Shown one piece after another: positions 1 to 64,000 of a DNA stretch of 64,000 nucleotides. The stretch comes from Spirochaetia bacterium (GTDB lineage: Bacteria > Spirochaetota > Spirochaetia > WTKD01 > G963693115). How positions within the stretch are numbered: position 1 is the stretch's first letter; every line of letters starts with the position of its first letter. The translations under genes were made by a program, and so were the position numbers. Where the stretch lies: the NCBI GenBank assembly GCA_965226065.1, contig OZ245332.1, positions 98,206 to 162,205 on the forward strand, given 5' to 3'. The notes beneath the pieces were generated by a model. That model saw only the letters and a list, made by a program, of their open reading frames with translations. It ran no database searches and was not told the origin of the DNA.

Positions 1-308
1 TGCATCGACTGTCGCTATACTAGTATCGCTTGATTTATAGGTAATAGCACCTGTGTCGTCTGCTACTTCCTTTGTTTTGCGTATCTCTTGTTTATAAGAT
101 GATGTTTCAGTAATTGATGCTTTATCGCTTTTTTTAGCAAAGCTAATGGTTGTGCCTTGAATAAGTTGAGTCTTTGTGGTCTCACCTTCTACGGTATTAC
201 TTGAAGCTTTGGATGTTTTTTCTGATTTGGGACTATCGCAGGCTGCGATAAGGAAGTTTAATAAAAGGAATATATATATATATATATATATAGGTTCTTG
301 TATATCAT
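1..308 (-). CDS. BspA-like (DUF285/LRR-type) surface lipoprotein, N-terminal part only; gene runs off the left edge of the window. The upstream ATG is currently out of frame across a (TA)11 tract
   Basis: Minus-strand translation of 1..270 reads FLLLNFLIAACDSPKSEKTSKASSNTVEGETTKTQLIQGTTISFAKKSDKASITETSSYKQEIRKTKEVADDTGAITYKSSDTSIATVDA. This gives a lipobox (LIAAC) and an N-domain like the 18585..19640 product (CDSPKSKKT..., YTSSNKAIATVDNAG). An AAGGAG RBS (complement of 315..320) and ATG (complement of 306..308) lie upstream, but that frame reads MIYKNLYIYIYIYIYSFY-stop through (TA)11 at 271..292. Confidence 0.5.
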
Positions 309-575
309 GGATTACTCCTTATATAAGTAAAGTTTCTATAAGCTTAAAGGCTTACTATATATATAATAGACACTTTTGATATATTTTCAAGAGCTTTGCT
401 GTCAGTTCGCATACTCCTATATAGTAGTATTTTGATAAAACATGGTGTGTAATATAGCAAAAAGCATGACAGAAAGATATAATAAAAACAATTACTTCAT
501 AATATGTTTCTTTCAATATCATTTAAGATTCTTAAGAAGAAGTAAGCATGATCTACGTATTTTAGAGGTTTTTAT

Positions 576-926
576 ATGGCAGAAGATAATACAAACAATC
601 TCATATCTCATAAAAGCGAAGTTTCAACAAGAAGTCAATTAGCGACTTTTTTGTTATGTACCTTCCTTGGATTTTTCGGTGCACATAGGTTGTATGCAGG
701 TAAGATAGGCTCAGGTATTACAATGATGCTCTTGATAATTGTTTTTGTACCGCTATTATTATTTTCTACAGATGCGGTGCAATCACAAGATGAAGCTTCT
801 TTTGGAGCTCTATTATCTTTAGCCGCAGGTGCTGTTGTAGTTCTTTGGATTATTATTGATTGGTTTGTAATACTTACAGGTAATTTTAAGGATAACGAAG
901 GGAAGAGAATACAAAAATTATTGTAA
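576..926 (+). CDS. TM2-domain membrane protein
   Basis: 116 aa with two hydrophobic helices and a GAHRLYAGK motif typical of the TM2 (G-x-H-R-F/L-Y) domain. Confidence 0.65.
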   Translation: MAEDNTNNLISHKSEVSTRSQLATFLLCTFLGFFGAHRLYAGKIGSGITMMLLIIVFVPLLLFSTDAVQSQDEASFGALLSLAAGAVVVLWIIIDWFVILTGNFKDNEGKRIQKLL

Positions 927-929
927 TAC

Positions 930-1145
930 ATGAACATTGAAGCATCACTAAACACCAATTTTCACAAAGCGAAAAGTAACAAAAAAGACGAATTCTACAC
1001 GCAACTTTACGACATTGAAGAAGAGCTTAAACACTACAAGGAGCATTTCAAAGGCAAGGTCGTGTACTGCAACTGCGGAGTCATGGGCGTACCGATTACC
1101 TTTCTCGACAAGTACAACCCCGACCAGTTTGAGTTGTTGGGATAG
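930..1145 (+). pseudogene. N-terminal fragment of an EcoRI-like N6-adenine DNA methyltransferase (truncated remnant)
   Basis: The 71-aa ORF reads HKAKSNKKDEFYTQLYDIEEELKHYKEHFKGKVVYCNCG. From memory this resembles the N-terminus of M.EcoRI-family adenine methylases (HKAKK..DEFYTQ...VYCNCD). The ORF stops after ~70 aa, where a full enzyme is >300 aa. Confidence 0.4.
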
Positions 1146-1262
1146 ATAGACCTTTGATTAAAGAACGCACAGGAAAAGTTAGTCGCTTTAGGATTAATGA
1201 TAAGGAAATCTACGCAAGAATCATCATCAAGAACAAGAGACTCTCTTCTTAGGAGGCACAAC

Positions 1263-3812
1263 ATGAGCCAAGACACCATACAATTTCACCTTAGAAGAGC
1301 AGGGCGTTATTACAAAGAAGGCAAATACGAAAAGGCGATAAAAACGCTTACATTGATTATCAATTCAGACGCACCAGATGACATCAAGGCAGATGTATAC
1401 AACAACAGAGGACTTGCCAAATACGACTTACAGAGGTACGAGGAAGCGATAGAGGATTATGACAAGGCGATAGAACTACAGTCCGACCATGTTGAGACAT
1501 ACAACAACTTCACCAAGCTTGATCGCAAAGATCCCGCCGAACTACAGCTCAACTATGCAAATGCATACAACAACAGAGGCGCTGCCAAAGAAAAATTACA
1601 GAGATACGAAGAGGCGATAGAAGATTACGACAAGGCGATAAAACTACAGCCCAACCATGCCGCAGCATATAACAACAGAGGCAGTGCCAAAGGAGAATTA
1701 CAGAGATACGAGGAAGCGATAGAAGATTACGACAAGGCGATAAAACGAAAGCATGACTATGCAGATGCATACTACAACAGAGGCAATGCCAAAGGAAAAT
1801 TACAGAGACACGAGGAAGCGATAGAAGATTACGACAAAGCGATAGAGCTACAGCTTGACCATGTTGAGGCATACTACAATAGAGGCAGTGCCAAAGGAAA
1901 ATTACAGAGATACGAGGAAGCGATAGAGGATTACGACAAGGCGATAAAATTACAGCCCAACCATGCCGCAGCATATAACAACAGAGGCAATGCCAAAAAC
2001 AGCTTACAGAGATACGAGGAAGCGATAGAGGATTATGACAAGGCGATAGAAAGACAGCCCAACCTTGCAGATGCATATAGCAACAGAGGCGCTACCAAAG
2101 ACAAATTACAGAGATACGAAGAAGCGATAGAGGATTACGACAAGGCGATAGAAAGACAGCCCGACTATGCCGAGGCATGGTACAACTGTATAAAAAATGC
2201 TACAAAAGAGTTAGAAGAAAGACAGCCCGACTATGCCGAGGCATGGTACAACAGAGGCAATGCCAAACGTAGCTTGGGGAGGTACGAAGAGGCGATAGCG
2301 GACTACGACAAGGCGATAGAACGAAAGCATGACTATGCAGATGCATACAACAATAGAGGCGCTACCAAAGACAAATTACAGAGATACGAGGAAGCGATAG
2401 AAGATTACGACAAGGCGATAGAACGAAAGCATGACTATGCAGATGCATACAACAACAGAGGACTTGCCAAAGCCAAATTACAGAGATACGAAGAGGTGAT
2501 AGAAGATTATGATAAGGCGATAGAACTACAGCCCGAAGATGCCAATGCATGGTTCAACAGAGGCAATGCCAAAAACAACTTACAGAGATACGAGGAAGCG
2601 ATAGCGGATTACGACAAGGCGATAGAGTTACAGCCTAAGCTTGCCGAGGCATACAACAACAGAGGCGTTGCCAAATACGACTTACAGAGGTACGAAGAAG
2701 CGATAGAAGATTACGACAAGGCGATAGAGCTACAATCCGACCATGCAGGTGCATACCGCAACAGAGGCAATGCCAAATACGACTTACAGAGATACGAAGA
2801 GGCGATAGCGGATTACGACAAGGCGATAGAGCTACAACCCGACCATGCAGGGGCATACTACAACAGAGGCGTTGCCAAAGCCAAATTACAGAGATATGAA
2901 GAGGCGATAGCGGATTACGACAAGGCGATAGAGCTACAGCCTAATCTTGCCAATGCATGGTTCAATAGAGGCAATGCCAAAGGCAGCTTACAGAGACACG
3001 AAGAGGCGATAGCGGATTTTGACACAGCGATAGAATTACAGCCCGACTATGCTAAGGTATACCACAACAGAGGCGTTGCCAAACATAGCTTGGGGAGATA
3101 CGAGGAAGCGATAAGGGATTACTACAAGGCGATAGAGCTACAGTGTGAGAACGCAAAGAAAGACTTTAAAACAATAACATGCTATAAGTTCATCCCCATT
3201 AGCAAAAACAGCATAAACATGCTGGTAAAAAACATGGTGTATTTTAGCGATGTTCCGTCCCTGAACGACCCGCTGGAATGCCCTCTTTTGTTAACAATAT
3301 TTCAGGGCGTATTTGAAGGCAAACATGAACCGCGTATTTTCTCACTCGTGGTTCCACCTCCCAATGACAAACCAGATGAGTATGGGATACATGAGGTCGT
3401 ACGCAACACACTCCTTTTCAGCCACTATGCAGATGCGCACAAGGGAATATGCATAGGGTACGAAATAGCTCCAGAGTTTCTGCAACAAGGCACGATGTTC
3501 TATACACCTGTGCAATATAGCAAGAATACAATACCAGATAGCCTGGAGAAGCTCTTTGCCATTAAGGATGAGCTATGGAAATATGAGCATGAGGGGCGTT
3601 TTGTAGCCTTTGGCACAGAGAAACACTATCAATTGCAAGGGAATTCACGCATTACAAGGCTTATCTTTGGGCTTAAAACACCTGGAAAAGACAAGACTTT
3701 GTTGTCGAAACTTCTACAAGGTAAAGGAATAGGCTTATATGATACCTACAGTGATGAATATAGTTCTTTTGATCTCAAGTTTAAGGTTCGCAAACAATCT
3801 CATATCTCATAA
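1263..3812 (+). CDS. TPR-repeat protein with C-terminal DUF2971 domain (paralog 1, roughly 18-19 TPR units)
   Basis: AGGAGG RBS 7 nt upstream of ATG 1263; the ORF-track start at 1197 is probably too early. The N-terminus MSQDTIQFHLRRAGRYYKEGKYEKAIKTL is homologous to MTQGIE..NRATRYRKEGKYEEAI of paralogs 2 and 3. Long array of 34-aa units (AYNNRGNAKxxLQRYEEAIEDYDKAIELQP). The C-terminal ~230 aa carry DUF2971 hallmarks: LVKNMVYFSDVPSLNDPLECPL, LLFSHYADAHKGICIGYEI and LWKYEHEGRFVAF. The last codons (KQSHIS) derive from a copy of the TM2 gene 5' end. Confidence 0.85.
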   Translation: MSQDTIQFHLRRAGRYYKEGKYEKAIKTLTLIINSDAPDDIKADVYNNRGLAKYDLQRYEEAIEDYDKAIELQSDHVETYNNFTKLDRKDPAELQLNYANAYNNRGAAKEKLQRYEEAIEDYDKAIKLQPNHAAAYNNRGSAKGELQRYEEAIEDYDKAIKRKHDYADAYYNRGNAKGKLQRHEEAIEDYDKAIELQLDHVEAYYNRGSAKGKLQRYEEAIEDYDKAIKLQPNHAAAYNNRGNAKNSLQRYEEAIEDYDKAIERQPNLADAYSNRGATKDKLQRYEEAIEDYDKAIERQPDYAEAWYNCIKNATKELEERQPDYAEAWYNRGNAKRSLGRYEEAIADYDKAIERKHDYADAYNNRGATKDKLQRYEEAIEDYDKAIERKHDYADAYNNRGLAKAKLQRYEEVIEDYDKAIELQPEDANAWFNRGNAKNNLQRYEEAIADYDKAIELQPKLAEAYNNRGVAKYDLQRYEEAIEDYDKAIELQSDHAGAYRNRGNAKYDLQRYEEAIADYDKAIELQPDHAGAYYNRGVAKAKLQRYEEAIADYDKAIELQPNLANAWFNRGNAKGSLQRHEEAIADFDTAIELQPDYAKVYHNRGVAKHSLGRYEEAIRDYYKAIELQCENAKKDFKTITCYKFIPISKNSINMLVKNMVYFSDVPSLNDPLECPLLLTIFQGVFEGKHEPRIFSLVVPPPNDKPDEYGIHEVVRNTLLFSHYADAHKGICIGYEIAPEFLQQGTMFYTPVQYSKNTIPDSLEKLFAIKDELWKYEHEGRFVAFGTEKHYQLQGNSRITRLIFGLKTPGKDKTLLSKLLQGKGIGLYDTYSDEYSSFDLKFKVRKQSHIS

Positions 3813-3972
3813 AAGCGAAGTTTCAACAAGAAGTCAATTAGCGATTTTTTCGGTGCACATAGGTTGTATGCAGGTAAGATAGGCTCAAGTATTATAATGA
3901 TACTCTTAATAATTGTTGCAGCAGGGTTTTATACCGCTATCATTATTTTTTACAGATGCGGTGCAATCAGAT
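3796..3972 (+). repeat. Degenerate second copy of the 5' part of the TM2 gene (matches 597..790), fused to the 3' end of TPR-DUF2971 paralog 1
   Basis: 3796..3846 is identical to 597..647 (caatctcatatctcataaaagcgaagtttcaacaagaagtcaattagcga). The rest matches 660..790 with a ~20-bp deletion and point differences. Confidence 0.7.
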
Positions 3973-3997
3973 GCATAAACAAGAAGATACAGAAAGA

Positions 3998-4030
3998 TGA
4001 AAAAAGCCACACAAACATGTGGCTTTGAGT
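3998..4030 (-). terminator. Rho-independent terminator downstream of the minus-strand Mrr-like gene
   Basis: Stem agccaca (4005..4011), loop caaaca, stem tgtggct (4018..4024). On the minus strand the stem is followed by TTTTTTCATC (complement of 3998..4004). Confidence 0.5.
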
Positions 4031-4074
4031 TTAAAGAATTTTCACAGCTCCTTAAGCGGATATTTCAAATGTCG

Positions 4075-5004
4075 TTAAAAAAGTAATTCAGGAGCGTGAT
4101 TTATGACAAATAGCGCCAAATCTTCATGAGCTAATAAATCAATAGGCTTTCCAAACTCATCAGATTTTTCATCAATCTCTTTTTCTATCGTCTCTGTGCT
4201 TTCGGCAGTGGTAGCTATTATTCCTCCATGTGCATCGTAATGCTCTATTGCGCCTACAATCTGTTCGACTGCATGTGTATTCTCTATTCTTCCTTCATAA
4301 GATTTTACTTGCACAACGATCAAATGTGGATATTCTATATTATTCGCTATTTTGATGTTCGTCTCTATAATTAGATCTGCCCCATGATCCGTACCCCAGC
4401 CTACTTCATTAAGTGTTACATCTTTTACATCGGGAACTTTTTTAAATACCTTATATAAAAATTCCTCAAGGTTTTTACTCTTATTCATTTGTTGAATCTT
4501 TACAGCGATATTGCTTAGCATGGGGGTCAGTTCTTTTTTGAGATGATGTATTTCTCTCGTCTCTCCGCCTTCAAGTTGTATCTTATTACTTTTTAAGTTC
4601 TCTATAGATTCATGAAATGCGTCTTCCGCACGTATTCTTTGAAATCTTTGTCGAGGTTTCAGATTAACTGTGGGTAGAACATTTGCATTCTTTCTATCAA
4701 ACTCTATCACCGTACTGGTATCAACTTCAAAGTAATGCGGAAAGGCACTAGTTTTCTCTCCAAATTTATATTCTGACGTAATTCTCGCAGCGGTACAGTG
4801 TCCTTTCCGTGGTGAATTGATAAACACGATCCAATCATCTTTATGTACTTGACGAAGACGTTCAAAATATTGATATGGTTCTTTTGGGATTCCTTCCTCC
4901 CCAGCATGTATTCGTACTGTTCCTTCATGCATCCAATCTTTGATTTGTTCTCTAATTTCGTCCTTGCATCCTTTCCATGATGCCCCAACTGACCATACTG
5001 CCAT
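4075..5004 (-). CDS. Restriction endonuclease-like protein with C-terminal Mrr-cat (PD-(D/E)xK) domain and an N-terminal domain of unknown type
   Basis: The C-terminal GWGTDHGADLIIETN....HLIVVQVKSYEG fits the Mrr catalytic-core pattern (DGGIDG...D..I...IQAK). The ~130-aa N-terminal region was not recognised. Confidence 0.5.
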   Translation of the reverse strand: MAVWSVGASWKGCKDEIREQIKDWMHEGTVRIHAGEEGIPKEPYQYFERLRQVHKDDWIVFINSPRKGHCTAARITSEYKFGEKTSAFPHYFEVDTSTVIEFDRKNANVLPTVNLKPRQRFQRIRAEDAFHESIENLKSNKIQLEGGETREIHHLKKELTPMLSNIAVKIQQMNKSKNLEEFLYKVFKKVPDVKDVTLNEVGWGTDHGADLIIETNIKIANNIEYPHLIVVQVKSYEGRIENTHAVEQIVGAIEHYDAHGGIIATTAESTETIEKEIDEKSDEFGKPIDLLAHEDLALFVINHAPELLF

Positions 5005-5253
5005 AATTCTTACCTCCTACATATAACATATATAAATTATTTGGAAATCAATTTTCAACAAAGGGTTAAATCTAAAATCCATACCATGCACTATAGCAAA
5101 ACCTAGCGTCTTATGCAAGTACACAAGGTCTAATATCCCTTTACTTAATACATAATGTCATAGATACATTGTGTCGACACTTGAGATACGCTCACAAGTT
5201 TTCTCGGGACATGTAGCGTCCTACAACAGAGACATGTATATGATCACGCAAGA

Positions 5254-6501
5254 TTACATTGTATCTCGCGTGGCTCCGAAACTCAGCAAGTACTCACGAT
5301 AGTACTCGTACTGTGCTCTGCGTGCCTTAAGTTCTGCAGGCAAGCCGATGCTTATGTCGTTCACTAAGGCGTCAAACTTGTCTAAAAGAGACACAATGCG
5401 TTCTTGCACAGGTAGGGGAGGTATGGGGATGGTGAGTTTAGCAACATCTTTTGAATAAACATGAGGAACTCCGCTTCCGCTTTTAAGATTGTGTAATACA
5501 TTTTGACAGTTTTTTAAAAAATGAAAAGCATATTTTGTAAGCAATAAACATTTATTTGTTTTTATTGAAAAGGCATCTGATACAAAAATTTCGGTCGTCC
5601 AATAACTAACAAAACCCGCATACGCACCGCTTCCCGCAATTACAATTGTTTCGCCATCTCTATTTCCTTTGTTATGATAATAGGCCGCTTTTCTGCCACC
5701 TGCAATAACAGGGATGTCACCACTTGAAATATTTTTTTTAGTTATGGATGTTCCTCGCTTAAGTTCCGCAACTTCTCCCAACGCCCTCCACTCCACGTCA
5801 TCGCCAAAGGTGAGAAGCTTCTCACGGTAGTGCTTATACTGCGCTACGCGCGCCTCAAGCTCCGCCTCAAGCTCCGCCTCAAGCTCCGCCTCAAGCTCCG
5901 CCTCAAGCTCCGCCTCAAGCTCCGCCTCAAGCTCCGTGAATGTGTCTAGCACGCCTACAATGTACTCTTGCACAGGTAGGGGTGGTATGGGGATTAGATA
6001 TTTTTTTATATCGTTAAAATTAACTGATGAAAATGTTGCACCAGAAGCTTTACTGGCAAGTACTTGTCCATGTATTTGCATAATATGAAAAAGATATTTG
6101 CTTATAACTTTTTTAGTAGCTTGTATTCCACATAAACCTCTGCCTATACAAATTTTTCTATCAGTATAATTTATTGCCCCTACAGGTGCTCGAACACTCA
6201 TTATTACGTTATGAGCTTCTATAATTTTTGTTATTTTAGAAGTATGCTTTTGAGAGTTAGCAACAACATAGTTAGTAAAATGGGATTTTCCTTGATGAAA
6301 TTCTAAATCATTTTTGTTTGATGAAACAAACTTACCTTCTGGAGATTGTCCCATTATAAGATTAAAGTAATTTATATCCCCCAGCGCTCTATACTCCACC
6401 CCGTGCGGGCAGTGCTCGGCCATCAGCCGTTCCAGCGTATTCATAGTGCACTCATGATGGTTCGCCAATAATCCCGCATAGTCCCATGATATCATGCACA
6501 T
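5254..6501 (-). CDS. hsdS: Type I restriction-modification specificity subunit HsdS (copy 1; TRD-A + TRD-B), with 7 tandem ELEA repeats in the central spacer
   Basis: Two-TRD architecture. Conserved central and C-terminal segments: IPIPPLPVQE...LD.FTELEA...RVAQYKHYREKLLTF and IPIPPLPVQERIVSLLDKFDALVNDISIGLPAELKARRAQYEYYREYLLSF. Seven 12-bp units (cctcaagctccg) at 5853..5936 encode (ELEA)7. No hsdM or hsdR in the window. The start may really be at the MNTL... methionine rather than MCMIS.... Confidence 0.85.
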   Translation of the reverse strand: MCMISWDYAGLLANHHECTMNTLERLMAEHCPHGVEYRALGDINYFNLIMGQSPEGKFVSSNKNDLEFHQGKSHFTNYVVANSQKHTSKITKIIEAHNVIMSVRAPVGAINYTDRKICIGRGLCGIQATKKVISKYLFHIMQIHGQVLASKASGATFSSVNFNDIKKYLIPIPPLPVQEYIVGVLDTFTELEAELEAELEAELEAELEAELEAELEARVAQYKHYREKLLTFGDDVEWRALGEVAELKRGTSITKKNISSGDIPVIAGGRKAAYYHNKGNRDGETIVIAGSGAYAGFVSYWTTEIFVSDAFSIKTNKCLLLTKYAFHFLKNCQNVLHNLKSGSGVPHVYSKDVAKLTIPIPPLPVQERIVSLLDKFDALVNDISIGLPAELKARRAQYEYYREYLLSFGATRDTM

Positions 6502-6708
6502 GTGTTGGAAGAGACATAGACATGTGTTGAATTGTACACTATTTATATATAACTCCCTTAATGTATCACAATGGTCTTAAATGAATTCCTGCATATTTAA
6601 TAATTTGAGGTTTACAAATGGATTTACATGTATCACGGCAACCTGTCTTTGACCTTTTAAAGTACATTCATCGGTCTATGGGCTATACTCAAACGTAAGG
6701 AGCATCGC
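6502..6708. promoter_or_regulatory. Conserved divergent intergenic leader between hsdS and the TPR-DUF2971 gene (copy 1 of a ~185-bp near-identical element; copy 2 at 13408..13592; partial third copy 15870..15911)
   Basis: 6540..6708 is near-identical to 13420..13592. It ends in ...ggctatactcaaac(g/a)taaggagcatcgcATG, a TATACT -10-like hexamer followed by an AAGGAG RBS. It presumably holds divergent promoters for both genes. Confidence 0.45.
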
Positions 6709-8661
6709 ATGACTCAAGGCATAGAATTGAACTTCAATAGAGCGACACGATATCGCAAAGAAGGCAAATATGAAGAGGCGATAGAAACGCTTACATTGAT
6801 TATCAAATCAGACGCACCAGATGACATCAAGGCAGGTGCATACTACAATAGAGGCGTTGCCAAACACGACTTAGAGAGATACGAGGAAGCGATAAGGGAT
6901 TACGACAAGGCGATAGAGCTACAGCCTAAGCTTGCCGAGGCATACAACAACAGAGGACTTGCCAAACACGACTTAGAGAGATACGAGGAAGCGATAGCGG
7001 ATTACGACAAGGCGATAGAACTACAGCCTAAGTTTACCGAGGCATGGTACAACAGAGGACTTGCCAAATACGCCTTACAGAGGTACGAGGAAGCGATAGC
7101 GGATTACGACAAGGCGATAGAACTACAGCCTAAGCTTGCCGGGGCATACAACAACAGAGGACTTGCCAAACACGACTTAGAGAGATACGAGGAAGCGATA
7201 GCGGATTACGACAAGGCGATAGAGCTACAGCCTAAGCTTGCCGAGGCATACAACAACAGAGGCAATGCCAAACGTAGCTTGGGGAGATACGAGGAAGCGA
7301 TAAGGGATTTCGACAAGGCGATAGAGCTACAGCCCGACTATGCTAAGGCATACAACAACAGAGGACTTGCCAAACACGACTTAGAGAGATACGAGGAAGC
7401 GATAGCGGATTACGACAAGGCGATAGAACTACAGCCTAAGCTTACCGAGGCATGGTACAACAGAGGACTTGCCAAATACGCCTTACAGAGGTACGAGGAA
7501 GCGATAGCGGATTACGACAAGGCGATAGAACTACAGCCTAAGCTTGCCGGGGCATACAACAACAGAGGACTTGCCAAACACGACTTAGAGAGATACGAGG
7601 AAGCGATAGCGGATTACGACAAGGCGATAGAGCTACAGCCTAAGCTTGCCGAGGCATACAACAACAGAGGCAATGCCAAACGTAGCTTGGGGAGATACGA
7701 GGAAGCGATAAGGGATTTCGACAAGGCGATAGAGCTACAGCCCGACTATGCTAAGGCATACAACAACAGAGGACTTGCCAAACACGACTTAGAGAGATAC
7801 GAGGAAGCGATAGCGGATTACGACAAGGCGATAGAGCTACAGCCTAAGCTTGCCGAGGCATACTACAATAGAGGCAATGCCAAATACAAATTAAAAAGAT
7901 ATGAAGAGGCGAAAGACGACCATCATCAGGCAATTAAGCTGCAATGTGAGAATGCACAAGAAAAATATAAGCCCATAACAAGCTATAAGTTCAGACCCAT
8001 CAATAAAAACACCATAAGCCTTTTGGTACAAGGTGAATTATATTTTAGCGATATTCCATCCCTGAACGACCCGCTGGAATGCCCCCTGATGCACTTCATG
8101 TATAAAGATATATTCAAAGATGCCAATAAGCCGCACATTTTGTCACTGGTTGTCCCCTCTCATCAACATACAAAAAACAAAGACGGAATATATACGGATC
8201 TGGTAAACAACACCTTGCTCTTCAGCCATTATGCTGATTCACACAAGGGCATATGCATAGAATACGAAATACAAGAAACACTATTAAAACAAGAACAAGC
8301 ACGCATATTCTACACCTCTGTACAATACAGCACAAACACAGAAGCACAAAATATTGAAAAACTCTTTGCCATTAAGGATGAAAAATGGAAATACGAGAAC
8401 GAAGCGCGCTTTATAGCCTTTGATGAGCAACAAGAGCCAACACGCCCGGGCAACATATATAAAGGTGGTGTGCACATTAAGAAAATAATATTCGGACTTG
8501 AAACGCCTAAGGAAGACAAAAAGCTATTGTACACCCTCTTGCACAAAGAAAACAAAGAACATTTACAAGGCATAAAGTTTTTTAACACAGAAAGCAAACC
8601 CAAAAGCTTTTTCACCCTGAAGTTTACGCCGTATACACCGCCAGACCAGGTTGGTTCATAA
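6709..8661 (+). CDS. TPR-repeat protein with C-terminal DUF2971 domain (paralog 2, roughly 11-12 TPR units; contains a perfect ~408-bp 4-TPR tandem duplication)
   Basis: Same unit structure as paralog 1. The C-terminal domain reads LLVQGELYFSDIPSLNDPLECPL, LLFSHYADSHKGICIEYEI and KWKYENEARFIAF. The 6937..7344 segment is repeated at 7345..7752 almost base for base. Confidence 0.85.
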   Translation: MTQGIELNFNRATRYRKEGKYEEAIETLTLIIKSDAPDDIKAGAYYNRGVAKHDLERYEEAIRDYDKAIELQPKLAEAYNNRGLAKHDLERYEEAIADYDKAIELQPKFTEAWYNRGLAKYALQRYEEAIADYDKAIELQPKLAGAYNNRGLAKHDLERYEEAIADYDKAIELQPKLAEAYNNRGNAKRSLGRYEEAIRDFDKAIELQPDYAKAYNNRGLAKHDLERYEEAIADYDKAIELQPKLTEAWYNRGLAKYALQRYEEAIADYDKAIELQPKLAGAYNNRGLAKHDLERYEEAIADYDKAIELQPKLAEAYNNRGNAKRSLGRYEEAIRDFDKAIELQPDYAKAYNNRGLAKHDLERYEEAIADYDKAIELQPKLAEAYYNRGNAKYKLKRYEEAKDDHHQAIKLQCENAQEKYKPITSYKFRPINKNTISLLVQGELYFSDIPSLNDPLECPLMHFMYKDIFKDANKPHILSLVVPSHQHTKNKDGIYTDLVNNTLLFSHYADSHKGICIEYEIQETLLKQEQARIFYTSVQYSTNTEAQNIEKLFAIKDEKWKYENEARFIAFDEQQEPTRPGNIYKGGVHIKKIIFGLETPKEDKKLLYTLLHKENKEHLQGIKFFNTESKPKSFFTLKFTPYTPPDQVGS

Positions 8662-8860
8662 ACTCTACATGTGTTAAAAGAGACACGGAGCGATGCCAAC
8701 AGAGAGACGGAAACGCCCCCCACCCGACATGTCCATGTCTTTGGTATCTCTGGTAGCCATCAAAACCTGACTTTACACAAAAAAACCCCTGATGACTTGA
8801 TTATGTAAAAGGCCGTGTTATGATAACATTCAGTAACATTTAATCAACAAGGAGTAAACC

Positions 8861-9776
8861 ATGATGATATATAAGAAAGCAATAGCCCTTCTGTCCCTTC
8901 TTTTGACCTTAATTATCGCAGCATGCGAAAACCCCCAACCAACATAGAGAAAAACGGTAAAGCCGACACGGATACAGACTCCGAAGGAGAATCTGCAGGC
9001 GAAACAGGCAACGAATCCGAAGACGATGGCGAAGACGCAGCCCCCGCCGCATATAGTTTTGCATTTGACACGGCAGCCACAAGGTTGCATTCACCTCAGG
9101 TGGCACATACACCCGTGCCGTCGTCGAGACAAACAAGCCCGCAGGCGACGCACGGGCTACTACATATACCTCAAGCGAGGGCAAGATAGCCACGGTCAAC
9201 GAAGCAGGTGTCGTAACCTTTGTGACCCAGGGCACGGTGACCATCACGGCCACCAAGACAGCGGAACCTGGCCATGAAAAAGCTACTGCCAGCTATGAAC
9301 TTACCATTACCAAAATGAAGCCCGCAAATAAACAGGCACTTGCCAATGAAATAACCCGAGCGATGGATGCACACGGCAACAAAGTCAACCTCAACTACAT
9401 AGACGTCTCTGATATCACCGACATGAGCTATCTTTTTAGTAGCCATGCATTCGGTTATGGGCGTCAGGCATTCAATGGCGACATATCAGAGTGGAAGGTG
9501 GCAAAGGTGACCAATATGTTCGCTACGTTTGAAGGTGCTACTGCGTTCGATCAGAATATCTCAAAGTGGGATGTGTCAGGGGTTGAAGATATGGTTTTTA
9601 TGTTTAAGGATGCAACCTCGTTCAAGCAGAACCTCAATGCATGGGGGAACAGAATAAACAACGCTTTAAAAGCTGATAAATGGAGAAATACAAAAATTAT
9701 GTTTACAGGCAGCGGTCTTGCGGACAATCTCCCTTCATGGTGTGCAAGTGTGCAAGCGTGTAGAAATGGACAATAA
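8861..9776 (+). pseudogene. BspA-like (DUF285) surface lipoprotein gene disrupted by two frameshifts
   Basis: AAGGAG RBS then MMIYKKAIALLSLLLTLIIAACENPQPT-stop. The frame continues in +1 after a C5 tract (8932..8936) as ...AAYSFAFDTAATR. A second shift occurs near 9075..9085 into the 9222..9776 frame (VAFTSGGTYTRAVVETNKPAGD...TYTSSEGKIATVNEAGVVTFV...). That frame aligns with the 18585..19640 protein and carries DUF285 units (NLNYIDVSDITDMSYLF..., ISKWDVSGVEDMVFMF). Confidence 0.6.
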
Positions 9777-9787
9777 AGGAGGAACAC

Positions 9788-9915
9788 ATGGCTATAGAAT
9801 ATAAAGTCATTCCACGCAAGATATTGGCGGGAGAAGACAAAGGCAAAGTAAAATACTACGCCACAACAAGCAACACCGGACGAACAGACCTTGATGACTT
9901 TATAAATATTATTCA
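9788..9915 (+). pseudogene. Possible truncated HU-like (Bacteroidetes-type histone-like) DNA-binding protein N-terminus
   Basis: AAGGAGG RBS, then MAIEYKVIPRKILAGEDKGKVKYYATTSNTGRTDLDDFINI resembles the N-terminus of Bacteroides-type HU-family proteins. The rest of the ORF overlaps the opposite-strand ImmA gene and looks non-coding. Confidence 0.25.
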
Positions 9916-10398
9916 GATTCCAAGTCGTATAGACATTGCTCCAAATGAAACATCGAATTCATTTGCTAAAATATGGGCAAGTTCTGCATGGAATCCCAGG
10001 TCAAAACATTCTATATAATGGTTGGCTCTCTCTTTAACCTTGTGAAGGGGCATTATTATATCAGCTGCCAGCTTATTAGCTTGAATTTCCTGATTGTTGC
10101 TTAGCAAGCTTCTGTATAATGGATCGTCAAATATCCCATCTCCTATGCTTTCCTTATGCAAGAAAAAATGGGCAAGCTCATGGGCTAGTGTAAATCTCCT
10201 CCGTTGAGGGGAATGCTTTAAATTTATAGTAATTCGGTAATTGTCGTTTACCTTCACTATCTTGCCAGACATCTCTCCCATATATTCATTTTCAACATCA
10301 ATATTATTATCCTTTGCAATACTTTCAAGATTAACAGGGTAGGAGTCAAGATATTTTTCTTTCAAACTTTTTGCGATATCCAGTCTATTGCTGTCCAT
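9913..10398 (-). CDS. ImmA/IrrE-family (DUF955) zinc metallopeptidase
   Basis: HExxH in LAHELAHFFLH, plus the downstream LAAD.IMP context typical of ImmA/IrrE anti-repressor proteases. Confidence 0.7.
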   Translation of the reverse strand: MDSNRLDIAKSLKEKYLDSYPVNLESIAKDNNIDVENEYMGEMSGKIVKVNDNYRITINLKHSPQRRRFTLAHELAHFFLHKESIGDGIFDDPLYRSLLSNNQEIQANKLAADIIMPLHKVKERANHYIECFDLGFHAELAHILANEFDVSFGAMSIRLGI

Positions 10399-10401
10399 TT
10401 G

Positions 10402-10845
10402 TCACTCCTTATTCACTTTTTTAGCATCATCAACATCAGAAGTACTTAATGCGTAAATATCGCCCGCCTTCATTCTTTCGTTTGTCTTTTTCATTACTTC
10501 CTCTACTATGGAATCTGTTTTATTTTTAATAAAGTCATCAGCTTTCCTATTTATGATTTCAGTTACTTTTGAATTTATTTCTTGCCAACCGATGATAGCC
10601 AGGATTCCGCCACCCATTGTTATGGTCGCTATAATTATTCCCAGTAAAGATATTTGAAAACTTAAAGCGTCAACATTACTGAGGTTTTCTGAATTCGCAA
10701 ACTTGAAAAACCCAAATACAATAAGTAGCAAGAAAAAAGCTCCAATCACAACAAGAAAAAATGTTAAAATGAGTATTAAAACTCCAGATTTTGGTTTACC
10801 TTCAGCTTTTTTGACTTTTTCTTTATTCCCCGGAGAACCAACCAC
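10402..10845 (-). CDS. Small membrane protein (2 predicted TM helices), co-directional and 3 nt upstream of the ImmA-like gene
   Basis: Two long hydrophobic stretches (VLILILTFFLVVIGAFFLLLIVFGFF and LLGIIIATITMGGGILAIIGW). No HTH motif recognised. Confidence 0.45.
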   Translation of the reverse strand: MVGSPGNKEKVKKAEGKPKSGVLILILTFFLVVIGAFFLLLIVFGFFKFANSENLSNVDALSFQISLLGIIIATITMGGGILAIIGWQEINSKVTEIINRKADDFIKNKTDSIVEEVMKKTNERMKAGDIYALSTSDVDDAKKVNKE

Positions 10846-10904
10846 TTATCTATTATGACACAGGTATCTAAATATAACAACAATATGCTGTATAAAATCT
10901 TTTT

Positions 10905-11394
10905 CCTCCATGAACCGCGTATTTTCTCACTCGTGGTTCCACCTCCCAATGACAAACCAGATGAGCATGGGATACATGAGGTCGTACGCAACACACTTCT
11001 TTTCAGCCACTATGCAGATGCGCACAAGGGAATATGCATAGGGTACGAAATAGCTCCAGAGTTTCTGCAACAAGGCACGATGTTCTATACACCTGTGCAA
11101 TATAGCAAGAATACAAGACCAGATAGCCTGGAGAAGCTCTTTGCCATTAAGGATGAGCTATGGAAATATGAGCATGAGGGGCGTTTTGTAGCCTTTGGCA
11201 CAGAGAAACACTATCAATTGCAAGGGAATTCACGCATTACAAGGCTTATCTTTGGGCTTAAAACACCTGAGGAAGACAAGACTTTGTTGTCGAAACTTCT
11301 ACAAGGCAAAGGAATAGACTTATATGATACCTACAGTGATGAATATAGTTCTTTTGATCTCAAGTTTAGGGAACACGGGGCAACATCTTTTTGA
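10905..11394 (+). pseudogene. Truncated copy of the DUF2971 C-terminal domain (about 97% identical to residues of paralog 1; no TPR region and no N-terminal NDPxE segment)
   Basis: 10911..11375 encodes EPRIFSLVVPPPNDKPDEHGIHEVVRNTLLFSHYADAHKGICIGYEI...LWKYEHEGRFVAF.... This is near-identical to 3334..3790, but with a different 3' end and unrelated upstream codons. Confidence 0.7.
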
Positions 11395-11502
11395 CAAAGG
11401 CTTTGCAGGCAATTGGTTTGAGCCCCACCAATGGGCCTATGGTAGACGATGAACATTTATTCTATGCAGCTTGGACTCTTAGTATCTTGATCACGCCCTA
11501 GC

Positions 11503-11847
11503 TTAGTCTTTCCAACTGTACAGCGTCCCATCATCGCGTATCGCCACTGTGTGATCCCCACATGTCGCAACAGCATTCCATTTTTCGATCCCTACTTTGA
11601 CGGGACTAGTCTGATGCTTCATATGCCATAGTGTCCCATCATCGCGTATCGCCACTGTGTGATCCCCACCTGCCGCAACAGCCTTCCATCTTCCGATCCC
11701 TACCATGTTGGGACTAGTCTGATAATTACGCCCTTTCCAAATACACAGCGTCCCATCATCGCGTATTGCCACTGTGTGATCCCTACCTATCGCAACAGCC
11801 TTCCATCTTCCGATCCCTACCTTGTCGGGACTAGTCTGATAATTCAT
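11503..11847 (-). pseudogene. RCC1-repeat (beta-propeller blade) protein fragment
   Basis: Three near-identical blades: GIGRWKAVA.G.DHTVAIRDDGTL..WK (RCC1-like GxxHTVAL..DGxLxxWG). Only 114 aa with no upstream continuation, so likely a remnant. Confidence 0.45.
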
Positions 11848-12180
11848 ATGCCATCTCCTTTATAAAATAAAATTTGTGAAAGCTGCTTAATATACAAGCA
11901 ACATTTTCAATTATATAAAGTATAGAAAACAAAACACAATAATACAATAGGTAAAATTAAAATGTGATGCAAGCTTGTCCAAGAACCCCATTCCTAAGCT
12001 TCTGCCTACCATACGGAGATGCCCTTATCAGCATACCGTTCTAAGCAATACGCAATATGCCTTTGAACTTTAGGGCACAAGTCCAAGAAGTTTACTAAAT
12101 AAATTTTTAGAGACACCTAGTGATAGCCAACAGCGACACATAGCGTCCTACAACAGAGACATGTATATGATCACGCAAGA

Positions 12181-13407
12181 TTACATTGTATTTCGCGTGG
12201 CTTCGAAACTAAGCAAGTACTCACGATAGTACTCGTACTGTGCTCTGCGTGCCTTAAGTTCTGCAGGCAAGCCGATGCTTATGTCGTTCACTAAGGCGTC
12301 AAACTTGTCTAAAAGAGACACAATGCGTTCTTGCTCTGCAAGGGGCGGTATGGGGATAGAAAACTTATTTATTATTGAAGAATTTATATTATTGATAGTA
12401 GTGCTACAGATACTTTTTTTAAGATATTGCAAGAAATTACCGCTACCTAACAAATAAAAAATAAATTGAGAATTAATACTTTTATTACATCTTATAACTG
12501 CCATAAAGCCACCAAAGTAGTAATCTATATTGTTATTAATATATGCAACTTTTCCTACATGGGCTTTACTTCCACTTGCTACGCTCATAAGAATATCACC
12601 TTTTTTTAACTTTTGCGTATCTTTAATTTTGGTATCTTTAGACACAACTTTAACATCTTCAAAGTTTAATCTATTATTTAATATGTCAATATTATTCGCT
12701 CTTAATATTTTGAAACCACTGTTTAAAGTTGTTTCCTGCGATTTATTGTAAGTAACCCCTCGCACATATTTAGCAATTTCTCCTAATTCTCTATATTCCA
12801 CGTCATGGCCAAAGGTGAGCAGCTTCTCACGGTAGTACTTATACTGCGCTACGCGCGCCTCAAGCTCCGCCTCAAGCTCCGTAAAGCTGTCGAGTATCTT
12901 TACGATTGCTTCTTGCACAGGTAGGGGTGGTATGGGTATGGGCAGTTTGGCAACATCTTTTGAATAAACATGAGGAACTCCGCTTCCGCTTTTAAGATTG
13001 TGTAATACATTTTGACAGTTTTTTAAAAAATGAAAAGCATATTTTGTAAGCAATAAATATTTATTTGTTTTTATTGAAAAGGCATCTGATACAAAAATTT
13101 CGGTCGTCCAATAACTAACAAAACCCGCATACGCACCGCTTCCCGCAATTACAATTGTTTCGCCATCTCTATTTCCTTTGTTATGATAATAGGCCGCTTT
13201 TCTGCCACCTGCAATAACAGGGATGTCACCACTTGAAATATTTTTTTTAGTTATGGATGTTCCCCGCTTAAGTTCCGCAACTTCTCCCAATTCTCTATAC
13301 TCCACCCCGTGCGGGCAGTGCTCGGACATCAGCCGTTTCAGCGTATTCATAGTGCACTCATGATGGTTCGCCAATAATCCCGCATAGTCCCATGATATCA
13401 TGCACAT
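12181..13407 (-). CDS. hsdS: Type I R-M specificity subunit HsdS (copy 2; TRD-B + TRD-C), 2 ELEA repeats in the central spacer
   Basis: Identical N- and C-terminal conserved regions to copy 1. Its first TRD (GEVAELKRGTSITKKNISSGDIPVIAGG...AKLPIPIPPLPVQE) is the same sequence that forms the second TRD of copy 1; its second TRD is unique. Only two cctcaagctccg units are present. Confidence 0.85.
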   Translation of the reverse strand: MCMISWDYAGLLANHHECTMNTLKRLMSEHCPHGVEYRELGEVAELKRGTSITKKNISSGDIPVIAGGRKAAYYHNKGNRDGETIVIAGSGAYAGFVSYWTTEIFVSDAFSIKTNKYLLLTKYAFHFLKNCQNVLHNLKSGSGVPHVYSKDVAKLPIPIPPLPVQEAIVKILDSFTELEAELEARVAQYKYYREKLLTFGHDVEYRELGEIAKYVRGVTYNKSQETTLNSGFKILRANNIDILNNRLNFEDVKVVSKDTKIKDTQKLKKGDILMSVASGSKAHVGKVAYINNNIDYYFGGFMAVIRCNKSINSQFIFYLLGSGNFLQYLKKSICSTTINNINSSIINKFSIPIPPLAEQERIVSLLDKFDALVNDISIGLPAELKARRAQYEYYREYLLSFEATRNTM

Positions 13408-13592
13408 GTGTTGAATTGTACACTATTTATATATGATTCCCTTAATGTATCACAATGGTCTTAAATGAATTCCTGCATATTTAATAATTTGAGGTTTACA
13501 AATGGATTTACATGTATCACGGCAACCTGTCTTTGACCTTTTAAAGTACATTCATCGGTCTATGGGCTATACTCAAACATAAGGAGCATCGC
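13408..13592. promoter_or_regulatory. Second copy of the conserved hsdS/TPR divergent leader
   Basis: Near-identical to 6540..6708. Confidence 0.45.
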
Positions 13593-15512
13593 ATGACTCA
13601 AGGCATAGAATCGTACTTCAATAGAGCGACACGATATTACAAAGAAGGCAAGTATGAAGAGGCGATAAAAACGCTTACATTGATTATCAAATCAGACGCA
13701 CCAGATGACATCAAGGTAGGTGCGTACAACAACAGAGGACTTACCAAAGACAGCTTGGGGAGCTACGAGGAAGCGATAAGGGATTACGACAAGGCGATAG
13801 AGCTACAGCCCGACTATGCCGCAGCATACCACAACAGAGGACTTGCCAAAAACAGCTTACAGAGATACGAAGAAGCGATAAAAGATTACGACAAGGCGAT
13901 AGAGCTACAGCCCGACTATGCCAATGCATGGTTCAACAGAGGCGTTACTAAATACAACTTAAGAAGATACGAGGAAGTGATAGAGGATTACGACAAGGGG
14001 ATAGAACTACAGCCCGACGATGCTAAGGCATACCACAACAGAGGTGTTGCTAAATACAACTTAAAAAGATACGAGGAAGCGATAGAGGATTACGACAAGG
14101 CGATAGAGCTACAGCCTAAGCTTGCCGAGACATACAACAACAGAGGCACTGCCAAATACAACTTACAGAGATACGAGGAAGCGATAGAAGATTACGACAA
14201 GGCGATAGAGCTACAGCCTAAGCTTGCCAAGGCATACTACAACAGAGGTAATGCGTACCATGAGCAAGCACAATACAACAAAGCAATAGTAGACTACACG
14301 CAGGTCATTAAACTGCCCACAGATGATAACACCAAAGCAGGAGCGTATGCTGGCAGAGGTACTGCATACGCCAAGCAAAAAGAATACAACGAAGCAATAA
14401 ATGATTTCAATGCTGCCCTACAGTACGGCATATCCGATGAAGTTATAAAAACATATCGCAAGCAAGAAGAAAAGGGCATTGCTAAAAACATATTAGAAGT
14501 ATTTGAAAGCACGGCGCAGATATTAAACCAACTAAAAGTACCTAAAGATTCTAAAGACACAGAATATCTTTCGCATACTACTAGATTGCCCGTGTTTATT
14601 CAACTCCTTGTTCCTGCACATAAGAACGAAAAACAACCACTAGGGATCTTTCGTATGTACCACATTGCCTACACCAACGACCCAACTGAAGGCAGGGTCT
14701 TGTTCAATAATATGAATATACCCCTTGATGAAGCAACACAGGGTAGGGACATACCTTATGTGATGGTAACAAGCTTTTGTGGAGGTAAAAACCCACAAGC
14801 ATTAGACACCTTGCCCATATGGAAGATGTACGGCGATGATGCACAAGGCATAGGCCTGTTATTTAAGAAAAGCGACATAGCCTACGATAAAAAAGGACAT
14901 GCCATGCCACATTATTTTGAATCTACTATGCTTAGCGACACTGGAAATACCAATAAGAAAGTCACACATGCGACATCACAACCCTTGCCAAATGAAGCAG
15001 ATGAAAAGAATGTTACACCCCCACAGATACTCTACAAGGTCTACTATGTGAAGAGTGATGAAACAGATGAAACAAAGAGTGATGAAATATATGGAAAGTT
15101 AAAAGACATAAAAACAAATCTTGAGACGATACAGAAACAACAAGATATACACAACAAAACCCTAGAGTTGCTAAACGGTATACGGTATCTCATAAAAGAC
15201 ATAAAATATGCCTACGAAGAAGAATACCGCCTCTTGTGCTTTGCAAATAAGGAACAAGTCCCAAAGATACTACAAAGCCAAGACATCACAGAACAAACTG
15301 AAAGCACCAAAGACACGAATACGGGTAGTCTACCACGTATACGTATCTACATAGAGACAGAAATATTAAAAAAACTCTGCAAGGTAATAACCGCCCCTAA
15401 AGTAAATAAGGAACAAGCCTTAAACATACAGTATCTTTTGCATTTCTATAAGGAAGAATTGCCAAAGCTGGAAGAAGAACCCCTATATACCAGCAATATA
15501 CCCTACCGCTAA
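13593..15512 (+). CDS. TPR-repeat protein (roughly 7 units) with a divergent, insertion-containing DUF2971-like C-terminal domain (paralog 3)
   Basis: N-terminus MTQGIESYFNRATRYYKEGKYEEAI plus TPR units as in paralogs 1 and 2. The C-terminal domain has GIFRMYHIAYTNDPTEGRVLF (NDPxE motif) and KYAYEEEYRLLCF (W/YxYExE-R motif) with extra inserted sequence. Confidence 0.8.
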   Translation: MTQGIESYFNRATRYYKEGKYEEAIKTLTLIIKSDAPDDIKVGAYNNRGLTKDSLGSYEEAIRDYDKAIELQPDYAAAYHNRGLAKNSLQRYEEAIKDYDKAIELQPDYANAWFNRGVTKYNLRRYEEVIEDYDKGIELQPDDAKAYHNRGVAKYNLKRYEEAIEDYDKAIELQPKLAETYNNRGTAKYNLQRYEEAIEDYDKAIELQPKLAKAYYNRGNAYHEQAQYNKAIVDYTQVIKLPTDDNTKAGAYAGRGTAYAKQKEYNEAINDFNAALQYGISDEVIKTYRKQEEKGIAKNILEVFESTAQILNQLKVPKDSKDTEYLSHTTRLPVFIQLLVPAHKNEKQPLGIFRMYHIAYTNDPTEGRVLFNNMNIPLDEATQGRDIPYVMVTSFCGGKNPQALDTLPIWKMYGDDAQGIGLLFKKSDIAYDKKGHAMPHYFESTMLSDTGNTNKKVTHATSQPLPNEADEKNVTPPQILYKVYYVKSDETDETKSDEIYGKLKDIKTNLETIQKQQDIHNKTLELLNGIRYLIKDIKYAYEEEYRLLCFANKEQVPKILQSQDITEQTESTKDTNTGSLPRIRIYIETEILKKLCKVITAPKVNKEQALNIQYLLHFYKEELPKLEEEPLYTSNIPYR

Positions 15513-15911
15513 GTAGGAAATCCCGTACCCATATGCATTACCACAGACACAAGAATCACACAGAAGACTTGTTATACTTGTTACAAAGGAAGTGCTCATG
15601 AAACAACAAGCAAACCCGAAAGCCTTTTTACCCTAAAGTTCAGGCCAGGTTCGTTCAAAAAAAAAGTTCTAATTATTAGCATCAGTGTCGGAAGACATGA
15701 GCTATCTCTTTTATAACACCACTGTATCTACCTTTGGGGGATGTTTGAATTCTCTTTGGCAAGACCTGCGAATCACTTAAAAAGAATATGCATGTCTCTT
15801 TGGGATTTATACGATCGTTTCGTGTACCTTTGTGTCATAGAGGCATGACGCCTCAGCCTTGTTTAGCTATTCATCGGTTTATCGGCTATACTCAAACGTA
15901 AGGAGCATCAC

Positions 15912-16163
15912 ATGACTCAAGGCATAGAATCGTACTTCAATAGAGCGACACGATATTACAAAGAAGGCAAGTATGAAGAGGCGATAGCGAATTATGACAA
16001 AGCGATAGAACTACAGCCCGAAGATGCCGATGCATGGTTCAACAAAGGAACAAACAGCATTATGATTATGATAGAACGACAAAGCATGGGGAAACCGAAG
16101 GTGCGTCTTTGTTATTGTATTTATCAAAATAGTCAAGAAATAAGCAGTATAGAATATTTATAA
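15912..16163 (+). pseudogene. N-terminal fragment (leader + first TPR) of a fourth TPR-DUF2971 family gene
   Basis: MTQGIESYFNRATRYYKEGKYEEAIANYDKAIELQPEDADAWFNKG, then unrelated sequence and a stop. It is preceded by a partial copy of the conserved leader (15870..15911). Confidence 0.55.
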
Positions 16164-16183
16164 GGTTAAGAAGTAATGGAATT

Positions 16184-16816
16184 ATGAAGTGTATTTTAAT
16201 GTTTTGTTATGCGGGTCTCATTGTGCTTCTTGCTTCTTGTAGATCTGTGGCAACTTATACAGATAGTCCAGATGGTCAATTTTTTTATTCAGTGAGTAAG
16301 CAGGAAGAAACGAAATATGGTGATATTTTTGTTGTTATTGAAAAATATCGTTATTATCCGGTCTTTTTTAGTCAAGTAGAGCGTATGTTTTATGAAATTA
16401 ATCAAGCGAATCCTTTGGATGGCTATCATGCAAATACTTATAATTTTATACAATATAAGGGTTTTCGAGGCTCACAAATTGAATGTAAAATCAACGTAAG
16501 TCAAGTGGGACTTATAATTACTTACACACTGCCTAAAATTAGTGCGGATGTAAGGGATAAAAAAATCTTAAAAATTTGGAATAGATATTATTCCGCTTTA
16601 CTAAAGCATGAGCAAAATCATGCTGAGTTTGGTCGCATTGCAGCCAAAAGAATATACGATGTGTTGAGAAAAAACTTAAATAAGCCATGCGAGCAAGAAA
16701 TGCAAAAAGAAATTGATGAAATTTTTGCGTGGCATGCTAAACAACATAAAGAATATGATGAAAAAACGAATCATGGGAAAAAAGAGGATGCGTATTTGCC
16801 ATTTTATTTACCTTAA
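16184..16816 (+). CDS. Secreted lipoprotein with HExxH-type motif (HEQNH), DUF922/COG5661-like predicted Zn-peptidase
   Basis: Signal peptide and lipobox (LLASCRS). LLKHEQNHAEFGRIAA resembles the HEQGH motif I recall for DUF922 proteins. The gene sits between duplicated copies of the 3' end of paralog 3. Confidence 0.5.
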   Translation: MKCILMFCYAGLIVLLASCRSVATYTDSPDGQFFYSVSKQEETKYGDIFVVIEKYRYYPVFFSQVERMFYEINQANPLDGYHANTYNFIQYKGFRGSQIECKINVSQVGLIITYTLPKISADVRDKKILKIWNRYYSALLKHEQNHAEFGRIAAKRIYDVLRKNLNKPCEQEMQKEIDEIFAWHAKQHKEYDEKTNHGKKEDAYLPFYLP

Positions 16817-16839
16817 AATGAGAAGAAAGACATCACAGA

Positions 16840-17300
16840 ACAAACTGAAAGCACCAAAGACACGAATTATACGTATCTACATAGAGACAGAAATATTAAA
16901 AAAACTCTGCAAGGTAATAACCGCCCCTAAAGTAAATAAGGAACAAGCCTTAAACATACAGTATCTTTTGCATTTCTATAAGGAAGAAGAACCCCTATAT
17001 ACCAGCAATATACCCTACCGCTAAGTAGGAAATCCCGTACCCATATGCATTACCACAGACACAAGAATCACACAGAAGACTTGTTATACTTGTTACAAAA
17101 GGAAGTGCTCATGAAACAACAAGTAAACCCGAAAGCCTTTTTACCCTAAAGTTCAGGCCAAGTTCGTTCAAAAACAAAAAGTTCTAATTATTAGCATCAG
17201 TGTCGGAAGACATGAGCTATCTCTTTTATAACACCACTGTATCTACCTTTGGGGAATGTTTGAATTCTCTTTGGTAAGACCTGCGAATCACTTAAAAAGA
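16840..17300 (+). repeat. Degenerate duplicate of the 3' end and downstream region of TPR paralog 3 (matches ~15290..15800)
   Basis: 16856..17015 encodes ...RIIRIYIETEILKKLCKVITAPKVNKEQALNIQYLLHFYKEE..EPLYTSNIPYR, the paralog 3 C-terminus with small deletions. 17016..17300 repeats 15513..15800 (gtaggaaatcccgtacccatatgcattaccacagacacaag...). Confidence 0.7.
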
Positions 17301-17494
17301 ATATACATGTCTCTTCTCTAAGGTCTCTACAGTAACTAGTATCAGTGTTAGAAGACGCTAGATATCTTATGAAAGAAATGCGCTCTTAGGATATACTAGA
17401 GGTGTTGATTCCTCTAAGGTAGAAATCTACAGAACCATGAAATAGACAAAAGCTTGTATAGGATAAGTGAATCATCACGTAAGGAAAAGAAACG

Positions 17495-18580
17495 ATGGAC
17501 ATAGAACTGAAAGAAATTACGGTACGTGAATTAACCGAAGGCTACAAAGACAACAAAGAAGGCGGAGTTGTTGGCTATGCAGGCAGGCTAGACATCCGCC
17601 CGCCGTTTCAACGAGAGTTTATTTATAAAGAGCATCAAAAAAATGCCGTCATCGACACCATCACCAAAGGCTTTCCTTTAAACGTGATGTACTGGGCAGT
17701 GCGCAGCGATGGTAAGAGTTTTGAAATCATAGACGGACAACAGCGCAGCATCTCCATATGCCAATATGTATCTCACGAATTTTCCTTTGAGGGACGGTAC
17801 ATCCACAATCTGCAAGAAGACGAGCAAGCGCAGATATTGAACTACAAGCTGATGGTTTATTTCTGCCGTGGCACAGACAGTGAAAAGCTCAAGTGGTTCA
17901 AAACCATTAACATAGCGGGGGAAAGGCTTACTGACCAAGAGTTAAGAAACGCCGTGTATTCAGGCTCGTGGGTTAGCGATGCGAAGAGATATTTTAGCAA
18001 AGGGGGTTGTCCTGCCTACGAAATCGGAAATGGCTATCTCAATGGTTCTGCCATACGGCAAGAGTATCTTGAGACCGCTATCAAGTGGATAAGCAACAAC
18101 AAGATAGAAGACTACATGGGAAAACAGCAGCACAAACCCAATGCCAACGAACTGTGGTTGTACTTTCAGGGAGTCATTAATTGGATTAAAGCAACCTTTC
18201 CCACCTATCGCAAAGAGATGAAAGGCTTAGAATGGGGCGATTTGTATGTCCGCTACAAAGATAGCCATCTTGACTCTCAAAAGCTTGAAGAAGAAATCGC
18301 TACATTGATGCAAGATGACGATGTAACACGAAAACAAGGCATTTACGCCTATGTGCTCACAGGAGAAGAAAGGCACTTGAACATCCGCGCCTTTACGGAC
18401 AATCAAAAACGGGAAGCTTACGAAAAACAAGAAGGTATATGCACACAGTGTAAAAAACACTTTAGCATAGAAGATATGGAAGCCGACCACATCACCCCGT
18501 GGCATGAAGGTGGAAAAACCATACCTGAGAACTGTCAAATGCTGTGCAAAGAAGATAACAGAAGAAAATCAGGTAAATAA
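17495..18580 (+). CDS. DUF262 (GmrSD N-terminal, ParB-like) + HNH endonuclease protein; likely type IV (modification-dependent) restriction-type nuclease
   Basis: The EIIDGQQR motif is diagnostic of DUF262. The C-terminal CTQCKK...ADHITPWHEGGKT...NCQMLCKEDNRRK is a classical HNH motif. Confidence 0.75.
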   Translation: MDIELKEITVRELTEGYKDNKEGGVVGYAGRLDIRPPFQREFIYKEHQKNAVIDTITKGFPLNVMYWAVRSDGKSFEIIDGQQRSISICQYVSHEFSFEGRYIHNLQEDEQAQILNYKLMVYFCRGTDSEKLKWFKTINIAGERLTDQELRNAVYSGSWVSDAKRYFSKGGCPAYEIGNGYLNGSAIRQEYLETAIKWISNNKIEDYMGKQQHKPNANELWLYFQGVINWIKATFPTYRKEMKGLEWGDLYVRYKDSHLDSQKLEEEIATLMQDDDVTRKQGIYAYVLTGEERHLNIRAFTDNQKREAYEKQEGICTQCKKHFSIEDMEADHITPWHEGGKTIPENCQMLCKEDNRRKSGK

Positions 18581-18584
18581 CGCT

Positions 18585-19640
18585 TTAATCCGGACGTTTT
18601 TTAGCACAAGGACCTTTGCACCATGTGGGAAATCTAGAAAAAACAGGTAGAAATTCTCTAAGAAACATATCCCGTTTATATATTCTCTTAAACTTGAAGT
18701 AGTTTCCCCATTTTTGGAGATCTTGATTGAATGCGTTAGCATTCTTGAACATGTATGCTATATTTGTAACTGCTCTCATGTCCCAATCCGATATATCTTG
18801 ATTAAAGCTTGTAGCACTTTGAAACATGCTTCTCATATCCGTAACCGCCGCTACGTTCCATGTCCCTATATTTTGATTAAAGCTTGTAGCACTTTCAAAC
18901 ATGCTTTTCATATCCGTAACCGCCGCTACGTTCCATGTCCCTATATTTTGATTAAAGCTCGTAGCACCGACAAACATTTGGCGCATATTTTCAACTTCTA
19001 ATACCTTCCAGCCTGATATGTCGATGTTAAAAACTGTATTATCTTGAAACATTTCCTCCATAGTTCTTACCTTAGAAGTATCCCACATGGAGATATCGCC
19101 ATTGAATTCGTGAAACCCATAGCCTTCTACTTCTAGACTTACCTCATGATCTTTTCTAAACAGCGAGCTCATATCGGTGATGGCAGAGGTGTCTATGTAG
19201 TTGAGGTCGACCATATTTCCTTTAGCAGTCGTAGCTCGTTCTATTTCAGCTACCAGAGCGTCCTTAAGTTGGGGTTTGAACTTTTCTATGTTTAATTTGT
19301 AGCTGTCAGTTATCTCATCGTATCCATCTGAAGCTTCTTTTGTAGCGGTGATGGTAACTTTGCCCAAGCTAACAAAGCTTACTACTCCTGCATTATCGAC
19401 CGTGGCTATCGCTTTATTACTTGATGTATACACAATATCTCGGGTATCGCCTGTTGGCTTACTTGTTTCGCTTACGGGTTTGTTGTATGTGCCATTTGTC
19501 GTGTATTCAACCTCGTAGCTGTTTTTATCAAAGGCAAAGCTGTAAGCGACAGACTTGTCTGTTTTTTTTGATTTTGGACTATCGCATGCTGCGATAAAAA
19601 AGGTAAATGCAAGTATTAAAATTACATTAAAATGTTTCAT
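18585..19640 (-). CDS. BspA-like (DUF285, Mycoplasma-type LRR) surface lipoprotein
   Basis: Lipobox FIAACDSP. C-terminal repeats of about 26 aa (SFNQNIGTWNVAAVTDMKSMFESAT; FNGDISMWDTSKV). Confidence 0.8.
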   Translation of the reverse strand: MKHFNVILILAFTFFIAACDSPKSKKTDKSVAYSFAFDKNSYEVEYTTNGTYNKPVSETSKPTGDTRDIVYTSSNKAIATVDNAGVVSFVSLGKVTITATKEASDGYDEITDSYKLNIEKFKPQLKDALVAEIERATTAKGNMVDLNYIDTSAITDMSSLFRKDHEVSLEVEGYGFHEFNGDISMWDTSKVRTMEEMFQDNTVFNIDISGWKVLEVENMRQMFVGATSFNQNIGTWNVAAVTDMKSMFESATSFNQNIGTWNVAAVTDMRSMFQSATSFNQDISDWDMRAVTNIAYMFKNANAFNQDLQKWGNYFKFKRIYKRDMFLREFLPVFSRFPTWCKGPCAKKRPD

Positions 19641-19911
19641 AGTTTTTTCCTTCTTTAATTTACTACTTAACTAATTTACTACTTATACTATACGCCGGGG
19701 CTAAGGCAATTAAGTTTTTTAATAACAATAAATATCTTTTATATTATATCATTTCTTTCTTGCACTGGTTGCGTCTATGTTATATGTCGCGGTGCTTCTT
19801 TTGTATTTTGCGTTTTCTTGAAGTTCTGCAGTAATAGTATACACTCTGAGGCTGGCATAATATCTGATTGTAACTTCCCCGCTACTGCTGTTAATGGTAA
19901 CACCGAAGTTC

Positions 19912-20467
19912 TTAGGTTCTTATGCTATATCTTATATTTCGGTTATCTCCTGCAACTGCTCCACTCTTACTAGCTGTTTGAGTAATTGTAGTACTTTTTC
20001 GTTTTATTGTTTTGCGGCTTGTGTCTGCAAAGCTTAAAGTATTACCCTGTTTTCTTGTAAATTCAATCGGCTCACTTGCTACCTCCTCGCCACCAAACGA
20101 AGCAACTACGATTACATTTTGTGCTGCGTGCGTTGCGGTAATCTTCATTGCGGGATTGCTTGCGGGATTTTTTGCCTCCTTAGCAGTAACTCCGCTAAGT
20201 GTTATTCTAGGTGGCACTGTTTTTCTTAAAGCGTAAGTATATCCCGCTGTTTTTCTAAAAATTATATCCGTATCCCACGGTACAGATTTATCACTAAACG
20301 CGGGCTTAGTTAGTGTAGACTTTGTTCCCCCTTTGTTGGCTTCTACAACTGTTTCAGTAGCTGCCTCATTGAGTGCTTTCTTGAGTTCTGCCTTTGCTTT
20401 CTTTTCATCGCATGAGATGAATAAAGCCAATGCAATAAATATTATTACTATATATATAATTCTTCAT
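19912..20467 (-). CDS. Lipoprotein related to the N-terminal domain of the BspA-like family (no LRR part); the ATG with RBS is out of frame across a (TA)5 tract
   Basis: Body (ALFISCDEKKAKAELKK...TKPAFSDKS...FRKTAGYTYALRKT...VIVVASFGGEEVASEPIEF) aligns with the N-domains of the 20499..21830 and 21849..22739 proteins. The minus strand shows AAGGAG-aaattatt-ATG (ATG = complement of 20465..20467). That frame reads MKNYIYSNNIYCIGFIHLMR-stop; the body frame is entered 1 nt later. The ORF track starts at an internal TTG at 20430. Confidence 0.5.
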
Positions 20468-20498
20468 AATAATTTCTCCTTATTTTGTTTTTTATGTA

Positions 20499-21830
20499 TC
20501 ACCTTGCCCAACTCGGCTTGTTCAATGTCTCCATTGCCGTAGCGCCTGTGAACATGTTTGTAGTCTCTCTTCCGCTCTTATCTTTCCAACCGCTGATGTC
20601 TTGATTGAATGAGGTAGCTTTGTAGAACATATTGCTCATGTCGGTTACGCTCAATACATTCCAAGTCTTAAGTGGTTGATTGAATGAGGTAGCACTGTCG
20701 AACATAGCGCTTATGTCTGTTACGCTTGATACATTCCAAGTATTAAGCGGTTGGTTGAATGAGGTAGCTTTGTAGAACATACTGCTCATGTAGGTTACCT
20801 GCGATACATTCCAAGTCTTAAGTGGTTGATTGAATGAGGTAGCACCGCTGAACATAAAGCGCATGTCTGTTACGCTTGATACATTCCATGTGTTAAGCGG
20901 TTGGTTGAATGAGGTAGCATTCAAGAACATAGCGCTTATGTCGGTTACGCTTGATACATTCCATGTGTTAAGCGGTTGGTTGAATGAGGTAGCATTCGAG
21001 AACATATAGCGCATGTCGGTTACGCTTGATACATTCCAAGTCTTAAGTGGTTGGTTGAATGAGGTAGCACTGTCGAACATAGCGCTTATGTCTGTTACGC
21101 TTGATACATTCCAAGTCTTAAGTGGTTGGTTGAATGAGGTTGCGCCGTGGAACATAACGCTCATGTCGGTTACCCTTGATACGTTCCAATTATTAAGCGG
21201 TTGGTTGAATGAGGTAGCACCTCTGAACATACAGCTCATGTTGATTACGCTTGATACATTCCAATTATTAAGCGGTTGGTTGAATGAGGTAGTGCCGTCG
21301 AACATATAGCTCATGTCGGTTACGCTTGATGTGTCCCATTTGCTTATGTCACCGTTGAATTTTATTTTTTTATAAAAAAGATCGCTCATGTCTGTTATTT
21401 CTGATGTGTCTATGTAATTTAGATTTACATTGTTGCCGTGTGCTTTTATTGCTTTGTTAATTTCTGCTTGTAATGCTGCTTTGTTTGCTACATGAAAAAG
21501 AAAGTCTATAGGTTCGCTATCAATGGTATTGTCGTCCTTAGTAGCAACAACCACAACACCGCTTATTGCTTTTGTAGATCTTACTTGTTTCTTCGTGGAA
21601 TCTCCCACTACATCGCTAAGCATTACGCTGCTTGTAGCGGTTTTCAGTGCATAGCTATGCCCTGCTACTTTTGTAAATGTAGCCGCTCTTCCTGCCCTCA
21701 CACGGTAGGCGCTTAGTACGGGCTTTGTTAGCTTAGCGGTGTTCTTATCTGCCTCTGCTACCGTTTCATCACATCCCAATAATGCAATGGCTAATGCGAT
21801 ACATACTATCGCTGTATGTAGTTTTCTCAT
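20499..21830 (-). CDS. BspA-like (DUF285) LRR surface lipoprotein, about 11 tandem 26-aa repeats
   Basis: Lipobox LLGCDE. Repeats TSFNQPLNTWNVSSVTDMSxMFxxA encoded by ~78-bp tandem DNA repeats (about 20560..21330). Confidence 0.85.
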   Translation of the reverse strand: MRKLHTAIVCIALAIALLGCDETVAEADKNTAKLTKPVLSAYRVRAGRAATFTKVAGHSYALKTATSSVMLSDVVGDSTKKQVRSTKAISGVVVVATKDDNTIDSEPIDFLFHVANKAALQAEINKAIKAHGNNVNLNYIDTSEITDMSDLFYKKIKFNGDISKWDTSSVTDMSYMFDGTTSFNQPLNNWNVSSVINMSCMFRGATSFNQPLNNWNVSRVTDMSVMFHGATSFNQPLKTWNVSSVTDISAMFDSATSFNQPLKTWNVSSVTDMRYMFSNATSFNQPLNTWNVSSVTDISAMFLNATSFNQPLNTWNVSSVTDMRFMFSGATSFNQPLKTWNVSQVTYMSSMFYKATSFNQPLNTWNVSSVTDISAMFDSATSFNQPLKTWNVLSVTDMSNMFYKATSFNQDISGWKDKSGRETTNMFTGATAMETLNKPSWAR

Positions 21831-21848
21831 AATAATACTCTTCTTTTT

Positions 21849-22739
21849 TCACCTTGCCCAAGTAGGCTTGTTCAATGTTTGCATTGCCATTGCACCTGCA
21901 AACATGTCTGTAGTGTATCTTCCGCTCTTCTCTGCCCAAGCTCTTAAGTCTTGATTGAATACCGTAGCTGCTCTGAACATTTCGCGCATGTTTGTTACGC
22001 TTGAGATATTCCAACTATTAAGTGGCTGATTGAATGCCCTAGCAAGATTGAACATAGCACCCATGTCTGTTACCTTCGATACATTCCAAGTAGTAAGCGG
22101 TTGATTGAATGCCCTAGCATTTTGGAACATACCGTACATGTCTGTTACCTTTGATACATTCCAAGTAGTAAGCGGTTGATTGAATTTCCTAGCATTTTGG
22201 AACATGCGGATCATGTTTGTTGCTTCCGATACATCCCATTTACTAATATCACCGTTAAAATCTTTTTTGTCTTCAAAAAGCTTGCTCATGTCGGTTACTT
22301 CCGAGGTGTCGATGTAGTTTAGGTTTACTTCGTTGCCGTGTAATTTTATCGCTTCGGTAATTTCTGCTTGTAATGCTGCTTTGTTTGCTACATGAAAAAG
22401 AAAGTCTATAGGGTCGCTATCAATGCTATTACCGTCAAGCGTGGCAACCACCACAATACCGCTTACTACTACCGTAGAGCTTACTTGTTTTTTAGTGGTA
22501 TCACCCACTACATCGCCAAGTGTTACACCGCTTGTAGCGGTTTTCAGTGCATAGCTATGCCCTGCTACTTTTGTAAATGTAATTGGTATTTCTTTTCTCA
22601 CACGGTAAGTACTTAATACGGGCTTTGTGAGCTTTGTGGTGTTCTTGTCTGTCTCTGCTACCGTTGCTTTCTTCTCATCACATCCCAATAATGCAATGGC
22701 TAATGCGATAAATATTATTGCTGTATGTAGTTTTTTCAT
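21849..22739 (-). CDS. BspA-like (DUF285) LRR surface lipoprotein, fewer repeats
   Basis: N-domain is about 80% identical to the previous gene. Repeats FNQPLTTWNVSKVTDMYGMFQNARA. Confidence 0.85.
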   Translation of the reverse strand: MKKLHTAIIFIALAIALLGCDEKKATVAETDKNTTKLTKPVLSTYRVRKEIPITFTKVAGHSYALKTATSGVTLGDVVGDTTKKQVSSTVVVSGIVVVATLDGNSIDSDPIDFLFHVANKAALQAEITEAIKLHGNEVNLNYIDTSEVTDMSKLFEDKKDFNGDISKWDVSEATNMIRMFQNARKFNQPLTTWNVSKVTDMYGMFQNARAFNQPLTTWNVSKVTDMGAMFNLARAFNQPLNSWNISSVTNMREMFRAATVFNQDLRAWAEKSGRYTTDMFAGAMAMQTLNKPTWAR

Positions 22740-22846
22740 AATAATATTTTCCTTGTTTTTGTTTTATGTTATCTTATTTAATTATATAATAGTAGAATTT
22801 GATGATATAAACGTAAAAAATTTAATTGTTCTTCTAAGTTCACACC

Positions 22847-23308
22847 TTACTCTTTCAGTTTTCTTTGAGCACGTTTTATCGCTATATTTGCATTTACATC
22901 TTTTGTTGCCAGTACTGGGTTTAGTTCTATTGCCTTGTTAAGATCTTTAATCGCGTCTCTATACCTACCTAAATTGAATCTTGCGTATCCTCGATTAAGA
23001 TACGCATTAGCATGCTTGGGATTTAATTTTATAGCTTCATCGTAATATGGTATAGCCTCCGCAAAATTATCATGAATTTCTTTCAGATATCCACTATTAA
23101 AATACGAATTAGCTTTGGCAATTTCCTCTGCAGACACCTCTTTAAATGGTGGCGTTACCTTGATTTTCGCTTGTGTCTTTTCCGCGATCTTCTCTGCTTC
23201 CGATGTTTTCGGATCTTCACAACCGATTACTGTAAGCAATAAGAATACAAGTGCCATAAATATTTTTATAATATGTTTTTTCTTCATAATCAAATCTCTT
23301 TTTATCAT
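22847..23308 (-). CDS. Small TPR-repeat lipoprotein
   Basis: Signal peptide and lipobox (LLLTVIGCEDP). Three TPR-like units (AIPYYDEAIKLNPKHANAYLNRGYARFNLGRYRDAIKDLNKAIELNP). The start may be at the internal MKKKH methionine. Confidence 0.65.
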   Translation of the reverse strand: MIKRDLIMKKKHIIKIFMALVFLLLTVIGCEDPKTSEAEKIAEKTQAKIKVTPPFKEVSAEEIAKANSYFNSGYLKEIHDNFAEAIPYYDEAIKLNPKHANAYLNRGYARFNLGRYRDAIKDLNKAIELNPVLATKDVNANIAIKRAQRKLKE

Positions 23309-23557
23309 AGTTTGTTTATCACCTCATGGTGGCCGTATAGTAAGTTGAAATGAGTTGTTTCACCTTCATAGTAGATAATTCGTAGTACATTTTCAAGTAT
23401 TGATTTTAATTAAAAATATGGTTTTCTATGTATCAAAATATGGCAATATTATAGGGTTAAATTGACATATCTTTATAAGATTACATACAATAGAAAGAAA
23501 CACAATAACAAAAAATGTATTATTACATCAAATAATAACAATGAGTTAGGGGGATAC

Positions 23558-24565
23558 ATGAAAATTGCAATAAATGGATTTGGTCGCATAGGACGTAATG
23601 TTTTTAAAATAGCACTAGAGCATGGACTTGATATCGTGGGTATTAATGACCTTACTGATACTAAGACGCTTTGTATGCTTTTGCGTTATGATTCAACACA
23701 AGGCAAATTTCAAGGAAAGGTTTCGTACGATGATACGTCACTGCTAGTAAACGGGAAGCAATACAAAGTTTTTGCCGAAAGAAACCCAAAGAACATCCCC
23801 TGGGGACTGTCTCCCGATGTTGTTGTCGAGGCTACTGGTGTGTTTGCAGAAAGAAGTTCTGCCAAAGGTGGTTATGGAGATCACCTTGAAAACGAGAAAT
23901 TCCCTGCAAAGCGTGTTATCCTTACAGTTCCGTCAAAAGATACCATAGACAATACTATCGTAATGGGCGTAAATGAAGATGCACTTCGTAGTACAGACAG
24001 ATGTGTCTCGAATGCATCGTGTACGACAAACTGCCTTGCTCCTATAGCTAAAATACTTGATGAAAAATTTGGAATTCAAAAAGGCTATATGACTACGGTA
24101 CACGCGTATACAAATGACCAAATTATATTGGATGCACCGCATAAAGACTTACGTCGAGCGCGTTCTGCGGCATTGTCGATTATTCCTACAACCACAGGGG
24201 CGGCGCGAGCTGTCGGAAAAGTATTGCCACAGCTTAATGGAAAACTCGATGGTGTAGCAATGCGTGTACCAACTCCTACGGGCTCTATTGTCGATTTAGT
24301 CGTACTAGTAGAAAAAGAGCCTCGCGTAGAAGAGGTGAATGCTGCGGTAAAAAACTATGCTGAAAATCAACTCAAAGGTATTTTAGAATATACAGAAGAT
24401 CCGATTGTATCTGCAGATATTGTACACAATTCGCATTCATCTATATTTGATGCGACTAGCACCATGGTTATGGGAAATATGATAAAAGTATTTTCGTGGT
24501 ATGACAACGAATGGGGCTACTCTTCACGCGTTGTGGATCTTGCGAAAAAACTTGCAACGCTATAG
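23558..24565 (+). CDS. gap: Glyceraldehyde-3-phosphate dehydrogenase
   Basis: MKIAINGFGRIGR NAD-binding N-terminus, catalytic SCTTNCLAP, C-terminal WYDNEWGYS. GGGG RBS. The ORF-track start at 23462 is too early. Confidence 0.95.
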   Translation: MKIAINGFGRIGRNVFKIALEHGLDIVGINDLTDTKTLCMLLRYDSTQGKFQGKVSYDDTSLLVNGKQYKVFAERNPKNIPWGLSPDVVVEATGVFAERSSAKGGYGDHLENEKFPAKRVILTVPSKDTIDNTIVMGVNEDALRSTDRCVSNASCTTNCLAPIAKILDEKFGIQKGYMTTVHAYTNDQIILDAPHKDLRRARSAALSIIPTTTGAARAVGKVLPQLNGKLDGVAMRVPTPTGSIVDLVVLVEKEPRVEEVNAAVKNYAENQLKGILEYTEDPIVSADIVHNSHSSIFDATSTMVMGNMIKVFSWYDNEWGYSSRVVDLAKKLATL

Positions 24566-24573
24566 TTTTTGCT

Positions 24574-25776
24574 ATGTTACAAACTATTGATAGTGCCTCT
24601 TTTGCTTCTGCATGCGAAAACAAATGTGTGCTTATGCGCGTAGATTTTAATGTTCCGCTTCGTGATGGGCTTATATCAGACGATACGCGTATACGTGGAG
24701 CACTTCAGTCTATAAAACACATACTGAAACACAAGGTAAAACTTATTTTAGTAAGCCATTTAGGAAGACCGAAAGGTGAAAGACTTTCTCAATATTCGTT
24801 AGCACCGATTGCAAAGCATCTTCAATTATTGTTGCAACGAGAAAATTTGCAGGCGAGTGTTGTCATGGCAGATGATGTCATTGGTACAAGCGTCGAACAA
24901 ATGGTTCATAAGCTTGCCTTTGGAGATATAGTACTTTTAGAAAATGTTCGGTATTACAAAGAAGAGACAGACAACGATGAAAATTTTGCAAAGCAGCTAG
25001 CATCCCTTGCCGATGTATTTGTAAACGATGCGTTTGGCACGGCACATAGAGCACATGCATCTACAGAAGGTGTTGCACACATTTTGCCATCTTATGCAGG
25101 CTTACTTATAAAAAAAGAAGTTTCATTTTTCCAAACGCTTTTATCGAATCCTGAACAGCCTTTTGTATCAATTATAGGAGGTGCGAAAGTTTCAAGCAAA
25201 ATACAAGTATTGCAATCGCTCTTAGCTACGAGCAAAACTTTTGTTATTGGCGGAGGTATGGCGTATACCTTTTTGAAAGCACAGGGACATAGCATAGGCA
25301 AGAGTTTATATGAATCTCACTGTGAAGATCTTGCAAAGGATTTTTTACATGCAGCGGCAAAGCAAAATGTAGAAGTGATACTACCTATTGATCATATCTG
25401 TGCGCAAGAGTTTGCAGAAAATGCTCAGAGTCAAGTGATAAATTCTCTTGATGTACCAGATGATCTCATTGCTATGGATATTGGAGAAAAGTCTATAAGC
25501 GCAATAAAGCAGTGTATCGGAGGTGCAGCTACTATCGTGTGGAATGGTCCTATGGGAGTTTTTGAGTTTGATTCTTTTGCCCGTGGGACGAAAGATGTCG
25601 CCGAAGCAATTGCACACAGTAGCGCTATCTCCGTAGTCGGCGGTGGCGACTCAGTTGCAGCTGCATCTGAGTTTAATTTGGTAGAAGAATTTTCGCATGT
25701 CTCAACTGGTGGTGGTGCATCTTTAGAATTTTTAGAAGGCAAGGTGCTGCCGGGCATACGTGTTTTGCAGAACTGA
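24574..25776 (+). CDS. pgk: Phosphoglycerate kinase
   Basis: RVDFNVPL, ILVSHLGRP, GGGASLEFLEGK motifs. Immediately follows gap. Confidence 0.95.
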   Translation: MLQTIDSASFASACENKCVLMRVDFNVPLRDGLISDDTRIRGALQSIKHILKHKVKLILVSHLGRPKGERLSQYSLAPIAKHLQLLLQRENLQASVVMADDVIGTSVEQMVHKLAFGDIVLLENVRYYKEETDNDENFAKQLASLADVFVNDAFGTAHRAHASTEGVAHILPSYAGLLIKKEVSFFQTLLSNPEQPFVSIIGGAKVSSKIQVLQSLLATSKTFVIGGGMAYTFLKAQGHSIGKSLYESHCEDLAKDFLHAAAKQNVEVILPIDHICAQEFAENAQSQVINSLDVPDDLIAMDIGEKSISAIKQCIGGAATIVWNGPMGVFEFDSFARGTKDVAEAIAHSSAISVVGGGDSVAAASEFNLVEEFSHVSTGGGASLEFLEGKVLPGIRVLQN

Positions 25777-25855
25777 CCTTCAATATTTATGTATTTTGTA
25801 TTGCACTTGTAGCATACTCTATTCTGTTATCGTATAATAAAAATTAAGGATTGTT

Positions 25856-26608
25856 ATGAGAGAAAAATATATTGTAGGCAATTGGAAGATGAATACAAAT
25901 GTTCATGAAGGAATACAACTTGCCAAAAAAATAGCAACGCAGATACGCTCTTCTGATACTACAAAAATTATCGTAGCGCCACCTTTTACATCGCTTAGTA
26001 CTATCGCCGATATAATACGCGATACTCCCGTAAAGCTTGCTGCACAAAATGCTTCTGCTTATGAGCTAGGGAGCTATACCGGTGAAATATCTGCAGGAAT
26101 GATCGTCGATATTGGAGCTTCGTATGTAATACTTGGACATTCGGAACGGAGATTGTTTTTTCACGAGAAGAATGAAGAAATCAATAAAAAAATACTCCAT
26201 GCCTTACGCTGTACTTTGAACGTTATATTGTGCATAGGCGAAACTGCCGAAGAGCGGGAGGCAGGGAAGCTTCGCAGTATAATAGATACACAGCTTATTG
26301 GAGGACTTGCATCTGTTTCATTTCAACAGATGGAATACCTTATCATAGCCTATGAACCGGTATGGGCAATTGGCACAGGAAAGTCAGCGTCTGTAGAAGC
26401 TGTAAATGAGGTGCATAGCATGATTAGAAAAAGAATTGTAGAATTATATGGCGAGGAAGTTGCAGAAAAAACCGCAATACTTTACGGTGGATCTGTGAAG
26501 CCTGAAAATGCCGCTGCGTTTATGCATCAAGAACATGTAGATGGTCTCTTAGTTGGTGGAGCTTCGCTTGTTGCAGACTCTTTTCTTCGCATTATAGAAG
26601 CGTCATAA
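25856..26608 (+). CDS. tpiA: Triosephosphate isomerase
   Basis: GNWKMN, AYEPVWAIGTG, GGS..P motifs. Confidence 0.95.
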   Translation: MREKYIVGNWKMNTNVHEGIQLAKKIATQIRSSDTTKIIVAPPFTSLSTIADIIRDTPVKLAAQNASAYELGSYTGEISAGMIVDIGASYVILGHSERRLFFHEKNEEINKKILHALRCTLNVILCIGETAEEREAGKLRSIIDTQLIGGLASVSFQQMEYLIIAYEPVWAIGTGKSASVEAVNEVHSMIRKRIVELYGEEVAEKTAILYGGSVKPENAAAFMHQEHVDGLLVGGASLVADSFLRIIEAS

Positions 26609-26630
26609 CGCATTTTTAGAGAGGAACATT

Positions 26631-27101
26631 ATGGGAATACTCGTAGGATTTTTAATAGGAATTTTGATACTGTGTGCTTTGTTACTGGTGGTCATTATAC
26701 TCATACAAGACGATGGGTCAGAAGGTGCAGGTATGATCTTTGGTAGTGCTGCATCTCAACAGTATGGAGTGAGAAAAGGTAACATTGTAACAAGAACTAC
26801 AGGCATATTGGCAACGGTATTTATGGTACTTGCATTTTCGCTTGCGTTTTTTCTTACTGATCGCGATGATACAAAATCATTGCAGGCAATTGCCGAGAAA
26901 AAACAATCTACCGATAATACTACTATCAAGTGGTGGGAAGAAAGCGAAAAATCCTCGGTAGATGAAGATAGTGAGAATGCAAAAGAAGCTGCAGATGAAA
27001 ACAATTCTGTAGAAAGCAGTAAAGATACAAAAGAAACTGCAGATGAAAGTGACGAAGAATATTCTCAAAGTATTTCTGAATCGAAACCTAAATCTGAATA
27101 A
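26631..27101 (+). CDS. secG: Preprotein translocase subunit SecG with acidic/Ser-rich C-terminal extension
   Basis: Two TM segments with a Gly-rich loop (GSEGAGMIFGSAASQQYG). Conserved position after tpiA. Confidence 0.7.
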   Translation: MGILVGFLIGILILCALLLVVIILIQDDGSEGAGMIFGSAASQQYGVRKGNIVTRTTGILATVFMVLAFSLAFFLTDRDDTKSLQAIAEKKQSTDNTTIKWWEESEKSSVDEDSENAKEAADENNSVESSKDTKETADESDEEYSQSISESKPKSE

Positions 27102-27286
27102 GGAAAAATTTTAATTCGTACTGTAGTACTGATATTTCATTGCATGTGCAAATTGCTACGTAGCGTATTATAAAATAATAACGTAACAAATGTATTTGTT
27201 TACACTTGCATTGCTTATCGAAATCTACCTGTATTATCGTTATAATTGACGAAAGTATTGTAGTTTTATATTCTTAAGATTATATA

Positions 27287-28537
27287 ATGAAAGAAATTCC
27301 TTTTTCCTCTGATGCAATCAGAGCTTTATGCAAGACCTTTCCTACCCCCGTGTATGTTTACGACGAGCGCGCCATACGCGAAAATGCGAGAGCACTTCTT
27401 CGTGCCTTTGCATGGGCACCCGGTTTTAAAAATTACTTTGCGGTTAAGGCAACACCGACTCCTGCAATATTATCTCTTTTGCACGAAGAAGGTATGGGCT
27501 TTGACTGTAGTTCTTTTAGCGAGCTTGTGCTTGCAGAAAAATTGGCAGTTACAGGTGATGATCTTATGTTCACTTCAAATAACACCCCTGCACAAGATAT
27601 GCAAAAAGCCTTTGACATAAATGCTATTATCAATTTGGATGATATATCACACATAGATTTTTTAGATACGGTATGCGACATGAACCGCATGCATGATCGT
27701 CCTTTGTGCATGCGCTATAACCCCGGATCCTTGAAAACAGGCAATGATATTATAGGAAAACCTGAAGAGGCAAAGTATGGATTTACGCGCAGTGATATTT
27801 TTGAAGGATTTCAAAAGGCACAGCACCTTGGCATAAAGCATTTTGGACTTCATATTATGGTTGTATCAAATGAATTAGATGCGGCGTATTTTGTAGAAAC
27901 CGCTGAATTGATGTTTTCTTTGGCTGTCGAAATAAAACAAAAACTTGGAATATCAGTACAGTTCATAAATCTTGGTGGGGGTATAGGTATTCCTTATGAA
28001 CCTCATCAACAAGCAGTTGATTATCAAAAAATATCCGATGGTATACATCGCGCATATCAGAGCATTCTCATACCTGCAGGACTTGATGGACTTGAAATTA
28101 AAATGGAAAACGGTAGAGCTATTACTGGTCCTTATGGCTATTTATTGAGCAGTGTCATCCACACAAAAAATACGTATAAGCATTATATTGGACTTGATGC
28201 ATGTATGGCAGATTTAATGCGTCCGGGAATGTACGGCGCATATCATCACATTTCAGTTTTGGATAAAGACGAACACCGTACTTTAGAAACCTATGACGTA
28301 GTTGGTAGTTTGTGTGAGAATAACGATAAATTTGCAATTGATAGACAACTTCCTCAGCTACATGTTGGCGATATTATATGTATTCACGATGCAGGTGCTC
28401 ACGGACATGCTATGGGATTTAATTACAATGGCAAGTTGCGTTCTGCAGAGGTACTAGTGCGAGAAAATGGAGATGTGAAACTTATAAGACGGAGTCAAAC
28501 ACTAGACGATTATTTTAGCACGCTTCTATGGAATTAA
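27287..28537 (+). CDS. PLP-dependent decarboxylase, Orn/DAP/Arg decarboxylase family 2 (diaminopimelate decarboxylase-like)
   Basis: N-terminal TPVYVYDE, the FAVKA PLP-lysine region, the GGGIGIPY glycine-rich motif and a C-terminal barrel. Confidence 0.65.
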   Translation: MKEIPFSSDAIRALCKTFPTPVYVYDERAIRENARALLRAFAWAPGFKNYFAVKATPTPAILSLLHEEGMGFDCSSFSELVLAEKLAVTGDDLMFTSNNTPAQDMQKAFDINAIINLDDISHIDFLDTVCDMNRMHDRPLCMRYNPGSLKTGNDIIGKPEEAKYGFTRSDIFEGFQKAQHLGIKHFGLHIMVVSNELDAAYFVETAELMFSLAVEIKQKLGISVQFINLGGGIGIPYEPHQQAVDYQKISDGIHRAYQSILIPAGLDGLEIKMENGRAITGPYGYLLSSVIHTKNTYKHYIGLDACMADLMRPGMYGAYHHISVLDKDEHRTLETYDVVGSLCENNDKFAIDRQLPQLHVGDIICIHDAGAHGHAMGFNYNGKLRSAEVLVRENGDVKLIRRSQTLDDYFSTLLWN

Positions 28538-28724
28538 CATATATATGTATATATTATGTGTGAGAATGTACACAGGACGCAAAAAGTTTCCGTGATTTTA
28601 TCAGGAAAAATTGCTCTCTTGAAGATTTCGCATTGAAAAATCTGCAGAAAAGATGATGTATGTATTGAAGTTTTTCAGAAAATGCACTTGACGTGAATGA
28701 TAAAATAAGAAATGAGGAATATAT

Positions 28725-29369
28725 ATGAATAAAATTTTTCATTGGATAAAAAATCCACTACCATATCGCTTATATAGGCGTAGTGTCGTGTTTACTCTTA
28801 TTGCTCTTACTGCCATTGTTTTTATATTGCAGCGATTAGCACCATCTTTGCAGCGTTTTTTATTTTTAAATTCGGTTTTCGTATTTCAAAAAGGCTATGT
28901 ATGGACATTGGTAACGTATATGTTCTGTCATGCGAATTTTTCACATATTCTTTTCAATATGCTCGGTTTGTATTTTTTTGGCACACCTTTAGAGCGTTCA
29001 TGGGGAAGTAGTGAGTTTTTATTTTTGTACCTTGTTTGTGGCATAGGTGCAGCATTTTGTTCGCTGATAATCTACGTATTGTTTGGGGCATGGGGTGTAT
29101 TTTTACTTGGTGCTTCAGGCGCAGTTTTTGGTGTCATGCTTGCTTTTACCTGCCTATATCCTCATGTACAAATTTATATATTTGGAGTTTTCCCTGTAAC
29201 AGCGCGAGTGCTTATGCTTATTTATATAGCCTTGCAGCTTATATCGCTTCCAGGCGGATTAGGTTCTGGCATCGCATACTTAACACATATCGGAGGCATA
29301 GTCATTGCATGGATATATATGCGAGTGAGGCATTCTATCGATCCGTATAAACGACTGCTCAATAAGTAA
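28725..29369 (+). CDS. Rhomboid-family intramembrane serine protease
   Basis: Multi-TM protein with GASGAVFGVM (GxSG catalytic Ser) and the downstream AYLTHIGG (catalytic His). Confidence 0.75.
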   Translation: MNKIFHWIKNPLPYRLYRRSVVFTLIALTAIVFILQRLAPSLQRFLFLNSVFVFQKGYVWTLVTYMFCHANFSHILFNMLGLYFFGTPLERSWGSSEFLFLYLVCGIGAAFCSLIIYVLFGAWGVFLLGASGAVFGVMLAFTCLYPHVQIYIFGVFPVTARVLMLIYIALQLISLPGGLGSGIAYLTHIGGIVIAWIYMRVRHSIDPYKRLLNK

Positions 29370-29411
29370 TAATGCAATAGAAAAAATATTCCGATATTAT
29401 AGTAATTATCT

Positions 29412-30146
29412 ATGAATAGAAAATATTCAATTTTATTAAGTTCGGTTTTTTTCGTATTCTTTTTTACCTACACAACGGCTTTAGCGGGACATACTCAAAA
29501 TTCGTATAAATCTAAGGTTATTATTTTAGATGGGTGGGCAGAACTTGAATATCCGAACCCACTGCAAGAAATACCTGATCTTTATGATAGAGATAGTCAA
29601 GAGATACAGAAGAAAAAAGTATCACAGGCTTCGCAGCATATACGTGCGATGACCTTTGAAATACTCTCTGGTATGATATATGGATATACTTTTTCCTACA
29701 CGCCTGGCGATAAGGCGAGAACTGTTAAAGAAAAATTCACACTTACTCTTATCGGTTTTGTTTCTTCTGATGACTCTAATTTTTCTGTTGTAACTGCCGA
29801 TGTTCACGATGCATCTTTGTTTGTATTAAGTAGATACAATCTCAGTGACGCACAAATTCGCAGAGTAGATCTTTGGAACAACGCTACTTCATATCCATCG
29901 GATGGCACGGGTACTGCTATAGTTCGTAATTCATTAGTAGATTCAAAAATAGATGCGCTTTATGATGCAATACGCGATGGGGTAAGACGACGACTGAGAT
30001 TACAGCTTGCGAATAAACCGAAAGAAGTAAAAGGTAGCGTGCGTATTTCTAAAAATCCGCTATTTATTCGTAGTGGGCAGTCTTATATTTCAAAAACAAC
30101 TATTGATATTATGGTATCTAATGCTGAACGCTACGATTCGTTTTAG
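29412..30146 (+). CDS. Hypothetical secreted protein
   Basis: N-terminal signal sequence (LLSSVFFVFFFTYTTALA). No recognisable domain. Confidence 0.4.
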   Translation: MNRKYSILLSSVFFVFFFTYTTALAGHTQNSYKSKVIILDGWAELEYPNPLQEIPDLYDRDSQEIQKKKVSQASQHIRAMTFEILSGMIYGYTFSYTPGDKARTVKEKFTLTLIGFVSSDDSNFSVVTADVHDASLFVLSRYNLSDAQIRRVDLWNNATSYPSDGTGTAIVRNSLVDSKIDALYDAIRDGVRRRLRLQLANKPKEVKGSVRISKNPLFIRSGQSYISKTTIDIMVSNAERYDSF

Positions 30147-30192
30147 TACTGCGTCAGTTTATAGTGATGAAGAAAAACACGACTCCCATCTC

Positions 30193-31029
30193 ATGTCGAA
30201 TTCTACTTTGAAATTTACTCACGGACTTATTATAGGAAAATTTATGCTCTTACATAAAGGGCATTGTTTTCTTATAGAAACTGCACTGCTTTTATGTGAG
30301 ACTTTGCATATTTGTTTGTGTTCAAGGAAAGAAGATGTAATAGACGGTGTTCGTCGCTATGAATGGATTAAAGAAACATATGAAAAATACATTGTATCTG
30401 GAAAACTTGTAGTACACCATACGACAAAAGAAATACAAGATGCACATGTCAAAAATACGAATGCTCCACTAATATGGGCACAAGAAATATCTCAGATGAT
30501 ACCTGTTTCTTTTGATGTTATTTTTGCCTCAGAAAATTACGGGTGGAATTTTGCTCAATTTTTAGGTGCACAATTTATACCCATTGACACCCACAGAGAT
30601 ATCGTTTCCGTCTCATCAACTGAAATACAAGAGAATGTGCATGCCTATTGGCATTATATTTCACAGGCTGTACGAAGTGATATGGTAATGGTATTGGGAC
30701 TTAAGGGGTCAAAAGAAAAGGTACAACGCTTTACAAAAAATATTGGTGCGACTATGTATGTTGCGTATTGTATGCGTGAAAATAGCAAGAAAATACCTTC
30801 TGCTGATATAAGCATTATTTCTGCTGCGCAGTTAACCATTATGCGGCGTATGAGTAAGCCTGTTATTTGTATTCTCTTACCTGATACAAATACTGAACAA
30901 TGCTATGAATTTCATCAGTGCGAACGTGTGTTCACTATAAGATCTGAATATGATTTACAAAATGCAGAGAAAGATGCGAAAGTTTTGTTGAAACAATACT
31001 GTTTTTCTTCTCGTTGCGTGAAGAGGTAA
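30193..31029 (+). CDS. Cytidylyltransferase-superfamily protein (NadD/NadR-like nucleotidyltransferase with C-terminal extension)
   Basis: HGLIIGKFMLLHKGH (GxFxxxHxGH motif) and IVSVSSTEIQ (ISSTxIR-like motif). The ORF-track start at 30073 overlaps the upstream gene, so the ATG at 30193 is proposed. Confidence 0.45.
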   Translation: MSNSTLKFTHGLIIGKFMLLHKGHCFLIETALLLCETLHICLCSRKEDVIDGVRRYEWIKETYEKYIVSGKLVVHHTTKEIQDAHVKNTNAPLIWAQEISQMIPVSFDVIFASENYGWNFAQFLGAQFIPIDTHRDIVSVSSTEIQENVHAYWHYISQAVRSDMVMVLGLKGSKEKVQRFTKNIGATMYVAYCMRENSKKIPSADISIISAAQLTIMRRMSKPVICILLPDTNTEQCYEFHQCERVFTIRSEYDLQNAEKDAKVLLKQYCFSSRCVKR

Positions 31030-31030
31030 T

Positions 31031-32062
31031 GTGTACTTTTTAAAAAATGTTTTTTCTCACTTACGCGTATTTGTGTATGTAGTGAGTATAAGTGTATTGG
31101 TTCTTGTACACACTTATACCTCTGGTATAAAAATATCTGATACACAAGAAGATATGTTTACACCGTATAGAAATATTACCTTTAACAAAAGGTCAATACA
31201 AGATTTACAAGAAAAGTTTGTGTTACTCGATAGTGTGTTACTTCAGTATGGGACTCTTGAGAGAGAGCAAATACTTTCTATACTTATGGCATATTTCGAT
31301 ATCATATCTGACTTTGCTTACAAAAAGAACAGCGCGGCATTTTTCATACATACGGTGTGGATATACTATGATGAGGGACGAATGACAAGTGAAAAGTATC
31401 TTGGAAAGATTGATTATCAAAGTATTTTTTATTCTTATTCTCTTTCTCCACTTACCAAAGCTGAATCTCCGACAGAAATACTTCAACATACAAGACCTTC
31501 TGATTTTTATCAAGCACTTCTGAATGTATCGTGTTGCACGCGTAGTGCATCGCACAACAAGGAATTTAGCACCGAAGTAGCGCATGCGACTCGAGAACAT
31601 TCGTTTTTGAATAAAACGGTGCGTATTCATCCTATGGCAGGCAAGGCACTTGAAGCTGTCGATGCAGATTTATATAAACTACGACAGTATGATAGAAGCA
31701 TATATTCATTTTTTTCAAAAATTAAAGATGCATTTGGATATGCAAATAAAACCGTGCTTCGAACGCGAAACTCAAGCATCAGTATGCATGCATTGGGCTT
31801 AGCGGTAGATATTATTCCTTATAGTTATGAAGGAAAACAAGTATATTGGGTGTGGACGCGCAATAATTATCCGAGTAGATGGAAGGATATTCCGCTTGAA
31901 AAACGATGGAGTATCCCGCATGCTATAGTGGAAGTTTTTCAAAAACATGGTTTTATTTGGGGTGGTAAATGGAATAACTTTGATACTATTCACTTTGAAT
32001 ATAGACCTGAGTTATTGTTGTATGCACGCATGCGTAATGCGCGAGAACATTTTAATAACTGA
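31031..32062 (+). CDS. M15-family (VanY/D-Ala-D-Ala carboxypeptidase-like) metallopeptidase with N-terminal membrane anchor
   Basis: SMHALGLAVDI (HxxGxAxD) and the C-terminal GGKWNNFDTIHFEY (DxxH). Confidence 0.6.
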   Translation: MYFLKNVFSHLRVFVYVVSISVLVLVHTYTSGIKISDTQEDMFTPYRNITFNKRSIQDLQEKFVLLDSVLLQYGTLEREQILSILMAYFDIISDFAYKKNSAAFFIHTVWIYYDEGRMTSEKYLGKIDYQSIFYSYSLSPLTKAESPTEILQHTRPSDFYQALLNVSCCTRSASHNKEFSTEVAHATREHSFLNKTVRIHPMAGKALEAVDADLYKLRQYDRSIYSFFSKIKDAFGYANKTVLRTRNSSISMHALGLAVDIIPYSYEGKQVYWVWTRNNYPSRWKDIPLEKRWSIPHAIVEVFQKHGFIWGGKWNNFDTIHFEYRPELLLYARMRNAREHFNN

Positions 32063-32102
32063 TGAATGCGGGCTTCCACATTAGAGCTGTGTTTCGTTAT
32101 TG

Positions 32103-33002
32103 TTATGCGGTATTAAAAGAGTCTTTTTGAAATTTACACACTTCTTTAGCAACTTCGGTTTCAATAGTACAATGTTCAAAAGAGTATGGATCTAGTGTTT
32201 TTTTGATGCTGTTTTTAACCTTGAGAATTTCTTCAACAGTATCTACTACATCCAGCTTTACGTGTGAGGTAAAAACATGCTTCTCTCCATCTAAAGACCA
32301 TATGTGTGTATGATGTATTGACACGACGTTTTTTATCGCCAATATTTTTTTCTCAATGTCGTCATATGATATATCATGTGGTTTTCCTTGTAAAAACACA
32401 AACAGAACTTCTCGTAGATTTTTAATAGCGTTCCACAAAATGTATATCGTAATAAGCAAGGAAAGTGCTGGATCAAGATAATGGATATCTTGAAATTGTA
32501 ATATGATAGCAACTATTACTATGGCGAACCAACCTAATACATCTTCTATGAGATGCCACGATATCACTCGTTCGTTGAGTGTTTTGCCACGACTTACTTT
32601 TAATGCCGCATAGCCATTGATTATTACCCCTATGATGGCAAAAATAAGCATGCCTTGTGCATTAGAATGCTCAGGTTCTATGATTCGTCCTATCGCTTCT
32701 TTTATAACGTAGAGCGAACCAGCAATAAGCACGGCACTATTAATAAGTGCGCCTAACAGTGAAAATCGTCTATATCCAAAAGAGAATTTTGCATTAGCAC
32801 CTTGCTGTGATTTTTTGCTTAAGAACCATGAGGTACCTAATGATAGGCTATCACCTAAGTCATGTATTGCATCTGAAATGATGGCGATGCTATTGAGGTA
32901 AAGCCCGCCGAAAAGCTCAAAAATAGTAAAGGCAAGATTTATGAAAAAAGCATATTTGATATTTTTTGTAGAATTTTCAGATCTGTGATGGTGATGCGGC
33001 AT
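32103..33002 (-). CDS. Cation diffusion facilitator (CDF) family metal efflux transporter
   Basis: His-rich N-terminus (MPHHHHR), 6 TM helices, HDLGDSLSL and HLIEDVLGW motifs, C-terminal cytoplasmic domain. Confidence 0.85.
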   Translation of the reverse strand: MPHHHHRSENSTKNIKYAFFINLAFTIFELFGGLYLNSIAIISDAIHDLGDSLSLGTSWFLSKKSQQGANAKFSFGYRRFSLLGALINSAVLIAGSLYVIKEAIGRIIEPEHSNAQGMLIFAIIGVIINGYAALKVSRGKTLNERVISWHLIEDVLGWFAIVIVAIILQFQDIHYLDPALSLLITIYILWNAIKNLREVLFVFLQGKPHDISYDDIEKKILAIKNVVSIHHTHIWSLDGEKHVFTSHVKLDVVDTVEEILKVKNSIKKTLDPYSFEHCTIETEVAKEVCKFQKDSFNTA

Positions 33003-33066
33003 ACTCGATAGTTTCCTGTATTTATAAAATTACCATGTCATCGTTTAGAGGGTATTGAGAGAACTC

Positions 33067-35265
33067 TTAAGTATTTTTCACGATGCTTTTTGCTCGCATA
33101 AAATTTTGTACTATCGCAATCGTACAGAATATTGTACCAATAATTACTACATATGGTCCTGACCATACGAGGATAATTCCTCCAACAGTTAAAAGTATAG
33201 CTTCAGTGCGTTTTAGATTGGTAAACAGATATCCTATATATGCCGTAGAAAGTGAAATAATGCATACGATACCACTTGAGAGTGCAAGCAGAAATTCCGT
33301 CCACGTAAAGTTTATGAAAAGTAGACTTGGAGCGTAGACAAACATGAAAGGCACCAGTGCTTTACCCATCGATAGTCCAAATGCAGTAATTCCTGTACGC
33401 ATGGCATCAGATCCCGCGATGCCTGCACCTGCATATGCAGCGAGTGCAACAGGTGGTGTTACATCCGCAAGTACACCATAGTAAAAAACGAAGAAGTGTG
33501 TTACTAAAAGTGGCACTCCTAAATCTTGCAGAGATGGTGCTGCAATAGATGCGAGTATGATATATGTCGGAGTCGTGGGGATGCCTGCACCCATTAGAAC
33601 ACAGGCTATAAAAACTATAATAAGTGCGAGAAACAAGGTGATGCTTTGCTCTTGAATAAAGCCAAAAGGATCAAGACTTGAAATGAACACGCCTACTTTG
33701 CTGCTTAAGGAGATAACCGCACCTGAAAGCTTAAAGCCCATGCCCGTAAGTGTTGTCGTACCTAAGATAAATCCAACGCATGCACAAGATGCGGTAATAG
33801 CGAGGGAGCTTTTTGCTCCTTCTTCAAAGCCTGCGAAGAGCTTTTTGGGTGTCAGAACAGTTTCTTCTTTGAGTTTGATAAACGGAAAGATACGTCCTGC
33901 AAGAGGAAAATACGATACTACAATAGTGCTTATAATTCCCCAGAATGCTGCAAAGAAAGGGCTAAATTTCATCAGTAGCAAACTTACCATAATACCGACA
34001 GGAATAAACAAATGCCATGACGTTGAGAGTATTTCCCTTAATTTTGGCAAGGTACGCATATCCTCGCCTGCAATACCAAGCCGCTTTGCTTCAAAATGTA
34101 CCATGATTAACGCCGATAAATAGTGAAACGATGCAGGTAAAATTGCCAGCAGGATGATTTCGTTGTACGGTATATCCAGCAATTCTGTCATTACAAAGGC
34201 AGCCGCTCCCATGATAGGGGGCGTTATTTGTCCACCTGTAGATGCAGAAGCTTCGACGCCTGCAGCGAATTCGGGAGTAAAGCCTTTCTTCTTCATCATG
34301 GGGATGGTGAATGCACCTGTTGTTACCGTGTTTGCAATTGAAGATCCTGATATCATACCTAAAAGCCCCGAAGAAACAACCGAGATTTTTGCAGAGCCGC
34401 CTGCATAACGTCCCGCCACGATGTTAGAAAGATTGATGAACAACTGTCCAAGCCCGGTGTGTTGCGCTAAAATTCCAAAAAGCACAAAATGAAACACATA
34501 AGTTGCAACAACGCCTGTCGCAATACCGTAAATTCCCTCAGTTCCTAAATACACATGTGAGATGATACGCCCGATGTTGTATCCACGATGCGAAAATATT
34601 CCGGGCATATAAGGTCCCCAAAAAGCATATAACAAGCTAATCATACCGATGATGGCAAGAGCGTTTCCCATGGTTCTGCGCGTGGCTTCTATGACTACCA
34701 TAATTGCTAAAACTCCCATCATCAAATCTGTCGGATGCGCATCTCCAGGACGTATAATGAACAGCTCTTTGAAAAATACCAATAGATATAACGATATTGC
34801 GATGCCTATGCACATTAAAGGATAGTCAAAAAACGATGGAGTGTTCGTATCTTCTTTGAAGGCTTTTATAGGTAAACTTGAAACTGCGGTAAGAATTAAG
34901 ACTACCCAAAAGCTTAGTATGTATGTTGTGCTTGTTTCGGTGCCTATGATGCTCATAAGGTTGATACCCATGTAGAAGTAGAAAGCCACATACAATACGG
35001 CGAAAATGTAATCTTTTTTCTTATTGCTGGTATAACTTTTTCGTGGAAATACTAAAAACGTGAGTCCAAGTACAAAGCTTAGGTGTATCGCACGATGAGA
35101 AATTTCATTGAGCACTCCAAAGCCTGCGGTGTATACATGAAAAATGCTTAATATTATGCCAAAAAATGCAACGGCAAGTCCTACAATACCTACTAAATTT
35201 CTGTAGTTATTTTCTGCGTCGTATTTTTTAATAATTTTTTCTACTGTTTCTTGTGTGATTTCCAT
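33067..35265 (-). CDS. TRAP transporter fused permease (TAXI-TRAP large/small fusion)
   Basis: 732-aa polytopic protein with DctM-like repeats. Sits in an operon with a TAXI receptor and DUF1850. Confidence 0.8.
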   Translation of the reverse strand: MEITQETVEKIIKKYDAENNYRNLVGIVGLAVAFFGIILSIFHVYTAGFGVLNEISHRAIHLSFVLGLTFLVFPRKSYTSNKKKDYIFAVLYVAFYFYMGINLMSIIGTETSTTYILSFWVVLILTAVSSLPIKAFKEDTNTPSFFDYPLMCIGIAISLYLLVFFKELFIIRPGDAHPTDLMMGVLAIMVVIEATRRTMGNALAIIGMISLLYAFWGPYMPGIFSHRGYNIGRIISHVYLGTEGIYGIATGVVATYVFHFVLFGILAQHTGLGQLFINLSNIVAGRYAGGSAKISVVSSGLLGMISGSSIANTVTTGAFTIPMMKKKGFTPEFAAGVEASASTGGQITPPIMGAAAFVMTELLDIPYNEIILLAILPASFHYLSALIMVHFEAKRLGIAGEDMRTLPKLREILSTSWHLFIPVGIMVSLLLMKFSPFFAAFWGIISTIVVSYFPLAGRIFPFIKLKEETVLTPKKLFAGFEEGAKSSLAITASCACVGFILGTTTLTGMGFKLSGAVISLSSKVGVFISSLDPFGFIQEQSITLFLALIIVFIACVLMGAGIPTTPTYIILASIAAPSLQDLGVPLLVTHFFVFYYGVLADVTPPVALAAYAGAGIAGSDAMRTGITAFGLSMGKALVPFMFVYAPSLLFINFTWTEFLLALSSGIVCIISLSTAYIGYLFTNLKRTEAILLTVGGIILVWSGPYVVIIGTIFCTIAIVQNFMRAKSIVKNT

Positions 35266-35310
35266 TTTTTATCCTTGTCTAAATGTACTATGAAACACAT
35301 TTCTTTGTGT

Positions 35311-35793
35311 TTATTCTGCAATAAATAACAATGATTTTCCATCGTATTTTCCTAGCGAATAGGCTACTCCATCTATAAGTAATGTAGTTTTATATTTCAT
35401 TGATACTCGCACGACTAGGGGGGCTATCTTGCGGTTCATGTGCACAATAAATGCATCGTCTTTTTCTTCCCACCTTTCAAAGGCATTCTCATTTTGTTGT
35501 GAAGGTAGTCCATAACCATGAGTGAGAAATTGTTCTTGTGTTTGTATTATGTGTGTATCTTGTATACGATAGGTACTAAGAACAGGGGTAAGAGTCACGG
35601 AGTGTAGGAAACTAAGTGAAAATTTTTTATCAGATGCTAAAGTCCATTGCATTACTTTTTGTTTTTTTTCACCTTTAAATAAATATGCATGTAAGGTAAT
35701 ATGCTTTTTTATAAAAAAAGAAGCGATGATAGCATCGCTTCTTTTTACTGTTGATAACATCAATATGCATAAAAGCACACGAAACGCTTGCAT
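35311..35793 (-). CDS. DUF1850-like protein (commonly encoded between TAXI receptor and TRAP permease)
   Basis: Position and size (160 aa, N-terminal hydrophobic segment). Assigned by synteny, not by motif. Confidence 0.45.
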   Translation of the reverse strand: MQAFRVLLCILMLSTVKRSDAIIASFFIKKHITLHAYLFKGEKKQKVMQWTLASDKKFSLSFLHSVTLTPVLSTYRIQDTHIIQTQEQFLTHGYGLPSQQNENAFERWEEKDDAFIVHMNRKIAPLVVRVSMKYKTTLLIDGVAYSLGKYDGKSLLFIAE

Positions 35794-35805
35794 ACACGTA
35801 TTGCG

Positions 35806-36780
35806 TTATTCTACTACTATGCCTTTTTCTTCAAAGTAGCGTCTTGCTCCCGGATGTAACGGAATAGAAATAGATTCTAAGGCAGTTTCTAAAGATATTT
35901 CTTTTCCTTTAGGATGCACTTTGCCCAAGGTTTCTGTATTTTCGTAGAGTGTCTTTACGACTTGATATGCAAGCTCTTCATCTAACTCGTCATGTGTTGC
36001 CCATATAGCGCGTACTGCCAATGTTTCTGTTGGAGTATCTTGTCCTTTGTATGTGTTTGGAGCTATGGTAAACATGATGAAATAAGGATTATCAACTAGC
36101 ATGTCATTTATTTTTTCACCGTATAACGGAATAAATTTAATATCATGTCCGTTTGCTAATTCGGTTATAGATGCTGTCGGTGTACCGGCTATGATTAAAG
36201 ATGCCATTAAATTGCCATCTTTTAATTTTCCTACAGATTGAGAGAATGAAGAAAAATCTTCTTGAATGTCTTTTTCTCTATCCATGTTATATACCCTTAG
36301 AAGTTCTCCTAACAATGTCCATCCTCCTGAGCCCGGTGAACCAGAAGAAATAGATTTACCTTTTAAGTCTTCAAAAGAATTTATATCAGATTTCTTTAAC
36401 GTAACGATATGGACAACTTCGGGATACAATGATCCTAGTGCACGAAGTTTTGTAAGAGCACCGTCTTCAAATTGCGAAGCACCACGATATGCATTATCCA
36501 AAGTATCGGCTTGTATAAATGCAGATTCAATTTCTACATTTTGCAGTAATTTTGAATTTGCTACAGAAGCATTTCCTGTTTCTGCTGTTGCAGATATTTC
36601 TTTTCCATTTACCTGTGTTTGATTAGAAATTATTTGTGCAAGCATTCCTCCTAATGGATAATACGTTCCGCCAGTACCACCGGTAGCAATGCCAAAGAAT
36701 TCTTTGCTTTTTTGCGGAGGACATCCGAGTAACAGTAAAAAGATTGCAAAACAAGAAATTATGGTTAAAATTTTTTTCAT
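35806..36780 (-). CDS. TAXI-family TRAP transporter solute-binding lipoprotein
   Basis: Lipobox LLLGCPP and the GIATGGTGGTYYPLGGMLAQI motif typical of TAXI receptors. Confidence 0.8.
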   Translation of the reverse strand: MKKILTIISCFAIFLLLLGCPPQKSKEFFGIATGGTGGTYYPLGGMLAQIISNQTQVNGKEISATAETGNASVANSKLLQNVEIESAFIQADTLDNAYRGASQFEDGALTKLRALGSLYPEVVHIVTLKKSDINSFEDLKGKSISSGSPGSGGWTLLGELLRVYNMDREKDIQEDFSSFSQSVGKLKDGNLMASLIIAGTPTASITELANGHDIKFIPLYGEKINDMLVDNPYFIMFTIAPNTYKGQDTPTETLAVRAIWATHDELDEELAYQVVKTLYENTETLGKVHPKGKEISLETALESISIPLHPGARRYFEEKGIVVE

Positions 36781-36867
36781 ATTTTTCTCCCTAACAATTT
36801 AGATTTGACATTTATTATATACCATGTAACCGTAAAAATTCAAGTTTAAATTTTAAACTTAAAAAGT

Positions 36868-37659
36868 TCATCTATCTTGATTGATGTGTAAAAATTCGCC
36901 AGAGTATACCCGCATGACTCCACAGGTCTCACAATGAAATTGAAGACTCGCATCTTCGTTAAGGCACACAACTTTTCCTTGATGTATCTCTTTTCCTATC
37001 GCAAGTGTAATTGTTTTTTTCTGCATGTACCACCGTTTTTCAATTTCATGACGTATTGTCGTAAAATTTTCTTTTTGCAATTCGTATAAGTATTTGCTCA
37101 TCATGTGTAATACTTGTGCGAGTATTTTTTCTTTTGAATATTCTGTACCGTGTTCTATAAAAATAGAAGTCGCGGGCTGCGTGATTATGCAAAGATCTTT
37201 TTCCGTGCTGTTAACATTGAGTCCGATGCCAATGATAAGCATTGGTTCTTTTTCGTGCAAATGGTTTATTCTACTATGCTTTACACAAAGAATACCACAT
37301 ATTTTTTTACCGCGAACTAACACATCGTTTGGCCATTTAATACGGGGAGATATTTTCAAATCCTCAATGCTTTTTGTAATTGCAAGTGCGGTAGTTTGCG
37401 TAACGATGTTCCAGAATTTTTTCGCAATATTGTGTAGTGGTATAAGAAGCGAGAAGCTTAAGTCTTTTTTCGGCATAGTATGCCATGCTCGTCCATATTT
37501 TCCGTGACCGCTTGTTTGTTGCTGCGCTACTATACAGGTAAAAGGTCGGTAGTTCTGTGAATGCTGTATAAGATATGTATTTGTCGAATCGAGGCTTGTA
37601 AAATTAGTGATGTACCATGTATGATGTTGTGTTATCAGTATTTTAGATGATTCTTTCAT
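36868..37659 (-). CDS. birA: Biotin--[acetyl-CoA-carboxylase] ligase (group I BirA, no HTH)
   Basis: LDSTNTYL (BirA STNQYL motif) and GHGKYGRAWHT (GRGRxGRxW biotin-binding loop). Confidence 0.65.
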   Translation of the reverse strand: MKESSKILITQHHTWYITNFTSLDSTNTYLIQHSQNYRPFTCIVAQQQTSGHGKYGRAWHTMPKKDLSFSLLIPLHNIAKKFWNIVTQTTALAITKSIEDLKISPRIKWPNDVLVRGKKICGILCVKHSRINHLHEKEPMLIIGIGLNVNSTEKDLCIITQPATSIFIEHGTEYSKEKILAQVLHMMSKYLYELQKENFTTIRHEIEKRWYMQKKTITLAIGKEIHQGKVVCLNEDASLQFHCETCGVMRVYSGEFLHINQDR

Positions 37660-37789
37660 CGTAAAAATTCATTACTCTTACTATCATCATATCATGACAC
37701 ATGTGAAGTATTGTAAAAATCATATTCTTTGTTGATATTGCAGAAATTGACAACGACGATTACATCAATTTATACTTTGAATAGACAAT

Positions 37790-39046
37790 ATGAACAATAA
37801 CGAGTGTAACAGTGCGCTTGTACTTGCAGATGGTCGCGTATTTTATGGTCTATCGTGTGGTTTTCCCATCCGCACAATAGACGAAATAGAGTCGATTACC
37901 ACAGAGCAATGCTTTAATAATTCTTGTTTTGCACAAGGAGTAGGTGAGCTTGTTTTTAATACGTCTATGACGGGATATGTAGAAGTTATAACTGATCCTT
38001 CGTTTTTTGGGCAAATAGTATGTATGACCTATCCTCATATAGGAAATTATGGGGTTGATGAACGGTGGAGTGAGTCAGGTGTTGGTGCCTTACGCAGTAA
38101 GGCTATGCTTTGTGGTTTTGTAATGCATCAGTTGTACGATGGTCACGTACCGAAAGGACGTATAACCTTAGGTGCATGGCTGAAACACGAAAAAATACCC
38201 GCAATAGAAAACATAGATACTCGTAGCCTTACCTTACATCTTCGGGAAACAGGAGCGCAAAATTCTGCTATGGTATCAATTGCTAGTTGCGTGTCACCTC
38301 AAATAGTTATTGAAAGAACTCTTGCGTATTTAAACACTTTGCCGTCTATGGAAGGACAAAATCTTTTGGATCATGTAGGGCAAAAAAAACCATATGTGTA
38401 TGTTTCTTCCAAAAATGCTTCTTCAAAAGAGGAGGCATACGATGATAATAACGCCGTAGCGGGTATACAAAAAACACATGCAAAATCAAAAGCTGTGAAA
38501 AAAATTGCTTTGTACGATTGTGGATGCAAACATACTATAGTGAAAATGTTCTCGCGCTTTCATTGTGAAGTAACGCTTTTGCCTCATACTACTCTTAGTA
38601 CTACAATAATTGAGGGTACATTTGACATGCTCTTGATTTCTAATGGACCGGGAGACCCTGCTGCTTTGAAACAGCAAATTACATGTATTCAAAGTTTAGT
38701 TGGCAATATTCCACTTCGTGGTATTTGTCTCGGTAATCAAATTCTTGCGCATGCCCTAGGCGCACAAACATATAAAATGCGCTTTGGACACCATGGCATT
38801 AACCATCCGGTAAAAGATTTATCTACGGGCAAGCTGTATATCACAAGCCAAAATCATGGGTTTGCGGTTGCTGCGCATACGCTGCCAGAAGGGGTAAAAG
38901 CGTGGTTTGTAAATACGAATGATGGCACGCTTGAGGGATTTATGCATTTTAAAAAAAACATATACAGCGTGCAATTTCACCCTGAAGCTGCACCCGGTCC
39001 ACACGACAGTGCGTGGATATTTGAAGCGTTTTTACGTACACTGTGA
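37790..39046 (+). CDS. carA: Carbamoyl-phosphate synthase small (glutamine amidotransferase) subunit
   Basis: GICLGNQILAHALG (catalytic Cys) and VQFHPEA (His/Glu). The N-terminal CPSase_sm domain is present. Confidence 0.9.
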   Translation: MNNNECNSALVLADGRVFYGLSCGFPIRTIDEIESITTEQCFNNSCFAQGVGELVFNTSMTGYVEVITDPSFFGQIVCMTYPHIGNYGVDERWSESGVGALRSKAMLCGFVMHQLYDGHVPKGRITLGAWLKHEKIPAIENIDTRSLTLHLRETGAQNSAMVSIASCVSPQIVIERTLAYLNTLPSMEGQNLLDHVGQKKPYVYVSSKNASSKEEAYDDNNAVAGIQKTHAKSKAVKKIALYDCGCKHTIVKMFSRFHCEVTLLPHTTLSTTIIEGTFDMLLISNGPGDPAALKQQITCIQSLVGNIPLRGICLGNQILAHALGAQTYKMRFGHHGINHPVKDLSTGKLYITSQNHGFAVAAHTLPEGVKAWFVNTNDGTLEGFMHFKKNIYSVQFHPEAAPGPHDSAWIFEAFLRTL

Positions 39047-39104
39047 GTAATTTGCATAAAATACAAAAATATATATGCACCAAAAATTGTAAGAGAATAT
39101 TGAC

Positions 39105-42100
39105 ATGCCCGCACGAAAAGACATACGAAAAATACTTATTATCGGATCTGGACCTATAATAATTGGACAGGCCTGCGAGTTTGATTACTCGGGAAACCAA
39201 GCGGTACAAGCCTTGAAAGAAGAAGGCTATGAAGTGATTCTTCATAACCCTAATCCTGCTACGGTTATGACAATTCCCGGAAATGCTCAGAGCATCTATT
39301 TTGATCCACTTGAAATTGAATACTTGTGCGACATATTGCATCGTGAAAAACCCGATGCAGTGCTTGCGACAATGGGTGGGCAGACGGCGTTGAATCTTGC
39401 AATGGAAGCAGATAAATGCGGAGTATTTGCTTCGTCTAAAGTAGAACTTATCGGAGCTACAATACAAAGCATACGTGTTGCTGAAGACAGAGGTTTATTC
39501 AAGCAAAAAATGCACGAAATAGGGTTAGATAGCCCTATTTCTTCGCTTGTTAAATCTGTTGATGAAGCATATGTCGTTCTCAAAAATACAGATTTTCCAG
39601 TAATTGTACGTCCGAGCTTTACTCTCGGTGGGCGCGGTGGAGGCATTGCCAGAAATGAGAAAGAATTTTTATCGCTTATAGAAAGTGCTTTTATTGCATC
39701 TCCTTCACACACTGCACTTGTCGAAGAATCGCTTATTGGCTATCAAGAATTTGAATTTGAAGTGATGCGTGATAAAAACGATAATGCGGTAGTGGTGTGT
39801 TCTATTGAAAACATAGATCCTATGGGCGTGCATACCGGTGATAGTATAACCATTGCACCGATACAAACGCTTTCTGATAGTGAGTATCAAACATTGCGCA
39901 GTGCGGCGATAGAAATACTCCGTGTTATTGGCGTTGATTGCGGTGGGTCAAATGTTCAGTTTGCGTATCATCCTCAGACAAAGCGACTTTTAGTTATAGA
40001 GATGAATCCACGCGTATCGCGTTCATCTGCACTAGCGAGTAAGGCGACAGGTTTTCCCATTGCACGTTGCTCTGCGAAGCTTGCAGTTGCTTGTACGCTT
40101 GATGAGGTTATGAATGACATAACAGGTAAGACAACGACGTTTTTTGAACCCGCACTTGATTACTGCGCAGTGAAGGTGCCGCGCTTTGAATTGCAAAAAT
40201 TTGAAGCGAAGCAATTAGGTACTCAAATGATATCAGTAGGAGAATCGCTTGCCTTAGGTCGCACATTTCCCGAAGCACTGAATAAGGCATTACGTGCTGT
40301 TGAAATAGGGGTAGAAGGACTTGATGCTCTTGAAAATTTTTCAGATGATGAAGTTCTTACTGTGGTTCAAACATTGCATCCGAAGCGTATTTTCGGAATT
40401 TATACCATGCTGTTACGTGCAATAGCGAGTACGCAGAAATTAAGTGATGGGACTGTTAGCTTTAGCTCCCGTGCAGCGGTATCATCTCAAATTCAATGTG
40501 TCCAAGAGCGTATTCAAGACATGACGCATTTTCACCCATGGGTTGTGCACTACATAACATGCATTGCGCAAGTTGAGCATGCACTTTCGTATTACGTGCA
40601 GCTTGATGATGTCCCACCATCATTGCTTTGTAAAGCAAAATCTATGGGATTTTCTGATACCAAGATAGTTCGGTGCATCATGCATAATTTTGCAGATGTG
40701 GGAAGACGATGTCAGTTGTGTGCAGAAACGCAGGCTTCCAATGATTATAACTTTGCGCATTTGCGAAGTGAGCTACGCGCGTTGAAACGCAAACATAACA
40801 TAGCAGCGGTATATCATTGTGTTGATACCTGTGCGGGAGAATTTGAAGCAAAAACACCGTATTTTTATAGTTCGTTTAGCACAGTAGATGAACACGATGC
40901 CTCGGATTCTTTGGAAATTGCAAGTCTTCATATGCGTGAAAAAGAACTGCAGAAAAAAATAGCGATTATAGGAAGTGGTCCTAATAGAATAGGGCAGGGG
41001 CTTGAATTTGATACATGCTGTACTATGGCGGCGATGTCGTTAAGAAAACGAGGCATTGAGGTCACCATGATAAATAGCAATCCTGAGACTGTTTCTACTG
41101 ACTTTAATATTTCGGACAGATTATATCTTGAGCCGCTTACTTCAGATGATGTATACGAAGTTTTGCAAAAGGCAGGCATACGCGATGTCATATGTCAATT
41201 AGGTGGACAAACTCCCATTACCATGGCTGAAGATCTTACGCGCCGAGGAATACGTATTGTAGGCACTGATTTAAACGCAATTGACACGGCTGAAGATAGA
41301 CAGTGCTTTTCTACAATGCTTGCAGAAATTGGCTTGTTGCAGGCACCCGGAAAAACCGTAACCAATACGCAAGATATTCTTTCGGTTGCGAAAATTCTTG
41401 GTTTTCCCGTGCTTATACGCCCTTCGTACGTCATTGGTGGACAGAGCATGGTGGTCGTATATACAGAAGAAGAATTGAATGCCTTTGTTGCAAAGTATCG
41501 CGATGAACTTGCACAAAATACCGTGCTTATTGATAAATTCTTAGAAGATGCGACTGAATATGATGTAGATATAGTATCAGATGGACAATCAATATACATA
41601 GGTGGAGTGTTGCAACATATAGAACATGCGGGTGTGCATTCAGGTGATTCTGCTTGTGTGTTTGAGAACAAAGTGCTTAAAACACCAACGGCGTATGCTA
41701 TCTACGAATCTGCATGCAAAATAGCTCGTACATTAAATATTCGTGGGCTTATGAATATTCAATACGCTGAATTAGATGGCAAGGTATACGTAATAGAAGT
41801 AAATCCACGCGCATCACGAACCGTACCGTTTATTTCTAAGATTTCTCATGTGGATATGATACAGCTTGCTGTCGATGTGTGGCTTGGAGCAAAGCTGAAA
41901 GATATGAGCGTATTTCAAAAGCATCGTCTTGAATTGCATGAAGCATCTGAAAATGAAATGTGCAATTTTGATCTTGCGGTTGCTTGTAGTGCCGAAGGTT
42001 GGGCAGTGAAAGAGGCGGTTTTTAGTTTTGATAGATTTAAAAACATAGACCCTGCGCTATCTCCGCAAATGCGTTCTACGGGTGAGGTGGTAGGCATTGG

Positions 42101-42563
42101 CGATACGTTTGGAGAAGCCTTTGCAAAGGCAAGTGCAGCTTCGTTTTGTAAGCTACCTTTGCGTGGGCTTGTTTTTATTTCGGTTGCAGATAAGCATAAG
42201 CCACACATAGTACTAAGCATGCAAAAACTTATTGCCATGAAATTTACGCTTATCGGTACTTATGGTACTGCAAACTATTTACAGAAGCATGGCATACCAT
42301 GTAGTGTGATTAATCGAGTTGCAAATGGTTCTCCTCATGTGTTAGAAAAACTCAATGAGATAGACTTGCTTATAAATATATTAGAGAGTGTCGATGAACG
42401 ATCGTTTAGAGATGATAAAGAAATACGTCTTGCAGCGGTGAGGGCGCACATTCCTTATGTAACTACGCTGCCCGCTGTTAAGGCTGTAATTGAAGGTATT
42501 GAACATTCTATTTTACATAAAGCAACGGCGCACGCGGTATTAGCGAAATACTCAGTTGAATAA
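39105..42563 (+). CDS. carB: Carbamoyl-phosphate synthase large subunit
   Basis: Duplicated ATP-grasp halves (ILIIGSGPIIIGQACEFDYSG; IAIIGSGPNRIGQGLEFD) and an MGS-like C-terminal domain. Confidence 0.95.
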   Translation: MPARKDIRKILIIGSGPIIIGQACEFDYSGNQAVQALKEEGYEVILHNPNPATVMTIPGNAQSIYFDPLEIEYLCDILHREKPDAVLATMGGQTALNLAMEADKCGVFASSKVELIGATIQSIRVAEDRGLFKQKMHEIGLDSPISSLVKSVDEAYVVLKNTDFPVIVRPSFTLGGRGGGIARNEKEFLSLIESAFIASPSHTALVEESLIGYQEFEFEVMRDKNDNAVVVCSIENIDPMGVHTGDSITIAPIQTLSDSEYQTLRSAAIEILRVIGVDCGGSNVQFAYHPQTKRLLVIEMNPRVSRSSALASKATGFPIARCSAKLAVACTLDEVMNDITGKTTTFFEPALDYCAVKVPRFELQKFEAKQLGTQMISVGESLALGRTFPEALNKALRAVEIGVEGLDALENFSDDEVLTVVQTLHPKRIFGIYTMLLRAIASTQKLSDGTVSFSSRAAVSSQIQCVQERIQDMTHFHPWVVHYITCIAQVEHALSYYVQLDDVPPSLLCKAKSMGFSDTKIVRCIMHNFADVGRRCQLCAETQASNDYNFAHLRSELRALKRKHNIAAVYHCVDTCAGEFEAKTPYFYSSFSTVDEHDASDSLEIASLHMREKELQKKIAIIGSGPNRIGQGLEFDTCCTMAAMSLRKRGIEVTMINSNPETVSTDFNISDRLYLEPLTSDDVYEVLQKAGIRDVICQLGGQTPITMAEDLTRRGIRIVGTDLNAIDTAEDRQCFSTMLAEIGLLQAPGKTVTNTQDILSVAKILGFPVLIRPSYVIGGQSMVVVYTEEELNAFVAKYRDELAQNTVLIDKFLEDATEYDVDIVSDGQSIYIGGVLQHIEHAGVHSGDSACVFENKVLKTPTAYAIYESACKIARTLNIRGLMNIQYAELDGKVYVIEVNPRASRTVPFISKISHVDMIQLAVDVWLGAKLKDMSVFQKHRLELHEASENEMCNFDLAVACSAEGWAVKEAVFSFDRFKNIDPALSPQMRSTGEVVGIGDTFGEAFAKASAASFCKLPLRGLVFISVADKHKPHIVLSMQKLIAMKFTLIGTYGTANYLQKHGIPCSVINRVANGSPHVLEKLNEIDLLINILESVDERSFRDDKEIRLAAVRAHIPYVTTLPAVKAVIEGIEHSILHKATAHAVLAKYSVE

Positions 42564-42611
42564 AATATCAGAATGTAGAGGTAACGTGAAATTAGCGTGT
42601 TGCTTTTATCA

Positions 42612-43034
42612 TTATGAGCCGAGAAGTGTGCAAAATATAGAACGATTTCTGTGAAGATTTCTGTGCTCGTTGAAGTATATTCCTTGCCAAGTCCCCAGTA
42701 CAAAATGTGTATTTGATACAGGCACGATTAACGATGCGCCATAGAGAGAAGATTTTATGTGTGCGGGCATATCATCAGATCCTTCGTAGGTATGCGTAAA
42801 TTGTGAGAATGTCTCGGGTACCATGGTAGAGGTAAATACTTCTAGATCTGTTCTTACATCAGGGTCTGAATTTTCGTTTAGTGAAAGTGAGGCACTGGTA
42901 TGTAACAAAAACAGGTGAGCAATTCCATTGTTTATTTTCTTTAATAGATCTGAAAGTTCTTGTTCAAGATACGTTGTTATGACGTGAAACCCTCGTTTAT
43001 ATGATGGGAGCGTTATTTTTTTTTGATATACCAT
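42612..43034 (-). CDS. YjbQ/UPF0047-family protein (secondary thiamine-phosphate synthase-like)
   Basis: 140 aa with the HTSASL..NEN.DPDVR and GTWQGIY pattern of the YjbQ family. Confidence 0.7.
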   Translation of the reverse strand: MVYQKKITLPSYKRGFHVITTYLEQELSDLLKKINNGIAHLFLLHTSASLSLNENSDPDVRTDLEVFTSTMVPETFSQFTHTYEGSDDMPAHIKSSLYGASLIVPVSNTHFVLGTWQGIYFNEHRNLHRNRSIFCTLLGS

Positions 43035-43042
43035 TGCTATGC

Positions 43043-44218
43043 TTATAAGCTGAAAGTAGCTTTTTTTCTGCTATGTAAGTCGTACCACACCGCTAAGAGA
43101 AGTACAAGTGCCTTTACGATGAGTTGATACTCTGCACCTAAATTCATAAGTGACATGCCATTGTTTATGGTGCCCATGACCAGTGCGCCTGTTACCGCGC
43201 CTATTATGGTTCCTATGCCTCCTGTAGCAGAAGCTCCACCTATAAACGCTGCTGCGATTGCTTCCAATTCAAACAGTTCTCCTGCTTGAGGTAGTGCAGA
43301 GTTCAGATATGCCGTAAAAACAACACCTGAGAGTCCGGTAAGTATTCCCATAATAACAAAGACGAAAAAAACAATTCGTTCTGAGTTTATTCCACTAAGT
43401 TTTGCAGCAGCGGCATTGCCACCTACTGCATATATGTGTCTACCGAGTACGGTTTTTTTTGTAATAAAAACAAATATTCCTATCACTATAGACATGAGTA
43501 TTACGACGTTAGGGATGCCATGATATCGTGAAAATACAAAGGCAAGTCCGTTTATTACGAGGATAATTAAAGTAATGCGTATAATGAAATACTGTATAGG
43601 AAGCACGGAAAATCCGTACTTTATTTTTTTTCTTCGGTTGTATGTTGCAAAAATGCACATTATTATTGCAATAATTATTGCAATAATAAATATAAGAATT
43701 GTGTTCGGACCTTTTTCATCTTCAAAAAGATAACCGGAAACTATTTGTTTGTAATTATCGTCTTTGGGTGTAATTGGTGATATGTTTGTTACGATATACG
43801 TCAGTCCTCTAAAAAGCAGCATGCCCGCAAGGGTTACGATGAAAGATGGCACTCGTAAGTATGCAACTAATACACCCTGATATGCTCCAAATACGCCGCC
43901 AATGAGCATAGTGATAATGATAGTAGGGATAATCCCAATACCGACATTATATAAAAGCGCGCTTATGGCGCCGGTATATGCACACAGTGAACCAACAGAT
44001 AAATCTATGTTGCCTGTTATAATAATAAGCACCATTCCTGTTGCAAGTAACAATATGTAACTGTTTTGAATAAATATATTTGTAATATTACGTGGCGTTG
44101 TATTGATACCTTGAGTAATAATTGCAAATGTTAAAAAAATAATTCCAAGTACAAAAAACATTGAATAGCTTCGTAAATTCTTACGAAGAATAGTTGAAAA
44201 AGAAATTTTATTCTGCAT
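43043..44218 (-). CDS. mglC: Sugar ABC transporter permease (MglC/RbsC family)
   Basis: About 10 TM helices; AKLSGINSERI signature region. Confidence 0.75.
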   Translation of the reverse strand: MQNKISFSTILRKNLRSYSMFFVLGIIFLTFAIITQGINTTPRNITNIFIQNSYILLLATGMVLIIITGNIDLSVGSLCAYTGAISALLYNVGIGIIPTIIITMLIGGVFGAYQGVLVAYLRVPSFIVTLAGMLLFRGLTYIVTNISPITPKDDNYKQIVSGYLFEDEKGPNTILIFIIAIIIAIIMCIFATYNRRKKIKYGFSVLPIQYFIIRITLIILVINGLAFVFSRYHGIPNVVILMSIVIGIFVFITKKTVLGRHIYAVGGNAAAAKLSGINSERIVFFVFVIMGILTGLSGVVFTAYLNSALPQAGELFELEAIAAAFIGGASATGGIGTIIGAVTGALVMGTINNGMSLMNLGAEYQLIVKALVLLLAVWYDLHSRKKATFSL

Positions 44219-44277
44219 TTTTCTGTATTGCTCCTTTAACGTTACATTGTATGCGATGAGCCTTACACTTCATCATT

Positions 44278-45804
44278 TCAGTTGTTATAATCTTGTAATG
44301 CAATATGCATAATTGTTTCTTGATCTGCATCTTTTGCATGAAGCATTCCTTTAATTCTTCCCTCATTCATAACATAAATTCTATCTGCCATGCCGAGTAT
44401 TTCCATTAATTCGGATGAAACAATAATGATAGTTTTGCCTTGTTCTGCAAGTTCATTGATAATGCTATATATTTCATATTTTGCACCAACATCAATACCT
44501 CGAGTTGGTTCATCTATGATAAATATTTCAGCATTAGTCAAAAGGCAGCGGCTGAGCACTACTTTTTGTTGGTTGCCTCCGCTTAAGGTTGAGACAGATG
44601 TGTCTATTGTCGGCGTTTTTATGTGAAGCATTTTCACATATTTTTTTGAAGCGTTCACTTCACGTTCACTATTTATAACAGAGTATTTTGAAAAAAGATG
44701 AAGACTTGAGTTTGAAATGTTAGTTTTTACATCTTGCTTTAAGATAAGCCCCAAAGATTTTCTATCTTCAGATACATAACATAATCCGTTTTTAATTGCT
44801 TCTTCGGGCGATGTGAAATTTACTTGTTTTTCATTGATGTACAGTTCTCCTTCGCAGCGTGAGCCATACATTTTGCCAAAAATACTCATCATAAGCTCGG
44901 TTCTTCCCGATCCCATGAGTCCGCAAATGCCTATGACTTCGCCTTTTTTTGCATAGAACGAAGCATTGTTTATTACTTTCATATGGCTGTTTGTTGGATG
45001 ATAGACAGACCAGTTTTTTATTTCTATGTGTTTTTCACCAATATGTGCATTTCGAGACGGACACATTTGCGTAAGAGTTCTGCCTACCATTTCACTGATG
45101 ATGGTTGAAATATCGATTTTTTCGTTATGCGTATTGTGCGTTGCTATGGTCTTACCATCGCGTAGCACCGTAATTGTATCAGCAATTTGCATTACTTCAT
45201 TGAGTTTGTGCGATATCATCATACAGGTAATACCTGTGCGTTTGAGTTCAGCAATAAGCTTAAGAAGCACGGCACTTTCTTTATCGTTTAAAGATGCGGT
45301 AGGCTCGTCTAAAATTAGTAGTGTAACATCTTTTGAAACTGCACGTGCTATTTCTACAAGTTGCTGTTTTCCCACACTTAGTTCGCTTACAGCAGTTGTC
45401 GGATGTTCGTCTAACTTTACACGTTCAAGTAATGCGTGTGTTTTTTGTATCATATACGGTTCGTTCAAAATTCCGTAATGTGTCTTTTCATGACCAAGAA
45501 AAATATTTTCAGCGATAGAGAGATAAGGACTTAATGCAAGTTCTTGGTGTATTATGGAGATGCCATCTATTTCGCTTTGTTTCACGCTCTGATAGTGTGT
45601 TTTTTTTTCTTTGTAAATTATGTCTCCCTCATAACTACCGTGTGGGTAAACGCCGCTTATAATTTTCATAAGCGTGGATTTGCCTGCGCCATTTTCTCCG
45701 CAAATACAGTGAATTTCATTTTCTACAATTGAAAAATTTACTTTGCTCAACGCGCATACGCCAGGAAATTTTTTTGTAATATCTCTAACTTCTAATATAT
45801 TCAT
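44278..45804 (-). CDS. mglA: Sugar ABC transporter ATP-binding protein (duplicated ATPase, MglA/RbsA type)
   Basis: Two Walker A motifs (GENGAGKST; GLMGSGRTE), LSVGKQQ and LSGGNQQKV signatures, ILDEPT Walker B. Confidence 0.9.
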   Translation of the reverse strand: MNILEVRDITKKFPGVCALSKVNFSIVENEIHCICGENGAGKSTLMKIISGVYPHGSYEGDIIYKEKKTHYQSVKQSEIDGISIIHQELALSPYLSIAENIFLGHEKTHYGILNEPYMIQKTHALLERVKLDEHPTTAVSELSVGKQQLVEIARAVSKDVTLLILDEPTASLNDKESAVLLKLIAELKRTGITCMMISHKLNEVMQIADTITVLRDGKTIATHNTHNEKIDISTIISEMVGRTLTQMCPSRNAHIGEKHIEIKNWSVYHPTNSHMKVINNASFYAKKGEVIGICGLMGSGRTELMMSIFGKMYGSRCEGELYINEKQVNFTSPEEAIKNGLCYVSEDRKSLGLILKQDVKTNISNSSLHLFSKYSVINSEREVNASKKYVKMLHIKTPTIDTSVSTLSGGNQQKVVLSRCLLTNAEIFIIDEPTRGIDVGAKYEIYSIINELAEQGKTIIIVSSELMEILGMADRIYVMNEGRIKGMLHAKDADQETIMHIALQDYNN

Positions 45805-45852
45805 GGTTTTTATTACAGCGTAATTATCATTATTATCAAAAAGGGGCGAGAT

Positions 45853-45895
45853 TATAAAAAAAGACTTTCCTAAAAATGCAGGAAAGTCTTTTTCT
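45853..45895 (-). terminator. Intercistronic rho-independent hairpin between mglB and mglA
   Basis: gactttcct (45863..45871), loop aaaaatgc, aggaaagtc (45880..45888). On the minus strand it is followed by TTTTTTTAT (complement of 45853..45862). Confidence 0.55.
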
Positions 45896-45908
45896 TATGA
45901 AAATTACA

Positions 45909-47000
45909 TTATTGTAATTGGCTTTCTTTGTAATATCCACTTTCTATCATTATTTCTTTGTAGTTATCTTTGGTAACTTTTACCGGTGCAAGCAAGTACG
46001 ATGTTACAACTTTTTTACCAGTGTTGTAGGTTTTCTTATCTGTTCGTACTCCTGCAATGGCAGGTGTTTTGTTTTTCAGCAAAGCATCTGCAATTTCAAT
46101 GGCGGCATTTGATAATTTTCTTGTATCTTTAAAAACCGTCATATGTTGTTTGCCTTCTGTAATCATTTTTATAGATGCAAGTTCTCCATCTTGTCCACTT
46201 ACAATTGGTAACTTGCTCGTTGTATTGTACTTTGCATCGGAAGAGAGTGCTTCTATGATAGCTCGCGCAAGCGTATCATTAGGTGCAAGTACTGCATTGA
46301 GCGTTACGTTTCGTGCATCGCCATTAAGTAAGTTTTCCATTCGTGCTTTTGCGATTTTCGCTTGCCAGTTTTCGGTGCTTATTCGGCTAAAGGCACTATC
46401 ACTTGAAGTAAGGGGAGCAGGTCCTACAATGCGTAATACTTTTTTTTGCACATATGGTCGTAACACATCCATAGCACCATTAAAGAAAAATTTTGCATTG
46501 TTATCTGTGGGTGCACCTGCAAACAATGTTATGGTTTTTTTATTTCCTGATTTAAGCTTCAATGCTTCTGCTATAGCATTACCTTGTATTTGACCTACTT
46601 TGTAATTATCAAAGGTAATGTAATAATCGTATTTATCTGAGTTAAGAATTAATCTATCGTATGCAATAATTATGACGCCCTCATTACTAGCTTTTTCTAC
46701 TGCTTCTGCGGCACCTTCGTTTACTTGTCCTATGATTATGACTTTTGCACCTTTTGTTACAAAATCTTCTATTTGTTTGTTTTGCTTACTTTGGTCTGCA
46801 TCAGCATATGCTACTGCAGAAGCATACCCTTTTGCTTTTGCACTTTGTTTTAACTCAGTGCCGTCACGCTGCCATCGTTCAACATGCGTCTCTGGCATCG
46901 CGATACCAATGTCTATAATGACACCCTCACCAGTAGCAAAAGTATCGATGAGTATGAATAACAACATAGTGCAAATTAGAAAAGTAGTATTGTACTTCAT
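45909..47000 (-). CDS. mglB: Galactose/glucose-type periplasmic sugar-binding protein (MglB-like)
   Basis: Signal peptide, type I periplasmic-binding fold. First gene of the mglBAC-like operon. Confidence 0.8.
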   Translation of the reverse strand: MKYNTTFLICTMLLFILIDTFATGEGVIIDIGIAMPETHVERWQRDGTELKQSAKAKGYASAVAYADADQSKQNKQIEDFVTKGAKVIIIGQVNEGAAEAVEKASNEGVIIIAYDRLILNSDKYDYYITFDNYKVGQIQGNAIAEALKLKSGNKKTITLFAGAPTDNNAKFFFNGAMDVLRPYVQKKVLRIVGPAPLTSSDSAFSRISTENWQAKIAKARMENLLNGDARNVTLNAVLAPNDTLARAIIEALSSDAKYNTTSKLPIVSGQDGELASIKMITEGKQHMTVFKDTRKLSNAAIEIADALLKNKTPAIAGVRTDKKTYNTGKKVVTSYLLAPVKVTKDNYKEIMIESGYYKESQLQ

Positions 47001-47153
47001 AATTATATTCCTCCTATTAAGTTTATTATCTCTGATAAATATGATTATATTATGTATAGGTGAATGATATCAATGTTACTTATTTTCTATAATTGCTATA
47101 CTTGCCAATAGCGTACATATTTGTATGTATGATTATTTCATTATAATTAGATT

Positions 47154-47483
47154 ATGAGTGATAAGCTGTCTAAAGAGTCTAAGAAAGAATATCAATCACT
47201 TGATAAAAAAACGAGTAATTCGGAAAAAAAATTTCATATATTTAAATTATTACTTCATAACGATATGACGACACCCATGCATTTTGTAGTGAAAGTAATT
47301 CGCACGGTATTTACACATTCACCAGCAGAAGCGCATGCACTGATGTTTGAAGCGCATACCTATGGAAAAGTAGTAGTGGGTATATTTCCAAAAGACATAG
47401 CTGATGCCTATATTCATAGTGTTCACACATTAGCAAAGCATCATGGCCATGCATTGCGTTGTTCAAAAGAAGAGGTGCAATGA
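47154..47483 (+). CDS. clpS: ATP-dependent Clp protease adaptor ClpS
   Basis: FKLLLHNDMTTPMHFVVKVIRTVF matches the ClpS core (YKVILLNDDYTPMEFV). Directly precedes clpA with a TGA-ATG junction. Confidence 0.8.
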   Translation: MSDKLSKESKKEYQSLDKKTSNSEKKFHIFKLLLHNDMTTPMHFVVKVIRTVFTHSPAEAHALMFEAHTYGKVVVGIFPKDIADAYIHSVHTLAKHHGHALRCSKEEVQ

Positions 47484-49994
47484 ATGAAAGTTCATTTTGA
47501 CGATTTGGCAATGTTAATATTTAATGCTGCATCTGAAGAAGCACAGCATGTACGACATCCCTATGTTACCCCTGAGCATATATTTTTTTGTGCCTTACAA
47601 TTTCATTTTGTACGTGGAATTTTTGAATTGCTAGATGTCGATATTCTGGAATTGGAAGAAGAGATTCACAGATATTTGTCGTACATTAACGAAGTCACTA
47701 CGGTTGAAAAAATAGATGATGCAACGCCGAAGCATTCTCCTGGATTTGATAAATTCTTAGAATATTCTGTCGTACATATGTATAAATCGCAAAATTCTTA
47801 CATTAATATTAAGAACATTTTACATGCGCTTATAGATATAGAAGAAGTGCAGGCAACACAATTTCTCAAAAGTCGGAATATAACGCATGAAAAAATATCG
47901 AAAATCTTAGATAATAAATTTTTTGAAAAATATTTGAAAGATAAACATGATGAAAACATGAACAGTTCTTTTGATGTAAGGGATGCATTTTCTCTTGAAG
48001 ATGCCGAACAAGAAGAATATTTTTCATCTTTTTATGCGACAAAAAAACATCAAGAAGATGATGAAACATTCTTGAAAAAATTTACTAAGGTTCTTAGTAC
48101 AGACATAGAAGAACATGATATTTTTGTAGGACAAGAATCGACTATCCGTAATGTATTTGAGGTATTAGTAAGACGAAGAAAAAACAACGTAATTCTTGTA
48201 GGAGATCCCGGTGTTGGCAAAACTGCATTGGTTCGTGAAATCGGTGCCCGTATTTTTGCAAAGGATGTACCTAAAGATCTTGAAGAATTTATATTGCTTG
48301 AACTTAACATTGTTGCACTTGTTGCCGGCACGCGTTATAGAGGAGATTTTGAAGACCGAGTGAGGCGATTAACGCATGCAATTTCTGATAAAAAGTGTAT
48401 TGTATTCATAGATGAAATACATACGATTTTAGGCGTTGGAGGATCTTCTAGCGGGGCAAACGATTTAAGCGATTTTATCAAACCACTGCTTATGGAAAGC
48501 AATGTGCGTTTTGTAGGTGCAACTACATTTGAAGAATATAAAAAACTGGAACATGAAAAAGCGTTATTTCGGCGTTTTTATTCCATAGAAATTCCAGAAT
48601 CAAATAAACAAGAGACAGAGCAAATACTTCGTTCTGTACGTCATGTGTATGAAAAATTTTACAATGTACAGTATCCTGATAATGTATTACAAACAATAGT
48701 ACGCTTGAGCAATGATTTCTTGCGTGAGCGCAGATTTCCTGACAAAGCAATAGATATTCTTGATTCTGTTGGAGCAATGCTTACTATTGATGAATTTTCG
48801 CAGAAGCGAATACAAGGTCAAAATGCACAGAAAGAACAGAAAAATTCTCATAATGCGGTACGACTTCGCAGTAAAAAAAAGAAGCATCGAATTATTACAG
48901 AAAAGCAAATTGAAATTCTTATAAGCAAAATAACAAAAAGGCCTGTTGCAAGTGTCTCGAAAAATGAGTTTATGCATCTGATAGCACTTGAAGACAGACT
49001 GAATAACACAATCTTCGGGCAAAAGCATGCGGTGCATTCTGTGACAAGGGCAATACGTCGTGCGAAAAGCGGCGTTGCTACCATGCAAAAACCATTACTT
49101 TCTGCACTTTTTGTAGGACCAACAGGAGTAGGGAAAACAGAATTATCAAAGCAACTTTCAGAAGAATTAGGAATGGCATTTCATAGGTTTGATATGAGTG
49201 AATATCAAGAAAAACATTCTGTTTCAAAGTTCATCGGATCACCTCCGGGCTATGTAGGGCATGAACACGGCGGTGTTTTTGTCGATAAGGTACGACGTGC
49301 TCCGCATTCGGTTGTGTTACTTGATGAAATAGAAAAAGCGCATAGTGATGTTTTTAATTTATTATTGCAGATTATGGATTATGGATTTATTACAGATAGT
49401 CTTGGAATACAAGCAGATTTTAGAAATACCATTCTCATTATGACGTCAAATGCAGGAATACAAGAAGCAATGAAAGCACCGATAATAGGGTTTGGGCATA
49501 TGGAGCAAAAAGGAAATGAAGAAATTAACAATGCGGTAAATAAATTTTTCTCACCGGAATTTAGAAATAGACTTGATGACATAATTATTTTTAATTCTCT
49601 TCAATTAGCAGATGTGCGTGGTGTAGTTATAAAAGAATTGAAAGCAATTGAGAAAAATCTCATGGAAAAACGTATTGCACTGACATGGACGGCAGGTGTT
49701 GTGTTGTATTTAGCTCATAAAGGCTATTCTCCGATTTTTGGCGCGCGTAATGTTATTCGTACCATAGATGTAGAAATACGAGATATCCTTGCAGGGCATG
49801 TTATCAGCGCACTTTCAAAATCTTCAAAAACTTTTCATGCTGAGTCTGATAATTCATTTCCTGTTCGCTTAGAATTATGCATGAAGCGAGGTGGAAAATC
49901 TGCTACTAAAAAAACAGTAGGGGTACATACCTATATTGATAATGTTTTAATAACGGATATTTCTCGGTATACGCGAAAAATGCCTGTAGTATAG
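47484..49994 (+). CDS. clpA: ATP-dependent Clp protease ATP-binding subunit ClpA
   Basis: Two AAA+ modules (GDPGVGKTA; GPTGVGKTE). Clp N-domain. Adjacent to clpS. Confidence 0.8.
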   Translation: MKVHFDDLAMLIFNAASEEAQHVRHPYVTPEHIFFCALQFHFVRGIFELLDVDILELEEEIHRYLSYINEVTTVEKIDDATPKHSPGFDKFLEYSVVHMYKSQNSYINIKNILHALIDIEEVQATQFLKSRNITHEKISKILDNKFFEKYLKDKHDENMNSSFDVRDAFSLEDAEQEEYFSSFYATKKHQEDDETFLKKFTKVLSTDIEEHDIFVGQESTIRNVFEVLVRRRKNNVILVGDPGVGKTALVREIGARIFAKDVPKDLEEFILLELNIVALVAGTRYRGDFEDRVRRLTHAISDKKCIVFIDEIHTILGVGGSSSGANDLSDFIKPLLMESNVRFVGATTFEEYKKLEHEKALFRRFYSIEIPESNKQETEQILRSVRHVYEKFYNVQYPDNVLQTIVRLSNDFLRERRFPDKAIDILDSVGAMLTIDEFSQKRIQGQNAQKEQKNSHNAVRLRSKKKKHRIITEKQIEILISKITKRPVASVSKNEFMHLIALEDRLNNTIFGQKHAVHSVTRAIRRAKSGVATMQKPLLSALFVGPTGVGKTELSKQLSEELGMAFHRFDMSEYQEKHSVSKFIGSPPGYVGHEHGGVFVDKVRRAPHSVVLLDEIEKAHSDVFNLLLQIMDYGFITDSLGIQADFRNTILIMTSNAGIQEAMKAPIIGFGHMEQKGNEEINNAVNKFFSPEFRNRLDDIIIFNSLQLADVRGVVIKELKAIEKNLMEKRIALTWTAGVVLYLAHKGYSPIFGARNVIRTIDVEIRDILAGHVISALSKSSKTFHAESDNSFPVRLELCMKRGGKSATKKTVGVHTYIDNVLITDISRYTRKMPVV

Positions 49995-50007
49995 ATACCT
50001 TTGTAGC

Positions 50008-51264
50008 TTATTGATATTTTGATTTGAGCATATGCAAGTATGTTTTTATCATTTTTACTCCCGTTTCATATGAAGGAATCTCTATGATATTATATTCATG
50101 TTCTTCAGTTCTAACACTCATGAATGATTTTCTTGAGTTTCCTTTTTGATCTGTTACAAGATGTACTTCTGGCATGAGCGGTGTCTCTTTAGGAAAATGG
50201 CTAATAATACCATAGCTCTGATTTCTAAGTCTTACATTTGATCCTATAGGGATTATACCTATCGACTTTGTAAACAGCTTTATATTTTTTGCATTGAAAT
50301 TGTATCTATCATCTATCATGATTTTGAGAGTTTGAAAAGGTGTTTGATGCTTGAGGATAATAGATTGAATGTAATAATCTATTATAGTAAGAAGATTAGC
50401 TACAATGTTTATTTCATTATCTACATTCTCATATTGTATAGATTGTGCCTGCGGTTTATAGGATTTCATATGTTTGACAACATCTACGATATACGAGGGA
50501 AAGTGTCTTTTTTGCAGTGTTTTTGCACTGATTTTAATAAGAACCTCTCGTGCTTTAGGGTTTGTAAAATCTATTGTTTGTTTAATTTGTTTTTCTAGAT
50601 TTATTGTAGCTATATATGAAACAAATGCACAAATGGCCATTTCTATGCGTTTATCTATGCTATGAAAGAACAGTTCTTTCGATTCGCTTTGTTCAAGAAT
50701 TGCAAGGGTTAGTAATAGATACTTAAAAGCTATTTCATTTGTGGTATGCTCCTTTGAATCTAAGAGCATGTTTCCTATGGCAAGATAAGGGTATGGGTTT
50801 TTTTTTACTCGTGGCATCAATTCATTACACACAAATTCTTGAATTTCTTTGTACATCAAAGTATCTGTTGTATGAAATTTCATCAATAGGCTATATGCAT
50901 ACTCGTATAAAGTATTATATTCTTTGTACGTCTGTGCAATAAGATAAGGATCCATATTTTCAAAATGCTTAAAAGCTTCGACACTGTCGCGTAGTGCTTC
51001 CGTATCATCATCTACATCACTTATATCAGTGCTTGTTGATTGATTTTTATTTGATACATTCTTTGGATTGATAGTATCTTTGAGATTTAAAGGTTCTTCT
51101 GATACAATATTTTCTAGATATGTTTGCTGAAATATTTCTAAGATGTCTTTTGTTACTATGGTATGTGGCAGTAGAATTATAAATTCTGAGTCATATTTCA
51201 CAACAGAATTTGCAGAGCTATTTATTTGAATATTTTGTATGGGTACTTTTTTAATACTTTTCAT
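50008..51264 (-). CDS. Hypothetical protein
   Basis: 418-aa ORF with no confidently recognised motifs. Confidence 0.3.
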   Translation of the reverse strand: MKSIKKVPIQNIQINSSANSVVKYDSEFIILLPHTIVTKDILEIFQQTYLENIVSEEPLNLKDTINPKNVSNKNQSTSTDISDVDDDTEALRDSVEAFKHFENMDPYLIAQTYKEYNTLYEYAYSLLMKFHTTDTLMYKEIQEFVCNELMPRVKKNPYPYLAIGNMLLDSKEHTTNEIAFKYLLLTLAILEQSESKELFFHSIDKRIEMAICAFVSYIATINLEKQIKQTIDFTNPKAREVLIKISAKTLQKRHFPSYIVDVVKHMKSYKPQAQSIQYENVDNEINIVANLLTIIDYYIQSIILKHQTPFQTLKIMIDDRYNFNAKNIKLFTKSIGIIPIGSNVRLRNQSYGIISHFPKETPLMPEVHLVTDQKGNSRKSFMSVRTEEHEYNIIEIPSYETGVKMIKTYLHMLKSKYQ

Positions 51265-51400
51265 TATAAAATATATTACTAAGTCTTATATGTAACAAAA
51301 ATCAATTTGCTTTTCAAGTGCTAATATATAAATATTTTTATTTTTAAAAGATATATGCACTAATTACGCTACAATGTTACTACTATTTATGTGTTAAGGT

Positions 51401-52618
51401 ATGAAATATTGGGAATATTCAGAAAAAATTAATGGAGTATGCTACGATTTACGCGGAAAAGTCTTACAAGAAGCGCAGAGGCTTGAAAGACAAGGAAATA
51501 ACATACTGAAGCTAAATATTGGTAATACGCTGCCCTTTGGGTTTCAGTGCTCTGAAGCGCTCTTGCAAGATGTACATCAGAATTTGAATCGCTCACAGGG
51601 CTATGTGTATAGCAAAGGTATATTACCCGCTCGTGACGCTATTATGCAATATTACCAGCAAAAAGGTATATTCATAGATATAGAAGACATTTACATAGGA
51701 AATGGGGTAAGCGAGCTTATCGTTATGGCAATGCAGGTGCTTCTTAATCCGGGCGATGAAGTACTTGTTCCTTCTCCCGACTATCCTTTGTGGACTGCTG
51801 CTATTACCTTAAGCGGAGGTACTGCCAAACACTACTTGTGTGATGAATGCAACGAATGGCAACCCGATGTACAAAATATAGAATCCTTAATTACAAAAAA
51901 CACCAAGGCAATTGTTATTATAAATCCGAACAACCCAACTGGCGCAGTGTATTCTAAAGAAGTTTTAGAAGCATTTGTATCTCTTTGCATAAAAAACAAT
52001 ATCTTGATATTTGCCGATGAGATATACGAAAAAATCATCTTTGATAATATTCCTATGTATAATATGGCAACGCTTACCGGTGATTATCCGTGTGTGTTTT
52101 TTAGTGGATTATCAAAAGCATATTGTGTACCGGGTTTTCGTTGTGGCTGGATTTGCTTTAAGGATCCTCACAAACAACTTGAAAAATACCGAGCGGGATT
52201 TGATATTTTATCTTCAATGAGACTTTGTAGCAATGTTCCCACACAGTATGCGGTGCAAGCATCGCTTAGTGACTATCAGAGCACTGACGCGCTTATAGCA
52301 CAAAGTGGAAGGCTTTATACGCAGCGAGAGCGCATATGCACCTTACTTGAGCATATACCGGGAATATCTTTTGTAAAACCTAAAGGCGCTTTGTATGTTT
52401 TTCCTAAAATAGACACACAGCGTTTTGCTATACGCGATGATGAAAAGTTTATTTTAGATTTCCTAAAGTCTAAGCATGTTTTAATGGTACATGGAAGAGC
52501 ATTTCACTGGAATAAACCCGATCATTTTCGCATAGTTATACTGCCAAAAGTAGAAGATATTGAATATGCGCTTGCTGAATTAGCAGATTTTTTAGCAGAG
52601 TATACTCAGTCTGCATAA
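51401..52618 (+). CDS. Class I/II PLP-dependent aminotransferase (alanine aminotransferase AlaA-like)
   Basis: GLSKAYCVPGFRCGW (PLP-lysine SKxYxxxGxRxGW motif) and IINPNNPTG. Confidence 0.8.
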   Translation: MKYWEYSEKINGVCYDLRGKVLQEAQRLERQGNNILKLNIGNTLPFGFQCSEALLQDVHQNLNRSQGYVYSKGILPARDAIMQYYQQKGIFIDIEDIYIGNGVSELIVMAMQVLLNPGDEVLVPSPDYPLWTAAITLSGGTAKHYLCDECNEWQPDVQNIESLITKNTKAIVIINPNNPTGAVYSKEVLEAFVSLCIKNNILIFADEIYEKIIFDNIPMYNMATLTGDYPCVFFSGLSKAYCVPGFRCGWICFKDPHKQLEKYRAGFDILSSMRLCSNVPTQYAVQASLSDYQSTDALIAQSGRLYTQRERICTLLEHIPGISFVKPKGALYVFPKIDTQRFAIRDDEKFILDFLKSKHVLMVHGRAFHWNKPDHFRIVILPKVEDIEYALAELADFLAEYTQSA

Positions 52619-52663
52619 TACAGGTGATGACATGTTTATATTTTTTGTATTAGAAATACGGTT

Positions 52664-53719
52664 TTGCGTACACAAAATATCATTGTAGAGTTTGCAGGAG
52701 GGCTTGGAAATCAGCTGTTTCAATATGCCTTTGCACAAGTACTTTTTATTGAGCTTCAGAATCATGGCGACTCATCTGTTATGTATAAGATATGGCTTGA
52801 TGGCACGGGAGTAAAACGCGATGTAAAGCGAAGGTTTCATATACTTTCCATGCTGAAGGAACATAGCGCCATTTCTAAAAGTAGCGTTATTCGATCTCGT
52901 AGAAAATTATTTTCATTAGTTGGAGAACGTATTCATATATCACTAAGTAAATGGGAAAAAGTGATACACAAGATACACCCCTATATTCCATTGAGCAATG
53001 CACAAAATTACCTTTTTCTTTCTGAGGAGTCGTGTTGTCTTAAAACGCGTGAAAAGAATTTAGAAATAATTCCGACACTTATAGATACAATATATAAGTC
53101 TGTATTACCTGTATTTGTGCAAGGGTATTGGCAGCATAGTCACATAATTAAGATTTTGCTCAACAATCCGAATAGAGATTTATTGCAAATTCCTCAAGAC
53201 ACTCGCGCATTCACGCATGCGTGTAATTTTATACAAGGATGTCAGAGAAGCGTTTCTTTGCATGTAAGAAGAACTGACTATCTAGATGCAAATGCAGAAT
53301 ATCCTCCATGCACGCTTAAATACTATCAAAACGCCATAGCATATTTGCATCGTATGCACTCGTCACAAAAAGACAAAGGCAAGATGTGTATACTCATTTT
53401 TAGTGATGATGTAGTATGGTGTAAAGATTTTCTTATTCCTGTATTGCAAAAAAACGATAAGAGTAATCTTTACAAACTTGCTAGTGATATAAGTACAGGT
53501 GTCTTATCGGATATTCATGAGCTTATACTTATGAGTTTATGTACGCACCATGTGTTGGCAAATAGCTCTTTTAGCTGGTGGGGTTCAGGTATGATTCATG
53601 ATGTTTTTTTACCGCATCTAAAAAGAAAAAATGATGGTATCGTGATAGCACCACAGCAATGGCATAGAGATTTATACAAAACTCAGTGTATACCTATGCC
53701 TCATTGGGTACTTTTGTAA
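52664..53719 (+). CDS. Glycosyltransferase family 11 alpha-1,2-fucosyltransferase
   Basis: GGLGNQLFQYAF (GT11 motif I), HVRRTDY (HxRRGDY motif), and a C-terminal S.F.WWG-like region (NSSFSWWGS). Confidence 0.75.
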   Translation: MRTQNIIVEFAGGLGNQLFQYAFAQVLFIELQNHGDSSVMYKIWLDGTGVKRDVKRRFHILSMLKEHSAISKSSVIRSRRKLFSLVGERIHISLSKWEKVIHKIHPYIPLSNAQNYLFLSEESCCLKTREKNLEIIPTLIDTIYKSVLPVFVQGYWQHSHIIKILLNNPNRDLLQIPQDTRAFTHACNFIQGCQRSVSLHVRRTDYLDANAEYPPCTLKYYQNAIAYLHRMHSSQKDKGKMCILIFSDDVVWCKDFLIPVLQKNDKSNLYKLASDISTGVLSDIHELILMSLCTHHVLANSSFSWWGSGMIHDVFLPHLKRKNDGIVIAPQQWHRDLYKTQCIPMPHWVLL

Positions 53720-53788
53720 TACATATTTTTATTTACTAGTTCAATGTACCGTGCTATTTTTTCAATATGAATACCGTCAGTTAAAAAT

Positions 53789-56560
53789 TTGTATTTAGCT
53801 TTTAGAGAATATACCGATTTTTTAACTAGTATGAAGATTATCCGAACTATTATATCAGGCCTTTTTTTGCTCGTTGGAGGAATATTGTTAATGAGCATTG
53901 TACAGGCTTTTATAGGTAATGGCAATAATATTGGCGAGCTTTTATGGAATAGTTATTCCTATGCTGCCTTTGGATCTCCCTTGTTATTTTTTTGGATATT
54001 TGCGGTGCTGTTGTATGGAAATACGCATGTGTATAGGCTAGTTAGTCCTATGCTTGCGGTTTTTCCCCTGCTGTTTTTTGGAATTGCATGTAATATTATG
54101 CTTTGGCAGCCTCCGGATGCAGTTCCGCCATTTTGGATAACCGTAAAATTATTTGGACAAACGGCATCAGTAGTACTGTGGTTTTTTATAGGTTCAGTAA
54201 TCATGGTATGTATTGCGATATTTCACGCAATGTGTACAATTTGGGTGCAAAAACATGCACATGATGCAACACTGCAGGCAGATACTACAAATACTTTGAA
54301 AAATACTGTTTCTAAAAACTATAAAAAATTTACTTCAGCAGTACACAAGATTGTCAAAGGTCACGTACCATCTCCTAAGGATTATGTAAAAAGCACTCCA
54401 TCTGAAACTCATAACGTTATACAAAATGAGGCTGCTCCATTATCTTCATCCTCTGAAACTTTTGATGCGCAAGAAGAAACTTACAATACGATGAAAGTGG
54501 AAACGCATGCACAGAATCACACGGGTGCAAAATACACGCCTGAAGTGTCCATGATGCATCCGAAAGATGACAGGTATTTGCTTATATTTAACAGAGAAAG
54601 ATTACATAATATGCAAATGCAATTGCATCAAGAGTTGGAAGAAGAAAGTATACAAGATGTAGTGCCTCTCGGTGCCGAAAGTTATATTTCCGATCAAACT
54701 ACGATAGCTAAGGTTCACAGTGATTCTCTTAATTCTAAGCATGACTATGAAGGTGTAGAAAATGAGTGGGCTAGTGCTTTTGAAAATGCACCTGAGGTGT
54801 ATCAAAAACTTGAAGTGAATAACGACAATGAAAATTTTACCAATAGTACTACTTCTTCTAACGATACAAACGAATTTGTAGATCCTTCATTTTTAGATGA
54901 TTCTTCTTCAGAAAGCGTTTTTGAAGTAATGGATGAAGATAAAAAAAAACTTTCATTGAAAAAAGCATACGAGCATACTACCGAAATTCTTGATAATAGT
55001 GCCCAATATTCAGAAATCGTGCAAGATCGCAAGAGTGGAGATAGAGAAGAACAAGAAAAGCGAGATGGAACGCTTCCTTATGTTTTAAGCACCGTAGCAA
55101 ATAAGGAAGCGGAAAGGATTTCAAAAAAAGAGAATAAGAAAAAATCTACAAAGTATTTCATTCCTATTCACGGCGTCTTAAATCCGCCCTCAAAAGAAAG
55201 CGAGGTCGATATGAATGTTGTGGAAAGTACTGCAAAAAAACTTGAAGAGACTTTGAAAGAGTTTTCCATTGATGCAAAGGTAACGTCTTATTGTCGAGGA
55301 CCTGTTGTTACAATGTTTGAAATACTCCCCGCTCCGGGTGTGCGTTTAAATCGTATCGTTGCCTTAGGTGATAACATAGCACTTCGTCTAGCTGCCTCAA
55401 GTATTCGCATTGTTGCTCCTATTCCCGGTAAAGAAGCGGTGGGTATAGAAGTGCCAAATGTCATGCGCGATGTTGTTTCTCTCTCTGAACTTATTGCGTA
55501 CAAAAAATTTTACAGCAAGGACACGGCATTACCGATTGTGTTAGGAAAAGATGTTTCTGGACAGGTGCAAGTTTCTGATCTTTCTCGCATGCCACATTTG
55601 CTTATAGCAGGAGCTACGGGTAGTGGAAAATCTGTGTGTATCAATACCTTGCTTTGTTCGCTACTATTTCGTTGCGATCCTGCAGAATTGAAATTGTTAC
55701 TTATAGATCCGAAAACTGTCGAGTTAAATTTTTACAACGATATTGCACATCTCTTAACTCCTGTTATTGATGACCCCGAACGATCGGTGCAAGCTTTGCG
55801 ATGGTGCGTAAAAGAAATGGAGAGACGCTATCAACTTTTAGGTAATCATGGAGTGCGAGAAATACGCAGTTATAACGCAAAAATGGCATCACAAAACATC
55901 GCGAAGGCGGCGCGTATGCCTTATCTTGTAATTGTCATAGATGAATTTGCAGATCTTATGCTCACTTGTAGTAAAGAAATAGAAACACTCGTTGCGCGTA
56001 TTGCAGCGAAGTCTCGTGCCGTGGGAATACATTTAGTACTTGCAACGCAGCGTCCTTCTACGGATGTTATCACAGGAATTATCAAAGCGAACATTCCATC
56101 ACGCATTGCTTTCATGGTAGCGAGCAAGACCGATTCACGTATTATCTTAGATCAGAATGGTGCTGATAAACTACTTGGACGTGGTGACATGCTTTTTTCT
56201 TCTGCAAGCGACTTATATCCAATGCGTATACAGGGTGCATTTTTGTCTGAAGAAGAAGTTTCTCGCGTTGTTTCGCATGTGAAAGCTGTTGGAGGAGATT
56301 CCGAATACATAGATGAAGACGAACTTTTTTCTGATGGAAACGAAGTACGTGAGGCTTATGACGGACCTGAAGATCCGATTTGGAATGAAGCAGTGCGCGA
56401 GGTTCAAGAGACTAATAGAGCATCTGCTTCGTATCTACAACGTCGGTTTAGAATAGGATACAATCGCGCTTCACGATTGATAGAGATGATGGAGATACAA
56501 GGCATTATCAGTGCACCGCAGGGTAGCAAACCGCGTAGTGTCATAAGCAATGCCGCATAG
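53789..56560 (+). CDS. ftsK: DNA translocase FtsK/SpoIIIE
   Basis: N-terminal TM domain, low-complexity linker, motor domain (GATGSGKSV Walker A; VIVIDEFADLM Walker B) and the gamma winged helix (ASASYLQRRFRIGYNRASRLIEMME). The start may be the internal ATG at about 53831. Confidence 0.9.
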   Translation: MYLAFREYTDFLTSMKIIRTIISGLFLLVGGILLMSIVQAFIGNGNNIGELLWNSYSYAAFGSPLLFFWIFAVLLYGNTHVYRLVSPMLAVFPLLFFGIACNIMLWQPPDAVPPFWITVKLFGQTASVVLWFFIGSVIMVCIAIFHAMCTIWVQKHAHDATLQADTTNTLKNTVSKNYKKFTSAVHKIVKGHVPSPKDYVKSTPSETHNVIQNEAAPLSSSSETFDAQEETYNTMKVETHAQNHTGAKYTPEVSMMHPKDDRYLLIFNRERLHNMQMQLHQELEEESIQDVVPLGAESYISDQTTIAKVHSDSLNSKHDYEGVENEWASAFENAPEVYQKLEVNNDNENFTNSTTSSNDTNEFVDPSFLDDSSSESVFEVMDEDKKKLSLKKAYEHTTEILDNSAQYSEIVQDRKSGDREEQEKRDGTLPYVLSTVANKEAERISKKENKKKSTKYFIPIHGVLNPPSKESEVDMNVVESTAKKLEETLKEFSIDAKVTSYCRGPVVTMFEILPAPGVRLNRIVALGDNIALRLAASSIRIVAPIPGKEAVGIEVPNVMRDVVSLSELIAYKKFYSKDTALPIVLGKDVSGQVQVSDLSRMPHLLIAGATGSGKSVCINTLLCSLLFRCDPAELKLLLIDPKTVELNFYNDIAHLLTPVIDDPERSVQALRWCVKEMERRYQLLGNHGVREIRSYNAKMASQNIAKAARMPYLVIVIDEFADLMLTCSKEIETLVARIAAKSRAVGIHLVLATQRPSTDVITGIIKANIPSRIAFMVASKTDSRIILDQNGADKLLGRGDMLFSSASDLYPMRIQGAFLSEEEVSRVVSHVKAVGGDSEYIDEDELFSDGNEVREAYDGPEDPIWNEAVREVQETNRASASYLQRRFRIGYNRASRLIEMMEIQGIISAPQGSKPRSVISNAA

Positions 56561-56757
56561 AAACTTTTCTTTTTGTTCATAAGAGTAGGTATACTTTTAC
56601 GAGCATTTTGTATTTCTGAACAACTGTTTTTTAAAAGCTTGTGAGAAAAACACTTCTCTATAAAGATTGCAGGTGTTTTATATTTCCATGTTTATAACAC
56701 TTATGATATGATACGAATATGCTATGTATTTATTACATGGCATGTCTGTAATAATAT

Positions 56758-58182
56758 GTGCAGAAATTCAAAATTACATTAAGAAGTATGAGTATGACGA
56801 CAACCCACACCCTTACTGTAGGTGAGAATGCACGAGTGCATCTGACGATAACAGTACCTGCAGAAACCGTGCAAGCGATGCATGCTACGGAACTGCATGA
56901 TATCGCAAAAAAGGCGCAAATTAAAGGATTTCGAAAAGGCAAGGTTCCACTAAAAATCCTTGAAGATAAATTTGGCGATTCACTAAAGGCAAACACTCTT
57001 GAAAAAATAATAAACAATTCAGTACAAGATGTCCTTCAGAAAGTTGAAAAACAACCTCTTCCATATTCTCGACCTAGCTTGCAAGAAGAACAAAATTTGG
57101 AACTTATCGCAAATGAGGATTTCGTATTTACGATTTTGTATGATACTAATCCAATAATAGAACCTTGTGATGTAAAAGCGCTTAGCTTACCTGATTTTGA
57201 TATTCAGATTAGCGATGAAGATATTGCAAAAGAACTTGAGGGTATTCAAGAGCGTAATGCTATTATGAGCGATAAGACAAGTCCCATTGAGAATAGCGAT
57301 GTCGTTACTATGACGCTTGTTGAACTTGAGGATAACGATGAAGAGATAGCAGGTACAAAACGCGAAGATTTTACTGCCACCGTTGGCTCTCATCAAACTC
57401 TTTATGATATTGATGATGATTTACTCGACCTATCTGTAAAGCAGAGCAAAATTGTCTCAAAGAAGTTTGCAAAAGACTATAAAATCTCTGAGTTTGCAGG
57501 AAAATCTATAAAACTGAAAATTGTGATTCAAGCGGTAAAGCAAAAGAATCTCCCTGATATAGATGATGAACTTGCGCAAGATGTAAATGCAAAATATAAA
57601 ACGCTTGATGAACTGAAACAGGACTTGGAAAAACAACTGAAAGATAGATCTCAATATATGATAGAGGAGCTACATAAAAAAAAGATTATGGATCATCTTC
57701 TTGAAAGTTCAAAAATAGAAGTTCCAGAATCTGCAGTAAAATTTCAGCTTGAGAATTTTTGGAAAAGTTTTGTTTCTAACAATGGCAATGATGAAAATGC
57801 AGTGTATAAGTCTCTGCAGATGTCGGGGCAGAGTAAAGAGCAGATTTTTGAAATGTGGCGAGAGAACGCAATATATAGTGTTAAAGAACAGCTTATGATG
57901 GGGCATCTTATCAAGGCGAATAATATTGTTATTGATGATGATACTATGTGGAATGTCATCAAAGAAGAATGTGAAAAAACAGGGATGAATTTTGAAGAAG
58001 TGAAGGAGTATTATACAAAACAACAGATGTTACCGCGTATAAGACATGATATAGAACAGAAAAAACTTTTTGAAATATTGAAAAATAGTACTACTATAGA
58101 AGTAGAAAAGAAAAAAATGTCTTTTTTAGAGCTTGTAGCATTTTATGAAAAAAATCAGCAATCAGTAGAAAAAGCAGCGTAG
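56758..58182 (+). CDS. tig: Trigger factor
   Basis: Ribosome-binding N-domain (GFRKGKVP), central PPIase region and C-terminal arm. The tig-clpP-clpX order is conserved. Confidence 0.9.
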   Translation: MQKFKITLRSMSMTTTHTLTVGENARVHLTITVPAETVQAMHATELHDIAKKAQIKGFRKGKVPLKILEDKFGDSLKANTLEKIINNSVQDVLQKVEKQPLPYSRPSLQEEQNLELIANEDFVFTILYDTNPIIEPCDVKALSLPDFDIQISDEDIAKELEGIQERNAIMSDKTSPIENSDVVTMTLVELEDNDEEIAGTKREDFTATVGSHQTLYDIDDDLLDLSVKQSKIVSKKFAKDYKISEFAGKSIKLKIVIQAVKQKNLPDIDDELAQDVNAKYKTLDELKQDLEKQLKDRSQYMIEELHKKKIMDHLLESSKIEVPESAVKFQLENFWKSFVSNNGNDENAVYKSLQMSGQSKEQIFEMWRENAIYSVKEQLMMGHLIKANNIVIDDDTMWNVIKEECEKTGMNFEEVKEYYTKQQMLPRIRHDIEQKKLFEILKNSTTIEVEKKKMSFLELVAFYEKNQQSVEKAA

Positions 58183-58196
58183 AGAATTGTAATTGT

Positions 58197-58880
58197 ATGT
58201 TTAATTCAACCCAATCTAGTACAGGAAAACACGTTTCTTCGTCTCATCCAAAAAATTTTTATTCTAGTGCAGATCCAGTCGCATCTGTTATACCAATGGT
58301 TTTGGAAAGTACAGGAACTACAGACCGTGTCTTTGATATTTATTCAAGGCTTTTAAAGGAACGAATTGTATTTATTGGTGGTACAATACACGATGATGTT
58401 GCAAATCTCGTGATAGCACAGTTGTTATTTTTAGAATCTTTGTCTACAGAAAAACCTATAAATCTCTATATCAATTGTGTTGGTGGCTCTGTTACTGCAG
58501 GCTTTGCCATTTACGATACTATACAGTATTTACAAAGCCCGGTGCAGACTATTTGCATAGGGCAGGCAGTTTCCATGGGTGCTTTACTTCTTGCCTGTGG
58601 CACGACTAAAAAGCGCAAGGCACTTCCTTCATCGCGTGTCATGATACATCAGCCATGGGGTGGCATAGAAGGTCAAGCATCTGACATCCGCATACAAACA
58701 AAAGAAATGCTTCGTACTAAAAATCTCATCACCGATTATTTTGTTCATCATACGAAGCAAAATAGGCAGACTATTATGAATGATATTGAAAGAGATTTTT
58801 TTATGTCTCCTGCTACCGCTCTTGAATACGGAATAATAGACGAAATACTGACACGTCATAGTACAGAGGAAAACGCATGA
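58197..58880 (+). CDS. clpP: ATP-dependent Clp protease proteolytic subunit
   Basis: [17 protein letters not shown], catalytic VSMGA (Ser) and MIHQP (His). The 5' extension may be a propeptide, or the start may be at 58296. Confidence 0.9.
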
Positions 58881-60184
58881 GATATGAGAAAAATAATGAC
58901 AATACCATAGAAGGAAAACAGTGTTCATTTTGTAATAGTGACATGTCACAAAAAAGCAAAAGGTTAATACAAGGATATTCCGCTATAATCTGTGAAGATT
59001 GCGTTGTGCATTCTTATGATATTCTTCATGGTGCGAAACGAAAAATTCATGCAGATTTTTCTAAGAGACTTATAAATCCGCCAAAACCTATTGAAATAAA
59101 AGAGTATCTTGACAATTGCATAATAGGACAAGAGCATGCAAAAAAGGTTCTCGCGGTTGCATCGTATAACCACTACAAGCGAGTTTTGCATAACAGTCAG
59201 CAAAAGGAAGCATCATATCACACATATTCAAAAAGCGATTTGATAATGCTTGAAAAGTCGAACATTTTACTCATTGGACCTACCGGAGTAGGAAAAACCT
59301 TGCTTGCGCGATCGCTTGCTGATTTTCTGAATGTGCCGTTTGCAATAGCGGATGCAACGAGTCTGACCGAAGCAGGGTATGTTGGTGAAGATGTTGAACA
59401 CATGCTACTGAAATTGTATCAGTCAGCGGAAGAAAATGTTCATATAGCACAGCAAGGAATAATTTTTATTGATGAGATAGATAAGATATCTCGGAAAAGT
59501 AAGAATCCTTCAATAACTCGAGATGTTTCGGGTGAAGGTGTTCAACAAGCCTTATTAAAAATAATAGAAGGGACAGTTGCATCTGTTCCACCTCAAGGAG
59601 GACGCAAGCATCCGCATCAAAAAATGATACCAATAGATACTTCAAATATTTTGTTTATATGCGGAGGTTCTTTTGTTGGTTTAGAGGAAATTATACGATC
59701 TCGTGTACAAGAAAATTCTGTAGGGTTTGGTTCAGATGGCAAAGCGCAGCCTGCCGCTGATTCTTGCGATGAAATTATGAGTTCTGTGCATCCTCAAGAT
59801 CTTATAAATTATGGCTTTGTTCCTGAGCTTATAGGGCGTTTGCCAATTGTTGCCAATCTTCATGAGCATACTGTTGAAACATTGCGAAGAGTACTTATTG
59901 AGCCTAAAAATGCTATTGTAAAGCAGATTCAGAAATTTTTTGAGCTTAACAATGTAGAACTTGTATTTGATGATGAGGCTTTAGATGCAATTGCACATCT
60001 GTCATATGATCAAAAAGTAGGTGCACGCGGATTGCGTACTATTGTAGAAGACATGCTTTTACATTCAATGTATATTATTCCCTCGGAGTTTAATGTCAAA
60101 AAAATACGCGTTACAAAAGAAAATGTTGTTTTTCACACCCTCCCATTGTTAGAGTATCGTACAGAGATAGAGGGTACTGCATAA
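58877..60184 (+). CDS. clpX: ATP-dependent Clp protease ATP-binding subunit ClpX
   Basis: C4 zinc finger (CSFCNS...CEDC), GPTGVGKT Walker [10 protein letters not shown] Walker B. Confidence 0.95.
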
Positions 60185-60357
60185 TTGTAGATTGCAATCG
60201 CATGAAAGATTGCTATACTGTTTATAGTTATAATGTCAAAGATATTTGTTATTATACGTACAATGAGTTATTATTTCTTACGTTGTATTTGTAATGTGCT
60301 ACACGTAAGTAAAATTTAATTTTTTATAGCATTAACTTTATTTAAAGGAGTATAGCA

Positions 60358-60795
60358 ATGAGGAACATAAAATATTATTTTTTCTTTTTTTTAATAACAA
60401 CATTACTGATGCCAGTTTTTATGGCCAGTGCACAGGATTTTGGGGATGTAGAAGTTATTACACAAAAAGTTGAAGAAGTATATATGACAAGGTATGGATA
60501 TGTAATATCTTACGCAACTTCAAATATTTATAGAGATGATTTATTCCTACCGAAGGAATGGTTTACAAAAGAAAATGGTGACATTAGCGCGGATCAAAAA
60601 GTTACATACTTAAATATAGATGTACCACTGCTGAAAATAACATATGTAGATGCGCAGCTTAAATATATAACGCTTTTTATTCCGAAAAGTTACTCTCAGC
60701 TGGTATTTCCTACATATCAAGGTCCACTTGATGATGTGCAATTGAAGGAAAAATTTGCTTTACAACTTTCTCAGAATACGCTTACTATTAAATAG
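60358..60795 (+). CDS. Hypothetical secreted protein
   Basis: Signal peptide (FFFFLITTLLMPVFMASAQD). No recognised domain. Confidence 0.4.
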   Translation: MRNIKYYFFFFLITTLLMPVFMASAQDFGDVEVITQKVEEVYMTRYGYVISYATSNIYRDDLFLPKEWFTKENGDISADQKVTYLNIDVPLLKITYVDAQLKYITLFIPKSYSQLVFPTYQGPLDDVQLKEKFALQLSQNTLTIK

Positions 60796-60839
60796 CATAT
60801 CGTAACCTAACGTAATAATATTTTTTATACGGTATTGAG

Positions 60840-61841
60840 TTGAAGAATACTCTTAAGGATTTACAAAAATTTATTAATGCCTATCAGTATTTTTTTGTTA
60901 TAGGGCATGAAAACCCCGATGGAGATTGTGTTGGGTCACAACTTGCATGTGCAGGTTTATTGAGAAAGCTCAATAAGCAAGTGTTTCTTTTATCTTCAGG
61001 ACCCTTTAACGATGCGATAGCGCAGCTATATAGCTCATTGTTTTATTCATCATACTCTCAGATTCCGGAAATATCTTCAGACTCTACAAATTTTCGGAAC
61101 TTTGCAATGTTGTCTGTGGATACTGCATCATATAAACGCTTAGGTGAAGCAGCAAAGCCTTTGAAACATTTGCCAACTGCGGTCTTAGATCACCACGCGT
61201 TAGGACACCCCTTTGGCGATGTTCAATATGTAGATGTGAATGCTGCTTCAAATACACTTCTTGTGTATCGCTTATTTGATGCTTATAACATTACTCCAAC
61301 ACAAGAAGATGCGCATTTTATTTTGTTAGGAATTCTCACAGATACGCAATTTTTTCGCTTTGTAAAAGCTAAAGATTCAGAGCCTCTTATGATAGCTGCA
61401 AAAATGATAGAATTGGGAGCGTCATCGGCTGACATATACAAGCAAATGGGATATGGACATACATTTCTTTCACGCAAGACTATAGGAAAGGTATTAGAAA
61501 GAGCTTTTCGAGTTAATAATAATCGCGTTGTTATTACCTATATAAAACATGAAGATTATTTACGTAAAGATGACATTCCACAATCGTACGAAATATACCA
61601 ACTACTTCAAAGTACACAAAAAATAGAAGTGGTCGTTTATATTCAAGAAGGTATTGATGCAAATAATCATCCTGTGTGTAAGATTGGACTTCGTTCTCGC
61701 AGTAAGGTTGATGTAAGTATCATTGCGAAGGAATTTGGGGGAGGTGGACATGCACGTGCCTCTGGATTTTCATTACATGATCCACTTACACAAACATTGG
61801 AAAAAATAAAAAAATATTTTGATGAACTTATTATGAAGTAG
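60840..61841 (+). CDS. DHH-family phosphoesterase (NrnA-like oligoribonuclease/pAp phosphatase)
   Basis: LDHHALGHP (DHH motif) and the DHHA1 glycine cluster GGGGHARASGF. Confidence 0.7.
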   Translation: MKNTLKDLQKFINAYQYFFVIGHENPDGDCVGSQLACAGLLRKLNKQVFLLSSGPFNDAIAQLYSSLFYSSYSQIPEISSDSTNFRNFAMLSVDTASYKRLGEAAKPLKHLPTAVLDHHALGHPFGDVQYVDVNAASNTLLVYRLFDAYNITPTQEDAHFILLGILTDTQFFRFVKAKDSEPLMIAAKMIELGASSADIYKQMGYGHTFLSRKTIGKVLERAFRVNNNRVVITYIKHEDYLRKDDIPQSYEIYQLLQSTQKIEVVVYIQEGIDANNHPVCKIGLRSRSKVDVSIIAKEFGGGGHARASGFSLHDPLTQTLEKIKKYFDELIMK

Positions 61842-61858
61842 GTTTTTTTCTTAACTTT

Positions 61859-62509
61859 TCAAACTTTATGTTCTAGTAATTGTAATGTACGTTTTATTAC
61901 TTCTTGCGTTATCTCATCTGCATCTTTTGTTGCATCTATGGTATAGATAGGAATGTGCGTGTTTGTATGAGGGTTATACAAAGGAGAGCGAAACATTTGC
62001 TCATAACGTTTTTTTACGGTGCATAAAAACGTACTATGTTCCATGCTGTCTTTTTTTCTTGTAATGCGTTTGAGTGCAATATCTATGGCAATATCAAAAT
62101 AGAATATGTAGTCAGGAACAGGAAAGTCTTTGTTGAGTGTTTTTACGAGATCTTTGATTTCTGAATCTCCTTGATATGCCAAAGAAGAATAGACATATCT
62201 GTCGCATATAACAACGGTATTTTGAGATAAAAGATGCTGTATCCCACCTTTGGAATATACATGTTCATATCTATCAGCAGCGAAAAGATAGGCGAGTATG
62301 CTATTACGCAGAGATGTATTTTCATGTGAAAAATAAGTAGAGTCTTCTAATATTTCTCGTACATAAGAACCTACTATGCCGGTATATGGTTCAAAGGTAT
62401 TATGGCAGGGGATGGCACATGTTTGCAAATAAGACGCTAATTTCATGCATTGAGTGCTTTTTCCACTTCCATCAATACCTTCAAATACGATGAATTTTGA
62501 ATAGTTCAT
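61859..62509 (-). CDS. tmk: Thymidylate (dTMP) kinase
   Basis: FIVFEGIDGSGKST P-loop and a DRY-type motif (ICDRYVYSS). Confidence 0.85.
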   Translation of the reverse strand: MNYSKFIVFEGIDGSGKSTQCMKLASYLQTCAIPCHNTFEPYTGIVGSYVREILEDSTYFSHENTSLRNSILAYLFAADRYEHVYSKGGIQHLLSQNTVVICDRYVYSSLAYQGDSEIKDLVKTLNKDFPVPDYIFYFDIAIDIALKRITRKKDSMEHSTFLCTVKKRYEQMFRSPLYNPHTNTHIPIYTIDATKDADEITQEVIKRTLQLLEHKV

Positions 62510-62581
62510 AGTGTTTTAGACATTCTTTGCATATGTAAAAGTGGTATTGTATTGTTTTTGTAAAAATGCGCCATCCTGTAA

Positions 62582-62665
62582 TACCAGCGGTGGGACTTGA
62601 ACCCACACGGAGTTTCCTCCATCGGATTTTGAGTCCGACGCGTCTACCAATTTCACCACGCTGGC
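62582..62665 (-). tRNA. tRNA-Leu (anticodon CAA)
   Basis: The reverse complement reads GCCAGCGTGGTGAAATTGGTAGACGCGTCGGACTCAAAATCCGATGGAGGAAACTCCGTGTGGGTTCAAGTCCCACCGCTGGTA. D-arm GGTAGA, anticodon loop CTCAAAA, long variable arm, T-arm GTGGGTTCAAGTCCCAC. CCA is not encoded. Confidence 0.8.
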
Positions 62666-62816
62666 GCATATTATCATCATAATTACTCTTCTGTCTTTCG
62701 TCAAAGTGGCATGTGCTTAAATTTTAAAATTTTATGGTATATAGGGCTTGAAAACACAGGGAATATTTTCTATTGTTTAAGTATTAAGAAATAATTATTA
62801 CAAGGAGCAACATATC

Positions 62817-63386
62817 ATGACTGACAAAATTATCGCTACACTCATTCCCGAATTTCAAGAAAAAGTGTATCTTCTTTTAGAAAACTGCCAAAAAAAAGGA
62901 TATACATTTCATGCATCGCAAGGATTAAGAAATCCCTTTAAACAAGCAGAATACTGGGCGCAATCACGTAGTTTAGAAGAAAAGAAAGAAAAAATAGAAT
63001 CATTAGAAAAGGAAGGTGCTTCTTTTTTAGCAAAGTTGTTGCGTATGGCAAATCCTCCGCATGGCCCACATATTACAAATGTTATTCCCGGATTTTCATG
63101 GCATCAATGGGGTGAAGCTTGTGATTGCCTTTGGGATGTAGATAAAAAATCTACTTCTACGGATTCCGGTGCTTCTAAAGATGCAAAGCCCGATCTTGAA
63201 GGATACAAGGTATATGCTGATGAAGCAGAAAAAATAGGACTTACCGCAGGGGGGCATTGGACAGATTTTCAGGATTGGGATCATGTACAATATAGAAGTA
63301 TTGACGACCCCGGTAATATATATAGTGCTAAAGAAATAAATGATGCAATGATTAAAAGATTTGGTCATTTATTTGAAAACATTTAG
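62817..63386 (+). CDS. M15-family peptidase (peptidoglycan L-Ala-D-Glu/D-Ala-D-Ala peptidase-like)
   Basis: FSWHQWGEACD (HxxGxAxD) and DWDHVQY (DxxH). Confidence 0.55.
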   Translation: MTDKIIATLIPEFQEKVYLLLENCQKKGYTFHASQGLRNPFKQAEYWAQSRSLEEKKEKIESLEKEGASFLAKLLRMANPPHGPHITNVIPGFSWHQWGEACDCLWDVDKKSTSTDSGASKDAKPDLEGYKVYADEAEKIGLTAGGHWTDFQDWDHVQYRSIDDPGNIYSAKEINDAMIKRFGHLFENI

Positions 63387-63496
63387 GAAGAATTTTATTT
63401 GTAGTTTGTTTGGAAATAAAATTACAAACGAATTGTTCATTAGATGCCTGTATTCATTGTCTTCTATAAAAATTTACACATGGTATAAATAGTGTC

Positions 63497-64000
63497 ATGT
63501 GTGGAGTATGTGGATACGTAGGAAATGATGATGCACGAAATGTCTTGTATGAAGGATTGGAAAGACTTAAATATCGTGGATACGATTCTTCTGGAATAGC
63601 TATTTTCAATAACGGTGAAATTGTAATAGAAAAAGCTGTTGGCAAACTAAGTGTTTTGCAGGAGAAATATGCGAATGATAGTTATCATAGCACGGTAGGA
63701 ATAGGACACACTCGTTGGGCTACACACGGTACTGTTACTGAAAAAAACGCGCATCCGCATATAAGTTACGATTTATCGTGTGCAGTGGTTCACAATGGCA
63801 TTATAGAAAATTTTGCGCAATTGAAACAAGAGCTGATGAAAGATGGAGTTTGTTTTCAATCTGATACCGATACGGAAGTCATAGCCCATCTGTTTGCAAA
63901 GAATTACAACGGTGTTTTGAAAGAAAGTGTACTTGCAACACTTGAATATCTTGAAGGTACTTACGGACTTTTACTTATTCATAAAAATCATCCTAAAATA
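63497..64000 (+). CDS. glmS: Glutamine--fructose-6-phosphate aminotransferase, N-terminal part (continues beyond window)
   Basis: MCGVCGYVGN... (catalytic Cys2), LERLKYRGYDSSGIA and GIGHTRWATHG motifs of the Ntn glutaminase domain. Confidence 0.9.
   Translation, partial: MCGVCGYVGNDDARNVLYEGLERLKYRGYDSSGIAIFNNGEIVIEKAVGKLSVLQEKYANDSYHSTVGIGHTRWATHGTVTEKNAHPHISYDLSCAVVHNGIIENFAQLKQELMKDGVCFQSDTDTEVIAHLFAKNYNGVLKESVLATLEYLEGTYGLLLIHKNHPKI

What the first reader, a model, noticed from the sequence alone, without database searches (positions are those of the whole stretch)
271..308. (TA)11 tract between an RBS-ATG and the lipobox of a BspA-like lipoprotein gene; the gene is currently frame-OFF
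On the minus strand AAGGAG-(7 nt)-ATG (complement of 306..308) is followed by ATA TAC AAG AAC C, then (TA)11 (271..292), then TTCCTTTTATTAAAC.... With 11 units the ATG frame runs into TAA. With 10 units (or 13, or 7) it would read MIYKNLYIYIYIFLLLNFLIAACDSPKSEK..., a textbook lipoprotein signal peptide continuous with the BspA-like N-domain encoded in 1..270. A dinucleotide repeat whose length toggles translation of a surface protein is the signature of slipped-strand phase variation.
Basis: seen in the sequence. Interest (0 to 1): 0.65.

Follow-up and report, generated by a model that had tools for sequence, protein, structure and literature searches.

The report
TA-repeat on/off switch in lipoprotein gene
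A run of eleven TA units just after the start codon of a surface-lipoprotein gene of an uncultured spirochaete puts the gene out of frame; near-identical copies elsewhere carry 11, 12 or 13 units and the 13-unit copy is intact, so this is a good new example of an ordinary repeat-length phase-variation switch.

Summary
(TA)11 lies at 271..292, downstream of AAGGAG (320..315) and ATG (308..306) on the minus strand. The ATG frame stops at TAA 260..258. The lipobox frame (LIAAC, Cys codon 240..238) would be joined only when n = 7, 10 or 13. Two small corrections: the RBS-ATG spacer is 6 nt, not 7, and bases 1..270 encode no detectable domain, not a BspA/DUF285 domain.

Four more copies of the same leader were found in two other long-read metagenome assemblies. 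Their flanks are near-identical (alignment mean column identity 95%) but n = 13, 11, 12 and 12. The n = 13 copy, the positional orthologue of the window gene, is in frame and encodes a 478-aa lipoprotein with three Big_2 stretches and a DUF285/PARCEL domain.

In a related genome, homologous genes carry (AAGC)6-30 or (AGGC)52-54 at almost the same codon. Of 16 repeat-bearing genes, 2 are ON and 14 OFF.

The mechanism is the known one: frame switching by a simple repeat inside signal-peptide DNA, as in oipA and autA/autB. It is a new member of a known kind. Heterogeneity within one population was not testable, and an error in the long-read consensus is not fully excluded.

The parts
363..390 (-). 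Promoter-like site TTGAAA-16 nt-TATTAT, about 55 nt upstream of the ATG
   Evidence: 10 of 12 consensus matches. It is invariant in all five leader copies. A consensus match only; function is inferred.
309..425 (-). Conserved leader cassette (5' UTR with promoter and RBS) shared by all TA-type copies
   Evidence: Homology among window, L001 and the three L002 copies begins about 115 bp upstream of the ATG.
315..320 (-). Ribosome-binding site AAGGAG, 6 nt before the ATG
   Evidence: The same AAGGAGTAA(A/T)CC-ATG is found in paralogues and in relatives.
306..308 (-). Start codon ATG
   Evidence: It is used as the called start of the in-frame 478-aa orthologue (L002 4064).
271..292 (.). (TA)11 simple sequence repeat. 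It occupies codons 6-13 of the signal peptide, encoding L(YI)n when in frame.
   Evidence: Length varies 11/12/13 among copies.
258..260 (-). TAA that ends the ATG frame after 16 codons at n = 11 (OFF state)
238..270 (-). Rest of the signal peptide h-region and the lipobox (FLLLNFLIAAC; Cys codon 240..238), in the frame reached only when n = 1 mod 3
   Evidence: The lipobox pattern matches those of paralogues (FFIAAC, LIIAAC).
1..237 (-). N-terminal part of the mature protein; no Pfam domain is detected in this part. The gene runs off the window start.
   Evidence: The orthologue continues to three Big_2 stretches plus DUF285/PARCEL.
8861..9776 (+). Paralogue with the same RBS and MMIYK leader but no repeat. 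It is disrupted by a stop and further frameshifts (pseudogene).
18585..19640 (-). Intact paralogue without a repeat (MKHFNVILILAFTFFIAACDSPKSKK...; Big_2 + DUF285)

Best explanation
The tract is a contingency-locus switch working at the level of translation.

The gene encodes a surface lipoprotein: signal peptide with lipobox, three Ig-like Big_2 stretches, and a C-terminal DUF285/PARCEL ('BspA-like') domain. It belongs to an uncultured spirochaete with a genome of about 1.85 Mb.

Shown by sequence:
- Translation would start at ATG 308..306, 6 nt after AAGGAG.
- The (TA)n run lies inside the signal-peptide coding region.
- n = 1 mod 3 (7, 10, 13) joins the start codon to the lipobox frame and gives the full precursor. 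n = 2 mod 3 stops after about 16 codons and n = 0 mod 3 after about 25.
- Here n = 11, so the gene is OFF.

Inferred:
- Slipped-strand mispairing during replication adds or removes TA units, so lineages flip the gene ON and OFF.
- Because the repeat lies upstream of the lipobox cysteine, signal peptidase II would remove it. ON alleles of different length would then yield the same mature protein.
- Tandem paralogues each carry their own tract, which would allow combinatorial expression.
For: - Anatomy and frames.
- The tract is far beyond chance: none expected in shuffles.
- Five leader copies carry n = 11, 12, 13, 11 and 12 with flanks otherwise near-identical.
- The n = 13 copy is ON and gives 478 aa, with three Big_2 stretches (67.6 bits) and DUF285 (85.5 bits).
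- The window and L002 are distinct strains: 97.2% identity and 25 SNPs over 1148 bp. The 4-bp TA difference therefore sits in real divergence.
- Housekeeping proteins have equal or nearly equal lengths in the two genomes (1152/1152, 836/836, 416/416, 116/116, 508/509). This argues against pervasive indel error.
- The start codon and signal peptide are corroborated by the SSR-free paralogue.
- In about 165 kb of related DNA, 15 of the 16 repeats over threshold lie within about 12-20 nt after a leader ATG or within its signal-peptide coding region. They are (TA)11-13, (AAGC)6-30 and (AGGC)52-54.
- The promoter-like site lies upstream of the RBS, so the tract is not a promoter spacer.
- Precedents exist: CT repeats in the oipA signal-peptide DNA (PMC10564699) and AAGC repeats in the autA/autB signal-sequence DNA (PMC5118866). 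Contingency repeats at the 5' ends of PARCEL/DUF285 lipoprotein genes are reported in mycoplasmas (PMC2996958).
Against: - No read-level data were available, so heterogeneity within a population and reversibility are untested.
- All sequences come from long-read metagenome assemblies at 8x, 1.6x and unknown coverage. Differences of one or two TA units are the kind of error such consensus can make. L001 and L002 copy 2 also carry single-A homopolymer indels.
- Only 2 of 16 repeat-bearing genes are ON, and 0 of 9 AAGC genes (P = 0.06 and 0.026 against an expectation of 1/3). This also fits decay into pseudogenes.
- The rest of the window gene lies outside the window, so its integrity is unknown.
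- No lipoprotein signal-peptide predictor was available.
Confidence: 0.8

Rival explanations
1. Assembly or consensus artefact. The true tract length is the same, and in frame, in all copies, and the 11/12/13 values are long-read errors in a dinucleotide run.
For: All sources are long-read metagenome contigs (names of the form ctgN_coverage_l; coverage 1.64x for L001 and 8.02x for L002). Single-base homopolymer indels occur in the same alignment: A8 vs A7 in L002 copy 2, and A4 vs A3 in L001.
Against: Three different lengths occur within one 8x contig. Housekeeping ORFs are intact and of equal length in both genomes. Relatives show repeat counts from 6 to 54 units at the same site, far beyond any error model. 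The gene family shows the same out-of-frame pattern in independent contigs.
Confidence: 0.08
2. Neutral decay. The gene family is degenerating, and the repeat is a slippage-prone relic in dead genes with no adaptive switching.
For: 14 of 16 repeat-bearing genes are OFF. There is an extra A8 frameshift in L002 copy 2. The window paralogue at 8861 is a multiply disrupted pseudogene.
Against: In most OFF copies the downstream frame stays open for 300 or more codons. RBS, ATG and lipobox are invariant among copies. Three different repeat units occupy nearly the same codon in a conserved leader, which argues for selection of mutability. An ON allele with a complete 478-aa ORF exists. An excess of OFF alleles is also documented for a real phase-variable gene, autB (PMC5118866).
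Confidence: 0.08
3. Transcriptional switch. The TA run changes promoter geometry, as in Mycoplasma Vmm or Haemophilus hif, rather than the reading frame.
For: TA-type dinucleotide repeats are best known from promoter spacers. Vmm is one case (PMC2628566); hif and Vmc are cited from my own knowledge.
Against: The tract lies 14 nt downstream of the ATG and about 70 nt downstream of the only promoter-like site. The ON/OFF state of the five copies follows n mod 3 exactly.
Confidence: 0.02
4. Leaky OFF state. RNA-polymerase or ribosome slippage on (UA)n, or weak initiation at an in-frame ATA, yields some protein from 'OFF' alleles, so the tract tunes expression level rather than toggling it.
For: None directly. 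The lipobox frame contains ATA codons 11 nt after the RBS. OFF alleles predominate.
Against: No evidence for slippage on dinucleotide runs here. ATA is a very poor initiator (general knowledge).
Confidence: 0.04

Closest known systems
Helicobacter pylori oipA (also hopZ, sabA, babB): CT dinucleotide repeats in the signal-peptide coding region
   Same: A dinucleotide repeat lies between the start codon and the end of the signal peptide. Repeat number sets the frame and so the ON/OFF state, and the product is a surface or outer-membrane protein (PMC10564699).
   Different: The unit is CT rather than TA. The protein is a beta-barrel OMP rather than a lipoprotein, and the organism is an epsilonproteobacterium.
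[quoted passage not shown]
   Same: The repeat sits in signal-sequence DNA and switches the frame. The AAGC unit is the same as in this gene's homologues in the related genome (L004, L005, L007). autB is OFF in about 99% of isolates, which parallels the OFF excess seen here (PMC5118866).
   Different: These are autotransporters, present as single genes rather than a tandem family. The window gene itself uses TA.
Neisseria opa genes: CTCTT pentamer repeats in the signal-peptide coding region
   Same: A multi-gene family of surface proteins in which each member carries its own repeat in the leader peptide, giving combinatorial expression (own knowledge, not checked here).
   Different: A pentanucleotide unit, and OMPs rather than lipoproteins.
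Mycoplasma contingency lipoproteins (Vmm, Vmc, PARCEL/DUF285 lipoproteins)
   Same: The same protein domain (DUF285/PARCEL) and the same logic of modular 5' repeats controlling lipoproteins. Dinucleotide repeats control Vmm. [quoted passage not shown]
   Different: In Vmm/Vmc the dinucleotide repeat is in the promoter and acts on transcription. Here it is inside the ORF and acts on translation. The organisms are Mollicutes, not a spirochaete.
Treponema pallidum repeat-associated variable genes (poly-G tracts near tpr genes)
   Same: SSR-based variable expression of envelope proteins in a spirochaete. The review PMC11868660 lists T. pallidum among species with SSR phase-variation repertoires.
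   Different: Those are homopolymeric G tracts, mostly upstream of genes, in a different protein family.

Membership tests
SSR contingency locus with translational (frameshift) ON/OFF switching | Perfect simple sequence repeat far longer than chance | tested here: met
   (TA)11, 100% perfect. No run of 7 or more units in 100 shuffles, and none elsewhere in the window.
SSR contingency locus with translational (frameshift) ON/OFF switching | The repeat lies inside the ORF, 3' of the start codon, and its unit length is not a multiple of 3 | tested here: met
   The tract begins 14 nt after the ATG and the unit is 2 nt. The ON allele reads through it.
SSR contingency locus with translational (frameshift) ON/OFF switching | Repeat number differs between strains or copies while flanks are conserved | tested here: met
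   n = 11, 12, 13, 11 and 12 in five copies; flanks near-identical, alignment mean column identity 95%.
SSR contingency locus with translational (frameshift) ON/OFF switching | At least one natural allele is in frame and gives a complete protein | tested here: met
   L002 4064..5500, n = 13, 478 aa.
SSR contingency locus with translational (frameshift) ON/OFF switching | High-frequency, reversible length change within a clonal population | not testable with these tools
   No reads or cultures were available. The source genome is not even in the position index.
Bacterial lipoprotein precursor (signal peptidase II substrate) | Positively charged n-region, hydrophobic h-region, and a lipobox [LVI][ASTVI][GAS]C | tested here: met
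   In the ON frame: MIYK (K4), an h-region of 15-19 residues with mean Kyte-Doolittle hydropathy 2.2-2.4, and the lipobox L-I-A-A-C. This is a pattern check only; no dedicated predictor was available.
BspA-like / DUF285 (PARCEL) surface protein | Pfam PF03382 hit above the gathering score | tested here: inconclusive
   Met in the orthologue (85.5 bits against a cut-off of 25; weak NCBIfam PARCEL hits). The 90 residues inside the window hit no family, and the rest of the window gene could not be retrieved.
Promoter-spacer dinucleotide switch (Vmm / Vmc / hif type) | The repeat lies between the -35 and -10 elements or otherwise upstream of the transcription start | tested here: not met
   The tract is downstream of the RBS and ATG. 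The only promoter-like site is at 390..363.

The most novel reading that the evidence does not exclude
The window gene may be one visible member of a large phase-variable repertoire in an uncultured, probably host-associated, spirochaete lineage. In this reading a portable leader cassette (RBS plus M(M)IYK) has acquired different repeat units at almost the same codon: TA, AAGC and AGGC. Some tracts reach 54 units, about 72 extra residues in the signal-peptide n-region. Many Big_2-DUF285 lipoprotein genes are switched independently. The near-universal OFF state in natural populations (14 of 16) would reflect strong selection for expressing very few at a time.
Probability: 0.45. Interest if true: 0.55.

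Novelty: new member of a known kind. Interest (0 to 1): 0.4.

Why it matters
The locus gives a clean, sequence-verified example of repeat-mediated phase variation outside the classical pathogens. It sits in an uncultured spirochaete with a small genome, and it controls DUF285/PARCEL ('BspA-like') lipoproteins, whose function is still unknown.

It also shows that gene callers systematically truncate or miss such genes. OFF copies were called from internal TTG or ATG starts. Surface-protein repertoires of metagenome-assembled genomes are therefore under-annotated wherever leader repeats exist.

An in-frame (TA)n that encodes (Tyr-Ile)n in a signal peptide is an unusual choice of unit. Apart from that, the mechanism is well known.

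Tried and rejected
- A protein search with the hypothetical ON N-terminus found only one error-ridden fragment (P0001). The real 478-aa ON protein is in the collection but the word index missed it.
- Two DNA-pattern scans of the JGI metagenomes found nothing: one for the TA leader with a variable gap, one for the AAGC leader.
- The single genome-contig scan returned only an unrelated Anaerocolumna Big_2 hit. The species is therefore not among the GTDB representatives, and the organism had to be placed by PGK homology. Every hit that carries an organism name is from Spirochaetia or a family within it, at 58-64% identity.
- The source 1.85-Mb contig is not in the gene-position index. The remainder of the window gene and any further tandem copies to the left of the window could not be read.
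- The promoter-spacer interpretation was rejected on position.
- An alternative canonical start in the lipobox frame was rejected: there is no ATG, GTG or TTG in 318..1 of that frame.
- Wise et al. 2006 (PMC1483001), on M. capricolum contingency genes, is not held.

Full report
**What is there**

On the minus strand the sequence reads AAGGAG (320..315), TAATCC, ATG (308..306), ATA TAC AAG AAC C, (TA)11 (292..271), TTC CTT TTA TTA AAC TTC CTT ATC GCA GCC TGC (Cys codon 240..238), GAT AGT CCC AAA....
- TRF reports the tract as a perfect period-2 array.
- No other TA run of 7 or more units exists in the 64 kb window, and none arose in 100 dinucleotide-preserving shuffles.
- The ATG frame gives MIYKNLYIYIYIYSFY and stops at TAA 260..258.
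- The frame two bases away is open from 318 to the window edge and reads ...FLLLNFLIAACDSPKSEKTSK....
- That frame has no ATG, GTG or TTG, so no alternative start can supply a signal peptide.
- Editing n in silico shows ON at 7, 10 and 13 and OFF at every other length from 6 to 15.

There are two small errors. The RBS-ATG spacer is 6 nt, not 7. The part of the protein encoded in 1..270 has no detectable domain (no Pfam hit) and is not a BspA-like domain.

**Where the window comes from**

- Exact look-ups place the window's proteins on a single 1,849,772-bp contig held by NCBI and ENA. Their only cluster mates lie on a 1,800,608-bp contig.
- Neither carries a name, and the species is absent from the GTDB representative genomes.
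- PGK has its closest hits on unnamed contigs. Every hit that carries an organism name is from Spirochaetia or a family within it (Sphaerochaetaceae, Alkalispirochaetaceae, Spirochaetales), at 58-64% identity.
- A Pallilysin domain occurs in the sister genome.

I therefore treat the organism as an uncultured spirochaete with a genome of about 1.8 Mb and about 38% G+C in this window.

**The same locus elsewhere**

A search with the C-terminal part of the gene, taken from a low-coverage contig (L001), found the sister genome. Its locus L002 is syntenic with the window: Mrr_cat, TPR, methylase fragment, TM2.

L002 holds three tandem genes. Each begins with the identical AAGGAGTAATCC-ATGATATACAAGAACC-(TA)n-TTCCTTTTATTAAAC.

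| Copy | n | State | Gene call |
|---|---|---|---|
| L002 copy 1 (next to TM2; positional orthologue of the window gene) | 13 | ON | 478 aa from the predicted ATG |
| L002 copy 2 | 11 | OFF | called from an internal start (P0002) |
| L002 copy 3 | 12 | OFF | called from an internal start (P0005) |
| L001 (third sample) | 12 | OFF | fragment only |
| Window | 11 | OFF | runs off the window |

The ON protein has a lipoprotein signal peptide, three Big_2 stretches and a DUF285/PARCEL domain.

An alignment of the five copies has a mean column identity of 95%. Besides the tract, its indels downstream of the ATG are one in-frame CTT, A8 vs A7 (L002 copy 2) and A4 vs A3 (L001, 1.6x coverage); a few 1-2-base gaps lie in the upstream non-coding part.

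The window and L002 differ by 25 SNPs over 1148 bp, so they are distinct strains. Housekeeping proteins have equal or nearly equal lengths in the two genomes. This argues against general indel noise in either assembly.

**Family context**

The window holds an SSR-free paralogue with the same leader at 8861 on the plus strand. It encodes MMIYKKAIALLSLLLTLIIAAC and is now a pseudogene. There are also intact paralogues with ordinary signal peptides. These fix the start codon and show that the TA run occupies the h-region of the signal peptide.

In contigs from another sample (L004, L005, L007), homologous Big_2-DUF285 genes carry AAGGAGTAAACC-ATGATGATATAT-(AAGC)n-AATAGCCCTTCTG... with n = 6 to 30. 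Two carry (AGGC)52 and (AGGC)54.

Across the window and seven related loci, 15 of the 16 repeats above threshold lie within about 12-20 nt after a leader ATG or within its signal-peptide coding region.

Of the 16 repeat-bearing genes, 2 are in frame and 14 are not. None of the nine AAGC genes has the n = 2 mod 3 needed for ON. The probabilities are 0.06 and 0.026 against an expectation of one third.

**Mechanism**

- A promoter-like TTGAAA-16-TATTAT lies at 390..363 and is invariant among copies.
- The tract is downstream of both the RBS and the ATG, so it cannot act as a promoter spacer.
- The state of every copy follows n mod 3.
- The best explanation is therefore slipped-strand mispairing that changes n and toggles translation of the lipoprotein precursor.
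- The repeat precedes the lipobox cysteine, so ON alleles of different length (Cys at residue 21, 23 or 25) would give the same mature protein.
- The length changes themselves, their reversibility and the surface location are inferred, not shown.

**Comparison with known systems**

The design matches several described cases:
- CT repeats in the oipA signal-peptide DNA of H. pylori (PMC10564699).
- AAGC repeats in the signal-sequence DNA of Neisseria autA/autB, where autB is OFF in about 99% of isolates (PMC5118866).
- From my own knowledge, CTCTT repeats in opa genes.
- PARCEL/DUF285 lipoprotein genes of mycoplasmas, which were already noted to carry homopolymer or dinucleotide repeats in their 5' flanks and poly-G in N-terminal coding regions (PMC2996958).
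- The dinucleotide switch of Vmm, which lies in the promoter (PMC2628566). That feature was tested here and not met.

**Verdict**

This is a real feature, correctly read by the first stage. It is very probably a phase-variation switch. It is a new member of a well-known kind, with an unusual repeat unit, in a little-known organism. Interest is moderate.

The main caveat is that all evidence comes from consensus sequences of long-read metagenome assemblies. Read-level counts of n are the decisive missing test.

Noticed in passing
window 5254..6501 (-) and 12181..13407 (-); repeats at 5851-5936 and 12856-12881: There are two hsdS (Type I R-M specificity) genes with identical N-termini. Their central 12-bp in-frame repeat (ELEA) is present 7 times in one and 2 times in the other. 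The second target-recognition domain of the first gene equals the first domain of the second. This looks like a specificity system varied by domain shuffling and by repeat number.
   Followed up: partly
window 1197..3812, 6709..8661, 13593..15512 (+): Three large TPR-repeat genes built of 102-bp (34-aa) units. Two of them sit directly beside the hsdS copies, suggesting duplicated hsdS-TPR modules.
   Followed up: no
window 8861..9776 (+): A paralogue with the family leader but no repeat. It stops after MMIYKKAIALLSLLLTLIIAACENPQPT and needs at least two more frameshifts to reach its DUF285 ORF (9222..9776). It is probably a pseudogene.
   Followed up: partly
window 19562..19569: An A8 run lies just after the lipobox of the intact paralogue 18585..19640. 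The orthologue in the sister genome is 364 aa rather than 351 aa.
   Followed up: no
L004 7977 and 10725; L005 6402, 12842, 14603, 18504; L007 9847, 14891, 19045: Homologous lipoprotein genes carry (AAGC)6-30 or (AGGC)52-54 right after MMIY. The longest would add about 72 residues of (RQAG)n to the signal-peptide n-region. None of the nine AAGC genes is in frame.
   Followed up: partly
L002 5500-5560 and 7335-7470: A unit of about 48 bp (GGAAATGGCGTTTTCTTTTACTAAGCAG.CTCACTAATTAAAGAAAAGC) is repeated one to three times after each tandem gene copy. By eye, what follows looks like the remnant of the 3' end of a Fic-family gene on the opposite strand.
   Followed up: no
protein collection (P0197): The 478-aa ON protein is in the searched collection as its own cluster. 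Both word-indexed homology searches missed it, so absence from those searches is weak evidence.
   Followed up: yes
L005 8240..9748; L007 20489 onward: The related genome encodes large ankyrin-repeat and RCC1/WD40-like proteins next to the lipoprotein clusters. This hints at a eukaryote-associated lifestyle.
   Followed up: no

Follow-up and report, generated by a model that had tools for sequence, protein, structure and literature searches.

A putative defense island in an uncultured Spirochaetia genome, probably assembled by nested tandem duplications around TPR-DUF2971 genes

Proteins with a DUF2971 domain are predicted to be HYE-clade ADP-ribosyltransferases (ARTs) resembling DarT and AbiGi, and about 18% of them are predicted to be pathogen effectors (PMC12522546). 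One DUF2971 protein, Aristaios, has an antiphage phenotype, demonstrated to be of the abortive-infection type (PMC11381338). For the repeats of NLR proteins, diversification through reshuffling of repeat units has been proposed (PMC4986451; bioRxiv 10.1101/2020.01.06.895854). The stretch of DNA analyzed here (the window, 64 kb in length) carries three paralogs in which a DUF2971 domain follows an array of TPR units, an architecture that is uncharacterized yet widespread: the cluster representatives of DUF2971 number about 18,000, and TPR arrays were present in 8 of the 10 long homologs sampled. One of these is fused to an Eco57I/TaqI-type restriction-modification (R-M) enzyme, hinting at coupling between R-M and the sensor. 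Our best explanation for positions ~1-23,400, which we consider probable as a whole, is that an uncultured Spirochaetia genome carries a variable defense island here, that the island arose through a few nested tandem duplications of segments with later replacements, and that its TPR sensors have been diversified.

The TPR-DUF2971 paralogs and their neighbors

The three paralogs keep intact ORFs of 639-871 codons amid gene debris. Paralog 1 (1197..3812, plus strand; likely true start at 1263, with an AGGAGG ribosome binding site) has a type-A1 DUF2971/ART-like domain behind 16 regular TPR units (1389-3152). In paralog 2 (6709..8661, plus strand), a leader precedes 11 regular TPR units and a DUF2971/ART-like domain of type A2. 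Paralog 3 (13593..15512, plus strand) likewise starts with a leader, followed by 5 regular TPR units, about 2 degenerate ones, and a DUF2971 domain that is long, divergent, and of type B. The last TPR unit lies about 10-25 residues from the DUF2971 domain. The comparison supports a mosaic family, in which a common promoter and leader (96.6-98.5% identical) are joined to TPR arrays that differ in length and to DUF2971 domains of two widely divergent subtypes.

Against Pfam DUF2971 (PF11185), the isolated C-terminal domains of paralogs 1, 2, and 3 scored 22.3, 26.2, and 24.7 bits and an orphan fragment 22.4 bits, all only marginally above the gathering threshold of 22 bits, while homologs P0003 and P0024 reached 36 and 30 bits. 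The PADLOC candidate defense family PDC-S31, for which a literature search found no paper, matched paralog 1 (E 7.9e-26) and paralog 2 (E 3.7e-29), and paralog 3 only at E 3.7e-4. The type-A domain has a DarT/Tpt1-like ADP-ribosyltransferase fold. The motifs W.YE.E.RF (ExE-like) and FSHYA are invariant in 10 type-A sequences and type B has YAYE.EYRL, residues being assigned by eye, without structural superposition, to the putative catalytic motifs (conserved Tyr in motif II, ExE in motif III). With hhalign, type B aligned to type A in the ExE region only (11% probability), and the AF2 model of its C-terminal domain had a pLDDT of 38, too low for a fold search. No NTPase family (NACHT/NB-ARC) appeared among the Pfam matches listed for any paralog (for paralog 2, the best 25 of 34 families), and the type-A domain had no match in a scan of viral contigs.

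By their sequence, the minus-strand genes adjoining paralogs 2 and 3, overlooked by the initial annotation, encode the specificity subunit HsdS of Type I R-M systems, and one of their target-recognition domains (TRDs) has been swapped. PADLOC Specificity_I matched hsdS1 (5254..6501, minus strand; Pfam Methylase_S E 7e-45; TRD order A-B) and hsdS2 (12181..13407, minus strand; TRD order B-C) at E 6e-99 and 3e-91, Methylase_S matched twice per protein, and the translations show the HsdS layout of two TRDs separated by conserved helical regions. At 97% identity, TRD-B of hsdS2 (12910-13305) matches the second TRD of hsdS1 (5401-5796). A perfect 12-bp repeat encoding LEAE is present in 7.2 copies in hsdS1 (5851-5936; TRF) and 2.2 copies in hsdS2 (12856-12881). 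Between hsdS and the divergently transcribed TPR gene lies an intergenic region of about 200 bp; together with the ribosome binding site and leader, this shared region (6502..6790, plus strand) is 98.5% identical to that upstream of paralog 3 and 94.8% identical to its counterpart in the related contig L002, and it is partly reused in contig L014, also ahead of GmrSD. A promoter and terminator scan of 6400-8900 performed no better than on shuffled sequence. The hsdS genes may be orphans, because tblastn with HsdR and an HsdM fragment from L002 gave no match to hsdR or hsdM in the 64-kb window; both could lie upstream of position 1.

Further neighbors include a gene for an Mrr_cat-family restriction endonuclease (4075..5004, minus strand; Pfam Mrr_cat E 1e-9), whose 88%-identical ortholog in L014 adjoins the paralog 3 ortholog, and a GmrSD_N and HNH nuclease gene (17495..18580, plus strand), a further defense gene of the putative island. 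A CapP-like M78 peptidase gene (9913-10398, minus strand) and a gene for a 147-aa membrane protein (10402-10845, minus strand) sit side by side in what would be the tail of copy 1 of the duplicated module (9913..10845), and the pair is conserved beside a family member in contigs L001 and L009. An RCC1-repeat gene fragment (11503..11847, minus strand) has as its syntenic counterpart the gene that follows the homolog P0001 in L002. Exact-sequence look-ups with the Mrr and DUF922 proteins of the window returned no match. The debris in the locus comprises a methyltransferase fragment, a truncated TM2 gene copy (TM2'), DUF285 fragments, the RCC1 fragment, an orphan DUF2971 half, a leader stump, and a frameshifted paralog 3 3' end. 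Genes for DUF285/Big_2 surface proteins flank the locus.

Repeat anatomy and proposed history of the locus

All five repeat relationships described in the initial annotation were recovered by self-BLAST of the window, restricted sensitive BLAST, and base-level alignments, with minor corrections to coordinates and identities. Apart from a short paralog 2-type 3' remnant, the matches had E values of ≤1e-45 and are therefore not due to chance.

An intact TM2-domain gene (576..926, plus strand; Pfam TM2 E 5e-13) precedes a 71-aa fragment of an EcoRI-like adenine methyltransferase gene (930..1145, plus strand; Pfam EcoRI_methylase E 7.5e-27, covering only positions 1-40 of the 345-position profile). 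The 5' part of the TM2 gene (592-785) is the source of a downstream direct repeat, TM2' (3791..3969, plus strand), which matches it at 79% identity including gaps (BLAST, E 1e-50) and at 95.3% substitution identity (161/169); the first 54 nt are identical, and a 24-nt deletion, a 10-nt insertion, and one more 1-nt gap make up 35 gap columns. Paralog 1 had been said to end in a degenerate TM2 copy, with a ~3.2-kb block between direct repeats at 597..790 and 3796..3972, and with the boundaries corrected this holds: its last six codons (KQSHIS) and stop codon (3810-3812) lie inside TM2-derived sequence. The native C terminus (...DLKFR(K/E)H.AT.F) is retained in the orphan DUF2971 fragment and in P0001, and from 3791 on the native 3' end of paralog 1 appears to have been replaced. 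The bracket would fit a tandem duplication with a later deletion as well as recombination involving the TM2 gene upstream.

The orphan fragment (10909..11394, plus strand) is the 3' half of a type-A1 DUF2971 gene that has kept the ancestral C terminus and downstream flank. It matches 3324-3786 without gaps over 10909-11371 (454/463), its homology begins abruptly at 10909, and in the ORF that contains it (10855-11394), the first 18 codons are unrelated. The fragment reported to lack its upstream part is thus real, with a start at 10909 rather than 10905 and an identity of 98.1% rather than 97%. Positions 10601-11726 of L002 match window positions 10909-12031 at 90.6%.

Sequence at the 3' end of paralog 3 (15280-15800) recurs as a frameshifted copy of its last ~77 codons plus about 290 bp downstream (16827..17315, plus strand). 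Apart from deletions, the copies are 99.0% identical (481/486); BLAST identity is just 91.8% because of 17-nt and 18-nt deletions. The second copy starts 11 nt past the stop codon (16814-16816) of a DUF922 lipoprotein-like gene (16184..16816, plus strand; Pfam DUF922 E 1e-26; lipobox-like N terminus), which occupies the body position of the duplicated paralog 3 copy. A leader stump (15869..16163, plus strand), in which the promoter-proximal leader joins, at the conserved YEEAI motif, the second half of a regular TPR unit before breaking off, appears to be the 5' remainder of this tandem copy; its leader (15869-15987) is 96.6% identical to that of paralog 3 and 93.3% identical to that of paralog 2. 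The duplication, the leader fragment, and the DUF922 gene between them were thus all borne out. Downstream of the paralog 3 stop codon lies a paralog 2-type (type-A) 3'-end remnant (15608..15646, plus strand; duplicate at about 17121-17159), which aligns with 8592-8630 over 39 nt at 84.6% identity and translates to TSKPESLFTLKFRP against TESKPKSFFTLKFTP in paralog 2 (11/15). It was the weakest of the earlier claims, yet it reaches E 2e-6 in a restricted comparison and falls on the diagonal of the other matches. Since paralog 3 is type B, a type-A remnant downstream of it points to replacement of the C-terminal cassette. Within paralog 2, a tandem duplication of 408 bp, or four TPR units (6937..7752, plus strand; TRF period 408, 2.6 copies), is real and in frame but is not perfect as claimed, 6937-7344 and 7345-7752 differing at 6937 and 7033 (406/408 identical). 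At a period of 408, the identity run maps 6938-7427 onto its shifted copy, reaching 7835.

These scars had been attributed to many separate events within the TPR family, a reading that their collinearity argues against. The orphan fragment, the hsdS and leader similarities, and the 3' remnant occur in the same order at offsets of 7585, 6927, 6906, and 7016 nt (6.9-7.6 kb), which a single ~7-kb duplication would explain most parsimoniously, and the repeats around the DUF922 gene amount to one nested duplication; the ~7-kb event would look no different from gene conversion between older copies. We propose that a module comprising the type-A1 DUF2971 3' half, spacer, hsdS, promoter, and leader-TPR gene was duplicated in tandem (copies at 3324-8630 and 10909-15646), that paralog 3 and its downstream flank were then duplicated again, that the 3.2-kb block became bracketed by TM2 sequence, and that four TPR units were duplicated within paralog 2. 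Internal replacements would subsequently have altered the spacers and the hsdS recognition domains, exchanged a type-A for a type-B C terminus in paralog 3, and put DUF922 in place of a gene body. The relative order of events follows from the graded substitution identities among copies (TM2, 95.3%; hsdS, 95.5-97%; DUF2971, 98.1%; paralog 3 copy, 99.0%; TPR duplication, 406/408). The conserved hsdS ends are likely recombination substrates, and such ends can serve as handles by which neighboring defense genes are duplicated. Of the initial interpretation that cassette shuffling diversifies TPR number and C-terminal domains, the shuffling and the diversification of the sensors stand, while many independent events, gene conversion, and "ongoing" change are unsupported; most copies are 2-5% divergent, and so recent rather than current.

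TPR array variation and rival explanations

The locus is not identical among relatives. Regular TPR units number 16 in paralog 1 against 3 in its L002 ortholog, and 5 in paralog 3 against about 11 in its L014 ortholog, and the four-unit repeat in paralog 2 supports changes in TPR number through unit-level duplication; unequal recombination between units would have this effect. In L002, the paralog 1 ortholog lies between the hsdS genes of an hsdR...hsdM operon, and the contig also matches the orphan fragment at its 3' end and in the flank that follows; in L014, the paralog 3 ortholog lies beside Mrr and GmrSD. Other Spirochaetia metagenome-assembled genomes have two or three clustered copies with freshly amplified TPR units, and about 12 units in contig L005 are 91% identical even at concave positions, an amplification without diversification. 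The leader alignment, searched against metagenome contigs from JGI, recovered only distantly related TPR proteins (38-47% identity).

The TPR arrays have a DNA identity of 79-87% (TRF), and between units, scaffold identity is 83-88% compared to 22-41% at concave positions defined a priori. The most variable positions are 2, 5, 9, 12, 13, 33, and 34, plus 15 and 22; the concave-face set of Magliery and Regan (PMC1261162) consists of the first seven. TPR-DUF2971 repeats thus combine the unit identity, number polymorphism, and hypervariable binding-face sites by which "highly internally conserved" sensors are recognized. We propose that the TPR array would act as sensor and the DUF2971 domain as effector, with binding of an invader protein or peptide in the TPR groove releasing or activating the effector and leading, by analogy, to abortive infection. 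Amino acid change centered on the concave ligand-binding face could then yield sensors of differing specificity. The proposal makes testable predictions about the residues that set specificity, the catalytic glutamates, and strain differences in TPR number and content. We also considered whether the hsdS-promoter-TPR-ART module is a functional unit, in which a DNA-specificity subunit and an NTPase-less sensor-ART are co-duplicated and co-diversified from one divergent promoter, the sensor being reprogrammed by unit shuffling, as in fungal NLRs; such a module would be a compact prokaryotic system for diversifying receptors that is tied to R-M, but this extension is doubtful.

Diversifying selection, invoked by the initial annotation, is only partly upheld, as neutral turnover would fit the abundant debris equally well. 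Under neutral turnover, the conserved hsdS ends and 102-bp TPR units would drive unequal crossing-over, duplication, and deletion, leaving paralogs and fragments as decaying by-products. The many pieces of gene debris, the L005 array amplified with almost no diversification, and the obvious homology for recombination offered by hsdS genes with swapped TRDs all favor such an account. It is harder to reconcile with three intact paralogs or with the pattern of replacements: pN/pS is 2.40 at the seven literature-defined binding positions and 0.22 elsewhere, a contrast drawn from recombining paralogous repeat units that is not a formal test and in which relaxed surface constraint would also raise pN. 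None of 20,000 random seven-position sets attained that pN, synonymous divergence is not elevated at the concave positions, and the value of 0.22 indicates purifying selection on scaffold codons. On balance, we regard purely neutral turnover as an unlikely alternative, and favor nested duplication with diversification of the sensors, in which selection may have been the cause.

The remaining alternatives concern the reality, the mechanism, and the role of the variation. Repeat arrays are hard to assemble, the window may itself originate from a metagenome assembly, and for the relatives the sources are long-read metagenome assemblies of low coverage; in L014, covered 2.1x, the TPR and C-terminal parts of the paralog 3 ortholog are separate ORFs, perhaps through sequencing error. 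Duplications and junctions that were mis-joins or collapsed or expanded repeats would nevertheless hardly carry 1-5% substitutions and specific indels, as the copies do, nor leave three long genes and the 408-bp duplication in frame; the junctions make coherent sense, and synteny with L002 independently confirms the flank of the orphan fragment, so that an assembly artifact is very unlikely. A diversity-generating retroelement (DGR) or recombinase shufflon is more unlikely still, to the point of being barely credible. In the hypervariable codons 5, 9, and 34, the first two bases vary while the third is (nearly) fixed (NNC/NNT), superficially like DGR-mutagenized AAY codons, and shufflons typically have several hsdS genes at a single locus. 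The adjacent adenines of AAC-6, AGA-7, and AAA-11 are, however, invariant in all 29 distinct units, and no reverse transcriptase or recombinase was present among the ORFs examined (1 to about 35 kb), and DGR-type mutagenesis was rejected on these grounds; an invertible hsdS shufflon is contradicted by the direct orientation of all repeats, with 0 inverted-repeat pairs in 1-19,000, and by the location of both hsdS genes on the same strand. Finally, the TPR-DUF2971 proteins could be ADP-ribosylating effectors that are secreted or depend on contact, or TPR scaffolds with a housekeeping role that happen to lie in a variable region, as the share of predicted pathogen effectors in the family and the flanking surface-protein genes might suggest. 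Yet no N-terminal signal or lipoprotein-like sequence was apparent in the translations (by eye only), the neighbors are hsdS, Mrr, GmrSD/HNH, and a CapP-like M78 peptidase, the L002 ortholog lies inside a Type I R-M operon, one homolog is fused to an R-M enzyme, and PDC-S31 matches paralogs 1 and 2. A role outside defense is thus improbable, and a role in defense remains our preferred reading.

Comparison with known systems

DarT, the ssDNA thymidine ADP-ribosyltransferase that is the toxin of DarTG, and Tpt1/KptA have 6-10% sequence identity to the type-A domain. In DarTG, the macrodomain protein DarG is the antitoxin; none was seen adjacent to the paralogs here, in which the fused TPR array would have to provide the control. 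The lactococcal plasmid antiphage protein Aristaios and PDC-S31 have in common with the locus a DUF2971 domain with a predicted ART fold and a neighborhood of defense genes. Aristaios, at 316 aa, has only DUF2971 annotated, whereas the paralogs of the window are clustered, have 5-16 near-identical TPR units ahead of the domain, and represent two divergent subtypes.

The number of central repeats in EcoR124 affects spacer length, and variation of this type is likewise seen between hsdS1 and hsdS2 in the 7.2 and 2.2 copies of the 12-bp repeat. As in the "domain movement" of hsdS TRDs in Helicobacter pylori (PMC3077401), the two genes share one TRD (97%), located in the second position in hsdS1 and in the first in hsdS2. 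The locus differs from known hsdS diversification in its lack of hsdM and hsdR in the 64-kb window and in that hsdS appears to have been co-duplicated with an unrelated, divergently transcribed defense gene.

Like the paralogs, fungal and bacterial NLR/STAND receptors with "highly internally conserved" TPR, WD, or ANK repeats (HET-E/D family; Dyrka et al. 2014) have scaffolds that are about 80-90% identical, a repeat number that varies among close relatives, and hypervariable concave sites. In contrast to those receptors, the paralogs have no NACHT or NB-ARC module, an N-terminal TPR array that abuts the effector, and canonical 34-aa TPRs rather than the 42-aa type common in fungal NLRs. If the proposed reading is correct, an immune sensor outside STAND/NLR would be diversified in bacteria by shuffling of near-identical units with a hypervariable binding face, joined to a DarT-like ART. 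As genome anatomy, the locus is ordinary, defense islands and repeat genes already being known as mosaics of duplications and debris; duplication, overwriting, and re-expansion are a known style of immune-gene evolution, encountered here in an uncharacterized family.

Repeat relationships and a probable module duplication

By Pfam and PADLOC, the variable island, which ends at ~23.4 kb with the start of gap-pgk-tpi, carries a TM2 gene, an EcoRI-type methylase fragment, three long TPR proteins (paralogs 1 to 3, at 1197-3812, 6709-8661, and 13593-15512) with C-terminal DUF2971 scores of 22.3, 26.2, and 24.7 bits (each narrowly above the threshold of 22), an Mrr-type nuclease, genes for a CapP-like M78 peptidase (PADLOC E 5e-28) and a small membrane protein (9913-10845), a GmrSD/HNH nuclease, a DUF922 gene, DUF285 fragments, and an RCC1-repeat gene fragment (11503-11847, minus strand; 117-bp tandem repeat, 3 copies, 80% matches). 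Paralogs 1 and 2 also match the candidate defense family PDC-S31 (E 1e-26 to 1e-29). The membrane-protein gene followed by the M78 gene is a conserved pair that recurs at 16595-17600 of L001; the two genomes in which it occurs both have it close to TPR-DUF2971 and DUF285 genes. The RCC1 fragment is syntenic with a 113-aa ORF of L002, a contig from a related population. Several DUF285/Big_2 surface-protein genes, with 75-bp tandem repeats at 18720-18967 and 20601-21330, and DUF285 fragments within the island (together covering 8830-9776 and 18585-22739) form a second rearranging, repeat-rich family at the locus. A stand-alone TPR gene (153 aa; 22847-23308, minus strand) marks the island edge directly before the gap-pgk-tpi operon.

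All five repeat relationships proposed in the initial annotation were recovered by window self-BLAST, a more sensitive restricted comparison, and base-level alignments. The 5' region of the TM2 gene (592-785) recurs in truncated form at 3791-3969 with 95.3% substitution identity; the initial 54 nt are identical and are followed by a 24-nt deletion, a 10-nt insertion, and an extra 1-nt gap (35 gap columns in total). As claimed, this match supplies the last six codons and stop of paralog 1, whose native C-terminus, '...DLKFR(K/E)H.AT.F', is kept in the orphan DUF2971 fragment (10909-11394) and in homologue P0001. That fragment, described as lacking everything upstream, aligns without gaps to paralog 1 (3324-3786 versus 10909-11371; 98.1%), with an abrupt onset of homology at 10909. 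The 3' end of paralog 3 and its downstream flank (15280-15800) are duplicated at 16827-17315 with 99.0% identity, 17-nt and 18-nt deletions not counted; the copy is frameshifted and starts 11 nt past the DUF922 stop codon. A leader stump (15869-15987) is 96.6% identical to the paralog 3 leader; in its ORF, the first half-repeat of the leader runs into the latter half of a regular TPR, with the junction precisely at the conserved YEEAI motif. The remnant of a paralog-2-type 3' end spans only 39 nt at 84.6% identity, yet it lies on the diagonal shared by the other matches, reaches E 2e-6 in the restricted comparison, and in translation shares 11 of 15 residues with the paralog 2 C-terminus. The 408-bp tandem duplication is present but not perfect, as had been stated: 406 of 408 positions are identical.

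The start codon of paralog 1 is probably the one at 1263 (AGGAGG ribosome-binding site, MSQDTIQ...) rather than 1197 (window 1197-1265), and its leader is unlike that of paralogs 2 and 3. Its array bears further small scars: 'ERQPDYAEAWYN' is duplicated by a 66-nt partial-unit insertion (2181-2257), and the unit at aa 99-120 is degenerate.

The initial annotation had overlooked two Type I restriction-modification specificity genes, hsdS1 (5254-6501) and hsdS2 (12181-13407), transcribed divergently from paralogs 2 and 3, respectively. These genes are themselves mosaic. Their recognition domains are ordered A-B in hsdS1 and B-C in hsdS2, so that domain B (5401-5796 versus 12910-13305; 97% identical) occupies position 2 in the former and position 1 in the latter. 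LEAE is encoded by a perfect 12-bp repeat with 7.2 copies in hsdS1 (5851-5936) and 2.2 in hsdS2 (12856-12881). In EcoR124-type enzymes, the count of such central repeats sets the target spacer length; seven copies are unusually long, and the tract is prone to slippage. The domain-B shift corresponds to the 'domain movement' known for Helicobacter pylori hsdS (PMC3077401). A tblastn search of the 64-kb window with HsdR and an HsdM fragment of L002 detected neither hsdM nor hsdR; unless partner genes are located upstream of position 1, both intact hsdS genes therefore seem to be orphans.

In the restricted comparison, 3324-8630 and 10909-15646 match collinearly at similar offsets: the 3' half of DUF2971 at 7585, the hsdS 3' end at 6927, stretches within hsdS at 7509, 7005, and 6945, the hsdS 5' end with the intergenic region, leader, and first TPRs at 6906, and the paralog-2-type 3' end at 7016. 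The simplest history suggested by these alignments would be one tandem duplication of a ~7-kb module (DUF2971 3' half of subtype A1, spacer, hsdS, promoter, and leader-TPR gene), with some parts replaced afterwards. Copy 1 has the truncated TM2 copy and Mrr as its spacer, copy 2 an RCC1 fragment, and the two also differ in recognition domains, TPR arrays, and C-terminal domains. Paralog 3 ends in a long, highly divergent type-B DUF2971, and the last ~13 type-A codons persist beyond its stop, direct evidence of C-terminal cassette replacement. Nested within this, paralog 3 and its flank were copied to 15869-17315 by a second tandem duplication, and DUF922 took the place of the gene body there. 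The relative order of events follows from the substitution identities of the repeat pairs: TM2 95.3%, hsdS 95.5-97%, DUF2971 98.1%, the paralog 3 copy 99.0%, and the TPR duplication 99.5%. The initial interpretation is supported in part: the data fit cassette shuffling and a diversified sensor, but the many 'scars' come down to a small number of nested duplications involving an hsdS-linked module, along with replacements and decay.

Diversified TPR units and the DUF2971 domain

Of the 32 regular units that we placed in the Pfam TPR register, 29 have distinct DNA sequences. Amino-acid entropy peaked at positions 2, 5, 9, 12, 13, 15, 22, 33, and 34, seven of which are exactly the variable concave ligand-binding face positions of Magliery and Regan (PMC1261162). 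Using this seven-position literature set a priori avoided circularity: pN/pS was 2.40 at the concave positions (pS 0.195, pN 0.470) and 0.22 at the other 27 codons, a contrast drawn from recombining paralogous units and not a formal test, and none of 20,000 random seven-position sets matched the concave pN. Identity between units is 83-88% in the scaffold versus 22-41% at concave positions. At hypervariable codons 5, 9, and 34 (e.g., 6844-6846 and 6856-6858), bases 1 and 2 are free to vary, but base 3 is fixed at codons 5 and 9 (C in 29/29 and T in 29/29 distinct units, respectively) and almost so at codon 34 (T in 28/29); neighboring conserved codons show ample synonymous variation. In a family member in L005, from another Spirochaetia MAG, ~12 units (8639-10684) are 91% identical to one another, concave sites included, and look like a very recent amplification almost without diversification.

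DUF2971 is predicted to be a HYE-clade ADP-ribosyltransferase, kin of DarT and AbiGi (PMC12522546), and the DUF2971 protein Aristaios has an antiphage phenotype (PMC11381338); the effector assignment made here agrees with both. An exhaustive profile search returned 18,343 representatives at E <= 1e-3, only 30 of them at E <= 1e-30. N-terminal TPR arrays were present in 8 of 10 sampled long homologues, so the architecture is widespread; our literature search found no paper describing it. One homologue, the 1456-aa protein P0036, is fused to an Eco57I/TaqI-type restriction-modification enzyme: DUF7814, an Eco57I/MmeI-type methylase, and a TaqI_C specificity domain are joined to TPRs in an array and, at the C-terminus, to a DUF2971-like domain, placing a restriction-modification enzyme and a TPR-ADP-ribosyltransferase module in one polypeptide.

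The locus in related genomes

Members of this family are rare and confined by lineage, with 22 hits among 5.8 billion proteins searched and six loci in three uncultured Spirochaetia MAGs in a scan of species-representative genomes; JGI metagenomes and viral contigs yielded no close member. The locus differs between related genomes, so the uniformity that the initial annotation named as a refutation is not seen; two contigs of a related population, L002 and L014, are informative. Pieces in common with L002 are 89-97% identical at the nucleotide level. P0001, the L002 orthologue of paralog 1, has only 3 regular TPR units versus 16, a leader of the paralog 2/3 type, and the C-terminus and downstream flank of the orphan fragment, which shows that the fragment at 10909 sits at the ancestral site. 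P0001 lies between two of three hsdS genes in an hsdR...hsdM operon, which is interrupted by other defense genes as well.

The L014 orthologue of paralog 3 (type-B domain 88% identical) has ~11 regular units versus 5 and adjoins Mrr and GmrSD orthologues. It is split (8830-11248) into a 395-aa TPR ORF and a 415-aa C-terminal ORF overlapping by 17 nt; at the 2.1x coverage of this contig, the split may reflect either a genuine frameshift or an error in the sequence. Copies of the region upstream of paralog 2 precede other genes in L014: the hsdS1-paralog 2 intergenic segment (window 6493-6660) recurs at 14915-15081 and 11693-11772, once ahead of the GmrSD gene, where identity is 92%, and once as a remnant past the stop of the minus-strand Mrr gene, and behaves like a reusable promoter or recombination cassette. 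Terminal TPR units of orthologues are 97-99% identical and orthologous and internal units are not, as expected from unequal crossing-over within arrays. Newly amplified units are also present in more distant members, in which both C-terminal types occur as clustered copies.

Proposed mechanism and known systems

We consider a TPR-sensed, ADP-ribosyltransferase-mediated defense with shuffled recognition the probable mechanism. The TPR groove would bind an invader-derived protein or peptide, and binding would license modification of nucleic acid or protein by the fused ADP-ribosyltransferase, thereby stopping infection. Unit shuffling and concave-face change could retune recognition, with conserved hsdS ends and a common promoter and leader as putative homology handles through which whole modules duplicate and recombine.

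The same rearrangements might instead reflect neutral turnover of a defense island, which we regard as unlikely, and an effector with a role outside defense is decidedly improbable. Still less credence goes to the repeats being an assembly artefact, and least of all to programmed diversification by a DGR or shufflon, against which stand the invariant adenines, the lack of a reverse transcriptase or recombinase among the ORFs examined in the first ~35 kb, and the absence of inverted repeats from 1-19,000; a DGR was excluded as the source of TPR hypervariability.

The components are new members of kinds already known: a candidate DUF2971/PDC-S31-type defense protein and an NLR-style repeat sensor in an hsdS-rich defense island. 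Fungal NLR repeats are described as highly conserved internally, polymorphic in number, and positively selected at the binding face, a pattern also noted for bacterial NLRs (PMC4986451; bioRxiv 10.1101/2020.01.06.895854), and the TPR units of the window show the same pattern.

Follow-up and report, generated by a model that had tools for sequence, protein, structure and literature searches.

Among the known systems closest to the proteins described here is Aristaios, a DUF2971 protein encoded on the Lactococcus plasmid pUCCL641_199. Experiments validated it as an Abi-like system consisting of one gene, its predicted fold resembles that of ADP-ribosyltransferases (PMC11381338), and it reportedly interferes with phage transcription (PMC13064643). 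A bioinformatic study placed the DUF2971 family in the ADP-ribosyltransferase superfamily, close to DarT, and described a conserved Tyr and ExE and a variable motif I His (PMC12522546). Enzymatic activity, or NAD+-dependent ADP-ribosyl transfer, is not reported for any DUF2971 protein in PMC12522546, PMC11381338 or PMC13064643. PADLOC also already lists the candidate system PDC-S31, although our literature search gave no paper naming it. Given Aristaios, the superfamily assignment and PDC-S31, the original prediction is outdated where it says that DUF2971 lacks an assigned function. The effector domain is already a known defence domain, and thus only the TPR fusion is new: a literature search for TPR-DUF2971 or TPR-ADP-ribosyltransferase defence proteins gave nothing relevant and no paper describing such a fusion.

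The window analysed here (the whole 64,000-nt stretch of Spirochaetia bacterium DNA) contains three TPR-DUF2971 genes on the forward strand, P1 (1263..3812, 849 aa), P2 (6709..8661, 650 aa) and P3 (13593..15512), whose open reading frames are all intact, as had been predicted, and which encode proteins of 639-849 aa. The start codon of P1 most likely lies at 1263, with an AGGAGG 7 nt upstream. In P1, the TPR array (about 1389-3152) has an N-terminal cap, 16 canonical units of 34 aa and two partial ones of 22 aa (~19 in total); the array of P2 (6832-7953) has 11 units and a cap (12), and that of P3 (13716-14438) seven units and a cap (8). The predicted ~19, 12 and 7 units agree with these counts for P1 and, when the cap is included, for P2, while the array of P3 has seven units plus the cap. 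TPR calls were overwhelming (Pfam TPR_1 E-values of 3e-162, 1.5e-118 and 6e-70 for P1, P2 and P3), and the array continues into the DUF2971 domain without a gap. Neither a signal peptide nor a hydrophobic N-terminus was found in the three sequences, and Pfam scans of P1-P3 gave no NTPase (NACHT/NB-ARC) domain.

The C-terminal domains are located at 3123-3809 in P1 (motifs NDPLE 3264-3278, SHYAD 3420-3434 and WKYEHEGR 3576-3599), at 7921-8658 in P2 (NDPLE 8065-8079, SHYAD 8224-8238 and WKYENEAR 8386-8409) and at about 14400-15509 in P3 (NDPTE 14676-14690, KMYGD 14823-14837 and YAYEEEYR 15207-15230). As isolated domains they score 22.2 (P1), 26.5 (P2) and 24.5 bits (P3) against Pfam DUF2971 (PF11185), and a truncated copy at 10855-11394 scores 22.4 bits; all are marginal passes of the curated gathering threshold of 22 bits. 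In full-length searches only P3 was found (23.5 bits), P1 and P2 not being listed below E 0.01. Independent evidence gives firmer backing. The PADLOC PDC-S31 HMMs match P1 at 7.9e-26, P2 at 3.7e-29 and the truncated copy at 7.6e-24, with models PDLC04990, 04991 and 04994 (1e-13 to 4e-29) covered over most of their length, and P3 matches model PDLC04992 weakly (3.7e-4). Likewise, a tblastn search against plasmids gave 28 records, 25 of them annotated as 'DUF2971 domain-containing protein' (best E 6e-14, coverage up to 99%). The domains of P1 and P2 are 54% identical. P3 carries a divergent, insertion-bearing version that phmmer with the P2 domain does not retrieve but that profile-profile comparison links to the others (hhalign 88%, E 3e-6); every motif stays in register across large insertions. 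An alignment of 21 homologues, which takes in canonical Pfam-positive DUF2971 members, has as invariant features the N-D of the NDP motif, the Tyr in SHYAD, G.C in GIC and W.YE.E.R, in agreement with the published pattern of Tyr and ExE (PMC12522546). The Tyr and ExE occur in all three paralogues including P3 (Y508 and E563/E565 in P2). At the level of sequence homology, membership of the three C-terminal domains in DUF2971 is confirmed, and with it the predicted split between a similar P1/P2 pair and a divergent P3.

An AlphaFold2 model of the P2 domain (pLDDT 85.2, pTM 0.85) has the ADP-ribosyltransferase core fold, with DarT as the best match among solved structures and DarT and Tpt1 as the closest fold matches. 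Foldseek searches of the same model gave no significant match against the PDB and only weak matches, all to uncharacterised proteins, against viral structures. For the P3 domain, a five-sequence alignment yielded an unusable model (pLDDT 37). We found no sequence-level link of the DUF2971 domain to solved structures or to genuine DarT (hhalign probability 0.1% against the latter), P1-P3 do not match the DarT Pfam family (PF14487), and no macrodomain DarG-like antitoxin is adjacent to any of the three genes.

P2 holds a four-unit block of 408 nt twice in a row, at 6934-7341 and, 99.3% identical, at 7342-7749, and a P1 orthologue in a related genome has four TPR units versus about 19 in P1 while the C-terminal domains are 91% identical, which bears out the predicted turnover of repeat number. 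Across 34 TPR units, pairwise non-synonymous difference reaches 0.68-0.85 at positions 2, 5, 9, 12, 13, 15, 22, 33 and 34 and 0.50 at position 32, and is at most 0.31 at all remaining positions. Positions 2, 5, 9, 12, 13, 33 and 34 form the concave ligand-binding face of TPR superhelices (PMC1261162). From one unit, and one paralogue, to the next, it is this concave face that varies, and scaffold positions are strongly conserved. Such variation is a general property of TPRs and therefore no proof of immune sensing on its own.

On balance, P1-P3 are probably cytoplasmic single-polypeptide antiphage sensor-effector proteins that combine a DarT-like NAD+-dependent toxin domain with a TPR specificity module. 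In favour of this are the domain identity, the DarT-like predicted fold, the conserved motifs, the precedent of Aristaios, the variable concave face and the genomic setting; the marginal Pfam scores, the unusable P3 model, the housekeeping surroundings of some relatives and the lack of an adjacent DarG-like antitoxin weigh against it. The C-terminal DUF2971 domain would be an ADP-ribosyltransferase-like toxin that depends on NAD+ and has a fold akin to that of DarT, and the TPR superhelix might bind a phage protein or a phage-perturbed host complex. We infer that ligand binding would relieve inhibition of the effector, which, once freed, might ADP-ribosylate nucleic acid or a core host or phage factor and so abort the infection. 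The family diversifies in four ways, namely by gene duplication, by expansion and contraction of the TPR array, by exchange of the DUF2971 subtype (two subtypes, with a membrane-spanning C-terminus as a further variant in relatives) and by decay into fragments.

The genes reside in a defence island, and the predicted setting and neighbour calls were confirmed. A remnant of an EcoRI-type adenine DNA methyltransferase, 71 aa long and internally deleted (930..1145, forward strand), lies 117 nt upstream of P1, and an Mrr_cat restriction-endonuclease-like gene (4075..5004, reverse strand) is convergent with P1. Two type I specificity subunit genes on the reverse strand are divergent from P2 (hsdS, 5254..6501) and P3 (second hsdS, 12181..13407), with conserved regions 95-97% identical and different target-recognition domains. 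An ImmA/IrrE M78 peptidase gene (9913-10398, reverse strand; CapP-like, 5e-28) is preceded by a gene for a predicted membrane protein of 147 aa (10402-10845, reverse strand), a gene pair (9913-10845) that recurs in a related locus (L002). Further downstream, a GmrSD_N (DUF262)-HNH nuclease (17495..18580, forward strand) gives a full-length match to the PADLOC REase_II model PDLC03418 (2e-143). Searches with the proteins of relatives gave no homologues of hsdM, hsdR, mod, res, TIR or DUF4917 in the window, and both hsdS genes are thus orphans within it. No tRNA or integrase was found at the island borders, the sole tRNA in the window being located at 62582.

The closest relatives of P1-P3 are found only in related Spirochaetia MAGs, in restriction-modification (R-M)-rich islands and often translationally coupled to DNA methyltransferase genes. 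The 165 related proteins examined include at least 26 with TPR units, so the fusion is not unique to the window; more distant TPR-DUF2971 fusions exist, and relatives fuse the same kind of TPR array to an A-type DUF2971, a B-type DUF2971 or a two-helix membrane domain. In L005 (twice) and L085, a type III Mod gene and the TPR gene downstream of it share an ATGA or GTGA overlap; L085 also splits the TPR array and the DUF2971 domain into two genes, joined by an ATGA overlap, which makes a coupled three-gene set Mod-TPR-DUF2971. L087 has two TPR-DUF2971 genes, both flanked by Mod genes. In L088 (a different organism with 29% GC), the distance to an upstream type IIG Eco57I-like methylase is 15 nt, and L089 has two N6_N4 methylases upstream. 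In L001, the relative is placed inside a type I R-M locus where a divergent hsdS abuts the orthologue, and other relatives are found in arrays of type III Mod genes together with ThsB-TIR, GmrSD, HicAB and DUF4917. Beyond the Spirochaetia, DUF2971 genes that stand alone lie behind type IIG enzymes in the same orientation (L027, L040 with a 3-nt gap, and L071). Not all loci fit this picture: L002 and L007/L086 are situated between housekeeping genes with no obvious island, and in other phyla, the wider family had very heterogeneous nearest neighbours at the 72 loci surveyed and no conserved partner gene, with about 9 of 134 neighbours matching PADLOC defence or defence-candidate models (a raw count, given without a background rate). 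In L086, a bona fide DarT-Macro pair was observed 4 kb from the TPR-DUF2971 gene.

These neighbourhoods lead to the alternative that TPR-DUF2971 works together with DNA methyltransferases or specificity subunits and not alone, which we regard as rather unlikely. It might take two forms. PrrC guards EcoprrI, latent when bound and firing once a phage anti-restriction protein disturbs the complex, and TPR-DUF2971 might guard an R-M complex in the same manner; or it might itself be the 'restriction' arm that ADP-ribosylates unmodified DNA. That TPR-DUF2971 represents a new class of R-M partner in either of these roles seems improbable to us; its hypervariable concave TPR face would then co-evolve with specificity subunits or phage inhibitors. 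Methyltransferase genes directly upstream on the same strand in relatives, the stand-alone genes behind type IIG enzymes and, in the window, the methylase remnant upstream of P1 and the divergent hsdS genes abutting P2 and P3 all speak for such a link. So do the closest fold matches, since DarT and Tpt1 act on nucleic acids. However, none of P1, P2 and P3 has an intact adjacent methyltransferase and the window lacks hsdM, hsdR, mod and res, so the three proteins, if functional, act without an adjacent partner; Aristaios, too, works as a single gene. Moreover, the same Mod genes also precede TPR-only, TPR-membrane and pentapeptide genes, and the idea that R-M loci gather defence cargo ('guilt-by-embedding'; bioRxiv 10.1101/2024.01.29.577857) accounts for this just as well as functional coupling does. 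The sole apparent methylase-TPR-DUF2971 fusion (P0032, a seeming single chain of 1456 aa with methylase, TRD, TPR and DUF2971 parts) was rejected as a gene-calling artefact because three TGA codons were read as Trp, all at ORF boundaries, while the seven genuine Trp codons are TGG.

Apart from the three intact genes, the island holds three broken copies, i.e. six copies in total. Both predicted truncated copies are real. The first (10855..11394, forward strand) is a P1-type DUF2971-only copy whose DNA at 10909-11371 is 98-99% identical to 3324-3786; the first third of the domain, and with it the NDP motif, is missing. The second is an N-terminal fragment (15869..16163, forward strand) made up of the shared 5' leader (15869-15911) and an ORF (15912-16163) encoding the cap and one TPR unit before it diverges. 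We additionally found a third remnant (16827..17315, forward strand), ~92% identical to 15280-15800 and near-identical but for two deletions, in which 16827-17024 codes for the end of a P3-type domain (~60 residues) and the ~290 nt that follow are duplicated as well. The N-terminal fragment and this remnant bracket a DUF922 gene (16184-16816) and therefore look like a disrupted fourth copy. A further duplication, 88% identical, links 6387-7364 with 13293-14248; it runs from the 5' end of the first hsdS through the intergenic region into P2, of which it takes in the first ~650 nt. The island is a patchwork of duplications and deletions.

With half of the copies fragmented in such a patchwork, the DUF2971 domain here might be non-catalytic, for instance serving to bind a ligand, or the copies might be left over from a selfish toxin family in an island prone to recombination and have no present function. 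The marginal Pfam scores, the non-conserved motif I His (PMC12522546) and the lack of a reported activity for any DUF2971 protein in the papers cited above point in the same direction. We nevertheless consider this quite improbable, as three long ORFs have remained intact despite highly repetitive DNA and as Tyr, ExE and about ten other positions are invariant among homologues that are only 22-52% identical. Conservation of the TPR scaffold while its surface varies is likewise a signature of selection and not of decay.

The genome also encodes many surface lipoproteins with DUF285/PARCEL/Big_2 repeats, which are typical of host-associated bacteria. Even with these lipoproteins and the prediction that about 18% of DUF2971 proteins are secreted effectors, including Legionella lpg1268 (PMC12522546), it is very improbable that P1-P3 are delivered or released into an animal host, where the TPR array would bind a host protein for the ADP-ribosyltransferase to modify, as they have no signal peptide, their neighbours are R-M and nuclease genes and not secretion genes, their relatives are coupled to DNA methyltransferases and their nearest HMM matches stem from a phage-defence candidate set.

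With 33,179 clusters (at 50% identity) matched in our profile search, DUF2971 ranks among the largest defence-linked families still uncharacterised, and Aristaios is its sole validated member. The paralogues combine a common effector with distinct, clearly delimited TPR binding surfaces, and as the arrays could be swapped or trimmed, they provide a ready-made set for finding the activator of DUF2971. The coupling to methyltransferases in relatives offers a testable lead as to whether DUF2971 acts on DNA or cooperates with R-M. If the conservative reading alone is true, the outcome would be a useful new architecture for defence-annotation tools and no new principle.

Compared with known systems, P1-P3 share with Aristaios a PF11185 domain, a predicted ADP-ribosyltransferase-like fold and the layout as a single gene with no obvious antitoxin (PMC11381338), a relatedness known at the level of the Pfam family. 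Aristaios, however, is a plasmid-borne Firmicute protein of 316 aa without a TPR array, whereas P1-P3 are chromosomal spirochaete proteins of more than twice that length, in which 8-19 TPR units precede the domain. Lactococcus plasmids were neither among the tblastn matches of the P2 domain nor among the matches listed with a canonical DUF2971 query. The PDC-S31 models match the C-terminal domains of P1, P2 and the truncated copy but are only 208-273 positions long and cover that domain alone. DarT differs more strongly, with no detectable sequence similarity; P1-P3 have larger helical inserts, a fused TPR array and no adjacent DarG, and they fall outside DarTG as defined by PF14487 and an adjacent macrodomain antitoxin. 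They also fall outside the STAND/Avs-type TPR sensors, which are defined by an NTPase between effector and TPR. The effectors of PrrC/RloC are anticodon nucleases with an ATPase domain, PrrC being physically associated with R-M proteins, and the TPR-DUF2971 relatives resemble them in genetic position, with genes inside or beside R-M operons (L001, L005, L085, L087 and L088). DSR2 combines SIR2 with a helical-repeat sensor, CapRel(SJ46) is a single-chain sensor/effector, and Avs/STAND proteins have TPR sensors. P1-P3 differ in their effector fold, and no STAND NTPase lies between their sensor and effector, but by analogy they appear to follow the same logic of a sensor and a toxic effector on one polypeptide with variable surfaces and swappable effectors. 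The sensor/effector comparison made by the original prediction is reasonable. TPR-DUF2971 is most likely the fused-sensor version of a known type of one-gene antiviral system.

The window opens with a 23-kb variable island, bordered by a lipoprotein gene on one side and a housekeeping block (gap, pgk, lysA, carB, clpA, ftsK, tig) on the other. Here, the three proteins predicted to join an N-terminal TPR array to a C-terminal DUF2971 domain were confirmed as intact plus-strand ORFs, namely P1 (1263-3812, 849 aa; this start is preferred over 1197 because AGGAGG precedes the ATG at 1263), P2 (6709-8661, 650 aa) and P3 (13593-15512, 639 aa). Both truncated copies of the original prediction are real as well: 10855-11394 repeats the distal two-thirds of the P1 domain with 98-99% DNA identity, and 15912-16163 has leader and cap in common with P2 and P3. 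A remnant at 16827-17024, previously missed, encodes the final ~60 residues of a P3-type domain, and the duplication continues for ~290 nt beyond them; as this remnant and the N-terminal fragment flank a DUF922 gene, they look like a fourth copy with a replaced middle. The island is generally a patchwork, and a stretch made up of the 5' end of hsdS, the adjoining intergenic region and the initial ~650 nt of P2 recurs at P3 with 88% identity. A TM2-domain gene at 576-926, upstream of a methylase remnant, has a 79%-identical partial copy directly 3' of P1 (3791-3969), a further sign of local duplication and deletion.

Three surface-lipoprotein-type genes with DUF285/PARCEL repeats (20601-21330; 75-nt period, about 10 copies) and a Big_2 domain lie on the minus strand at 18585-22739, and pieces of such genes are dispersed through the island (9048-9439, 9222-9776). 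The lipoprotein gene crossing the left window end (minus strand, ATG at 308-306) contains a (TA)11 tract at 271-292, located between its Shine-Dalgarno/ATG and the lipobox (LIAAC) of the signal peptide. In the assembled sequence, a shift of one TA unit puts the ATG out of frame with the rest of the gene. The tract resembles an OFF-state switch for slipped-strand phase variation; alternatively, it may hold an assembly error.

The TPR arrays are unmistakable (Pfam TPR_1 E-values of 3e-162, 1.5e-118 and 6e-70 for P1, P2 and P3). Divided into 34-residue units in the canonical register, P1 has an N-terminal cap, 16 units and two partial ones of 22 residues each, P2 has 11 units and a cap, and P3 has seven and a cap, so that the predicted 19, 12 and 7 units were essentially right. 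Among 34 units the scaffold positions are almost invariant, with R7, G8 and D23 free of any change, while pairwise non-synonymous difference reaches 0.68-0.85 at positions 2, 5, 9, 12, 13, 15, 22, 33 and 34 and 0.50 at position 32, and exceeds 0.31 nowhere else. The variable positions include the exact concave, ligand-contacting set of Magliery and Regan (2, 5, 9, 12, 13, 33, 34; PMC1261162), and the arrays are therefore near-ideal scaffolds, each with its own binding surface. Repeat number is labile: a four-unit, 408-nt block of P2 is in tandem duplicate at 99.3% identity, and a P1 orthologue from a related genome (P0001) has 4 units versus about 19, with a C-terminal domain 91% identical.

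Scanned alone, the C-terminal regions narrowly passed the 22-bit Pfam threshold for DUF2971 (22.2, 26.5 and 24.5 bits for P1, P2 and P3). Stronger evidence for this predicted identity comes from the PADLOC candidate defence system PDC-S31, whose models match P1 at 8e-26 and P2 at 4e-29, from tblastn against plasmids, where 25 of 28 records are annotated as 'DUF2971 domain-containing protein' (coverage up to 99%), and from a 21-sequence alignment with canonical family members, in which N-D of the NDP motif, the Tyr of SHYAD, G.C of GIC and W.YE.E.R are invariant. The domains of P1 and P2 are 54% identical. That of P3, belonging to a small family with four homologues, is too divergent for phmmer detection; hhalign joins this family to that of P1/P2 (88%, E 3e-6) with every motif in register despite two large insertions, in agreement with the divergent, insertion-containing version proposed originally.

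The statement that DUF2971 has no assigned function is out of date. Aristaios, a 316-aa DUF2971 protein of a lactococcal plasmid, is a validated single-gene Abi-like system with an AlphaFold model similar to ADP-ribosyltransferase (PMC11381338), and a later review lists it as interfering with phage transcription (PMC13064643). A survey of ADP-ribosyltransferases assigned DUF2971 to the H-Y-E clade near DarT, describing its Tyr as strictly and its His as poorly conserved and noting an ExE motif (PMC12522546). For the TPR-DUF2971 proteins themselves, we infer catalysis, target, trigger and protection alike.

Every close relative belongs to a MAG labelled 'Spirochaetia bacterium'; the best database match to the window proteins, which are themselves outside the searched database, is 49-61% identical. 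Among the first 84 loci examined, the TPR fusion was restricted to Spirochaetia, one ORF reaching 1273-1282 aa with 28 units. An exhaustive profile search gave 33,179 DUF2971 family clusters, and in a set of the 150 best representatives and the earlier matches, at least 26 proteins, more distant members included, bear TPR units, so the fusion is recurrent, though undescribed. In relatives, a similar array is also joined to a two-helix membrane domain, and in L085 array and DUF2971 domain are two separate, ATGA-coupled genes; such a modular sensor with swappable effector is a typical pattern of defence proteins. In the wider family, the 134 ORFs lying nearest to the DUF2971 genes at 72 loci of other phyla matched 145 different Pfam families and included no conserved partner gene. 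About nine of the 134 match PADLOC models for defence or candidate defence genes (type IIG R-M, AbiEii, HsdR, HmaC, mad3, PDC-S06). Such a raw count fits a mobile stand-alone defence gene but is on its own no strong evidence for one.

The relatives lie in the following surroundings. L001 lies within a type I R-M locus (hsdR, three hsdS, M78, DUF4411, DUF4917, hsdM) where, as in the window, a divergent hsdS lies directly upstream; in L004, hsdS, Mrr and GmrSD are close by, L089 lies downstream of two methylases with ThsB-TIR in the vicinity, and L002 and L007/L086 have housekeeping genes on both sides. In L086, the TPR-DUF2971 gene is followed at a distance of 4 kb by a canonical DarT-macrodomain (DarTG) pair (14869-16474); at the common site in L007, ORFs of 167 and 371 aa (14628-16233) match it by size and order alone. 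L003, L005, L085 and L087 carry type III Mod gene arrays with ThsB-TIR, GmrSD, HicAB, Res helicase and DUF4917. Three or four Mod paralogues are arrayed in the Spirochaetia genomes of L005 (7005-17232), L085 (6577-21158) and L087 (8434-21140), each translationally coupled to a distinct downstream repeat protein (TPR-DUF2971, TPR-only, TPR with two transmembrane helices, or pentapeptide repeats), usually with one Res-like helicase at one end. We know of no described system with this organisation.

In the window, two hsdS genes (both minus strand; 5254-6501 and 12181-13407) share conserved segments of 95-97% identity around dissimilar target-recognition domains. No hsdM, hsdR, mod or res was found in the 64 kb, and the two may be orphan or reserve specificity genes recombining with an hsd locus outside the window. 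The central conserved region of the first holds a perfect 12-nt tandem repeat (CGCCTCAAGCTC x 7.2; 5851-5936) that encodes a 4-residue protein repeat; Tandem Repeats Finder reported no comparable array in the second. Repeats of this kind determine, through their copy number, the recognition-site spacer length of classical type IC enzymes. A minus-strand gene pair at 9913-10845, in which a predicted membrane protein of ~146 aa precedes an ImmA/IrrE M78 peptidase (CapP-like, PADLOC 5e-28), is conserved in a related genome (L002 16595-17600), with a TPR-DUF2971 gene nearby in both.

Whether TPR-DUF2971 proteins act alone can be weighed from their methyltransferase neighbours. The Mod stop codon overlaps the TPR gene start as ATGA or GTGA in L005 (twice) and L085, in L088, from an organism with 29% GC, 15 nt separate the end of a type IIG Eco57I-like methylase from a TPR-DUF2971 gene, P1 has a 71-aa methylase remnant 117 nt upstream, and in Bacteroidota L027, L040 and L071 type IIG enzymes precede stand-alone DUF2971 genes. 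This recurrence would suit a functional coupling to R-M, as a guard or an ADP-ribosylating restriction arm, although it may equally stem from the build-up of defence cargo in R-M loci. None of P1-P3 adjoins an intact methyltransferase gene, and hsdM, hsdR, mod and res are absent from the window; on this gene content we favour autonomous action, with the R-M-coupled model as the most novel but less probable reading. The apparent single-chain methylase-TPR-DUF2971 protein P0032 (L088 5803-10173, 1456 aa) is a read-through annotation artefact: all three TGA lie at ORF ends, and the public gene call translates TGA as Trp on a 29%-GC contig of 1.19x coverage.

The original observation was confirmed and slightly extended, and its interpretation as sensor-effector proteins in a defence island was right in kind, while the novelty of the effector was overstated. 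New elements are the TPR-fused architecture, its presence in several, rapidly diversifying copies within one spirochaete lineage and the recurrent coupling to DNA methyltransferases; the effector domain of P1-P3 is the already known Aristaios/PDC-S31/DarT-like DUF2971 domain.

Follow-up and report, generated by a model that had tools for sequence, protein, structure and literature searches.

Does the group of restriction and anti-phage type genes at the left end of the 64-kb stretch of DNA analysed here (the window) form a defence island, and do its TPR-DUF2971 genes work with their neighbours as one system? Using Pfam and PADLOC profiles, we reproduced at the same coordinates the domain calls for all ORFs named in the original prediction, and restriction and anti-phage type genes were found to cluster in the left 23 kb of the window (~1-23,300). 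From 0.9 to 19.6 kb, 13 ORFs or fragments were tested, of which ten matched PADLOC models, several of them over their full length, although such matches alone are non-specific, since a Clp-family ATPase (47484-49994) and FtsK also cross-match models. The remainder of the window, from 23.4 to 64 kb, carries housekeeping genes (gap, pgk, tpi, carAB, clp, ftsK, tig and others). The cluster is not dispersed in related genomes: it is syntenic in the sister genome L001 and partially so in the relatives L026 and L027. The left part of the window, where several distinct defence-type genes fall within about 20 kb and gene content varies between relatives, is a true cluster of defence-type genes, as had been proposed.

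At least six segmental duplications were detected in the locus, which is therefore a mosaic, and genes for surface and eukaryote-like repeat proteins (DUF285, Big_2 and RCC1) are interleaved with the island. No integrase or transposase was found among the ORFs scanned, the sole tRNA gene lies at 62.6 kb and the left edge of the island falls outside the window. The island is ordinary and partly eroded, several of its members being orphans or wrecks; each gene type in it is of an already known kind, the fusion of TPRs to DUF2971 being the sole mildly new feature. We think it probable that ~1-23,300 is a lineage-specific variable region in which defence genes accumulated, were duplicated segmentally and partly decayed, and whose members are independent. 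Restriction and anti-phage genes would thus gather in a variable region and be copied by segmental duplication while some decay, and the members would act, or would once have acted, separately and not as one system.

The two hsdS genes of the cluster, hsdS-1 (5254..6501) and hsdS-2 (12181..13407), both on the minus strand, are indeed full-length Type I specificity subunit genes, each displaying two target-recognition domains and conserved coiled-coil regions (Specificity_I, E 5.7e-99 and 3e-91 respectively; Methylase_S, two stretches in both, E 7e-45 for hsdS-1). They are nevertheless orphans: neither hsdM nor hsdR was found among the ORFs of 1-23 kb, among the ORFs of at least 343 aa in 23-64 kb, or in the 10 kb on either side of hsdS in L001, L026 and L027. 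The first target-recognition domain of hsdS-2 is 97% identical in DNA sequence to the second of hsdS-1, with positions swapped, and both central spacers carry the same perfect 12-bp repeat (LEAE), present in 7.2 copies in hsdS-1 (tandem repeat 5851-5936) and in 2.2 copies only in hsdS-2. In EcoR124I/II, the length of the recognition-site spacer is determined by how many copies of such a repeat are present. These features and the recurrence of orphan hsdS genes in relatives speak for two working alternative specificity subunits served by a Type I hsdM/hsdR encoded elsewhere in the genome, the domain swap and the repeat diversifying methylation specificity for a phase-variable regulon or for defence. 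We consider this possible but rather unlikely: besides the missing hsdM, the L001 orthologue is broken into ORFs of 101 and 168 aa, there is no recombinase gene or inverted hsdS copy nearby (both copies lie on the same strand), and seven LEAE units are far above the two to three known to work. Such a reading would be compatible with our main explanation for the other island genes, in which the two hsdS would be orphan specificity subunits after exchange of one target-recognition domain, working only with HsdM/HsdR encoded elsewhere, if at all.

The truncated methylase and the DUF262-HNH nuclease, listed at first as separate members of the cluster, are both real but are not independent items, being the remains of one methylase-then-nuclease module. 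The remnant of an EcoRI-family N6-adenine methyltransferase (930..1145, plus strand) comprises 71 aa against a profile of 345 positions (EcoRI_methylase, E 7.5e-27); an in-frame junction joins residues 1-43 directly to residues 266-287 of a ~347-aa enzyme, and tblastn with three full-length plasmid methylases indicated that the catalytic core with its NPPF motif is deleted. Its orthologue in L001 is 96% identical. In a second remnant, only the last ~70 nt of the methylase gene (16074-16143) persist, joined to a duplicated TPR-gene promoter and 5' end (15869..16163, plus strand, with an 83-aa ORF at 15912-16163); in L001, 288 aa of this methylase are still present. Such remnants are all that the window holds, and no intact ~347-aa methylase with NPPF was found immediately upstream of the nuclease. 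The nuclease itself (17495..18580, plus strand; GmrSD_N (DUF262) and HNH) is intact, aligns over its full length with REase_II PDLC03418 (E 2.4e-143, positions 1-361 vs 1-372) and displays the DGQQR and HNH motifs. Its plasmid homologues, 49-69% identical over their full length, lie directly downstream of a methylase gene, and this operon occurs on plasmids of several phyla, the two genes overlapping or abutting (Sulfitobacter, Macrococcoides, Ligilactobacillus). Eight of the 15 plasmid matches listed have a methylase annotation next to the nuclease gene, and region views add Macrococcoides, where the genes abut. Assignment to the GmrSD / SspE / BrxU Type IV family was rejected, as the C-terminal domain is a classical HNH (PF01844) and not DUF1524 and the homologues are paired with a methylase. 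The nuclease would, we propose, be what survives of a Type II-style module in which an EcoRI-family methylase is followed by a nuclease. When compared to L001, the nuclease gene shows five synonymous changes and one non-synonymous change (p ~0.001 in a binomial estimate against a neutral 4:1 expectation), and judging from these substitutions it is apparently still constrained. In a classical restriction-modification pair one would not expect the nuclease to stay intact and constrained once its methylase is gone, which counts against our main reading; either a second methylase would have to exist out of sight, or the nuclease would have to act in another way.

Assignment of the ORF at 9913..10398 (minus strand) to the ImmA/IrrE-type M78 metallopeptidases stands (Peptidase_M78 / IrrE, E 1e-18; capP, E 4.8e-28), its HExxH motif reading HELAH, but as a cluster member it has neither a helix-turn-helix (HTH) partner nor an adjacent effector. 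It lies just downstream of a co-directional ORF for a predicted 147-aa membrane protein (10402-10845) that gave no match to an HTH of the Xre type or any other. In the relative L009, a 48%-identical M78 gene is preceded by a 146-aa ORF and lies near a TPR-DUF2971 gene. The protein would be an unpartnered regulator-type protease.

Three TPR-DUF2971 genes are found on the plus strand: paralog 1 (1197..3812, 871 aa), paralog 2 (6709..8661, 650 aa, divergent from hsdS-1) and paralog 3 (13593..15512, 639 aa, divergent from hsdS-2), in which about 16, 11 and 7 near-identical TPRs respectively precede the C-terminal DUF2971 domain. Pfam detected 16 stretches of TPR_1 in paralog 1, which also passes the TPR-S (sensor TPR) cut-off. 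The Pfam DUF2971 scores of paralogs 2 and 3 (26.2 and 24.5 bits) exceed the cut-off of 22 bits whereas that of paralog 1 (19.5 bits) falls below it, and the PADLOC model PDC-S31 matches paralog 1 (E 7.9e-26), paralog 2 (E 3.7e-29) and, weakly, paralog 3 (E 3.7e-4), whose domain is of a divergent subtype. The conserved Tyr (motif II) and ExE (motif III) of the ADP-ribosyltransferase fold are kept in paralogs 1 and 3 (YEEEYR in paralog 3), and the C-terminal domain of paralog 2 was modelled as a DarT-like ADP-ribosyltransferase fold. A truncated extra copy of the paralog-1 domain persists as a pseudogene fragment (10855..11394, plus strand; PDC-S31, E 7.6e-24), with 98% DNA identity between 3324-3786 and 10909-11371. 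Orthologues of paralog 3 are 86% identical in L001 and 88% in L027.

These genes had been called uncharacterised and a defence role had been argued for them by association. The first description no longer holds: DUF2971 has an ADP-ribosyltransferase fold (PMC12522546), here DarT-like, PDC-S31 is a PADLOC candidate derived from defence islands, and Aristaios, a lactococcal DUF2971 gene, was shown experimentally to have an anti-phage effect when expressed alone (PMC11381338). A defence role is plausible, and guilt by association is superfluous because this direct evidence was already published. Most likely, each TPR-DUF2971 protein would be a single-chain abortive-infection protein, in which the rapidly varying TPR array would bind a trigger and thereby free the C-terminal DarT-like ADP-ribosyltransferase, which would, with NAD+ as substrate, modify either nucleic acid or some essential protein, a mechanism also put forward for Aristaios. 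What we infer, for these genes as for the rest of the island, is every activity, and with it sensing through the TPRs and any effect on phages.

The same genes could be seen as ADP-ribosylating effectors or toxins acting against a host or competitors, in a general plasticity zone of a bacterium that has a small genome and is probably host-associated, the restriction-modification genes being debris. The interleaved repeat and surface proteins (DUF285 being BspA-like), a source contig of only 1.85 Mb and the fragmentary state of many genes in the region would fit this, as would the prediction that ~18% of DUF2971 proteins, including Legionella lpg1268, are effectors (PMC12522546). We nevertheless hold it to be improbable, given that DUF2971 homologues elsewhere adjoin RloB/AAA_21, Vsr and HinfI restriction-modification genes, that the window showed neither a secretion signal nor a gene of a secretion system, and in view of the TPR-S match, the origin of PDC-S31 and the Aristaios experiments.

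The remaining member, a Mrr-like gene (4075..5004, minus strand, 309 aa), encodes a C-terminal PD-(D/E)xK domain (Mrr_cat, E 1.1e-9) joined by a linker helix to ~165 N-terminal residues without a Pfam match. Whether this N-terminal part is a modified-base reader was examined on the predicted structure, which is beta-rich and YTH/EVE-like (PUA superfamily), with EVE and YTH domains as domain-level matches and MspJI and AspBHI as the best structural matches of the protein; on this model we read it as a predicted stand-alone Type IV enzyme in which a reader fold is fused to a nuclease domain. A modified base in incoming DNA would be recognised by the YTH/EVE-like domain, and cleavage would fall to the PD-(D/E)xK domain. 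Known PUA-superfamily (SRA/EVE/YTH)-nuclease Type IV enzymes include VcaM4I (PMC6765204, PMC7897488). E. coli Mrr proper (EcoKMrr) was set aside, the N-terminal domain being PUA-like and beta-rich and not winged-helix. All 66 family members compared, this protein included, carry D206, Q232 and K234. Of 46 N-domain positions conserved in the family, about 15 are substituted in the source clade, the SRFGWS motif among them, so that going by the alignment its reader function may be altered or lost; dN/dS against L001 is ~1.

The original prediction placed the Mrr-like gene head-to-tail between paralog 1 and hsdS-1 and suggested that it works with them. It does follow hsdS-1 on the same strand, but it meets paralog 1 tail to tail, in convergent orientation. 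Its homologues in Vibrio, a MAG of the Spirochaetota and two further lineages (L028 and L029) have unrelated neighbours, with no hsdS, TPR or DUF2971 gene and no DNA methylase beside them; here it occupies a variable slot, and the suggested partnership found no support. Since Mrr-like and TPR-DUF2971 genes are no more than a few kb apart in four of four related genomes, a lineage-specific link may exist. That TPR-DUF2971, Mrr-like and hsdS genes form one co-operating cassette is very unlikely: the promoter region is 88% identical between the two divergent hsdS / TPR-DUF2971 pairs, and the Mrr-like gene is flanked by paralog 1 and hsdS-1 both here and in L001 and adjoins a paralog-3-type gene in L027, but it carries its own terminator-like hairpin and is found alone in the four lineages above, the duplicated unit stops 46 bp past the hsdS stop codon, where the Mrr-like gene follows in copy 1 and an RCC1 fragment in copy 2, the hsdS of L026 and L027 have other divergent neighbours, and neither hsdS nor a Mrr-like gene adjoins the DUF2971 homologues of L009, L010 and L011-14.

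Taken as a set of independent genes in a variable region, the members of the island each resemble a known system in part. The TPR-DUF2971 proteins are likened by domain and fold to Aristaios, PDC-S31 and DarT, with which they share the DUF2971 domain, the ADP-ribosyltransferase fold and the conserved Tyr and ExE; as with Aristaios and PDC-S31, there is no conserved partner gene. Unlike in Aristaios, the domain follows 7-16 near-identical TPRs and occurs in three paralogs and two fragments, and unlike DarTG there is no DarG-like macrodomain antitoxin, profile searches having found no DarG macrodomain in any neighbouring ORF. The Mrr-like protein is only ~16-17% identical to MspJI and AspBHI; its reader resembles YTH/EVE more than it does the MspJI SRA fold, its nuclease is a Mrr_cat (D...QxK), and in the source clade the reader is without several family-conserved residues. 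The M78 peptidase shares its HExxH with the CapP/CapH-type ImmA/IrrE-HTH pairs, of which the adjacent HTH gene is missing. As in the Type I systems with hsdS shuffling and spacer-repeat variation (EcoR124I/II; the hsdS loci of Mycoplasma and Bacteroides), two hsdS have a common target-recognition domain in different positions, and a tetrapeptide repeat of varying copy number lies in the central conserved region, whereas hsdM/hsdR, a recombinase and inverted orientation are absent and the repeat units number seven. With the plasmid operon of an EcoRI-family methylase and a DUF262-HNH nuclease (PADLOC MTase_II PDLC03297 and REase_II PDLC03418), the locus shares a nuclease 49-69% identical and remnants of the same methylase family, but here the methylase is a coreless 71-aa stub 16 kb from the nuclease, with DUF922 and duplicated TPR-gene segments intervening. 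The island as a whole differs from other defence islands in that much of it consists of orphans and fragments, the window shows neither integrase nor transposase, and surface and repeat protein genes (DUF285, RCC1) are interleaved with it; it shares with them a dense arrangement of restriction-modification components, a Type IV nuclease and abortive-infection-type candidates beside housekeeping genes, and a gene content that differs between close relatives.

The restriction- and defence-type genes named in the original prediction were all recovered at their positions by ORF listing, Pfam and PADLOC. From the left edge, the locus carries a TM2 protein gene (576-926, +), a 71-aa EcoRI-family methylase fragment (930-1145, +), the first of three TPR-DUF2971 genes (paralog 1, 871 aa; 1197-3812, +), a gene for an Mrr_cat protein (hereafter Mrr-like; 4075-5004, -), the Type I specificity-subunit gene hsdS-1 (5254-6501, -), paralog 2 (6709-8661, +), a DUF285 fragment (9222-9776, +), an M78/ImmA peptidase gene (9913-10398, -), a 147-aa membrane ORF (10402-10845, -), a DUF2971 fragment (10855-11394, +), an RCC1 fragment (11503-11847, -), hsdS-2 (12181-13407, -), paralog 3 (13593-15512, +), a TPR N-terminal fragment (15912-16163, +), a DUF922 lipoprotein gene (16184-16816, +), a DUF262-HNH nuclease gene (17495-18580, +) and DUF285/Big_2 surface-protein genes (18585-22739, -). 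From 23.4 kb to the end of the window the genes are of the housekeeping type (gap, pgk, tpi, lysA-like, carAB, clp, ftsK, tig, clpX, transporters). Because the defence-type elements were reproduced to the left and housekeeping genes begin at 23.4 kb, the clustering is real. It is also inherited rather than dispersed in relatives: the same locus is syntenic in the 1.80-Mb sister genome L001, with DNA identity of 97-98% in the flanks and ~88% in the middle, and is partly kept in two other relatives, L026 and L027, where an orphan hsdS, an Mrr-like gene, DUF285 genes and a paralog-3-type DUF2971 gene lie a few kb apart. PADLOC profile matches are unspecific when taken alone, and single-profile matches call for system-level rules before they count as defence: the housekeeping Clp-family ATPase (47484-49994) strongly matches PDC-M37B (E 4e-40) and the housekeeping FtsK (53789-56560) strongly matches SspH (E 3e-68), because ATPase domains are shared. 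An NCBIfam search gave no additional assignments and an Rfam search found tRNA alone.

Several observations concern the surroundings of the island. Multiple BspA-like DUF285/Big_2 paralogs, lipoproteins or surface proteins whose genes contain internal 75-bp repeats (18585-22739 and 9222-9776; 13944-19134 in L001), both flank and interrupt it. The RCC1 fragment has as its counterpart in L026 a full RCC1 protein of 984 aa. A Fic/Fic_N gene is found in L001 (19222-20361), ~6 kb past the equivalent of the left edge of the window, and a full GmrSD gene (DUF262 + DUF1524) lies near the Mrr-like gene of L027 (1-164). The island probably reaches left beyond position 1. In the relatives L009 (1-5674) and L010 (2488-4944), FliG, sigma-54, HPr kinase and a cytidylate-kinase/S1 fusion protein are encoded, the last being typical of spirochaetes.

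Six segmental duplications of 118-978 bp, sharing 88-98% identity and exclusive of the internal TPR repeats, were mapped across the locus: 6387-7364 = 13293-14248, 3324-3786 = 10909-11371, 15280-15800 = 16827-17315, 5401-5796 = 12910-13305, 5208-5430 = 12135-12357 and 13550-13667 = 15869-15986. The island is a mosaic produced by recombination between paralogous cassettes, which left several gene fragments behind. The segment 16827-17315, located in the 680-bp gap between the DUF922 and DUF262-HNH genes, is a copy, at 92% identity, of the 3' end of paralog 3 plus the flank downstream of it (15280-15800); the nuclease gene may once have been directly downstream of a TPR gene.

Both hsdS genes are full length and encode two target-recognition domains each. 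The second domain of hsdS-1 (5401-5796) is 97% DNA-identical to the first of hsdS-2 (12910-13305), and the two genes share 88-96% DNA identity in their 5' ends, their shared divergent promoter region and their 3' ends. A 12-bp unit, CGCCTCAAGCTC, which encodes LEAE, is perfectly repeated in tandem within their central spacers, with 7.2 copies in hsdS-1 (5851-5936) and 2.2 copies in hsdS-2 (12856-12881). In EcoR124I/II, the number of such repeat units determines how long the spacer in the recognition site is; seven units are unusually many. Judged from sequence, the swapped domain, the repeat-number variation and the identity pattern are classic signatures of hsdS recombination. No hsdM or hsdR was detected in 1-23 kb, among the ORFs of at least 343 aa of 23-64 kb, or within 10 kb on either side of hsdS in L001, L026 and L027, so that the Type I system is incomplete in the regions searched; the L001 hsdS orthologue is itself split into ORFs of 101 and 168 aa. 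On present evidence, hsdS-1 and hsdS-2 are stranded specificity genes. Another orphan hsdS (390 aa) lies in L010 (19365-20537), flanked by an ABC-transporter operon and the gene for a penicillin-binding protein, and a DUF2971-like gene of L010 adjoins an R-M pair of the HinfI type. Such orphans seem to be a trait of this lineage.

The methylase fragment and the DUF262-HNH nuclease had been listed as separate defence genes; both are present, but they turned out to be parts of one operon module. The nuclease matches the PADLOC profile REase_II PDLC03418 along its whole length (E 2.4e-143), and a tblastn search against plasmids returned 43 records at ≥80% coverage. In 8 of the 15 matches listed, a gene beside the nuclease bears the annotation "adenine-specific methyltransferase EcoRI family protein", and on Sulfitobacter, Macrococcoides and Ligilactobacillus plasmids a methylase gene of 347-350 aa immediately upstream overlaps or abuts the nuclease gene. 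The methylase-then-nuclease order is therefore an operon conserved across phyla. GmrSD-type Type IV status of the DUF262-HNH gene was rejected, since its C-terminal domain is a classical HNH and not DUF1524 and its homologues are paired with a methylase.

In the window this R-M module is incomplete. By tblastn with the plasmid methylases, the fragment consists of residues 1-43 fused in frame to residues 266-287, the segment with the NPPF catalytic motif having been deleted. L001 retains two remnants with common N-termini ~70% identical: one (residues 1-43 + 266-345) is the orthologue of the window fragment, and the other (residues 1-272) is an ORF of 288 aa that neighbours DUF922 and the nuclease. 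Of this second remnant the window retains just the final ~70 nt (16074-16143), a duplicated 5' end of a TPR gene having taken the place of the remainder. Simple insertion of the cassette block into one methylase gene was rejected, as the two L001 remnants overlap and their order is wrong for a single insertion. The nuclease has an intact ORF in which the DGQQR and HNH motifs are preserved; 5 synonymous changes and 1 non-synonymous change separate it from its L001 counterpart (binomial estimate against a neutral ~4:1 expectation, p ~0.001), which points to purifying selection. A constrained nuclease lacking its methylase could reflect a second methylase elsewhere, a methylase lost only recently, or a mode of action that is not classical. 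As a second possibility, drawn by analogy, the pair may be SspE-like, the nuclease being stimulated rather than blocked by the host's own mark; such a mode would account for a nuclease that stayed intact and constrained after methylase loss.

The Mrr-like gene belongs to a modest family of two-domain proteins of 310-325 aa, publicly annotated merely as "restriction endonuclease", that comprises 225 clusters (50% identity) at E ≤1e-3 and 43 at E ≤1e-30. Its N-terminal domain has no match in Pfam, and the family sequence profile has no significant match in the PDB. Using an AlphaFold2 model (66-sequence alignment input, mean pLDDT 89.8), we identified this domain as a predicted PUA-superfamily YTH/EVE-like reader, which answers the question in the original prediction of whether it is a modified-base reader; the identity was obtained from structure comparison alone. 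A reader joined to a nuclease is a known architecture of modification-dependent enzymes (PMC6765204, PMC7897488, PMC7641849). The catalytic residues D206, Q232 and K234 are invariant across the family alignment, and assignment of the protein as a putative Type IV enzyme passes every test possible on sequence and structure. Between the window and L001 the gene shows a dN/dS of ~1 (55.7 non-synonymous, 14.3 synonymous changes). All four source-clade orthologues deviate at ~15 of 46 family-conserved N-domain positions, including a change of the consensus SRFGWS to VRIHAG; the replaced residues lie in 30-35, 49-51, 61 and 82-89 and are ≥80% conserved in the remaining family. In their nuclease domain only 7 positions deviate, and roughly half of these changes are conservative (V/I, L/I). 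The source-clade reader may thus have changed specificity or be degenerating.

Cooperation of the Mrr-like gene with the TPR-DUF2971 cassettes or hsdS, also suggested originally, is unsupported by its context, by the duplication end and by other lineages. The duplicated hsdS unit stops 46 bp past the stop codon, beyond which copy 1 leads into the Mrr-like gene and copy 2 into the RCC1 fragment. A terminator-like hairpin lies 3' of the Mrr-like gene; the promoter scan gave fewer matches than in shuffled sequence and was kept solely for this hairpin. The Mrr-like neighbours in Vibrio (L002-5), a Spirochaetota MAG (L006-8) and two further lineages (L028, L029) include no hsdS, TPR, DUF2971 or DNA methylase gene. 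Other proteins carry the same reader-like N-domain (4561-5004 in the window) in different fusions: with an AAA_21 ATPase in P0414, and with both an FRG domain and TPR repeats in P0418 and P0426. A relationship between FRG and DUF2971, which would have tied the Mrr-like gene to the cassettes, was not borne out by hhalign (probability 0.1%).

The ImmA-like M78 peptidase, with its HELAH motif and a capP profile match, is present as described but contributes little to the defence argument. The partner gene upstream of it encodes a membrane protein instead of an HTH repressor, and no effector gene adjoins it. In L009, an M78 gene with 48% identity follows a 146-aa ORF and lies near a TPR-DUF2971 gene.

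For the TPR-DUF2971 genes, a defence role is plausible on direct grounds that go beyond their neighbourhood. Their C-terminal domains match the PADLOC candidate PDC-S31 (E 7.9e-26 for paralog 1, 3.7e-29 for paralog 2 and, weakly, 3.7e-4 for paralog 3) as well as Pfam DUF2971. In a 36-sequence alignment of DUF2971, an Asn (of NDP), a Tyr (HY), a Lys and an ExE motif are invariant, and all are kept in the three paralogs. This independently reproduces the published placement of DUF2971 in the ADP-ribosyltransferase superfamily near DarT and AbiGi (PMC12522546), and the predicted assignment passes all sequence and structure tests available. Single-gene abortive infection has been demonstrated experimentally for Aristaios, a lactococcal DUF2971 protein of 316 aa (PMC11381338), and distant DUF2971 homologues adjoin AAA_21/RloB, Vsr and HinfI R-M genes.

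Among the homologues retrieved, the TPR-DUF2971 fusion is confined to the source clade. The N-terminal arrays hold 16, 11 and 7 repeats in paralogs 1, 2 and 3, with 102-bp units ~80% (~75-86%) identical both within and between paralogs (1437-3250, 6711-8050, 13595-14330), and in paralog 2 a block of four TPRs has itself been duplicated as a higher-order unit, which suggests that the arrays were recently expanded and gene-converted. We infer that the TPRs may sense a trigger or auto-inhibit the transferase. On a more novel reading, these genes would form a new single-chain architecture of anti-phage ADP-ribosyltransferase: a hyper-variable array of near-identical TPRs would restrain, and then trigger, a DarT-like domain, and three paralogs of 16, 11 and 7 repeats together with recombining cassettes would provide a diversified sensor repertoire in one genome. 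The main rival is that these proteins are host effectors, a reading favoured by the eukaryote-like repeat proteins all round and by the small genome. We hold this new-architecture reading of the TPR-DUF2971 genes, together with the SspE-like alternative for the methylase/DUF262-HNH pair, to be improbable.

The island illustrates erosion in a small genome, with an R-M operon split, specificity genes stranded and paralogous cassettes recombining. A stand-alone nuclease family of ~225 clusters (50% identity) gains a predicted, structure-based YTH/EVE-like reader plus PD-(D/E)xK assignment, and the TPR-DUF2971 genes are tied to an anti-phage domain already validated. The island's modest interest comes from the fusion of TPRs to a transferase and from the puzzling survival of the nuclease, and current understanding is not overturned. 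We conclude that the island is real but ordinary and partly eroded, every component belonging to a known kind: the defence island itself, Type I hsdS shuffling, the EcoRI-family methylase/DUF262-HNH module, the PUA-nuclease Type IV enzyme for the Mrr-like protein and the DUF2971/Aristaios transferase for the TPR-DUF2971 proteins.
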